Source: Syntrophaceae bacterium
Lineage (GTDB): Bacteria; Desulfobacterota; Syntrophia; Syntrophales; Smithellaceae
Reading direction: 5' to 3'
NCBI GenBank assembly: GCA_016928765.1
Contig: JAFGKC010000027.1
Span: forward strand, 1-35,282
Length of the DNA stretch: 35,282 nucleotides
The notes beneath the pieces were generated by a model. It was not told the DNA's origin, searched no databases, and was given only the letters and a program-made list of their open reading frames with translations. The translations under genes and the position numbers were made by a program. Shown here piece by piece: positions 1 to 35,282 of the stretch. Numbering within the stretch: position 1 is the stretch's first letter; the number at the start of each line of letters is the position of its first letter.

Positions 1-786
1 GGGCTTCGGCTGAAACCAGACATTCACGTCTTCGAGCATCTCCAAATGAGAAAGCTTATAGAGAATTTCCGGCACAAGTTCTACCCTATCGGTAACAAAT
101 AATTCGACATCACGTATCTTTTTGTTGGGATATAGCCGCATACCCAACTTGGTGATAATACCCGTCGCGCCCAGCCAGCCCAAAAATAACCCCGAAAGGT
201 CGGGCAAAGCGGGCCCCTTGGAAAACCAGTAAGGGCCTAAAGACGGGGAGCCGATCAGGCAAATTTCTCCCGTAGGCAAAACGACTTCCATGCCCGTAAC
301 CATGTCGGAGTTGAAACCATATTGATTGGTCAAGCGCCCTTGCCCGTGTAACGCGACATTGGCGGCAATGGTTGTTGTGGGCGGTGCGTCGGGAATACTG
401 TGACGAAGGTGCGGATAATTTTCCTCCAGATACGCTTTGAGCACGCCCTGCGAAGTTCCTCCCTCCATAACAACGTAACGGGCTTTTTCGTTGACTTCTA
501 AAATCTTGTTCATCCGTTTCATATCCAGGACAATTCCGCCTTTCAGCGGAATAACCAGGCCGGTCAGCGCCATGCCGTTACCCATCGGTACAACGGGAAT
601 TTTCTCCCGGTTAGCAAGCTGGACAATCTTTTGCACCTGTTCGGTAGTTTTTGGCGCAACCACATAATCAGGCTTGTGCGGTTCCAAAACGCCGGGGTCG
701 CGCGAATAGAACCAGAGTTCTTCGGGCGCGTTCGATACGCCTCTTTCTCCGACAATATCGATAAGGGATTTCAGGACATCACTCAT
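1..786 (-). CDS. FAD-binding oxidoreductase (GlcD/D-lactate dehydrogenase family), 3' end outside the window
   Basis: Not in the ORF track because it has no stop in the window. ATG at 786-784 overlaps the upstream TAA (TAATG). Manual translation: MSDVLKSLIDIVGERGVS...PDYVVAPKTTEQVQKIVQLANREKIPVVPMGNG...GGIVLDMKRMNKILEVN...VTGMEVVLPTGE...LFLGWLGATGIITK, typical of the FAD_binding_4 domain. Confidence 0.9.
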   Translation of the reverse strand, partial: MSDVLKSLIDIVGERGVSNAPEELWFYSRDPGVLEPHKPDYVVAPKTTEQVQKIVQLANREKIPVVPMGNGMALTGLVIPLKGGIVLDMKRMNKILEVNEKARYVVMEGGTSQGVLKAYLEENYPHLRHSIPDAPPTTTIAANVALHGQGRLTNQYGFNSDMVTGMEVVLPTGEICLIGSPSLGPYWFSKGPALPDLSGLFLGWLGATGIITKLGMRLYPNKKIRDVELFVTDRVELVPEILYKLSHLEMLEDVNVWFQPKP

Positions 787-1817
787 TAGGCCACCTCCCT
801 TTCTTTTTCCCCAATAGCCATTTTACATAAATCGATTATGTGAATCGGTTTTAATCCTCTTTTACTGACTTTTTCCGAAAGCGCCACCTGGCAAGCGGGA
901 CAATTGAACATGCAGTATTCGGCTCCCGCCTCCAGCATATCGTCAATATTTCGCTTCTGCACGTCATCCGCCAGCTTATAGCCGGAAACAGAGCGGATGA
1001 CTTCGCCGCAACAAAGACAATTTTCATCCTGGTAAACTCTTTTTGGCATTTTCACGCCGATTAAATTCAGTATCTTTTTGACCAACGGAAGCTTATCGGG
1101 AATAAGGCGGTTGGAACACGGACGCTGATACGCAACCTTTATATTAAGCGGTTTTATTTTGCTTTTGAGCTCCTTCATCCTCTCCAGAAGAAAATCCATG
1201 TAATAAACCGGTTTGAAAGGAACTTCCATCCCATAAGCGGAAGCAATCGAAGTAAAAGTTCCGTAGCATTCATCATGCAGGCAGATAACTTCTTTCACGC
1301 CAAGCCTACGGAAATTATCGATGACCACGGGCAAGCGTTCTTTGATTACTGACATTTGCGCGAAGTGCGTGTGCACCGCCGGGCACATAAATTCCGCGCC
1401 GAAGGCGCCGGCGGTAGCGACATCCTTAAAAATTTCTCCCGTGCCTAAAGCTCCCAGTTCGGCAATGTAGCAACAAGAGAGAGCTTTGTCTTTGACATCA
1501 CCCACCAAATATTTACCCTGCATCTCAGTCATATTAATCCACTGATTGGTAATGGGGCGCGCCGCGGTGAGCATGCCCTTTTCTTCGCGCCGCTCAGAAA
1601 TGAGATAAAATGGATGGTTGCCTCTTTTGCAATATTCCTCGCATGCATAACAGGTCACGCATTCGTGCAAGACACGCGAATCCTTGCCGCGGACAATTTT
1701 CATCATTTCCGCGTGCGCTTCCTTATGCCCGCTGAAAGTCATATACTGGCACTTCAAAAGACAATCGCTGGAAGGACATGTCGCGCAGACCTTCTCGTTA
1801 AATTTCAGTTTATACAT
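786..1817 (-). CDS. (Fe-S)-binding protein with ferredoxin-like motifs and a CCG domain (HdrD/GlcF-like)
   Basis: CATCPSSDCLLKC, CVTCYACEEYC, then QRPCSN...CLCCG...NCPAC (CCG domain). GGAGGT RBS upstream; translationally coupled to the FAD oxidoreductase. Confidence 0.85.
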   Translation of the reverse strand: MYKLKFNEKVCATCPSSDCLLKCQYMTFSGHKEAHAEMMKIVRGKDSRVLHECVTCYACEEYCKRGNHPFYLISERREEKGMLTAARPITNQWINMTEMQGKYLVGDVKDKALSCCYIAELGALGTGEIFKDVATAGAFGAEFMCPAVHTHFAQMSVIKERLPVVIDNFRRLGVKEVICLHDECYGTFTSIASAYGMEVPFKPVYYMDFLLERMKELKSKIKPLNIKVAYQRPCSNRLIPDKLPLVKKILNLIGVKMPKRVYQDENCLCCGEVIRSVSGYKLADDVQKRNIDDMLEAGAEYCMFNCPACQVALSEKVSKRGLKPIHIIDLCKMAIGEKEREVA

Positions 1818-1887
1818 TGGAAACCTCCATATTTCTTATAATCCTCTTACATTGACGGCCGTTCGAGTTAAAAATACCATTATTTGA

Positions 1888-2514
1888 TTATTCCTTCATG
1901 CTATCGATGATAATTTCCGCGACAATCCGAGCGCCTATTCCCGGCGCTAAAACACATTTTTCTCGCGCGTTGCTGGAATTGAATTCTTTAAAATTTTCCA
2001 TACTGGCCATGGGATCGAAGTATTTCCCCAGTAACTTTTTTTGAATATCCGGACAATACAAACTGCCGAAAACCTCTTCGTATTTTCTAATGAATATTCG
2101 CGAATACATATAAGCTTTGGTAGCATCATGTTCTGTTGCATTCTTATTGGAAAAAAATAATCCCAGAGCAATCATTCCTCCAGCAACCGGACCGCAAATT
2201 CCGCCGGACATGGCAATACCGGGAAACGGGGACAAACCTCTTATGATTTCCATATTGCCTAATCCGAACTCTTCAAATAAAGCTGTCGCGGCACCTTTGG
2301 CGCAATTTCTGGTAAGATAGCAATACTCTTCCGCCCGGTGTTGCACGCGCTCAAGAATCGTTTCTTTCTCGCGCAACGTTTTTTCCCGGTCGAATGTTTT
2401 TGGGGTAATACCGTTACTGACAAGCTTGCCAAAACGCGCTTCAATTTGAGTTATATCCCATTCACACTGAGATAGTTCTTTTTGACGTTTACTGATATCG
2501 AAAATATAAGGCAT
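1888..2514 (-). CDS. C-GCAxxG-C-C family putative redox protein
   Basis: NCAKG...GGICGPVAGG...FGSLYCPDI...EKC cysteine pattern. Confidence 0.85.
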   Translation of the reverse strand: MPYIFDISKRQKELSQCEWDITQIEARFGKLVSNGITPKTFDREKTLREKETILERVQHRAEEYCYLTRNCAKGAATALFEEFGLGNMEIIRGLSPFPGIAMSGGICGPVAGGMIALGLFFSNKNATEHDATKAYMYSRIFIRKYEEVFGSLYCPDIQKKLLGKYFDPMASMENFKEFNSSNAREKCVLAPGIGARIVAEIIIDSMKE

Positions 2515-2588
2515 GGTTAAAACTCTTTTTTTACAAAATATTTTTGTTAATGATAATCATAAAACGAATGCTAGTTTCTCCGTTACTG

Positions 2589-3443
2589 CTAGGAGGCCAA
2601 ACTTACTTTGTTGTACGGGTCATCGTAAAGAGATGACGGATTATAACCGTAAACCTCCTTAAAAGACGACGAAAAATGGGATAAATTTTCAAAGCCAACT
2701 TCCAGATAAACGTCGGATGGAGTTTTATGTTTTTCTTTGATCAGGTAATGAGCAAACTCCAGGCGTTTTTTCTTAAGCCACCGACTGGGAGACTGATCAA
2801 ATATTTTTTCGAAATCTCTTTTAAATGTCGAAAGGCTTCTGCCCGTCATTTTGGCAAAAGTTTCCAGAGGCACGTTAAACATGAAATTTTTACACATAAA
2901 TTCTTCAAGGTCTATTTTACCGGGTTCGGTAAAGTTAAAAATTAAATGATATAAGGAAGAATCTATCTGCAGCAAAAGTAAGACTGCTTCACTTGTCTTG
3001 ATCTCGCTCAATTCTTTACCCAGCTTCAATCCGGAATCAAAGTAAAGATAAAGCGAATCAAAAAGATTTTTCATCAGCGGCGTGGAAGTTACTCTTTTTA
3101 CATTAACATAATTGCAGCCGTGATTGCCGAGCTTAGTATCAACGCTATTTTCTGCCAGATGATCTTTGAGGAACGGTTTTTTTATAAAAATACTCAGGGA
3201 TTTAAAATTTTCTCCATTGTCATCTGGATACTTAGTAAATTTTGCCAGAGTGTTTCTACGGACAAAAATGGTATCTCCCCGCTTTAAAACATTTCGCGAA
3301 TCAGCCTCAGTGATATCCAGCTTGCCGGAAAGAATGTAAATTAAAGCGTGATCCGGAACATATTGTTCCTTTTCCGTTACTTTATCAGCACGGACAGAAC
3401 AAAAAATACTGTTGCTTTTATAGCTTAGTTCATGGTCTTCCAT
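2589..3443 (-). CDS. AraC family transcriptional regulator
   Basis: C-terminal double HTH: FAKMTGRSLSTFKRDF...VYLEVGFENLSHFSSSFKEVYGYNPS; cupin-like N-terminus. Confidence 0.93.
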   Translation of the reverse strand: MEDHELSYKSNSIFCSVRADKVTEKEQYVPDHALIYILSGKLDITEADSRNVLKRGDTIFVRRNTLAKFTKYPDDNGENFKSLSIFIKKPFLKDHLAENSVDTKLGNHGCNYVNVKRVTSTPLMKNLFDSLYLYFDSGLKLGKELSEIKTSEAVLLLLQIDSSLYHLIFNFTEPGKIDLEEFMCKNFMFNVPLETFAKMTGRSLSTFKRDFEKIFDQSPSRWLKKKRLEFAHYLIKEKHKTPSDVYLEVGFENLSHFSSSFKEVYGYNPSSLYDDPYNKVSLAS

Positions 3444-3639
3444 ATTCTCTCTTGCCAGACTTGATACGACTCAAATTTTATTTGAGTACATGAGGAGTAT
3501 CCGCGTCAAGTTAATAAATATTTCCAGCTAATACTTGTTGTTTCCGCTTTCTCTTCGAGTATTTATTTAATGCCTGCTCAGGCAGAACATCTCCACCGTT
3601 TTTATCGCTCATAAATTATGGAACTATTAGCGGTAAACA

Positions 3640-4347
3640 TCAGGTTTTTCTCAGTGACCAAAAGGGTCCGGTTTTGCCGATTTCTTGCATCGTGGTTACC
3701 CACTCCATCATATATTCACGCATATGGGAAAAATAATCAGGATCCAGCCGCCGCCTAAACATCTGTCCCGAAAATAATTTAAGCAAATCCGGAAGAGCGA
3801 ATATGCCCTCTTCCGTACCCGGTTTAAATTGCGCCCAATTACGAAGATGTTCTTCCGACCGGAAGAATGTCATCGTCGATCAGGCGTAACTTATATTTTC
3901 CATCCATCGCGCAAAAGGCACGGCTACATAGCCAATTATTTCCTTAGGATCAACTTTTAAAATCACCCCGTCACGGACTTCCAGATGCATAGATTCGCCG
4001 CAATCCAGACACGGGGTATCTATATTTACTATTTTGCCCGGGAAAAGCCAGCTGACCGCCAGCGATTCAAAAGCTCATTGGCCAAACCATTTTTGTTGTC
4101 TGTCGATGGTGATGCGAAACTGCGTGGGCTGATTATTAAAAGGAGCAAAAGAAGCAATAAAATCCGTGCCGGGCGCCAACCAGCCGGGAATTCCCTTAGA
4201 AAAAAGTTCGCGCAGATTCTGGCGTCCTTCTTCCATGGAAACTTCAAGCTCTTTAGCTATTTCCGTATAGTGAGGAGCTTGGCCAGTGTCTACCATTCGC
4301 TTCATAATAAAATAATGAGTTTTATTCAATGCGGTAAGGTCACTCAT
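3640..4347 (-). CDS. MerB (organomercurial lyase)-like protein with two predicted selenocysteines (235 aa)
   Basis: Track ORFs 4075..4377 and 3640..3873 are in one frame, linked by a stop-free 64-codon segment. TGAs at 4077-4075 (KWFGQ-U-AFES) and 3882-3880 (SYA-U-STMTFFRSEEH) match the MerB WCALD and FCxxxHFF cysteines; PCLDCG lies between them. ATG 4347 has a GGAGGT RBS. A hairpin follows each TGA. Confidence 0.85.
3850..3867 (-). promoter_or_regulatory. SECIS-like hairpin for the second UGA of the MerB-like gene
   Basis: TTCTTCC-GGTC-GGAAGAA, perfect 7-bp stem starting 12 nt after the TGA. Confidence 0.8.
4051..4063 (-). promoter_or_regulatory. SECIS-like hairpin for the first UGA of the MerB-like gene
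   Basis: GCTG-GCGGT-CAGC starting 11 nt after the TGA; GGTC begins at +18 as in prxU. The stem is short. Confidence 0.6.
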
Positions 4348-4382
4348 GGCATTTACCTCCTGATAATAACATTTCACAGAAG

Positions 4383-4411
4383 ATAATAAATAAACACCCG
4401 AAACGTGTCAA
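4383..4411 (-). promoter_or_regulatory. sigma70-type promoter for the MerB-like gene
   Basis: TTGACA-N17-TATTAT on the minus strand, ending 35 nt upstream of ATG 4347. Confidence 0.75.
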
Positions 4412-4452
4412 GGCAATAAACTTTGGCACGGGAAATAACGCGTAATTCTAAA
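4405..4452 (+). repeat. Imperfect ~48-bp direct repeat, copy 1 (copy 2 at 10530-10577)
   Basis: GTGTCAAGGCAATAAACTT (19 nt) is identical in both copies; about 40 of 48 positions match overall by manual alignment. Confidence 0.85.
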
Positions 4453-4589
4453 GGCATTGAAGAAAAAAAGAAGTATATAATTTTCTGTTAATCTTTGGCT
4501 AATAAATAAAACCTCTCTCTCCTCAAAAAAATTACCATAATTTTTCTTAATAAATCTTTTTGTTTCAATTAGATAGAGGTAAATACACT

Positions 4590-5423
4590 TTAATATTCCA
4601 GGTAGCTGTGGAGGCCAGCGAGTATATAATTAACTCCCAGATAAGTAAAAACAACACAGGCAAAACCTACTATTGAAATCAATGACATCCTAATACCCCT
4701 CCATCCTCTCGCAAGGCGGGCATGAAGAAAGGCACCATATATAAACCACGTTATCAATGACCAGGTTTCCTTAGGATCCCAACCCCAGTATCTTCCCCAC
4801 GCGCGGTCAGCCCAGGCAGCACCCGTTATTATTCCCAGCGTCAGTAATACAAATCCAATTGATATTATCTTATAAGTTATTTCATCCAAAAAGGCTGTGT
4901 CTGGCAACAGGTTGACGATATTGTTATTAATTATTTTTTTCAAAAGATAAAGAATGCTCAAGCCGAACGCGATGGCGAAACATCCATATGCAAGAAAAGA
5001 ACTAATCACATGGCTTATAAGCCAGTTGCTTTGAAGAGCAGGAATCAACGGTTGGATCTGACAATCCAGAGTGTTTGATAAAGATACATACGCAAGTATT
5101 AAAAACGCAAAGAATACAGAAAACATACTTATAAGACTATTCTTATATTGTTTTCTTATGAGCAAGAAAATAAAAACGATTGACCAAGAAAAAAAGACGA
5201 GAGATTCATAAAAATTTGACAACGGGGCATGTCCTATTCCCAACTGATACGAATGTATCCATCGGATAATCAACGCCAGCGAATGGAGCATAAGACCACC
5301 GACGGCAACCACTGTTGCTATCTTTTCCGCATTATCTTTCCGGAAAACAACGGAAACAAGAAAGATAAAGGCCGAGAGAAAATAAAGAAACGTGACTATG
5401 CTGACAATAAAAGTGTCATTCAT
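4590..5423 (-). CDS. ccsA: Cytochrome c biogenesis System II heme lyase subunit (CcsA/ResC)
   Basis: WWD motif WADRAWGRYWGWDPKETW, HAPLSNFYES, C-terminal GLHSY, multiple TM helices. Confidence 0.95.
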   Translation of the reverse strand: MNDTFIVSIVTFLYFLSAFIFLVSVVFRKDNAEKIATVVAVGGLMLHSLALIIRWIHSYQLGIGHAPLSNFYESLVFFSWSIVFIFLLIRKQYKNSLISMFSVFFAFLILAYVSLSNTLDCQIQPLIPALQSNWLISHVISSFLAYGCFAIAFGLSILYLLKKIINNNIVNLLPDTAFLDEITYKIISIGFVLLTLGIITGAAWADRAWGRYWGWDPKETWSLITWFIYGAFLHARLARGWRGIRMSLISIVGFACVVFTYLGVNYILAGLHSYLEY

Positions 5424-6745
5424 GCTGTTTCGCCTTCCAGATATTCTGTAATCATTCTGTTTATTTTCTCCTTAAAAATATCTTTATTCTTACTAGTACT
5501 CGCCGCGATAGAAATTTCACATCCTTCCTTTTCTGTTGATACGCGAACCCATACTCTTATATGTTCAAAAAAAATACTTGATATAAATCCTACAATAATC
5601 AGGATAAAACCGATCCAGACGAGAATAACACCCGGATCTTTGTTAACCTGTATGCCGGAATAATAAACGATATCAAAATCATTTAACATAAAAACGTAAT
5701 CGCCTCTTTGTATTGGCGAGTTTTTATTCAACCAAAATATATCGTGTTCCTCACCCGGCTTTATTAAAACACCAAGCGCTGCTGGGCCTTGCCCCATATA
5801 ATCGGATTCAAACCTAGCCACGGCAAACGACAAATCATTACCGGAAACGGGGACTTTGTTCATCATATCCAGCGTTAAAAGGTTCTCTTCTTTTGTGGTC
5901 ATATTTATTACTTTAACCCGGAAATTATAGGCGCCGGCAACGCCAAAGGAAGCCTGTGAAAATTTAAAACCTTTATAAGTCAGAGGATGATTTACCCTGA
6001 TCACGCTTTTAAACACTTCTTTATCCTCATTTATTATGGTCAGGACCGTTTTATATTCTTTGGGTATCCCGTTTTTATAATATTTCAAGGAAAAATTATC
6101 GCAAGCAACATAAAAGTCGAGTTTCTTTGTGCCTTCATTCCCGAATAAATATACAGTATCGGATTTTCCGCCTTCGACCAGATTCATCTGACCACCAAAC
6201 CCCCATATGGCGCCGATTAACCCACCTGCAAAAATGAAGAGCACACTGACATGCACCAGAATCATTCCAAACCTGGAAAACTTGCCTTTTTCAATAAAAT
6301 AATAAAAAACGCCGTTGTTACTTACTCGGGTTAAAGAATTTGAAATAGATTTCAGAAACAAGCTCACTCTTTTTTCAATATCCGATTGGGGTTCTTTAAA
6401 GTACAAGGTATTCATGATCTGTGACGACGTAAACAAAGAATCGTCGATTTTCTTTCCTGATTTAATTGTTATTTTGGCGACACGCGGAATTTGCTTTAAG
6501 GTACACGCGATAAGGTTTACCGATAATAAAATTAAAAGAAAAGTGAACCACCAAGAATGATAAAGATCAAAAATGTTGAAAAATTTTAGGACATGAAAAA
6601 ATGTTTCGCCGAATATTTGCCTGTATTTATCTGGCGTTAAACCTTGCTCTATAATCGTACCAAAAATTGAGCTTGCGGCAATTACCAAAAAGAGGGTTAC
6701 AGTAAGTTTTACAGAAGAAAGTAAATCATATATTTTTGTTTTCAT
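5420..6745 (-). CDS. resB: Cytochrome c biogenesis System II protein (ResB/Ccs1)
   Basis: SIFGTIIEQ, YHSWWF, LVHVS, VNHPLTYKG, DPGVILVWIG motifs; 4-bp overlap with ccsA. Confidence 0.93.
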   Translation of the reverse strand: MKTKIYDLLSSVKLTVTLFLVIAASSIFGTIIEQGLTPDKYRQIFGETFFHVLKFFNIFDLYHSWWFTFLLILLSVNLIACTLKQIPRVAKITIKSGKKIDDSLFTSSQIMNTLYFKEPQSDIEKRVSLFLKSISNSLTRVSNNGVFYYFIEKGKFSRFGMILVHVSVLFIFAGGLIGAIWGFGGQMNLVEGGKSDTVYLFGNEGTKKLDFYVACDNFSLKYYKNGIPKEYKTVLTIINEDKEVFKSVIRVNHPLTYKGFKFSQASFGVAGAYNFRVKVINMTTKEENLLTLDMMNKVPVSGNDLSFAVARFESDYMGQGPAALGVLIKPGEEHDIFWLNKNSPIQRGDYVFMLNDFDIVYYSGIQVNKDPGVILVWIGFILIIVGFISSIFFEHIRVWVRVSTEKEGCEISIAASTSKNKDIFKEKINRMITEYLEGETA

Positions 6746-6930
6746 AATTTTTCCGGGAGCTTTGGATTACTATATATCAGAAAGAACAGTCAAGCACATA
6801 GTGCTTATGAATTGAAAAGAATTTTTGCCAGAATGCATTATATTATTGAAATATTGTTAAATCGCTGTTATAAAAAAATAAGTTAAAACTTGCTCGATTT
6901 TTCGTTAAAATTAAAAATGGGGGGCTTAAT

Positions 6931-8550
6931 ATGATAATTAAAACTAGATCGATCACTCGTGGAAAGACATGCTTTATTATCGGTTGCCTGTCATTCGTTT
7001 TACTGACAAGTATTTGTTGGGCATCCTCGTCTTCTGGCAAATCCGACGTTCAGAAATTATCTACTGTATCAAAACCGACTGCGGACCACGCCAAATTCAT
7101 TATCCTCAATCAGCACATGAAACAAGGGCCCGACGCAACCAAGGCATGTCTTACTTGCCACACCGAGGCAGCAAAACAAGTTCAAAATAATATCCACTGG
7201 ACTTGGGGATTAGACAAGATGGGAAAGGAGGGAATGGGCAAAGCCCGTATTATAAACAACTTCTGAATTTCCCCGCGTACTAACTGGTGCAGGTGCACCA
7301 GCTGCCATGCCGGTTACGGTTGGAAAGATGAAAAATTTGATTTCACGGCTCAACAAAATGTTGACTGTTTAATATGTCATGAACATTCAGGCCAATACAA
7401 GAAATTCCCTACGGATTGCGGACATCCTGCTTATAAGCAGAAGGAATTTGGCGGTAAAGTCTTTAAGCCAGTCAATCTCAATCTAGCGGCAAAGTCCGTA
7501 GGTAAACCTACTTTAAAAAATTGCGGCGCGTGCCATTTCTATGGCGGCGGCGGCGATGGGGTTAAACATGGAGATTTGAATTCTTCAATCCTCTCAGCCA
7601 ATAGAGATCTGGACGTTCACATGTCTAAAGAAGGCGCAAACCTTACATGTACCGACTGTCATACAACGGTTAATCACGAAATGTCAGGCAGGTATTACAC
7701 AAAACGCGCTTTATTAAATCGTCAAGCGACAGCGCTCGGAAGCCATCTTTCGTGCGAATCTTGTCATGGAGCGACACCCCACAAAAACTCGGCTAAACTC
7801 AATGACCACACGGACAAAGTTTCCTGTCAGGCGTGCCACATCCCCGGTTTTGCGCGGAGCTCGGTAAGCACGTTGATGTCGTGGGATTGGTCAACAGCAG
7901 GAAAATTTACAGCTGACAAAAAACCAATAACCAAAAAAGACACTGACGGAAACCCCATTTATAACACGATGAAAGGGGATATGGTCTGGGGAAAAAATGT
8001 CACTCCCATTTATGCCTGGTACAATGGCGCAATGAAATATACAACTATGAAAGACACTCTTCCGGCTAGCCGTCCAGTTGAAATTAATCAACCTCTGGGC
8101 GATTATAATGACCCGGAAGCGAGAATTTTTCCCTTCAAGTATTTCCAGGGCCGCCAGGTTTACGACGCGGAGACTAACCGTTTCGTCATAAGTAAGCTGT
8201 TTGGCCCCAAAGGTAGCGGTGCTTACTGGTCAGATTATAATTGGCAGAAGTCAGTGGAAGTCGGCATGGCTGAATCGGGAGAAAAATTCAGCGGAAAAAT
8301 TGATTTTGTTGATACAGCAATGTATTGGCCTGTTACGCACATGGTCGCGCCGAAAGAGAACTCTTTGCAATGCGCGGCCTGTCACGCTCGTAACGGGCGT
8401 CTTGCCAGCGTTGCGGGTTTCTACCTTCCGGGACGTGATCGGGTTAAATGGCTGGATATTATTGGCTGGTCATTGTTTATTCTCTCAATCATTGGCGTAT
8501 TGGCACATGGTTTTGGACGTTTAATTTTCCGGTTGAAAAGGAGTAAGTAA
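6931..8550 (+). CDS. Octaheme tetrathionate reductase (OTR)-family cytochrome c with predicted selenocysteine at residue 112 (539 aa)
   Basis: Track ORFs 6931..7266 and 7576..8550 are in frame with no stop between except TGA 7264-7266. Readthrough gives eight CxxCH motifs (CLTCH, CTSCH, CLICH, CGACH, CTDCH, CESCH, CQACH, CAACH), HWTW...GK...NNF-U, and GGGGDGVKHGD. N-terminal signal peptide and C-terminal TM anchor. Confidence 0.9.
7284..7301 (+). promoter_or_regulatory. SECIS-like hairpin of the octaheme cytochrome
   Basis: CTGGTGC-AGGT-GCACCAG, perfect 7-bp GC-rich stem starting 17 nt after the TGA. Confidence 0.8.
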
Positions 8551-8551
8551 A

Positions 8552-9163
8552 ATGAAGCAAGTTATTATGTATCAAGGCACTGAAAGGTTATGGCATTGGT
8601 TACAGGCGGCTTTAATAATTTTTCTTCTGCTAACCGGTTTTGAACTACACGGAACTTACGAAATATTCGGCTATGAAGACGCGTATGAGCTTCACGCATT
8701 TGCCGCTTGGACGATGATAATAACAACCCTTTTCGCTATTGTCTGGCATATATACACTCATGAGTGGAGACAATACATACCAACACTTAAAGATCTCGAT
8801 AAAGTAATCCGCTGCTACCTAATAGGTATATTTTATGATGAACCGCACCCTTTTAAGAAAAAGCCAGAAGCAAAATTAAATCCATTGCAAAGGCTAAGTT
8901 ATCTGTATATTTTATTAATTGTGTTCCCAGTTCTTATAATCAGCGGATTGGTTTGTTTTTTTTACAACGAGCTCCAGGCTATGGGTTTGCCCATATCTTT
9001 TGAAGCATTCGCGATTATTCATACGATCTGCGCATTTTTGATGCTTATCTTTCTGGTGATACATATTTATATGACCACCACAGGCAAAACTCCCTGGGCA
9101 TACACTGTGTCGATGATCACCGGACGTGATGAGATTGAAGAAGAAGATACTAAGCTGGCATAA
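8552..9163 (+). CDS. Cytochrome b membrane subunit (PhsC / Ni-Fe hydrogenase cytochrome b family)
   Basis: ERLWHWLQA, KLNPLQRLSY, His pairs in four TM helices (HT...HIYM); starts 1 nt after the octaheme gene stop. Confidence 0.9.
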   Translation: MKQVIMYQGTERLWHWLQAALIIFLLLTGFELHGTYEIFGYEDAYELHAFAAWTMIITTLFAIVWHIYTHEWRQYIPTLKDLDKVIRCYLIGIFYDEPHPFKKKPEAKLNPLQRLSYLYILLIVFPVLIISGLVCFFYNELQAMGLPISFEAFAIIHTICAFLMLIFLVIHIYMTTTGKTPWAYTVSMITGRDEIEEEDTKLA

Positions 9164-9169
9164 ACGCAA

Positions 9170-9720
9170 ATAAAAAATATTACGCTATATCTCGATTCAG
9201 ATATTCAGTTAAGCGAGTTAACTGCCAAAAATTACGACAAGGCAATGAACATAGGCTCATTAGGTTTTTACAAAGATTTTATAAAAAAGCCATTGGGAAC
9301 ATAGTAATACAATCAGACGATCAAATCTTTGATTTAGGCTGTGGAACCAGCAGAAATGCTTTTCTAATGATTCATTATCCTGGTTCAACGGGCTATATCA
9401 ATGGTTTTGATATATCTCACAATATGGAAAGACAGTTCGTTCTAAGATTAAAACAAGGCCAAAGAATTCAATTCAAGAACCAACGCATTGATATGCCTTT
9501 TAATCTACAAACCATGTATTTAGTACGAATCAGTGTAATTCATAACATGTTGAACCATTTAAACCCAAGCGGGAGTTTTCATATTCTCGATTTTGCTTAA
9601 TTTGATTTAAAAAAAATATGTTTTCTTTATCTTTTTGTCTTTGAAAAAATTGAATACAAATACGCCTTTGATTTCATCGAAAGAAACTGAAAGAAAATAT
9701 TAAAGCAGATACTAGCCACA
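9170..9720 (+). pseudogene. Degraded class I SAM-dependent methyltransferase (UbiE-like); ends approximate
   Basis: TAKNYDKAMNIGSLGFY, frameshift in the A-run near 9283-9288, then QIFDLGCGTSRN (motif I), GFDIS, HLNPSGSFHILDF; in-frame stops at 9598-9600 and 9688-9690. Confidence 0.75.
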
Positions 9721-9743
9721 ATTTTATTTGAAATGAGGCATTA

Positions 9744-10382
9744 CTAAATTTCAATAACTTTTCCCGCGCCGCCTTCAATATACTGATCAGGGTAGAGAGA
9801 TTTTATCTCCTGTTTATATTGAGTGCAGTGGGTTGAACAAATCAATCCCAGGCCATTCAACGATTCAGGTCTGTTCCCATGCAAGCCCCCTATAATTCCG
9901 TAAACCTTGCCGAATTCGGAAGCCGAGCTGATTATTTCTTCTATTGGCGGATGCGAACATCCTGCTATAATTACAATACCTCTTTTGGTTTCAACGCAAA
10001 GAGATTGCTCTATTCCCTTTAATTCTCCCGTGGAATAAATTCCATCGTAAAGTTTTTTTGATTTTTGTATTTCAATAACCTCTTTCGCGTTTTTAACTCC
10101 CCGGAAAGAACGCGGAATCCAAACTCTAACATTATTGTTCTGATCCAGAAAAGCAGACAGGCCTCCCGTATGATCAAAATGAGCGTGAGAAATAAAAACA
10201 TCTTCGATTGCTTCAGGATCAATCTCCAGTGTTTTCATGTTTGATAAAAGTATTGACCCACTCGCTCCTGTGTCAAAAAGAATTCTTTTCCCCTTAGCTT
10301 CTACCAGCGCCGAAAAACCCCAGTCAGCCTGAAGATCATTTCGGGAAACGATATTGTCGTAAATTATGGTGGCTTTCATCAT
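9744..10382 (-). CDS. MBL-fold metallo-hydrolase (COG1237 family)
   Basis: WGFSAL, LFDTG, SHAHFDHTGG, GCSHP, GGLH, HCT motifs. Confidence 0.9.
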   Translation of the reverse strand: MMKATIIYDNIVSRNDLQADWGFSALVEAKGKRILFDTGASGSILLSNMKTLEIDPEAIEDVFISHAHFDHTGGLSAFLDQNNNVRVWIPRSFRGVKNAKEVIEIQKSKKLYDGIYSTGELKGIEQSLCVETKRGIVIIAGCSHPPIEEIISSASEFGKVYGIIGGLHGNRPESLNGLGLICSTHCTQYKQEIKSLYPDQYIEGGAGKVIEI

Positions 10383-10507
10383 ATCTTTCCTTTCATGAAT
10401 TTGTCATAATTATTTCAATCTCCTGACATGTATTATTATCCTTTAAACAATTTATGCTTTGTTTATAAATTTAATAAAAAATATTAATATAATAAACAAC
10501 TTAATTA

Positions 10508-10536
10508 ATGATAAGGAAACGTCCATGAGGTGTCAA
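10508..10536 (-). promoter_or_regulatory. sigma70-type promoter upstream of the MBL hydrolase
   Basis: TTGACA-N17-TATCAT on the minus strand. Confidence 0.7.
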
Positions 10537-10577
10537 GGCAATAAACTTGTGCGCGGAAAATGACACGTAATTTCAAA
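10530..10577 (+). repeat. Imperfect ~48-bp direct repeat, copy 2
   Basis: Matches 4405-4452. Confidence 0.85.
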
Positions 10578-10721
10578 AGAATAGGCTAAAAAAGATTAGC
10601 AAATATCGTTTGACAAAATAAAGGCAAAGTTGTTTTATATTTCCGCCCGATAAACTGCGGAATTTCAAATAGTTCCGGCATAATAAATTGAAATTTTGTA
10701 AGCATTTTAGCTTGGTGCGTT

Positions 10722-11168
10722 ATGCAGGTTAATTCACAAACTACCCCTTCAAAAATAAGAAGCAGTATGCTTTGGGGTATTCTCTTTGTGCTCATTATCT
10801 TAAACGCGTGCACATTAAAAAAGATTGTCCCCTTGCCTGCCGCTCCCCCGGAAGGCGTCTGGACTTATCCGGGCGGCGGCGCGGAACCGATGTCGATAAT
10901 TTTCAATGCGGATGGAACTTTAACATTTGCCGGCGGTTTTTTAAAATTCAACCCGTCAAACTGGCAATACGACAAAAAAACACATAAATTGCAGGTAAAA
11001 GTCCCCGGCAACGAAACATTCGAAACATATTGTGGCGACGATTATGATGAAGAATATTCCTGCCTGCACTTCAACAACATCACCGATACCTTCGAATGCA
11101 AGCTTACCGAAAAAACTAAAAGCATCAACTTTCTGGGATGGAGTTATTTGCGACAGCAAAAAAAATAA
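10722..11168 (+). CDS. Hypothetical lipoprotein (start may be 10767)
   Basis: Hydrophobic stretch followed by lipobox LNAC. Confidence 0.6.
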   Translation: MQVNSQTTPSKIRSSMLWGILFVLIILNACTLKKIVPLPAAPPEGVWTYPGGGAEPMSIIFNADGTLTFAGGFLKFNPSNWQYDKKTHKLQVKVPGNETFETYCGDDYDEEYSCLHFNNITDTFECKLTEKTKSINFLGWSYLRQQKK

Positions 11169-11248
11169 GCCGTCCCGAATAGGTATTTTATAAAAATAGT
11201 AATTTTAACCCATCAAATGCTAAGTCTTCATATAAGGAGGCAATTTTT

Positions 11249-11830
11249 ATGAATATGAAATACAAGAAAATAATCGTCGCGGCATTCATCATTATGGGAT
11301 TATTAATTTTTCTAATAACAGGTTACGCGGAAGATCCGAGGCCAAATCCGGGAATGCCCACACCTTCCACAGGTCTTCCAAAAATAAAAGTGCCTTCCCT
11401 ACCCGAGAAACCTGATCTTTTGATACGCATAAGCGGCTCGGGCTTAGGAGGAGCAAATGATCTTTACCCTGATAATCCCGGCATGGGGCCTTCAGCATTC
11501 AGAGTAAGCGGACAGGTTCTGAACGCCAAAAGAGCCGCTGTCCGCGGATGCGAAGTCAATATACTTCTTTCAGCAGACAGAAAAGTATCGCCTGACGACA
11601 GATTGCTAGACAGAATTTTAATTACTGAAACCATTCCGCCTTTTGACGGCGCGAGGTTTGGCTCCGCCACCCTACCCAGAAAAGACTACGGCATTGCCGG
11701 TATTCCGGCAGGCACATACTTTATTTGCGCTAAAGTTGACACTGCAAACAGAATACCCGAAACTAATGAAAACAATAATGAAGATTGCGTCCCGGAGGCA
11801 ATACGCATACACCCGGCAGGATCAAAATAA
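11249..11830 (+). CDS. Secreted protein with a CARDB-like domain
   Basis: Signal peptide, Pro-rich linker, KPDL...AGTYFICAKVDTANRIPETNENNN; AGGAGG RBS. Confidence 0.7.
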   Translation: MNMKYKKIIVAAFIIMGLLIFLITGYAEDPRPNPGMPTPSTGLPKIKVPSLPEKPDLLIRISGSGLGGANDLYPDNPGMGPSAFRVSGQVLNAKRAAVRGCEVNILLSADRKVSPDDRLLDRILITETIPPFDGARFGSATLPRKDYGIAGIPAGTYFICAKVDTANRIPETNENNNEDCVPEAIRIHPAGSK

Positions 11831-12002
11831 TAAGAAGTTTTGCAGTCCAATATAAATTGACATAAATACCTAGATTTTTAGGAGTGGGATTTTTTGCGGA
11901 AGTAAATTTAGCTACAAGCAATTTCATCCATAATCTCTTGTTTAATGCTTTTAAAAGAATATAGTTTTATAGTTAATGATTTAGAAAAGAATAAGATTTA
12001 AA

Positions 12003-12712
12003 ATGTCAAAAAGAATTGTACGTAAAACACAAAACAAAAGTGCGAGTACTATTTTCTTAGCATGTAATTTCACTAACAAACGTGTCAAGAAACATTTTGA
12101 CGGTTTAAAGAAAAAGTTAGAAGAGTTTCTTCCAGTCCGTATATATATTAGCGATCAAGTTCAGGGCGAGGGCGCACGAGATTTATGGAAAGATATTACT
12201 CAAGAAAGTCTTCTCTAGTAATCTGCGACGTAACGTCTTTCCGGCCAAACGTGATTCTTGAGCTTGGGTTTGCATTAGCAAATAAGAAAGCCAAAGAAAT
12301 ATTAATATGCCGCGATCTAACTCCAGATGGGAAAAAAAGAGTAAGACAGAGATGGTTGTTAAGTGACATTTCTCATCTTCATAGAATTGAATATAAAACA
12401 TTTAATATACTCGATGAACATATTCTTAAATATGTTATGGCAATGAGACCTATTAAAAACTTTAATCGCTTTATTGCTTTCATGAAACGGCAAAAAAAAT
12501 TATCTGAAAAAGCATACATTACCGAAGCACTCGAAGTACTGAGAGAGATTCGCGATAGTGGGCCGATTCCACGTCGAGAATTTAAATCGCGCCTTGATAA
12601 TCGAGATGTTGATGCTAAAATTCTCGGAAATCTTTTAAAACGTTTTGAATTAGCCAGACCAGAACCAAGTAAAGATGGTTGTTGGTGGCTATTTGACAAT
12701 ATAACGGGCTAA
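12003..12712 (+). pseudogene. Frameshifted nucleoside 2-deoxyribosyltransferase-like/TIR-like fold protein with a probable winged-helix C-terminus
   Basis: ORF 12003..12218 (IFLAC...DLWKDITQ) and ORF 12185..12712 (KSSLVICDVTSFRPNVILELGFALA) join into one domain across a frameshift near 12200-12207. Confidence 0.6.
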
Positions 12713-12784
12713 ATTTATCTTTATTAATTTGACGTAAATATTCTGTTTTTTTGCTTTAAAATTTAAATTATTAAGGAGGCAAAC

Positions 12785-13330
12785 ATGCGCATAATAAAAA
12801 TTATTTTAGTTGTTTTTATGTTCTTAGTATTATCAATCTACGCAGTGGCGGATGTTCAGCAACCGCCTGCCCCGGCAAGCAATGCCGCTACGGATTTCAC
12901 TCTCCCTGATCAGGACGGAAAATTATGGACGCTTAGCGAAGTTTTGAAAAATTACCGCGGTGTAGTGCTTGCCTTTTATCCCAAAGACGATACAGGCCTC
13001 TGAATTAAAGAATTTGTTGAGTTTCAACAAAACATCAAAAAGTACGAAGAACGCAATATCAAAATTCTGGGCTTAAGCCGAGATTCGGCCGAATCGCATC
13101 GCAACTTTATCGCCAAACACAAGCTCAATGACCTGACGCTTTTGGTGGATGAAAAAGGCAAAATCGCCAAGCTCTATGACGCCGACCACTGGCTTTTGCC
13201 GCTTTCCAAGCGTGTTTACATAATTATTGATAAAAAAATGAATATCATTTACAGAAAGGATATGGGCTTTGGCCTTCTGGAAAATCAGACGGAAACGCTG
13301 ATTGGCGAAATCGAGCGTAACATAAAATAA
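12785..13330 (+). CDS. Exported BCP/PrxQ-like peroxiredoxin (AhpC-TSA family) with predicted Sec73 (181 aa)
   Basis: DFTLPDQDG...FYPKDDTGL-U(TGA 13001-13003)-IKE...LGLSRDSAESHRNF, continuing in frame into ORF 13142..13330; signal peptide; AAGGAGG RBS. Confidence 0.88.
13013..13031 (+). promoter_or_regulatory. SECIS-like hairpin of the BCP-like gene
   Basis: TTTGTTGA-GTT-TCAACAAA starting 9 nt after the TGA; loop G at +18. Confidence 0.75.
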
Positions 13331-13417
13331 AAGCTCAAAAAACGCATTACTTTTAGCAATTTAATTTCGATAAAGTATATTTAACATTATCATAATGCAG
13401 TTATTGGAGATTTTACT

Positions 13418-13957
13418 ATGCGATTCAAATTGATATCTATAATTGTTTTCTTGATAATCACCGTTATCTTTTCCGGTTGCACTCGTAACTACGTCGTCAA
13501 ACCTTTTAACATCGAACCAGCGCTAGTTCCAAAATTTCAAGCTAACGGTTCGATTAATCTAATTAATGCCCAAATCCCGGGCACGCAGAAAGTATTTCGC
13601 TCCGGTCCGGCTATTAACTGGGTTGGCGATTTATACGAGTGGACCGGCCAGGCAATTGAGCTGCTTGCCTCTGAACTCGAACAAAGAAAAATGAAAGTTT
13701 CCCCCGACTCTGCAAAAACTTTGAAATTATCGGTTACTGAGGGAAAACTTTTGAGAGAGGCGACCGGGGTACGCTGTGTAATTACACTTAAAGTTATCGC
13801 CGGCAACGGCTATTCTAAAGAATTCATTGGAGAAAATATCCACCGCGCCTCGCCGTTTGGTGAAATGGCAAGATACTACGCTGGTGCTAACGCTCTAACC
13901 GAAGCTGTGATTGCCATACTTAATGATAAAGAATTGATACGCTATTTTGAAGAATAG
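13418..13957 (+). CDS. Hypothetical lipoprotein
   Basis: Signal peptide with lipobox FSGC; GGAG RBS. Confidence 0.7.
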   Translation: MRFKLISIIVFLIITVIFSGCTRNYVVKPFNIEPALVPKFQANGSINLINAQIPGTQKVFRSGPAINWVGDLYEWTGQAIELLASELEQRKMKVSPDSAKTLKLSVTEGKLLREATGVRCVITLKVIAGNGYSKEFIGENIHRASPFGEMARYYAGANALTEAVIAILNDKELIRYFEE

Positions 13958-13958
13958 A

Positions 13959-15377
13959 ATGCAACCGGAACAAAACCGTATCGTATATCTTGATAATATC
14001 AGAAACGTCCTTGTCTTCAAGGTTGTTGTGTACCACGCCATTTTGGCGTTTGCTTATCCTATACTCTTCTGGTGGGCAACGGTAGATAAAGAAGGCTCGG
14101 CCAGGATTTTTGAAACAGCCGTCCGGGTGATGTATATTTACATGATGCCCTGCGTGATCTTTATTGCCGCGCTGTTTATCTTCCCCTCCCTGAAGCAAGT
14201 CGGCGTATTACAATACATCAAAAAAAGATTTCTACGGCTCTATGTGCCGGTAATAGTTTTTGTGTTTTGCATGGGTGATATTTTCCCGTATCTCATGTCC
14301 AGGAAAATGGGCAATTTAAGCCTTACCTATCTGGATACATTCATCGGTTTCTGGCGCTCCTTCATAGACATCCCTCTGATATTTATGACCGATCCGGACA
14401 TCATGATCAATAAAATACACTTTGATTTTTATCACACCTGGTTTTTAACCCTGCTTTTCTTTGTAACAATTATAGTTGTCCTGCTGTATCTGCCATTTAT
14501 AAAAAAATCCGTTAAACCCGCCATGCCGGAGAGCCGGAAAAATATTATCACTGAAACAATTCTTTTTGCTTTGACGCTGAGCATCATTTACGTGATTGTT
14601 TCCTGGATTTACGTTCTGAATGGCATTCTTCTTAACGGATGGACCATGGTGGGCAAGGCAGTGTTTTTTGAAAACATTCAGATCTGGATGCTTATCCCTT
14701 TTTTCGTATTTGGATTATACGTCTATAAAAAAGAATGGCATACTCGCAGCGATATCGGCAGCTGGAAAATGTGGGGTACGCTTACACTTATCTTTCTTGG
14801 ATTATACATAATTTTGATACACTTTGTTTATCTGCCCGGAGTCGAGGGAATGTATAAAATCGTTGAACACAATACTCTGTTTGACGATAAACTGGCTTTA
14901 CCGGATTTTGATACTTATTTATTGATCGGAACCTTACTTATGTGGTTTGTATCACCTTTAAGCTGTGTGTTTATCCTGATGTTTTTGCTTTCTTTTGCCA
15001 AAAGATTTTTTAATAGACCGAACGCTATAACAGCGTTTTGTTCGAAGCATTCCATCAACGTCTACATTCTGCATTACATTCCTGTGCTTCTTTTTCAATA
15101 CGCCCTGCTGGATGTGCCCATCGCATCTATATTTAAAATAATCCTGATGATGATAATCATCATCCCCGCGTGCCTGTGGCTGAGCCATCGCTTGGTTTAT
15201 CCTTACCCCAAAACTGCTATTTTGTTTTTTGTCGCGCTGAAGCTGGCGGCGCTGGCCGCAGGGTTTGAATTTTATTATTGGGCAATACTTGCTATTATTT
15301 TTATTTCCTTCGCCGCCGCTCTTTACGAATTTACAAAATTCATGATTTCCCGCAATGCCATACAGAATACTGCATGA
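13959..15377 (+). CDS. Acyltransferase-3 family membrane protein (OpgC/MdoC-like)
   Basis: RIVYLDNIR...YH, KKRFLRLYVP, HTWFL, YILH, more than ten TM segments; ATG 13959 directly after the upstream stop. Confidence 0.85.
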   Translation: MQPEQNRIVYLDNIRNVLVFKVVVYHAILAFAYPILFWWATVDKEGSARIFETAVRVMYIYMMPCVIFIAALFIFPSLKQVGVLQYIKKRFLRLYVPVIVFVFCMGDIFPYLMSRKMGNLSLTYLDTFIGFWRSFIDIPLIFMTDPDIMINKIHFDFYHTWFLTLLFFVTIIVVLLYLPFIKKSVKPAMPESRKNIITETILFALTLSIIYVIVSWIYVLNGILLNGWTMVGKAVFFENIQIWMLIPFFVFGLYVYKKEWHTRSDIGSWKMWGTLTLIFLGLYIILIHFVYLPGVEGMYKIVEHNTLFDDKLALPDFDTYLLIGTLLMWFVSPLSCVFILMFLLSFAKRFFNRPNAITAFCSKHSINVYILHYIPVLLFQYALLDVPIASIFKIILMMIIIIPACLWLSHRLVYPYPKTAILFFVALKLAALAAGFEFYYWAILAIIFISFAAALYEFTKFMISRNAIQNTA

Positions 15378-15472
15378 CATCAAAAAATATTAACCGCGTT
15401 TTTTGATGAATTATAGAGTCACATCCGGCCAGTAAGCAGGCAGACCGCACATCAAAAAATTTAAAGTGAAAT

Positions 15473-17440
15473 TTACAGCTTTTGTTTTTTGGGCGGCGGC
15501 GCCATGACCACGCGGTTGCGGCCGGTGCGCTTAGCCTCGTAAAGCGCTTTATCCGCCGCTTCCATGAGACTTTCTTTATCTTTAGCAGATTTTGGAAACC
15601 ATCCGGCCACGCCAATGCTTATGCGCAAATTAATACGCTGTTTCCGATGCGTAAAAACAATTTTTTCTACAGCTTCCCGAATGCGCTCGGCGACAATAAG
15701 CGCGCTTTCGCTGGAAGTTGAAGGCAAAACAATGGCAAATTCCTCACCACCGATACGGGCAACTAAATCACCGGTTCTCATTAACTTCTGCCGCAATGTT
15801 TCCGCGATCAGGCAGAGGCATTCATCACCCACCAGATGACCGTAGGTATCGTTAATCTTTTTAAAATGATCTATGTCCGCCATTAACACAGACACGGCCT
15901 GCTCTGTTTTGACGGCGCGATTGATTTCGTTTCCCATAACTTCATCAAAATACCGGCGGTTGTAAAGCCTGGTTAAGGGATCAGTAATGCTTAGGTGCGA
16001 AAGCTCCTTATTAGCCTCTTCCAAATTTTTCATAACATGTTCGAGCTCTTTTGTCCGCTCGGCAACCTGCCCTTGAAGCTCTTCCGTCGCCTTGCGCTGA
16101 ACCTTCAGTACTTCTTCCTGCAGTGATAATTTTTCTTCGTTTTGCTGTACTATTTTTTTACTTAATTCCAGAGATTCTCTCTGCGTCGCTTCTCTTTCCT
16201 TCCGCTCTCTGTTTATCCTGTCGGCCAGCGCCCAAGAAAGAAGAACGAATTGCAGGACGAAACCGATCATTTGCCCGTATTGGGTGAGAAAATTCTGTTC
16301 AATAACACCCATAAGGCCCAGCATGAGGATAATCGTGCCCGCGCTCAGGAAAAAATACGCGATCGTATAATACTTGGCCTGAACATTCCCTTTAAACCAT
16401 AAATAAATACAAGTGACCGTTCCCGCGATCGGAGCTAAAAGCGCCATTAACTGCAACATGCTTAAAAACGGCTTGTTAAACATAAAGAGAAGCAAAATAG
16501 TTGACGGAATCCAATAGGCAAGAAAAATATTATTTAACACAAGAACCCAGCCGCCGTATTGGCGAAGAGACAAAAAGACGCGGATAAAAATTGTCGCGGT
16601 CAAAAAACTCAGCGTGGCAAACAGCATGTAAGCATTTTGCTTCAACCACAGGGAATTACCCCAAAAATAATATCCGCCTATCCCCGTGCCTGCCAATTCA
16701 TACAAAACAACGGCAAAAATATAGGCGGAATAAAAGAAGTAGTTTTTGTCTCTGGTAAAGACATAGAGAGACAGATTGTAAAAAAACATTATAATCAGAA
16801 TTCCAAGAAATAACCCCAGCCACAAGCTTCTTTTCTGATCATGCGCGCGGAAGACGTCTTCCTGCCAAAGCCCCACTGTTATATACATGCCAGCCACAGA
16901 TTCCACGCGCATATAGACAGTATGGCGATCACCGGCGGGCAGAAAAAAAGGAAACAATAACACGTGGTGCTTGGCCGCGCGTTCATCCGGCCTCAGTAAG
17001 TGCCCCAACTGGCCTTCTAAAGACCAGCGGCCTGTTTTCTGATTATAAAAATAGACATCGGCGCGATCAAGGAGATTCTGTCCTATTTCCATTATCCAAT
17101 GTTCACTATCTGATACTTTGTTCACGATATCGAACTTGACCCAAACCGGCTGGTGAAAGTCGCCAAAACCAAAACTATTTTTGCTCATGGGCAGCCAAAG
17201 AGATTTCATATCCTCGCCGGCTACCTGAAGGTGACTCATGGGAGTATCCTCAGTAAGATATTCTATTTTGTCTATGTTCTGATAAACTTTGTCGTCGGTA
17301 AGATAAAATATTTGGTTTTCTGCTTTAGCAATCGCAGGATAAAGAATAAATGCGATTACTAAGAGTAAAAAAAAGAGATGATGCTTTTCCCCGGGGGGGC
17401 GAGGATGAGTTTTTTGTCTGTTGCCGCCAAAAAGATACAT
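15473..17440 (-). CDS. 7TM-DISM sensor diguanylate cyclase
   Basis: Periplasmic DISM-like domain, seven TM helices, coiled coil, DPLTRLYNRR, DIDHFKKINDTYGH, RTGD I-site, GGEEF. Confidence 0.93.
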   Translation of the reverse strand: MYLFGGNRQKTHPRPPGEKHHLFFLLLVIAFILYPAIAKAENQIFYLTDDKVYQNIDKIEYLTEDTPMSHLQVAGEDMKSLWLPMSKNSFGFGDFHQPVWVKFDIVNKVSDSEHWIMEIGQNLLDRADVYFYNQKTGRWSLEGQLGHLLRPDERAAKHHVLLFPFFLPAGDRHTVYMRVESVAGMYITVGLWQEDVFRAHDQKRSLWLGLFLGILIIMFFYNLSLYVFTRDKNYFFYSAYIFAVVLYELAGTGIGGYYFWGNSLWLKQNAYMLFATLSFLTATIFIRVFLSLRQYGGWVLVLNNIFLAYWIPSTILLLFMFNKPFLSMLQLMALLAPIAGTVTCIYLWFKGNVQAKYYTIAYFFLSAGTIILMLGLMGVIEQNFLTQYGQMIGFVLQFVLLSWALADRINRERKEREATQRESLELSKKIVQQNEEKLSLQEEVLKVQRKATEELQGQVAERTKELEHVMKNLEEANKELSHLSITDPLTRLYNRRYFDEVMGNEINRAVKTEQAVSVLMADIDHFKKINDTYGHLVGDECLCLIAETLRQKLMRTGDLVARIGGEEFAIVLPSTSSESALIVAERIREAVEKIVFTHRKQRINLRISIGVAGWFPKSAKDKESLMEAADKALYEAKRTGRNRVVMAPPPKKQKL

Positions 17441-17561
17441 GCTTTACAATCCTTTTAGTTACGCACAACAAGAACGCTAACAAATATTCACTTATTTATT
17501 TTTCAGTTTATAAAACTTAGTTGCGCTAAATCTGTTAAATTACTGTTTTTTTTAATTAGAG

Positions 17562-17603
17562 TATATTAAGATAAAATTTACGTCAAGATAATATCTTAAT
17601 ATA
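17562..17603. promoter_or_regulatory. 12-bp perfect inverted repeat upstream of the diguanylate cyclase (candidate operator)
   Basis: TATATTAAGATA-N18-TATCTTAATATA; the spacer contains TTGACG on the minus strand. Confidence 0.45.
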
Positions 17604-17712
17604 TTTAAGGATACTGGAAGCCTGCATGAACGAACTTCAACCTTTATTACACAATTTTTACTAATCTTCTGCGGTAAAAGACGATTTTTTCTGCCGACAG
17701 CCGAGACACAGA

Positions 17713-18543
17713 TTAAAAGCGATAAACAGTCTTTAACTGCAGGAAATGCCCTTTTGGCGAGTTTTCCGCGTATGCATCGTAAAGATACGTCAGTGTTACA
17801 CTAAACCACGAAAAACGATAATAAAAATCGGCGCCTATGGAAAGCTTTTCTCTGGCGCTGCCACTAACTCTAGAGCCGTCTTGTTGCTTATCTTTGCTAA
17901 TCATCCAGTTGACCGAAGGGCCTAATTTAAATTTGTCCGTCACACTATATCCTAAAAGCGCCTGCAGGTGAAGTTCGTCTCCCGGTAAAACATCGGTGGC
18001 ATTATTTTCTAACCGGAAATAATATTTCACGGCGGCATCAATGCTGAAACTGCCCATTGTCTTGTGAATAAAAACCATGGGCGCAATGTCGTACTGATTT
18101 GAGCCAATATTGGCGGCTTTTGACAAACTGTATTCTCCCGTGGGAAATTTTACAAAGAGCATGGGAAGGATATCAACCTGCTTTACAGGAAGAAAATAAC
18201 CGGCGCCAAGACTGATATCCCCCAAGCCGGAAGAGTCTTGATCCAGCGAACTGATTTTTGTGTAACCAAAAGGAACAACAACGGTCGCGACAAAATCAGG
18301 AGAATAATAACAAAGCCGCAGTATTTCCTGCGCGCTGAAAAGACCAAAGTCTTTGTTTGCTGATTGCCCGCTTTTGTTTGTTGTCTCGTCCGCATAATAA
18401 GCATAGGTATAGGTAAGAAAATAAAACCCCTGCTTAGCGCGCGAGCCATCATAAAAATTTATCGCAAAGGCGTTGCGCGGAAGCAGAACAAACAAAAACA
18501 GCGCAACAGCAAATCGAATATAGCGATGTGACAGCGATGTCAT
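17713..18543 (-). CDS. Outer-membrane beta-barrel transporter (Phenol_MetA_deg/SphA family)
   Basis: Signal peptide, SGLGDI, FPTGEY...NIGSN, PGDELH, C-terminal YRF. Confidence 0.8.
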   Translation of the reverse strand: MTSLSHRYIRFAVALFLFVLLPRNAFAINFYDGSRAKQGFYFLTYTYAYYADETTNKSGQSANKDFGLFSAQEILRLCYYSPDFVATVVVPFGYTKISSLDQDSSGLGDISLGAGYFLPVKQVDILPMLFVKFPTGEYSLSKAANIGSNQYDIAPMVFIHKTMGSFSIDAAVKYYFRLENNATDVLPGDELHLQALLGYSVTDKFKLGPSVNWMISKDKQQDGSRVSGSAREKLSIGADFYYRFSWFSVTLTYLYDAYAENSPKGHFLQLKTVYRF

Positions 18544-18918
18544 ATTACAACTCTCTCGTAAATTTTATGCTACGCTCATACAATAATTTTGCTTGCCTGT
18601 AAAGAAAATAATTAATGTTTCTGTAATGCTATTTTAGATATTTTATCTGTTTCTTTGCAAATCAGGAAAACTTTATCGCTGATGAACAAAAGAGACTGTT
18701 GTTAATAATAAAAATATTCTTCACACGCAAAAAATTCATTACCACTCTTTTTCATGTTTGAATTATGTCAATGAATTTATTTTGAAATAAATGATTATTT
18801 TACTTGAATTATATAAAATTATTTTGTTATACTACATACGGTTAATAAAATAATTTCGCCCCGACAACCGGAAACGAAAAACAAATCTCATTCTACTGGG
18901 CGGCAAGGCGGAAATTTC

Positions 18919-19926
18919 ATGGATGAACTCCGGCACAACTTGCCAGTGCTTCTTTTGCACAACATGAATCCCGAATGGACACCCGAAGAAAAATCGGAAA
19001 GCGGACAAGATGTCGCCACGCTTGGTAACGCGTTGAATGAATTAGGACATCCCATCGAGATTGTAGCTGTTGAAGACGCGCGTCTGGCCGATCGGCTCAT
19101 TTCGTTTGACCCGCGTGATTATATTGTATTCAACTGGTGTGAAGAAATTCCCGGCATTCCGCATAGCGAGCCGGAAGTTGCCGCGGTGATGGAAAAAATG
19201 GGTTTTGTGTTCACCGGTTCTTCTCATGATGTGCTCGCTCTTTCTTACGACAAGCCGCGGGTAAAACGCGTTCTTGACGAAGCAAATATCCCGACACCGC
19301 CATGGGACGTCTTTGATACTCCTGATGTCGGAGGATGGAATATTTATCCCTCCATCGTTAAAGCGGCCAATGAACACTGTAGCATCGGCATTTCTTCTGA
19401 ATCTATTGTTACCTCTCCCGCGGAATTGGAAAATCGAGTAGCTTTCATTCTTGAATCTTACAATCAGCCCGCCCTGGTCGAGAAATTTATCAACGGACGC
19501 GAATTTCTAAGCGCGGTTTGGGGTAACGGAAAAATATCCATGCTTCCCGCCGTGGAAATGGATTACAGCGAGCTTACAGATATCCGAGACCGTCTTTTTA
19601 CTTACGAGGCCAAGTATGTTTCCGGTTCTCGTCTTTATGATAGTATTGATATGTGTGTGCCGGCGGAGTTGGAACCGGCGCCGCTGGCCGAACTGGAAAG
19701 GATAGTCCTTGCCACTTATAAGGCCACCGGCTGCAGAGACTATGGTCGCGTAGATGTCCGATATCTCAACGGGATTTTCTATGTTATTGACGTTAACCCG
19801 AATCCCGATATAAATCCGCAGACTTCCATGACCCATGCCGCGGCTGAAGCGGGATACTCTTATGGTCAAATGGGCAGTCGCATCGTTAATCTTGCCGCAG
19901 CCCGGCATCCGCTTTTCCGTAAATAA
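18919..19926 (+). CDS. D-Ala-D-Ala ligase-like ATP-grasp protein
   Basis: FTGS...DK, YPSIVK, LVEKFINGREF, TYEAKY, YGRVDVR, DVNPNP. Confidence 0.85.
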   Translation: MDELRHNLPVLLLHNMNPEWTPEEKSESGQDVATLGNALNELGHPIEIVAVEDARLADRLISFDPRDYIVFNWCEEIPGIPHSEPEVAAVMEKMGFVFTGSSHDVLALSYDKPRVKRVLDEANIPTPPWDVFDTPDVGGWNIYPSIVKAANEHCSIGISSESIVTSPAELENRVAFILESYNQPALVEKFINGREFLSAVWGNGKISMLPAVEMDYSELTDIRDRLFTYEAKYVSGSRLYDSIDMCVPAELEPAPLAELERIVLATYKATGCRDYGRVDVRYLNGIFYVIDVNPNPDINPQTSMTHAAAEAGYSYGQMGSRIVNLAAARHPLFRK

Positions 19927-20209
19927 GTATTATCATCAAAACTTCAACTACCGCCTCCAATAATTTCCTAAAAAATAATTTTTAAAAATGAAACAAAGAA
20001 AAAGATGATAATAAATTTAAAGATGTGGCCAAAAATAAGAAGCAATTCTCTTGTTCAAAAACAATATTTTTTTGATCGCGGACAAATTATATTTTACGCG
20101 AAGTGCAATTACGTTTTTTCCCTTTTAATAACGATTGACGAATTTTAAATATTGTGTAATGTAATGATAAACATATGTATTGCAGTATCTTTAAAATCAC
20201 GAGGAAATC

Positions 20210-21079
20210 ATGACCAGTAAAAATCGCGCGGCGATGACAATATTCGCTATATGTGTAGTTTTGTTCTTTTTAACCGTCTCTACGGGAATTGCAAAAGAAC
20301 TGAATTCTTCCACCCAATCGAGCCATATTCCTAAAATGCCAGTACTGCGTTCCGCCACCGCTTTGGTTGTTGACCAGGACACAGGTGAATTCATCATTCA
20401 GAAAAAAGCTAACACCATAGTGCCTATCGCTTCCATCACCAAACTGATGACTGCCATGGTCGCTCTTGACGCGGATATGGATCTTGAAGAATCAATAACC
20501 ATCGAGAGCGAGGACCTCTTCGGCCTTCGCCGCCGCATTCGCGCTATTCTGCCTGCAGGCACTGAGATTACACGCAGAGAAGCTCTTTTGCTAACACTTA
20601 TGTCTTCAGACAATCGCTGCGCCCGAGCTTTGGGACGCACATATCCGGGGGGCATGGAAGCCTTCGTCAGTGCCATGAACGAAAAAGCTCTATCTTTGGG
20701 ATTAAATGAAACACGTTTTGTAGAACCCACCGGACTTTCCAGTAATAATGTCTCTTCCGCGCGGGATTTAGTCCAATTGGTTGATGCCGCGTATCGATAT
20801 GATCTGATCAGGGAATTTACTACCTGTAAAAAAACTGTTATCGACGCAGGCCAGCACTTAAGAGAATTTTATAACACCAACCGTTTAGTGCAAAATCCCG
20901 GCTGGAATATCGGACTTTCCAAGACCGGTTTTATCAAAGCCTCGGGCCGATGCCTTGTAATGCAGGCGGAAGTGGCACAGCGTTCATTAATTATCATTCT
21001 GCTTGATTCTTACGGCAAGCTCACCCGCATCGGCGACGCTAACCGAATCAGGCAATGGTTGGAGAAAATGTCGCTTTAG
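20210..21079 (+). CDS. pbpG: D-alanyl-D-alanine endopeptidase, peptidase S11 (PBP7-like)
   Basis: PIASITKLMT (SxxK), SDN, SKTGFI...GRCLVM, TRIGDANRIRQW; signal peptide. Confidence 0.85.
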   Translation: MTSKNRAAMTIFAICVVLFFLTVSTGIAKELNSSTQSSHIPKMPVLRSATALVVDQDTGEFIIQKKANTIVPIASITKLMTAMVALDADMDLEESITIESEDLFGLRRRIRAILPAGTEITRREALLLTLMSSDNRCARALGRTYPGGMEAFVSAMNEKALSLGLNETRFVEPTGLSSNNVSSARDLVQLVDAAYRYDLIREFTTCKKTVIDAGQHLREFYNTNRLVQNPGWNIGLSKTGFIKASGRCLVMQAEVAQRSLIIILLDSYGKLTRIGDANRIRQWLEKMSL

Positions 21080-21156
21080 GTATTATTCATGCCTACTTTT
21101 CATATATTAATTAAAAAGGCTGCGTGATTTAACTTATCTCATTTATTTAATATACT

Positions 21157-21557
21157 TTAATCAAACGCAGAACTGGTTTTCCATACTTCCCAAACCTTGC
21201 CTACCAGATCGGGGCCGGGTTTGAGCGTTGGCTTACCCGGTTTCCAGCCCAATGGCGTGGCCTCGGTTCCCTTGCTGTTGCGGACATGCTGAAAGGCCTG
21301 CATCTGTCGTAAAGTTTCGCCCACGTTACGTCCTACCGGAGGAGTAAGCACTTCAAAACCCTGGATAATGCCATCGGGATCGATAAGAAATCTGCCGCGC
21401 GCCTCCACGCCCGCATCTTCCAGATAAACGCCAAAAACGGAACCGACTTTATCTCCTTTATGGCTTTTTGTTTTGTGATTTCTTTTTTATTTTCAACTTT
21501 TTCACCAACAGACCTACCTATAGTTCTGGCACATCCAGTATTGTTTTCAGCGGCTAT
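21157..21557 (-). pseudogene. prxU: prxU pseudogene with an internal deletion
   Basis: ATA in place of ATG; diverged N-terminus (GCART...EKVENKKE...AIKE) fused out of frame to [21 protein letters not shown]...SSAFD, nearly identical to 26336-26640. Confidence 0.9.
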
Positions 21558-21680
21558 AAATTATTATATTCTTACTAGTTTAACAATTTCGTTCGCCTAT
21601 TAAAGACTTATCTTCACAATCATTGTTAACAATGTTGGCTTTTCCATTTATACAATTCATAAATACACAAATCCATCCCG

Positions 21681-22985
21681 CTAAAAGTAGTAGCCTATTC
21701 GCAATTCAATGCGATAATCATTTTGTTTTTCTCCGAATTCAGAATCTCCTGCGCCTGTGATAAAACCTGCGCGAAGTCTAAGTTCCAAATTGGTAATGCC
21801 GGTGTAGAGCAACTCTGGTATGATACTGGCACTTAAGTCATCCATATTGATCATGCAGGTGAGCGACGGCGAAAAATAAAGGATGCCGAACGGTTCCTTC
21901 TGGATTAACCGAACGTACAAATAATTACGCATGGCACTGGACCTTGCGTAGCCAGATTCGGCAAGCTGCATCGCCCGGCCAAGTCCCGTCAGATCACCCG
22001 ACGTTTGATAGGCATTGAATCCACTGGAAATGAGACTGTAAAAGTTTTTCATCTCATCACGGCTGAAGCCAGCACTGTTATGATAAAACTCCATGATCGT
22101 AGTTAGATCGAATGAAGTGAGATACCTCAAGCCAACCAAAAAGCTGTGCGCCTCGTCTTCAACCTGTCTTGCCGCGCCGGCTGGGTCCATAACGGTTTTG
22201 CGATGGTTGGTAGTCCATGCGTATTCCCCGTGAATTTCAAAATTTGTGGTAAGGTTGCGGGAAAAATCAAAGCCGTAACGATTTGGACGGCTGCCGCCGG
22301 CCATAAACAACAAATCAATATCCGTATCATAAAAAAGGAAATACAGGCGGCCCGCGATGTTTAGATGGTTCGTGTTACCAAAGTCACTATTAATGTGTTC
22401 GTAAACGGGAAAAAGCACCGGCGTGAAGGAAAGAGTTTTGAGCGGTCCGCCAAAACTGCGAATGAAATCAGCAGTGGCAATAACGTAACCTTCCATCGCC
22501 TGTTCGGGATCATCCGGGTCTTTGGGCCGATCGGCAAAAGCAACGGGGTTCCAAGCGTAACCCTTACCCCATTTCAATGTCTTCTTGCCGACGTCGATTT
22601 TAACGGACGTCAGCGGTTTTGTCGACGCGTAAGCTTCGTAAAATGTGGTCTTTTCCGAACCATTTGTGTGATCGTTATATTGAAGGTCGGTGTTGAGGCG
22701 GGCAAATATCCGTAGAATGCTCTTTTCGTAGCTTCCTTCCAGCCTCACCCTGCCGTTGGCTTCCCCCAGAGTTTGCCGGTGCGAATCGTCATAAAAACGC
22801 AACTTATAAAAAGCGGCATCCGTATCCAGGCCATAAAGAACGGGCCGGGCTTCTACATAACCAGAAAATTGGTAAGGCTTCTTTTCAATTTCGGAAAGAT
22901 CGAAGGTATAATTCTCCTCGGCCAACGCCAAAAAAGGGAATGCCAAAAACAGCAAAGCCAGGAAGATTAACCCAGATCGTTTCAT
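21681..22985 (-). CDS. Predicted outer-membrane beta-barrel protein associated with the Lol-like ABC cassette
   Basis: Signal peptide, GKKTLKWGKGYAWNP, C-terminal GYYF; abuts the LolA-like gene. Confidence 0.7.
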   Translation of the reverse strand: MKRSGLIFLALLFLAFPFLALAEENYTFDLSEIEKKPYQFSGYVEARPVLYGLDTDAAFYKLRFYDDSHRQTLGEANGRVRLEGSYEKSILRIFARLNTDLQYNDHTNGSEKTTFYEAYASTKPLTSVKIDVGKKTLKWGKGYAWNPVAFADRPKDPDDPEQAMEGYVIATADFIRSFGGPLKTLSFTPVLFPVYEHINSDFGNTNHLNIAGRLYFLFYDTDIDLLFMAGGSRPNRYGFDFSRNLTTNFEIHGEYAWTTNHRKTVMDPAGAARQVEDEAHSFLVGLRYLTSFDLTTIMEFYHNSAGFSRDEMKNFYSLISSGFNAYQTSGDLTGLGRAMQLAESGYARSSAMRNYLYVRLIQKEPFGILYFSPSLTCMINMDDLSASIIPELLYTGITNLELRLRAGFITGAGDSEFGEKQNDYRIELRIGYYF

Positions 22986-23720
22986 CTAGCGCAGCGACTC
23001 CAAATTCGGCATGAAGGTAAGTGTGAATATTTCATCCTTGAACGTCCGCTTTTTTACCTTGGCCATAATCATGACAGATTTGTAACCTTTATAAAGCGGG
23101 CTGTCTGTTTCGGTGACCGCTGGCCGGACGATACCGCCGCCGAAATCCTTCACTTCTTTGAAATAAAGGGTTTTGATCAGCATATTCGCCTCGGTCAAGC
23201 ATTCAATTTTTGTCGGCAGCTTTTTCTTTTTATCCACCCAGATTTTGAGCTGATCATAGGCCACACTTTTGGTTTTGGCTTTAAGATACAGAAGATACTC
23301 GCTACTTTTTTCTTCCACCTTCGCCACATTGTATTCAGCGTTGTAATCCAGTTGCATAATGTCTGCATTATTAAATACCCCGCCCACAACCGATTGCATG
23401 CTGGTTATGCGGATGGGCTTGCCGACATTGGGAATGTTGAGCCACATGTTGTCGCCCAGGCGCAACGTGCTTCTGCCTTTTTCACTGGCCGGCGCCAGAA
23501 AGACGGAGGCCACTTTGTCAGTACCTTTTTTAACAGTAAAAAGGGTAAATTCTTTTTTCTTGCCATTCGGTTCGATATTGATTAGTTTGCGATAAGATTC
23601 GTAAGATTCCGGAGAAAGATTACGATCCACTTCTTTAAGTAAATTTGTGCCGTCCACAGCAAAAGCGTAAACCGGCAAGGCGATAGCCAGGGCAAGAACG
23701 AAATTAATTATTTTAAACAT
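22986..23720 (-). CDS. Outer membrane lipoprotein-sorting protein (LolA-like)
   Basis: Signal peptide, FLAPASEKG...NMWL...P, YDQLKIWVDK, LIKTL motifs. Confidence 0.85.
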   Translation of the reverse strand: MFKIINFVLALAIALPVYAFAVDGTNLLKEVDRNLSPESYESYRKLINIEPNGKKKEFTLFTVKKGTDKVASVFLAPASEKGRSTLRLGDNMWLNIPNVGKPIRITSMQSVVGGVFNNADIMQLDYNAEYNVAKVEEKSSEYLLYLKAKTKSVAYDQLKIWVDKKKKLPTKIECLTEANMLIKTLYFKEVKDFGGGIVRPAVTETDSPLYKGYKSVMIMAKVKKRTFKDEIFTLTFMPNLESLR

Positions 23721-23732
23721 GATGATTTTCTC

Positions 23733-24119
23733 CTATTGAATTACTTTTTTGACGGCATCGACAACAGTTCCTTTGAATGTAAGACAATTAATGTGCTTTG
23801 CTTCCATCGCTGCAATCATTTTATTGCCGAAATTACTGGCAATAATCATTGTAACACCTTTACTAGACAAGTAATCAACTACCATAATGCTTGCTCCACC
23901 GCCAGCATCCTTGTGAGGATTATTAATTTCTTCAATTAATTTTCTCTTACCGTCAAAAATGAGAAAATAATGACCTCTTGCCGCCACGGGGCTTACAATT
24001 GAAGCTACGGTATTTCCTTCCGATATAACCGCTATCTTCTGCTTATCTGCCCACGCCATGAAGAATGTGACGGTCAAAACAAAAACAACCGCAAATCCTA
24101 ACAAAAGTATTTTTCTCAT
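23733..24119 (-). CDS. NifB/NifX-family (FeMo-co binding-like) domain protein with a signal peptide
   Basis: KIAV...AARGHYFLIFD...NPH...GGGA...IASNFG; AAAGGAGG RBS before ATG 24119 (MRKILLLGFAVV). Confidence 0.75.
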   Translation of the reverse strand: MRKILLLGFAVVFVLTVTFFMAWADKQKIAVISEGNTVASIVSPVAARGHYFLIFDGKRKLIEEINNPHKDAGGGASIMVVDYLSSKGVTMIIASNFGNKMIAAMEAKHINCLTFKGTVVDAVKKVIQ

Positions 24120-24132
24120 AAAAACTCCTCCT

Positions 24133-25371
24133 TTATACATGTCGCAGCGCTTCAATCGGTTCCATCTTGGATGCCTTAATCGCGGGTTGAAGACTTGCCG
24201 CTACGGCAACCACAATAACAATGACCGGCACAAAAAGCAGATCAAAAAAGGACAGTTTTGCAGTCAGTAGCAAACCTTTTTGTTGACCGAAATCAAAACT
24301 AATGCCAATTAAGTTGACAATGCCAATAATTAAAATTCCGATCAAAACGCCGATTATTGCGCCGACCACACCCATGCAAAACCCTTCAATAATAAACATG
24401 GACCTAATTTTTCCCGGCAATGTCCCGATGGCAGCAATTGTTCCGATTTCGCGGATGCGTTCATAGACAGCCATAATCATAACGTTCATAATGCTGATGA
24501 TCACAATGGCAATGAGCATGATGCGAATGAAAAAAGTCATGACATCAATCATCCGGGCAATGTTGAAAAAAGGCGAGAGATCTTCCCACGAATGCACCTC
24601 AAACATCGGCTGTCCCTGCTTGTTGACTTCTTCCATCACTGTTCCTTTGAGTTGCCGTACAACAGCGGCAAGTTGGCTGAAATCTTTCAATCGGACAGCT
24701 ACTTCGCTTACTTCCGTTTCGGTCATGCGCAGAACCTCGGCCGCGTCTTCAATATGAACATAACCGTCTCGTCCGCCCGGGCCGGTAGCGCTCTCTAGAA
24801 TGCCCGAAACGATGAATTGCTTGCCGTTGACCGAACCATCCGCGTTGGTCGCCACTACTACGACTGGATCGCCGGGTTTCACTTTCATTCCCTTGGCCAG
24901 AAGCGCGGGAATCAAAATCTCTCCCCTTGCAAGAGTCGGCTTGCCCTCCATAATACGAGAAGGGAAAAGAGGGGCTGTTTTAAACTCTGCTTCGGGGTCA
25001 ATGCCGTTTAAACGAATGTTGGTTGTCTCGGTAAAGTTGCTGAACATTCCTCCGAACTTAAGACGGGGCGAAAAAGTTTCCACATGCTTATTCGACCTAA
25101 GTATCTGAGCTATTTTTTGATAGGCTGCCTGTTTCATATTCAGGTTCAGCGGCAGGTTGTCGATGGAAGCGACATAGCCTTTGCGATGCAACTGAAGGTG
25201 TCCCATCATGGAATCAGTAATCTGGCCGGTAATCATGGCTTTGAATGATCCGCTGATGGAAACAAAAACCAGCACAAAGACAACTCCAATCGTGATTAGG
25301 GAGGCTGTAAGCAATGTTCGCCGTTTATAGCGGATTAGATTACGTATGGCGATTTTAAAAAGATTACGCAT
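24133..25371 (-). CDS. ABC transporter permease (LolC/E, FtsX-like)
   Basis: AIRNLIRYKRRTLLT, VYERIREIGTIAAIG, PIEALRHV. Confidence 0.92.
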   Translation of the reverse strand: MRNLFKIAIRNLIRYKRRTLLTASLITIGVVFVLVFVSISGSFKAMITGQITDSMMGHLQLHRKGYVASIDNLPLNLNMKQAAYQKIAQILRSNKHVETFSPRLKFGGMFSNFTETTNIRLNGIDPEAEFKTAPLFPSRIMEGKPTLARGEILIPALLAKGMKVKPGDPVVVVATNADGSVNGKQFIVSGILESATGPGGRDGYVHIEDAAEVLRMTETEVSEVAVRLKDFSQLAAVVRQLKGTVMEEVNKQGQPMFEVHSWEDLSPFFNIARMIDVMTFFIRIMLIAIVIISIMNVMIMAVYERIREIGTIAAIGTLPGKIRSMFIIEGFCMGVVGAIIGVLIGILIIGIVNLIGISFDFGQQKGLLLTAKLSFFDLLFVPVIVIVVAVAASLQPAIKASKMEPIEALRHV

Positions 25372-26068
25372 GGGCGGAACCTCCTTTCACTTCTTTACCG
25401 GCAAGTTCTCCGTCCACCAACCGGTAGATGACTTCCGCTTCACCGACAATTTTTGTGTCGTGAGTGGAAAAAATGAAGGTGGTTCCTAGCTCGTCACGCA
25501 TTTTCTTCATTAGCCCAATCACGGTGTAGGCTGTCTGAGAATCCAAGTTGGCCGTGGGCTCATCGGCCAAGACCAGCACAGGATTGGTAACCAACGCGCG
25601 GGCAATTGCCACCCGCTGCTTCTGACCACCAGAAATTTGCTGGGGATATTTGTTCCTCTGATCGGCCATCCCGACCGCATCAAGCATTTTCACGATTCTC
25701 TCTCTGCGCTCACTAGGTTCGATATTCTGGACCATGATCAAGGGATATTCAATGTTTTCATAAACAGTCAGGACAGGGATCATATTGAAGTCCTGAAAAA
25801 TGAATCCCAGATTCTTTCCCCGGAAGGCGGCACTTTCTTTTCTAGAAAGCGGCGCTACATCGAACCCCGCGACCGTCAGTTTGCCTGTCGAGGGTTTATC
25901 CAGGCAACCGATCAAATTTAAAAGTGTTGTCTTCCCGCTTCCTGACGGCCCGACAAAAGAAACAAACGAAGCGGGGTCGATTTCAAAATCCAACCCCTGG
26001 AGGGCATGTACTATCACGTCTTCCGTCTGGTAATCCTTGTAAATGTTTACCGCCGTAATTAGTGCCAT
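25364..26068 (-). CDS. ABC transporter ATP-binding protein (LolD/MacB-like)
   Basis: GPSGSGKT, ISGGQKQRVAIARAL, LADEPTANLD, STHD. Confidence 0.95.
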   Translation of the reverse strand: MALITAVNIYKDYQTEDVIVHALQGLDFEIDPASFVSFVGPSGSGKTTLLNLIGCLDKPSTGKLTVAGFDVAPLSRKESAAFRGKNLGFIFQDFNMIPVLTVYENIEYPLIMVQNIEPSERRERIVKMLDAVGMADQRNKYPQQISGGQKQRVAIARALVTNPVLVLADEPTANLDSQTAYTVIGLMKKMRDELGTTFIFSTHDTKIVGEAEVIYRLVDGELAGKEVKGGSAHA

Positions 26069-26283
26069 TTTATTAATTCCTCTGTATATTTATGTTGTGT
26101 TGAGTTCGATTTTTTCGATCATGGTTGATGCCCGATTGGACAGCGTAAAGTTCAGAATCTTCAGTTCAGAGAACGGCTCCTCAGTTTTATATCCGCCCTG
26201 AAATAGGCAAACAAAACGAAAACTATTAGCAAAATAGAAATAGGGAAAATGCGCCGCATGAAAATTCCTGAACAAAAATATTA

Positions 26284-26317
26284 CGGCGGGCAACCTCATA
26301 AAAAAAGCCGCCCGCCG
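26284..26317 (-). terminator. Hairpin downstream of prxU (probable terminator)
   Basis: CGGCGGGC...GCCCGCCG stem, extendable by G-U pairs, followed by TAATATTTTTG; the U-tract is imperfect. Confidence 0.55.
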
Positions 26318-26335
26318 GTTATTTGTTAAAGAAGA

Positions 26336-27061
26336 TCAGTCGTCAAAGGCTGAACTGGTTTTCCAAACTTCCCAAACCTTGCCTACCAGATCGGGGCCTG
26401 GTTTGAGCGTCGGTTTGCCCGGCTTCCAGCCCGATGGCGTGGCCTCGGTTCCCTTGCTGTTGCGCACATGCTGAAAGGCCTGAAGTTGACGTAAAGTTTC
26501 AGCCACGTTACGTCCTACCGGCGGGGTAAGCACTTCAAAGCCCTGGATGATGCCATCGGGATCAATAAGAAATCTGCCGCGCGCTTCCACGCCCGCATCT
26601 TCCAGATATACGCCGAAGACGGAACCAACTTTTCCTCCGCCATCGGAAAGCATCGGGAAAGGAATGCCGCCTTTGACCATTTTAGAAAGTTCATGTTCGT
26701 CCCACATTTTGTGGACAAAAACACTATCCACGCTCATGGATAATACTTCCACTCCAAGTTTCTGGAACTCCGGATATTTTTCGGCGACCGCCGAAATTTC
26801 CGTTGCTCAGACAAAAGTGAAATCGCCAGGATAGAAGCAAAGGCTCACCCATTTGCCAAGATAATCGGAAAGTTTTATATTGATAAATTTACCTTTATGA
26901 TAAGCCGGGGCGGTAAAATCCGGCGCCTTTTTGCCAACGGTTACCATAGTTCTCACCTCCTTGATGGCTTCTTGTTTGGGGGTTTCTTTTTTATTGTCAA
27001 CTTTTTCTCCGACCGGACCGCCCGTAGGCCTGGCGCACCCGGCCTTGATTTCCTCAGCCAT
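26336..27061 (-). CDS. prxU: Selenocysteine-containing peroxiredoxin PrxU (241 aa, Sec85)
   Basis: [10 protein letters not shown](TGA 26809-26807)-ATE joins track ORFs 26807..27061 and 26336..26752; AhpC-type [14 protein letters not shown]. Confidence 0.95.
26779..26796 (-). promoter_or_regulatory. SECIS-like hairpin of prxU
   Basis: TTTCGGC-GGTC-GCCGAAA starting 10 nt after the TGA. Confidence 0.85.
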
Positions 27062-27133
27062 AAAGAATCCTCCTTTCTTCCCCGAATGTTCTTTTAAATA
27101 CTTTCCTTTCTCCTGTTATAAAACATTTTAATC

Positions 27134-27370
27134 TTAATTCGCCTGATTTCTTTCTGTTATAACATCATTGATCTCCCGCATAAGACTACTCAAATCAAAC
27201 GAATACTTTTGGGAAATTTCTTCAATCGTATCGAATAAACAGTTGCAGCATAGACAAACTCCCGCCAAATCATCATATCGGCGGAATACGGCGTCTGTGG
27301 TCGGCCATTTTGAAACGATATCCAGCAATGTTGCATCGGCTGTGACAGTCGCATTAATGGATGAGTTCAT
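27134..27370 (-). CDS. Small Cys-rich protein (DUF1858/ScdA-N-like)
   Basis: TLLDIVSKWPTTDAVF...CLCCNCLFDTIEE; abuts the CoADR-RHD stop. Confidence 0.65.
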   Translation of the reverse strand: MNSSINATVTADATLLDIVSKWPTTDAVFRRYDDLAGVCLCCNCLFDTIEEISQKYSFDLSSLMREINDVITERNQAN

Positions 27371-29071
27371 TTACTTTTCCCTCTGATACGGCCAGGCCAT
27401 AATACCGCCTTCCATCACTTTAACGTCTTTCCAGCCATTGCCTTCTAAAGCAAGTGCCGCCTCGTAGCCGCGCAGAGAAATTTTGCAATAGCAGATGATT
27501 TCCTTATTTTTATCTTCAGGTAGCTCTTTGAGACGTTTGCGCAGCGCGCCTAGCGGAATCAGTGTTTCGCCGATACCGAGACGTATTTCCTCAAATTCCT
27601 CCGGCCCGCGGACATCAAGAATGAATGGTTTTTCTCCAGCCTGCAATTTATCGTGCACCTCCTTGCAGCTAATGCCCTTCATACGACCTTTTATTTTGTT
27701 CTGCATTATGTGCGCTGTGGAGATGAAGTGATCAATCGCTAGTGAAAAAGGTGGGGCGTATGGAAGATCGGCATTAATTAAATCCTCGACGGTCATTTTC
27801 CCCTGAATGGCCATCGCCCATTGAGCGATTTGTTTGGCGGCATTACCCGGCCCCATACACTGCGCGCCCAGCACCCGGCCTGTTTTGGCATCAGCGGTCA
27901 TTTTGGTAACTAACAATTTTCCCTCCATGAAGCCTGGTTTATCCGGGCTGGCATTGATAACCGTAATGATATCTTTGTATCCTAAACGTTTAGCCGCCGT
28001 CTCCGAAAGCCCTGTAGAACCTGCCGTGTAATCAAAAACCTTGCAGATGCCTGTCTGAATCGTACCGGGAAAGGTAACACAGTTTGTCGAAGCGGCATTT
28101 TCTCCCGCCACGCGTCCCTGCAGATTGGCCAAATCGCCGTAAGGGGCATGCACTTTTTTCCCGGTAATGCGGTTGAGCGTTTCCACGCAATCACCAACAG
28201 CGTAAATATCCGGGTCGGAGGTCTGCATGTATTCGTTGACTTCGATGCCTCCCAGTTCACCGATTTTTAAACCTGCCGCCTGAGCAAGTTTTACATTAGG
28301 CCGCACACCAATTGCTACAACAGCAAGCTCGCACGGTAGCTCTATGCCGTTTTGCAGCTTTACCGCTGTAAGCTTGCCATTCTCACCTAAAAATGCCGCA
28401 ATGCCGTTTTCCGTGATGACATTAGCGCCTTTGCTGCGAACGTGATTTTCCACCAGCTTTGCCAGTTCCCAATCGAGAAAGGTAAGCAGTTGGGGCAAAA
28501 GTTCAATTACCGTTATTTCAATGCCCGCCAGTTGCAGCGCCTCACATGTCTCGATGCCGATGAGTCCACCGCCAATGACAACAGCTTTTTTGATTGTTTT
28601 TTCATCACGGATTTTACGGAGAAAGTCCGCGTCTTTCATGGACTGCAGAGTTGTAATGCCTTTGAGTTCCACGCCGGGCACAGGAGGCATGCGAGGAACA
28701 GCACCGGTAGCGATAACAAGTTTATCATAAGTCAATGTTCCTGCTTGCCCGGATAAACCATTCTTGAAGGAAATAGAACGTTTTTTAGTGTCAATCTCCG
28801 TTACTTCTGTGTTCACTTTCGCCTCAATATCCTTGGCATTTAGATAGAACATCGGACTGCGTACCACACCCGTCGGCGTGCACAAAAGTTGATTGCGGTC
28901 ATCAAAATAACCGCCAACATAGTAAGGATACCCACAGGAGGCCATGGAAAGATCCGCGTCTTTCTGTAAAATAATTACTTCGGCGTTATTATCAATCCGG
29001 CGGGCTTTTGCCGCAGACTTTGGACCGGCGGCAGAGCCGCCAATCACTACAATTCTTTTTCTTTTTGTCAT
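27371..29071 (-). CDS. CoA-disulfide/persulfide reductase with C-terminal rhodanese (CoADR-RHD/Npsr family)
   Basis: GGSAAG, SMASCGYPYY, GGGLIG, AVGDC, YAPPFS, rhodanese DVR...CYCKISLRG...GGIMAW. Confidence 0.92.
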   Translation of the reverse strand: MTKRKRIVVIGGSAAGPKSAAKARRIDNNAEVIILQKDADLSMASCGYPYYVGGYFDDRNQLLCTPTGVVRSPMFYLNAKDIEAKVNTEVTEIDTKKRSISFKNGLSGQAGTLTYDKLVIATGAVPRMPPVPGVELKGITTLQSMKDADFLRKIRDEKTIKKAVVIGGGLIGIETCEALQLAGIEITVIELLPQLLTFLDWELAKLVENHVRSKGANVITENGIAAFLGENGKLTAVKLQNGIELPCELAVVAIGVRPNVKLAQAAGLKIGELGGIEVNEYMQTSDPDIYAVGDCVETLNRITGKKVHAPYGDLANLQGRVAGENAASTNCVTFPGTIQTGICKVFDYTAGSTGLSETAAKRLGYKDIITVINASPDKPGFMEGKLLVTKMTADAKTGRVLGAQCMGPGNAAKQIAQWAMAIQGKMTVEDLINADLPYAPPFSLAIDHFISTAHIMQNKIKGRMKGISCKEVHDKLQAGEKPFILDVRGPEEFEEIRLGIGETLIPLGALRKRLKELPEDKNKEIICYCKISLRGYEAALALEGNGWKDVKVMEGGIMAWPYQREK

Positions 29072-29210
29072 AAGTTTCTCCTATCTTTAAATGTATTTTA
29101 AATTTATTAAAGAATACAATAAGCTATATCGTTAAGAAATAACTTTAATTTACACTTTCACAATATCATTAATTGATTTAATAGTAAATTATATCTTGAA
29201 TTTTTAAAAA

Positions 29211-29693
29211 TCATCTTTTATTCGCGGCTAGTAAATGTTCAGGAACCTGAACAGCGACTACTTCGCCTGTCGCGCAGACCTTACCATTCGCGATAAGACG
29301 TGATTCCACCACGACCCTGCGCCCCTTGATTGCTTTCACTTTACCGCGAACCTCCAAGGAACAATCAAGCGGCGTGGGTAGCAAGTAATTTACATTCAGC
29401 GATGCGGTAACAAAACGCAGGGGCGGCAACGTATCCATCGCGCGGTTTTCCGCTTTGTATTTGGCCGCGGCTGCCGTTCCGGTGGAATGGCAATCAATTA
29501 TCGAAGCGATAAGACCGCCATAAACTATACCAGGAATTGCGGTGTGATAAGGCCTGGGAGTATAGACACAGACTGATTCCTCTCCGTCCCAGTAACTCTT
29601 TATTTGCAGACCATGAGCGTTAAGCGTACCGCAACCATAGCAGTGACTCAAATCGTCCGGATAGTATTCCTGAAAGGCTTTTTCCTCCATCAA
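29211..29693 (-). CDS. PaaI/hotdog-fold thioesterase
   Basis: CYGCG...N..GL, YGGLIASIIDCH, VTASLNVNYLLPTP. Confidence 0.88.
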   Translation of the reverse strand: MMEEKAFQEYYPDDLSHCYGCGTLNAHGLQIKSYWDGEESVCVYTPRPYHTAIPGIVYGGLIASIIDCHSTGTAAAAKYKAENRAMDTLPPLRFVTASLNVNYLLPTPLDCSLEVRGKVKAIKGRRVVVESRLIANGKVCATGEVVAVQVPEHLLAANKR

Positions 29694-29756
29694 TAATCCT
29701 TTAGTTGATTTGCATATTTCTTCTCTAAAAGAGAAAGAGATCGTAGTTCTAGACCT

Positions 29757-30716
29757 TTAACCTTTAGCAAAAGTCAGCTTTGTGCCGGCCATGTTTAAAA
29801 TGAATTTATCTGGCATTTTTTTTTCCATCGCCATAATCGCCTTACGCCCAGTGCAGTGCATGGGAATTACATAATCCGGATTCATTTTTTTCAGCTCTTC
29901 TGTTGTACGATCGATAATTCCTTCAAACAATGGACCGGAAAGATGAAAACCGCCCATAACGACATGAACTTTATTAATACCTGTTACGTCTATCGCATGC
30001 ATTACAGTATTTATAATCCCCGCGTGTGCGCAGCCGGAAATAATCACCAATCCCTTATCTTTAAGATTCATGACAACGGAGGTATCGTCTTCGATGGCAT
30101 CCCATAGTTCTTTTCCGTCTTTTTGCCAGTACGCGACAGGAAACCCTTTTTCAAAGTCCGTCCGGCGGGGAATTTCGCCCAGAAAAAGAATGGTATCATC
30201 CAAAAGATAATATGGCCTGCCACTTTCGACTACGGAAAACCCGGCGGATTCAACCATCTGATGTGTCAGTTTTGGAAAATTAATTTTCAGATCCTCGGAG
30301 TATTTAATATAACGCGGCGACTTAAAAGCGGACGGGTGCACAACAAAAGGGATATTCTTTTTGCCGATTAAGGCGGCAAGTTTCGAAAGACCTCCGGTGT
30401 GGTCGCTGTGGCCATGCGAAAGAGCAGCAGCTTCGACCTCGGCCATATTAACACCAAGTGTCTTGGCGTTTTGCGCCGCTCCTTCTTCGGAAAAGCCAAA
30501 ATCAAAAAGCAGCGTGTGCGCTTTGCCTTTGGCCGTGGTTTTAATCAACGCCGAAAAACCGTGCTCCGCCACAATGGACGCCCGTATCTCTCCTTCCTTA
30601 AGAGGCACGGCACGCGAGATAACCGCGCTGTTGTCCATCGCCGTCATCTCTATATAGTTGTCCTGTAAGGTCAGAATTTCAATTTTGTCCGCAGCATTCA
30701 ATTGTGCCGAAGCCAT
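29757..30716 (-). CDS. MBL-fold metallo-hydrolase (COG1237 family)
   Basis: AEHGFS, SHGHSDHTGG, GCAHAG, GGFH, PMHCTG. Confidence 0.9.
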   Translation of the reverse strand: MASAQLNAADKIEILTLQDNYIEMTAMDNSAVISRAVPLKEGEIRASIVAEHGFSALIKTTAKGKAHTLLFDFGFSEEGAAQNAKTLGVNMAEVEAAALSHGHSDHTGGLSKLAALIGKKNIPFVVHPSAFKSPRYIKYSEDLKINFPKLTHQMVESAGFSVVESGRPYYLLDDTILFLGEIPRRTDFEKGFPVAYWQKDGKELWDAIEDDTSVVMNLKDKGLVIISGCAHAGIINTVMHAIDVTGINKVHVVMGGFHLSGPLFEGIIDRTTEELKKMNPDYVIPMHCTGRKAIMAMEKKMPDKFILNMAGTKLTFAKG

Positions 30717-30732
30717 AAATCATATCCTCCTT

Positions 30733-31071
30733 TCAGTGATCGCAGATGTTATCTCCGACCTGAAGTGTTCCGGCAAGAAAATTATTTACTATATTTTCCG
30801 GTGTGTCGCATGGGGCACCAATGACTACTTGGATTCCTTGCTGAACAAATAATTGTTGAGCGCGCTGTCCCATGCCACCCGCGATAATTACAGTGGCGCC
30901 GCGTTCGGCCAACCATGGAGGCAGAAGGCCAGGTTGATGAGGTGGCGCATCAAGTTCCTTGCGACCAACAATCTTTTTTGTCTGAGCATCCACCTCAATC
31001 AAAGCAAAGCTCGCGCAATGCCCAAAATGCAGGCTTAGTTTTCCTTCCGCTAAGGGTATCGCTATTTTCAT
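30733..31071 (-). CDS. NifB/NifX-family FeMo-co binding-like protein
   Basis: MKIAIP...HFGHC...PPHQPG...GGMG...NICDH. Confidence 0.9.
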   Translation of the reverse strand: MKIAIPLAEGKLSLHFGHCASFALIEVDAQTKKIVGRKELDAPPHQPGLLPPWLAERGATVIIAGGMGQRAQQLFVQQGIQVVIGAPCDTPENIVNNFLAGTLQVGDNICDH

Positions 31072-31089
31072 TTTAATCTCCTTATTAAT

Positions 31090-31974
31090 TTAGTTTTTTG
31101 TTTTATTGGCATCAGTAATCTGATCAATTATATTCTGCATAATTTTTGCCGTAGGACTTTTAGCTTCATGGTAAATAAAAACCTTCCCGGAATCACCGGA
31201 GCGGGAAACAGCCGGGTCCATGGGAATAGCTCCTAAAAAAGGCACGTTCATGTCAGAGGCTATCTTCTTGCCACCACCTTCAGGAAGAATCTGCGTTACC
31301 TCGCCGCATTTTGGGCAAACAAAACCACTCATATTTTCCACAACGCCTAAAACCGTTACATCGAGCCTGCGGCAAAAGCTGATGGATTTGCGCACATCAA
31401 CAGCCGCCACTTTCTGGGGCGTGGTTACAATCACCGCGCCGTCGAGCGGTTGAATCAATTGGCAAATTGATAAAGGTTCATCACCCGTGCCGGGCGGCAC
31501 ATCAACAACAAGATAATCCAAATCACCCCATTGCACATCAGTCAAAAACTGTTTAATAACGCCCATTTTCATCGGCCCACGCCAGATAACCGCGTCGTCA
31601 GGATTTTGCAAAAGAAACCCCAAAGACATTACTTTCAACCCGCCAAATTCTACAGGCAAAAGACCGCCTGGATTGCCTTGCAGATGTTCATTTTCTAAAC
31701 CTAGCATTGTAGGAACGCTGGGTCCATGAATATCAACGTCAAGCAAACCCACGCTCAGGCCGTTAAGCGCCAGCGCTGTGGCCAAGTTGACCGCAACGGT
31801 ACTTTTGCCGACGCCGCCTTTTCCGGAAAGAACGATAATTTTATGCTTGATACGGCACAGCGTCGCCTGCAATTTGCGACGATCCGCGTATTCTTCAGGA
31901 CTTTCATCTTTATTTTGTTTTTTCGCTGAGCAACCGTTATCCCCGCATGTGTCGCATGTTTTTTTCTCTTCCAT
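31090..31974 (-). CDS. Mrp/NBP35 (ApbC) Fe-S cluster carrier ATPase
   Basis: SGKGGVGKST, DVDIHGPS, WRGP, DVPPGTGDE, ENMSGFVCPKC; N-terminal CxxCxxxxC. Confidence 0.95.
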   Translation of the reverse strand: MEEKKTCDTCGDNGCSAKKQNKDESPEEYADRRKLQATLCRIKHKIIVLSGKGGVGKSTVAVNLATALALNGLSVGLLDVDIHGPSVPTMLGLENEHLQGNPGGLLPVEFGGLKVMSLGFLLQNPDDAVIWRGPMKMGVIKQFLTDVQWGDLDYLVVDVPPGTGDEPLSICQLIQPLDGAVIVTTPQKVAAVDVRKSISFCRRLDVTVLGVVENMSGFVCPKCGEVTQILPEGGGKKIASDMNVPFLGAIPMDPAVSRSGDSGKVFIYHEAKSPTAKIMQNIIDQITDANKTKN

Positions 31975-32013
31975 TCACTTTTATATCCTTTCTTTCTTTT
32001 TTTCTTTCGATAT

Positions 32014-32027
32014 AACCCCCGTAGGTA
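32014..32027 (-). promoter_or_regulatory. Candidate CsoR/CstR-family operator
   Basis: TACCTACGGGGGTT just downstream of a TATACT hexamer and about 40 nt before the mrp ATG; the G-tract resembles CsoR-type sites. Confidence 0.35.
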
Positions 32028-32226
32028 GTTTTCAGTATATCTAACATCAAAAGAACGCAATACTGATATTTTTTAGACAAGCCATCCTTAGTATCAAGAA
32101 TTTTTTTGACCGATGAAATTTACCTCGCTAATCGCTTTTCTCTGTGCCAAATAAAAAATCTTGGATCATTGACGTTTTCAATTGCGGGTAAATAAAACTC
32201 GGCCAAATTAACTATTTTCATATAAC

Positions 32227-33111
32227 TTAACTTTCCTGCAAATTAAGATCGTTCCAAATTCGCGTAATATCCTCAGCGCATACCGCTTGTATTTCAACAA
32301 CAGCTTTTTGTTCAATCTGCGCGCGAGTTACGGCGCTGTCGTATCTGATTCGCCCGGCGATTTTTGCGCCCGAAGCGGAAGCTTTTACTTCAATTTTTTC
32401 GGTCATCTCCGGATTGATATCCCACTTATTGACACAAACAGCCGCGGGAATTTGGAAATGCCGGGTAAGAGAAAGCACTCTTTCCAGATCGTGTTCTCCC
32501 GAAACCGTCGGTTCCGTAACCACCAAAACCTGCGACGCGCCGGTGAGCGAAGCGATTACCGGACAGCCGATACCGGGCGGACCATCCACAATTACCAGGT
32601 TATGATTATGGTCTTCGGCCAACTGACGGGCTTCACGGCGCACAGTGGACACAAGTTTGCCGGAATTTTCCGCGGCCACTCCTAAACGCGCGTGCACCAT
32701 CGGGCCGCAGCGCGTCTCAGAAATAAACCATTTTCCGCACATCCGCTCGGGAAAATCAATTGCTTTTTCCGGGCAGAAATGCACACAAACACCGCACCCC
32801 TCACACGAAACGGGGTCGATGGAAAACAGAATATTTCCGTTGCCGGCTTGCTTAGTCTTTACCGCGTCAAAACGGCATACATCCTGACAAATTCTGCAAC
32901 CGATACAGTCATCCTGGCGGATTACCGCTTCATGACCGCTTAAAAATTCATGTTCTTCAATAATTTTTGGCGCCAGCACCAAATGCAAATCAGCCGCGTC
33001 CACATCGCAGTCGCAAATAACCGGCCGCTCGGCCAGCGCGGCGAATGAAGCCGTGACGCTGGTCTTACCTGTTCCGCCCTTCCCGCTGATAATAACAAGT
33101 TCGTTCATCAA
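32227..33111 (-). CDS. MinD-superfamily P-loop ATPase with inserted ferredoxin domain (COG1149)
   Basis: SGKGGTGKT, DCDVDA, CIGCRICQDVC, CEGCGVCVHFC, ENSGKLV, DGPPGIGCP. Confidence 0.92.
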   Translation of the reverse strand: MMNELVIISGKGGTGKTSVTASFAALAERPVICDCDVDAADLHLVLAPKIIEEHEFLSGHEAVIRQDDCIGCRICQDVCRFDAVKTKQAGNGNILFSIDPVSCEGCGVCVHFCPEKAIDFPERMCGKWFISETRCGPMVHARLGVAAENSGKLVSTVRREARQLAEDHNHNLVIVDGPPGIGCPVIASLTGASQVLVVTEPTVSGEHDLERVLSLTRHFQIPAAVCVNKWDINPEMTEKIEVKASASGAKIAGRIRYDSAVTRAQIEQKAVVEIQAVCAEDITRIWNDLNLQES

Positions 33112-33128
33112 ACCCTCTCTTTTTGCCT

Positions 33129-33467
33129 TTAAATATCTTTTTTTTCAGTTATTTTTTTCTTTTTATTTTTTTCCGCGGGAGTCTCTGCAGGATAATAATT
33201 ACCCCATATCGGATCGTTTCCGTACTGCCGCCACCACCATCGGTTATAGTCTTCCCATATATCGAGAACTCCAAATTCTTCTTTCATAAGCAAGGCATAA
33301 GCCTTGTTCAGTGCCTGCATTTTATCATGCGCTTCTTGGTTTTTATTAACATCGGGATGCCATATTTTGGCCAATTCCCGATATTTTTTCTTGGCATCTT
33401 CTGCCGTGTCTTTTTTAGTTATTCCCAACAAACGCCTCGCGCTGTCCACCTCATGATTTCTATTCAT
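33129..33467 (-). CDS. Small J-domain (DnaJ-type) protein
   Basis: LLGI...KKKYRELAKIWHPDVN...LNKAY. Confidence 0.88.
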   Translation of the reverse strand: MNRNHEVDSARRLLGITKKDTAEDAKKKYRELAKIWHPDVNKNQEAHDKMQALNKAYALLMKEEFGVLDIWEDYNRWWWRQYGNDPIWGNYYPAETPAEKNKKKKITEKKDI

Positions 33468-33473
33468 TTTTTA

Positions 33474-34103
33474 CTATCTTTTTCCCCCAAAAATAACGTA
33501 TAGAGCCGCTTCATCCGGGGATTTGCTCACAAATATCTTTTCGTCTTTAACCCCTAGAATATACTCCGTTTTTATATCAAAAAGCTTTCCTGCGGCATCT
33601 TCTATCTCACGCAAGTTAGTATGCCTGATAAGGTTTACGTACGAATCAGGCTCCAGACGTCTTTGCTTAAAAAAATCAGACTTAGGATTAAGCAGCATAA
33701 CTATAATCCTGCCTTCAGGCCTTAAAACTTTAAACGATTGTTGCAACGCTTTTCGGTAATCCTCGATGAATTGCAGCGAGGCAACATAAATTACAGCATC
33801 AAAAGAAGATTCCGCAAACGGCATTTCCTCAGCGCGCCCCGCGAATTTTCTGACACTGTCCGGCGCGCATTTTAGCGCTTCGGCGGAAACATCCAGACCG
33901 GTCACATTAAAACCGTACTCGCTCAATTTTCCTTCTATAGCTGCGGGACCGCACCCTACACTTAAAACATCGTGACAATTCTCCAGACTCGAAACAAGGT
34001 ATTCGGCCTCGAAACGGAAAATATTCTGCCAAAATGTTTCCTGGCATGTTTCTATGTATTTTTTCACATCTTCACTTGTATCCATACCGCTGTTTCCAAT
34101 CAA
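33474..34103 (-). CDS. Class I SAM-dependent methyltransferase
   Basis: VLSVGCGP, GLDVS, FDAV, VLRPEG. Confidence 0.88.
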   Translation of the reverse strand: MIGNSGMDTSEDVKKYIETCQETFWQNIFRFEAEYLVSSLENCHDVLSVGCGPAAIEGKLSEYGFNVTGLDVSAEALKCAPDSVRKFAGRAEEMPFAESSFDAVIYVASLQFIEDYRKALQQSFKVLRPEGRIIVMLLNPKSDFFKQRRLEPDSYVNLIRHTNLREIEDAAGKLFDIKTEYILGVKDEKIFVSKSPDEAALYVIFGGKR

Positions 34104-34153
34104 TTCAGCAAATATTTACATTGCGCATAAGCCTGGCTAAGTGTTTTGTTGCA

Positions 34154-34765
34154 TTATGCCGATGCGCTGGAAGCCACAATGACATACTGCATTTCGCTGC
34201 TGTACTCTTTCATCATAAACCCGCGCTCGGTCAATTTTATTCTGGCTTCATCTATTGTGCCTGCCACTTCATGCTTCCTGCCATCTCGTGCATGAATCTC
34301 ATCAAGCAAATCAAATCCTCTGTCGTTAAAATCGCTCAGTATTATCTTGCCTTGTGGAGATAAGACTCTGATAAATTCATCAAAAACCTTTCGTACAGAA
34401 GAAACGTGATGAATCATATTGACCGCAAATATACTGTTAAAAGAATCGTCGCTATAGGGCAAACATTCCGCATCAGCTATGTCGAAACGCACCCGATCCT
34501 CCAAACCATGATACATCAGGTTGAGCCGAGCATATTTCTGCTCTTCGTCAGAAATATCAAAGGAGGTGAAAGTAAAACCTTCCCGCGCCAGCGCCAATGT
34601 AAAATATCCTTTACCGGTACCGGCTTCCAGAATTGCCCCGGATACAGGGCGAGCCTTTTCGATGATGAAAAACCTTTCTTTTTCAATGTCATATCCATAT
34701 TCCTTGTACAAAGCTACGCGTTCTAGAAAGCGGTTATGGTTTTCGATTATTTCTTTTTCCATCAT
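34154..34765 (-). CDS. Class I SAM-dependent methyltransferase
   Basis: ILEAGTGKG, FDIS, DAECLPY, RVLSPQG. Confidence 0.88.
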   Translation of the reverse strand: MMEKEIIENHNRFLERVALYKEYGYDIEKERFFIIEKARPVSGAILEAGTGKGYFTLALAREGFTFTSFDISDEEQKYARLNLMYHGLEDRVRFDIADAECLPYSDDSFNSIFAVNMIHHVSSVRKVFDEFIRVLSPQGKIILSDFNDRGFDLLDEIHARDGRKHEVAGTIDEARIKLTERGFMMKEYSSEMQYVIVASSASA

Positions 34766-34786
34766 TTTCTCATCAGGGTTTTCCGT

Positions 34787-35282
34787 TTATTTCCCGATCG
34801 GCATATAAAACAAATCATGGTCGGCACGTATTGTTGTTATTGATTTTCCTTCAAGAAGACGCTGAAGCCTTTTGGCCGCGTCATGGGGGTGCAATCCCAA
34901 TCCGGCGCAAATACCGGAAAGCGTGCTTGGTCTTCTGGTTAGCAGACTTAATATATCCGCGTCTGCCGTATCCCGAAACATTTCTTCAGGAATATTAGCG
35001 CTTTGCGCTCCGCCGATAATTTCCACCGTTCCCGAAAATAATCCGGCTAGTTTTTCCATCTGTTTTTTTTCCACGGCGCAGGCAAAATCTTCCACCGCCG
35101 GGCGGTCCACCGTATTTAGCTGAATCTTCTCTGCGCCGATTATTTTTGCCCATGCGGCAATTTTTTTCGCCTCCGCCGCCATACCCGTAACGCCTGAAAT
35201 TAAAAGAATTTCCAACCATACCTGGCCGGAAAATTGCCGGGTAAAATCAATCAGGCCATTGACCATCAAATCAAAAGAAATA
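34787..35282 (-). CDS. C-terminal part of a probable radical SAM protein (COG0731-like); 5' end outside the window
   Basis: GLIDF...GQVWLEILL...IQLNTVDRP...LLTRRP with a C-terminal HTH-like region; the CxxxCxxC motif is not in the window. Confidence 0.7.
   Translation of the reverse strand, partial: ISFDLMVNGLIDFTRQFSGQVWLEILLISGVTGMAAEAKKIAAWAKIIGAEKIQLNTVDRPAVEDFACAVEKKQMEKLAGLFSGTVEIIGGAQSANIPEEMFRDTADADILSLLTRRPSTLSGICAGLGLHPHDAAKRLQRLLEGKSITTIRADHDLFYMPIGK

Follow-up and report, generated by a model that had tools for sequence, protein, structure and literature searches.

Four clustered genes with five probable selenocysteine codons and ordinary bacterial SECIS hairpins in an uncultured Syntrophaceae bacterium

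The genome of an uncultured anaerobe, Syntrophaceae bacterium (GCA_016928765.1), contains five in-frame TGA codons in four genes spanning 23.4 kb of contig JAFGKC010000027.1: two in a MerB-like gene and one each in the genes for an octaheme cytochrome c of the OTR family, a BCP-like peroxiredoxin and the peroxiredoxin PrxU. The stretch analysed, hereafter the window, comprises 35,282 nt of this contig. Examination of the frames located all five codons where a previous sequence-only reading had placed them, and their context indicates that they almost certainly encode selenocysteine (Sec). The overall interpretation, held with high confidence, is that these UGAs are genuine Sec codons, that their SECIS elements are ordinary bacterial ones rather than a lineage-specific class, and that the co-location of the four genes is partly inherited. 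Alignments to homologues and structures indicate that each of the four proteins has Sec where a catalytic or active-site Cys would otherwise stand. Both SelB (345 bits, above the cut-off) and tRNA-Sec (selC), whose presence had been proposed as a check, are encoded in the genome. The assembly is 86% complete, with 222 contigs and 3.5% contamination; selA was assembled only in part, at a contig end, and a genome search revealed selD with an in-frame TGA of its own. Actual Sec insertion, the enzyme activities and any co-regulation of the four genes are predicted from sequence.

The MerB-like gene (3640..4347, minus strand) codes for a 235-aa protein matching the Pfam MerB model PF03243 with 78.9 bits. 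Its Sec codons, assigned from the frame and alignment, lie at 4075..4077 (residue 92) and 3880..3882 (residue 157) on the minus strand, and the terminal stop (3640-3642) is likewise TGA. In alignments with MerB structures, U92 falls on Cys96, E95 on Asp99 and U157 on Cys159, and Sec probably occupies both metal-binding Cys positions of this MerB-fold enzyme. Matches were found in 55 of the 301 genomes of the class sample, and nearly all full-length homologues, down to 42% identity, carry two TGA codons. The databases hold Cys/Cys forms of the family (P0023, P0042) and Cys/Sec forms, the latter as truncated calls of about 155 aa. Folding revealed an apical hairpin of 6 bp with the loop GGUCA behind the first Sec codon (SECIS-1, 4047..4063, minus strand) and one of 7 bp with the loop GGUC behind the second (SECIS-2, 3850..3867, minus strand). 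Each of the 29 distinct orthologue sequences forms all six pairs of SECIS-1, three of them with a compensatory change from G-C to C-G. The outer pair of SECIS-2 is U-A in 14, C-G in 11 and unpaired in two of 27 distinct sequences, the inner five pairs are invariant, and the codons CGG TCG are fixed (30/30).

Identification of this protein as the organomercurial lyase MerB was rejected: the three catalytic sites carry U/E/U, the NCBIfam model gives 34.5 versus 200 bits, and the Pfam superfamily model alone is exceeded (78.9 versus 27 bits). SaoL (NF040728) was rejected as well, with 43.5 versus 140 bits, the motif YAU instead of CU and a second Sec at residue 92. With respect to the nine-gene SAO neighbourhood, no ABC transporter adjoins the MerB-like gene in the window, and neither merA nor another mer gene is present among its annotated neighbours there. 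Downstream, all on the minus strand, are genes for an AraC regulator (2589-3443), a C_GCAxxG_C_C protein (1888-2514), a CCG-domain Fe-S protein (786-1817) and an FAD_binding_4 oxidase cut by the window end (1-786). Of 11 relatives, nine have a CCG homologue directly downstream of the MerB-like gene, with an intervening C_GCAxxG gene in one case, and in seven an FAD homologue lies beyond it.

The octaheme OTR-family cytochrome c (6931..8550, plus strand) carries an N-terminal signal or anchor and a C-terminal hydrophobic tail. Its membership in the family is evidenced by eight CXXCH motifs, a TIGR04315 score of 595.8 bits (cut-off 375) and the alignment of K104 with Lys56 of PDB 1SP3; Lys56 and the C74-H78 motif of OTR are stated in PMC3769277. 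The Sec codon (7264..7266, plus strand; frame and alignment) specifies residue 112, which aligns with Cys64 of 1SP3 (381 bits to this structure) and would correspond to a conserved Cys of the octaheme OTR-type reductase, the one flanked by the lysine haem ligand on one side and the haem-II motif on the other. Of 19 Cys-type homologues retrieved, the motif could be located in 16, and all 16 have Cys in this column. A single TGA is present in all six intact hits of at least 52% identity, and hits of at most 49% have none. The predicted hairpin of 7 bp with the loop AGGU (7284..7301, plus strand) is kept in six other Sec-type loci, five of which show G-C replaced by G-U at one pair; the sole mismatch occurs in a broken gene copy of one genome (G173).

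Directly after the OTR gene lies a gene for a cytochrome b of the PhsC/Ni_hydr_CYTB type (8552..9163, plus strand), which follows OTR in all six other Sec-type loci and is likely its quinol-side partner. On the other side, Pfam matches identify the System II cytochrome c maturation genes for ResB (5420-6745) and CcsA (4590-5423), both on the minus strand and divergent from OTR. ResB is a single-copy gene in this genome and is present in 10 of 14 congeners; the ResB/CcsA pair stands beside Sec-OTR in four of the six other loci. Since cytochrome b and cytochrome c maturation genes adjoin it, the OTR looks respiratory. No functional study of the Sec form was found in the literature.

The BCP/PrxQ-like peroxiredoxin (12785..13330, plus strand; AhpC-TSA, 102 bits) has an N-terminal signal-like segment and Sec at residue 73, encoded at 13001..13003 (plus strand; frame and alignment) and aligned with the peroxidatic Cys of PDB 2YWN. 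Among the BCP matches listed, all 46 longer than 400 bases have one TGA; they come from 44 of the 301 genomes and from one family. The hairpin behind the Sec codon (13013..13031, plus strand) is A/U-rich, with 8 bp, the loop GUU and a folding energy of -5.9 kcal/mol. Its 21-nt core, set in variable flanks, is the same in the window sequence and in 20 orthologues, and two more orthologues show a compensatory change from U-A to C-G. Assignment to PrxQ/BCP by NCBIfam was rejected (65 versus 260 bits and 52.8 versus 140 bits). The available text of the PMC13188914 catalogue includes a Sec-peroxiredoxin class with PF00578 and the motif TxxU, to which both the BCP-like protein (102 bits, T-G-L-U) and PrxU (126.9 bits, T-F-V-U) belong.

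PrxU (26336..27061, minus strand; 241 aa) scores 421.3 bits with NF040737 against a cut-off of 270, which makes it the valid internal control that it had been proposed to be. The Sec codon (26807..26809, minus strand; frame and alignment) specifies residue 85 at the peroxidatic position, and the hairpin found by folding (26779..26796, minus strand) has 7 bp and the loop GGUC. In both peroxiredoxins Sec would thus take the place of the peroxidatic Cys. The actual stop codon is a second TGA (26336-26338, minus strand), with a hairpin resembling a terminator behind it. PrxU is present in 49 of the 101 family genomes surveyed, with one TGA in all full-length matches. The known selenocysteine peroxiredoxin of this name was reportedly described by Sohling et al. 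in 2001, reference 83 of PMC13188914. Upstream, on the same strand, are genes for a small redox-disulfide-domain protein (27134-27370) and a CoA-disulfide-reductase-like flavoprotein with a rhodanese domain (27371-29071). Another PrxU copy (21161..21560, minus strand) is a pseudogene from which a 322-bp internal deletion removed the Sec codon and SECIS; a congener (G304) has a match over the same PrxU residues (139-240, 93% identity).

In each mRNA the short hairpin begins 10-17 nt past the UGA, and the G(G)U of its apical loop is found 18-26 nt downstream. If the mechanism established for bacteria applies, SelB with Sec-tRNA(Sec) would bind the hairpin, and the ribosome would therefore insert Sec instead of stopping. 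Relative to the A of UGA, the first G of the loop sits at +18 in MerB-1, BCP and PrxU, at +20 in MerB-2 and at +26 in OTR, where MerB-1 and MerB-2 denote the two elements of the MerB-like gene; CGGTC is common to three hairpins, and the remaining loops are AGGT (OTR) and GTT (BCP). These values agree with those of the sequence-only reading.

A hairpin criterion fitted to the five elements, chosen when they were already known and therefore post hoc, matched five of five window Sec codons versus about 2-3% of every class of control site: eight of 351 terminal TGAs (ORFs of at least 150 aa), including one that is in fact an FdhA Sec codon, 24 of 880 TAA and seven of 300 TAG terminal codons, 740 of 27,948 TGAs lying out of frame within ORFs and 164 of 5,820 Cys codons read in frame. 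Ordinary TGA stops, the control suggested earlier, do not carry such hairpins at a similar rate. A stricter hairpin with a GGTC loop follows 11 of 70,684 genomic TGA triplets; five of these specify Sec, three within the window and two in FdhA genes, and six fall outside any plausible reading frame. Averaged over the 13 Sec codons of the genome, the 45 nt on their 3' side fold with -13.5 kcal/mol, compared with -4.6 for the 351 terminal TGAs and -7.7 for 600 random Cys codons. The apical stems alone hold across orthologues, lower stems obtained by folding being poorly supported, and an Rfam search of the window gave no SECIS match.

At least eight further candidate or confirmed selenoprotein genes are encoded in the genome beyond the four in the window. 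A family match spans the TGA in genes for HesB-like, Prx-like, NADH-oxidase-like and ArsC-like proteins and in two FdhA genes; the status of SelD and of a MerP-like candidate rests on grounds other than such a match. For the proposed search for hidden selenoproteins the loop signature is a useful but weak tool: 11 true Sec codons were among 32 filtered matches, and two of the 13 Sec codons found were missed.

That the TGAs are real stops, the four genes being split, truncated or decaying, is very improbable. Gene callers do cut such genes, as with the fragments of about 155 aa in the MerB-like family, the window contains a PrxU pseudogene, and the broken OTR copy of G173 also has a TAA. However, the frames are open and homologous on either side of every TGA, the TGAs coincide exactly with catalytic Cys columns, and they are kept across dozens of genomes without other stops. 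Constraint acts at the RNA level as well: hairpin nucleotides are fixed at synonymous sites while flanking codons vary, and compensatory pair changes are seen; moreover, the Sec machinery is encoded. Even less credible is the reading of TGA as an ordinary amino acid, such as Trp or Gly, throughout the genome. Some MerB-like database entries have W at both positions, as if the caller used such a code, but TGA terminates 353 of the 1,543 long ORFs of this genome, as in the standard code, homologues have Cys and not Trp or Gly at these columns, tRNA-Sec and selB are encoded, and the few in-frame TGAs that a family match spans are followed by hairpins. The earlier proposal that the hairpins form a lineage-specific SECIS class with a CGGTC signature is unlikely. 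The GGUC loop is found in five of the 13 Sec hairpins of the genome (three in the window, two in FdhA genes) and hairpin sequences are nearly invariant within the family; this invariance is, however, per gene family, as expected for elements within coding sequence. The other eight genomic hairpins have GUU, GGU, AGGU, AGUU, CGGGC or UGGAU loops. The comparison with other SECIS elements of the genome that had been suggested gave no common G(G)T: since the SelD loop is CGGGC and the HesB-like loop UGGAU, this signature is not universal even within one genome. The SECIS loop of E. coli fdhF also has GGUC. Every feature of the class, BCP energy apart, falls inside the general bacterial consensus as summarised in section 5 of PMC13188914.

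The claim of a Se-rich region stood: four of 12 selenoprotein genes fall within 23.4 kb, denser than chance by a scan statistic (P ~ 0.0025, assuming uniform placement and a lower-bound count of 12 genes; P = 0.02 with 20 genes), and part of the neighbourhood is common to related genomes. The label of a stress region is fair for PrxU and BCP; for the MerB-like gene and OTR it would be conjecture. Co-location may nevertheless lack functional meaning, reflecting local rearrangement and insertion beside an old PrxU-BCP pair, an explanation that is quite possible, if somewhat doubtful. In the window PrxU and BCP are split by 13 kb of unrelated genes (GGDEF, cell-wall, ABC transport), the PrxU pseudogene marks a rearrangement, and both strands are used, the genes forming four or more transcription units. 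A search of eight congeners gave no OTR, and the five genomes with intact Sec-type OTR had no MerB-like match. Paired genes are on different contigs in five of the 34 genomes holding both PrxU and BCP and in four of 10 with MerB-like and BCP genes. Against this, in addition to the clustering itself, PrxU and BCP are separated by less than 100 bp in 23 of the 34 genomes (and by 4-15 kb on one contig in six more), MerB-like and BCP genes are at most 11 kb apart on one contig in six of the 10, PrxU, BCP and the OTR module lie within 10 kb in G279, and in G275 a homologue of the CoA-disulfide-reductase-like gene and a PrxU remnant are directly upstream of the MerB-like gene. The preferred reading is that of a partly inherited co-location: PrxU and BCP are neighbours in most relatives, several of them have the MerB-like gene nearby, together with its FAD/Fe-S oxidoreductase partners, and in this genome the OTR-cytochrome b pair is situated between, beside resident cytochrome c maturation genes.

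The hairpins are of the standard bacterial SECIS type. The general consensus, the bSECISearch model of Zhang and Gladyshev as summarised in section 5 of PMC13188914, comprises a loop of 3-9 nt with G at one of its first two positions and G or U next, a stem of 4-16 bp, a spacing of 16-37 nt and an energy of at most -7.5 kcal/mol. All five window hairpins have loops of 3-5 nt on perfect stems of 6-8 bp, with the loop G in place (GGUCA in MerB-1, GGUC in MerB-2, AGGU in OTR, GUU in BCP, GGUC in PrxU) and the loop starting 17 (MerB-1), 19 (MerB-2), 24 (OTR), 17 (BCP) and 17 nt (PrxU) from the UGA. Like the general elements, they lie directly 3' of the UGA in coding sequence with a small apical loop, and nothing essential differs; the GGUC loop of three of them recurs in both FdhA genes of this genome. 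Four have energies of -15.0 to -21.5 kcal/mol, whereas the BCP element, at -5.9 in both 60-nt and 47-nt folds, is weaker than the limit of the model.

PrxU, Sec-peroxiredoxins and Sec-OTR are catalogued already; the two-selenocysteine MerB-like family was not found in the selenoprotein catalogues searched. The PrxU of the window resembles known PrxU (NF040737) in having Sec at the peroxidatic position and differs in that, in relatives of the window, a second, exported BCP-type Sec-peroxiredoxin pairs with it. With the Shewanella oneidensis OTR (PDB 1SP3; TIGR04315) the cytochrome of the window has in common eight haem motifs and the lysine ligand position; unlike 1SP3, it has Sec for Cys64, cytochrome b and ResB/CcsA neighbours, and a C-terminal hydrophobic tail to which Cys-type hits do not align. 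The Sec form of TIGR04315 is entered as "GenBank annotated" in the available text of PMC13188914. According to the accessible part of PMC13510729, MccSep of Geobacter is a pentahaem selenoprotein polysulfide reductase, tetrameric, with a Cys-ligated active haem and without tetrathionate activity. It is likewise a periplasmic multihaem cytochrome c of Desulfobacterota with one catalytic Sec near the active-site haem, as predicted for OTR, but its five haems, Cys-ligated active haem and tetrameric state place it in a different family.

MerB itself (PF03243; PDB 3F2G, 5C17) aligns with the MerB-like protein in fold and at the three catalytic positions, with C/D/C instead of U/E/U. In the description by Haft and Gwadz (bioRxiv 10.1101/2022.07.06.499078), the single Sec of SaoL is part of a CU dipeptide, and the two remaining sites are still Cys and Asp. 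SaoL (SAO locus, NF040728) and the MerB-like protein are similar in the MerB fold, Sec at the Cys159 equivalent, occurrence in anaerobes and truncation in databases. The MerB-like protein differs in that Sec occupies both Cys positions, Glu stands in place of Asp and the dipeptide is AU, not CU, and its neighbours are FAD/CCG oxidoreductase genes, whereas those of SaoL are the SAO transporter set.

The assembly that contributed the window, its contig C80, totals 2.1 Mb in 222 contigs (86% complete, 3.5% contamination). Reading through TGA joins the ORF pieces of the window into four full-length genes. The MerB-like gene (3640-4347, reverse strand) carries TGAs at residues 92 and 157, the last TGA of its frame being the true stop. 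TGA occurs once in the octaheme cytochrome OTR (6931-8550, forward strand; residue 112), in a BCP-like peroxiredoxin with a signal-like segment at the N terminus (12785-13330, forward strand; residue 73), and in PrxU (26336-27061, reverse strand; residue 85), in which the second TGA of the frame is the true stop. NCBIfam models identify OTR (TIGR04315, 596 bits versus a cut-off of 375) and PrxU (NF040737, 421 bits versus 270). The BCP-like protein passes AhpC-TSA of Pfam and fails the PrxQ equivalogs of NCBIfam. The MerB-like protein passes the Pfam superfamily model only, and falls under the NCBIfam models for SaoL (43.5 versus 140) and MerB (34.5 versus 200).

As judged from alignments, every TGA occupies the predicted position of a catalytic cysteine. 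Residue 112 of OTR corresponds to Cys64 in the alignment with PDB 1SP3, and this cysteine reportedly participates in catalysis. The position lies eight residues past the haem ligand Lys56 and ten ahead of the haem-II CXXCH; PMC3769277 gives Lys56 as haem ligand and C74-H78. Cysteine fills this column in 16/16 Cys-type homologues with a recognisable motif, a count that leaves aside three distant sequences without one among the 19 fetched. Residues 92, 95, and 157 of the MerB-like protein correspond to Cys96, Asp99, and Cys159 of MerB structures and are Sec, Glu, and Sec here. BCP residue 73 and PrxU residue 85 both align with the peroxidatic cysteine. The five TGAs of the window are near-certainly Sec codons.

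The genome carries machinery for decoding them. The sequence-only reading had named absence of selB or selC as evidence against its proposal; both selB and a tRNA-Sec gene are present, together with selA, represented by its 3' part where a contig ends, and selD with its own TGA. The tRNA-Sec gene was found by aragorn at 9536-9632 of contig C79 (region ~9470-11040, loci L101 and L102). Directly after it come a gene whose product has a 'Se/S carrier protein-like' domain (PF11823) and a carbohydrate-kinase-like gene. A second aragorn match spans a contig end by wrapping and is probably an artefact. On contig C16, a TGA at ~2448, ~450 bases upstream of the selB match, is followed by a GGTC-loop hairpin and has no plausible frame. 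The selAB mRNA of E. coli carries a SECIS-like regulatory element.

Read-through frames with coding potential were collected genome-wide and searched against Pfam. This uncovered seven further selenoprotein genes, encoding SelD, a HesB-like protein, a UxxC Prx-like protein, an NADH-oxidase/CoADR-like protein, two FdhA, and an ArsC-like protein. An additional candidate with a CGSU motif is MerP/HMA-like (contig C87, 12735-13061, L019); it is predicted to be exported, its metal-binding motif reads GCGSU, its hairpin has 8 bp and a GUU loop, and it has only sub-threshold NCBIfam matches (MerP, 44 versus 92.6 bits). With this candidate counted, the genome has at least 12 selenoprotein genes and at least 13 Sec codons. 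HipA on C156 was rejected because its domain begins past the TGA. Six candidates without a family (on C142, C150, C162, C219, C107, and C27) and seventeen more hairpin-positive ones without a family match spanning the TGA were also dropped. The HdrA-like gene on C141, proposed earlier as a SECIS comparator, has no TGA and so offers no comparison.

The earlier description of the five TGAs and their hairpins proved exact on re-reading the window sequence. Similar hairpins might nevertheless follow ordinary stops, the other outcome that had been named as damaging. One hairpin criterion covering all five, written after inspecting them, was run genome-wide. It matches 8/351 terminal TGAs (among them a genuine FdhA Sec codon), 24/880 TAAs, 7/300 TAGs, 740/27,948 out-of-frame TGAs, and 164/5,820 Cys codons, i.e., 2-3% of controls versus 5/5 window Sec codons for this post hoc criterion. 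A GGTC-loop hairpin follows only 11 of 70,684 TGA triplets; five of these are Sec codons, and the other six, at TGAs outside any plausible frame, were taken as chance. Mean folding energies are -13.5 kcal/mol for the 13 Sec sites, -4.6 for the 351 terminal TGAs, and -7.7 for 600 Cys codons. On these control rates, rare loops, and energies, the objection from ordinary TGA stops does not hold.

The hairpins are also constrained as RNA, as evidenced by comparison with relatives. In a set of 30 orthologues of the MerB-like gene, apical pairing is retained in all distinct sequences, save that the outer pair of SECIS-2 is unpaired in 2/27, and compensatory changes replace G-C by C-G (3) and U-A by C-G (11). 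The Arg and Ser inside the MerB-like hairpin are invariably encoded by CGG TCG, with variable codons on either side. Lower stems predicted by folding are unsupported across these orthologues. The OTR hairpin is retained in six other Sec-type loci, the sole mismatch being in a copy also bearing TAA. The core of the BCP hairpin is shared unchanged by the window and 20 orthologues, and a compensatory change occurs in two more.

Across the 13 Sec hairpins of the genome, the loop G lies at +18 to +27, and the loops are GGUC(N) in five cases, GUU in three, and GGU, AGGU, AGUU, CGGGC, and UGGAU in one each. An Rfam search of the window with E up to 1 returned no SECIS family; its only two matches, both snoRNA-like, were put down to chance. 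The bacterial consensus in section 5 of PMC13188914 comprises a loop of 3-9 nt, a stem of 4-16 bp, a spacing of 16-37 nt, a G at loop position 1 or 2 with G/U next to it on the 3' side, and an energy at or below -7.5 kcal/mol. All five window hairpins fall within this consensus, except for the energy of the A/U-rich BCP hairpin. The SECIS elements of the window are of the ordinary bacterial type, and the proposed lineage-specific consensus is not upheld. Its use for finding selenoproteins holds in part. The proposed scan, as implemented here, gave 32 filtered hits. True Sec codons account for 11 of them and an out-of-frame TGA within PrxU for one; of the rest, two lack a family and 18 lack a family match across the TGA. 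SelD and the HesB-like gene were missed. With ~2-3% false positives per site, 34% precision after filtering, and 11/13 recall, the hairpin alone cannot call selenoproteins, and the controls put a figure on how often a simple SECIS signature gives false positives.

MerB-like matches occur in 55/301 genomes sampled from the class, nearly all full-length ones having exactly two TGAs, down to 42% identity. Public protein sets also include versions with Cys at both sites and Cys/Sec versions that end at the second TGA. Further entries show W at both positions and look like alternative-code artefacts. A CCG-domain gene lies directly downstream in 9/11 relatives, with a FAD_binding_4 gene beyond it in 7/11; in the related genome G275, the positions directly upstream are taken by a CoADR-rhodanese gene and a PrxU remnant. 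Within the window, 786-2514 (reverse strand) encodes a C_GCAxxG_C_C protein (TIGR01909 '(seleno)protein', 50 bits) and a CCG/GlpC-like Fe-S protein, both with Cys here and from families that include selenoproteins in other organisms. A CoADR-like flavoprotein (27371-29071, reverse strand) likewise has Cys, and its paralogue on contig C205 carries Sec.

BCP matches occur in 44/301 genomes, all of the window's family; among the matches listed, each of the 46 longer than 400 bases has one TGA. PrxU is found in 49 of the 101 genomes of the family, and every full-length match has one TGA. In the match tables, PrxU and BCP are separated by <100 bp in 23 of the 34 family genomes holding both, lie 4-15 kb apart on one contig in 6/34, and are on different contigs in 5/34. 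This pairing suggests a coordinated selenium-based peroxide defence that would act on both sides of the membrane. The window also contains a dead second PrxU copy (21161-21560, reverse strand), in which the 5' 110 bases (82/110 identical) are joined to the 3' 290 (264/290 identical); the 322-bp internal deletion causes a frameshift and takes out both Sec codon and SECIS. In the congener G304, a match covers the same PrxU residues (139-240).

OTR matches were found in 26/301 genomes of the class sample and in none of 8 congeners searched. One TGA is present in the six intact matches at >=52% identity and none in those at <=49%. Cytochrome b follows the Sec-type OTR in 6/6 other loci, with ResB-CcsA alongside in 4/6. 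Joint import of ResB-CcsA with OTR was considered and rejected: ResB is single-copy in the genome and present in 10/14 congeners, versus 0/8 for OTR, so that it is resident. Sec-type OTRs align through the query end, including a C-terminal hydrophobic segment, while Cys-type matches end at ~residue 493-506; the Sec clade therefore seems membrane-tethered at the C terminus.

The proposal of a selenoprotein-dense region withstood random placement on 2.1 Mb, where four genes fell within 23.4 kb in 0.25% of trials with 12 genes and 2% with 20. MerB-like and BCP genes share a contig within 11 kb in 6/10 genomes. In G279, PrxU, BCP, and a cytochrome b-OTR-ResB-CcsA module lie within ~10 kb, adjoining the same gene block that stands beside PrxU in the window. 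The clustering is genuine and conserved in part, and gene order shows an inherited core. A single functional unit is a different matter: the four genes are split between the two strands, form separate units, and have unrelated genes interspersed, and OTR and the MerB-like gene co-occur in none of the other Sec-OTR genomes, for which reason a MerB-OTR unit flanking ResB-CcsA was also rejected. Five ORFs (77-193 aa; 9367-13957), situated between the OTR module and BCP or immediately past BCP, match nothing in Pfam or NCBIfam. One of them (10722-11168) has a homologue in G023, located between BCP and the MerB-like gene, and another in G180, next to the MerB-like gene.

A broader three-part reading, which we consider unlikely, would see in the region a local version of a selenium-dependent redox neighbourhood that extends across the family. 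One PrxU-BCP operon would yield two Sec-peroxiredoxins, one cytoplasmic and one exported. A MerB-fold enzyme missing from the catalogues, whose site reads Sec/Glu/Sec, would partner a FAD/CCG (HdrD-like) oxidoreductase, either as a lyase acting on organometal(loid) compounds that are not classical organomercurials or as a diselenide redox centre that the CCG protein recycles. Sec-OTR with cytochrome b would form a quinol-fed periplasmic polysulfide/tetrathionate reductase, using Sec by analogy with MccSep. If so, co-location would reflect shared control by selenium or sulfur stress. Standard annotation cuts all four genes, so that what these uncultured syntroph-like anaerobes can do in redox chemistry and respiration is underestimated.

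PrxU, Sec-peroxiredoxins, and Sec-OTR already appear in published catalogues; of the catalogues searched, none contains the two-Sec MerB-like enzyme or the PrxU-BCP pair. The catalogue in PMC13188914 includes peroxiredoxin (TxxU), HesB-like proteins, and others, and the list of PMC9312934 has one MerB-like entry. No paper describing the two-Sec MerB form was found in the open-access literature. SaoL, as described by Haft and Gwadz (bioRxiv 2022), has Cys99, Asp102, and Sec162, and the window protein belongs to a different branch; a MerB-fold enzyme with predicted selenium at both metal-binding positions deserves experiments. The same applies to the Sec-containing OTR, for which the recently solved MccSep, a pentahaem Sec polysulfide reductase (PMC13510729), provides a direct working model, as a parallel that implies no claim of relatedness.
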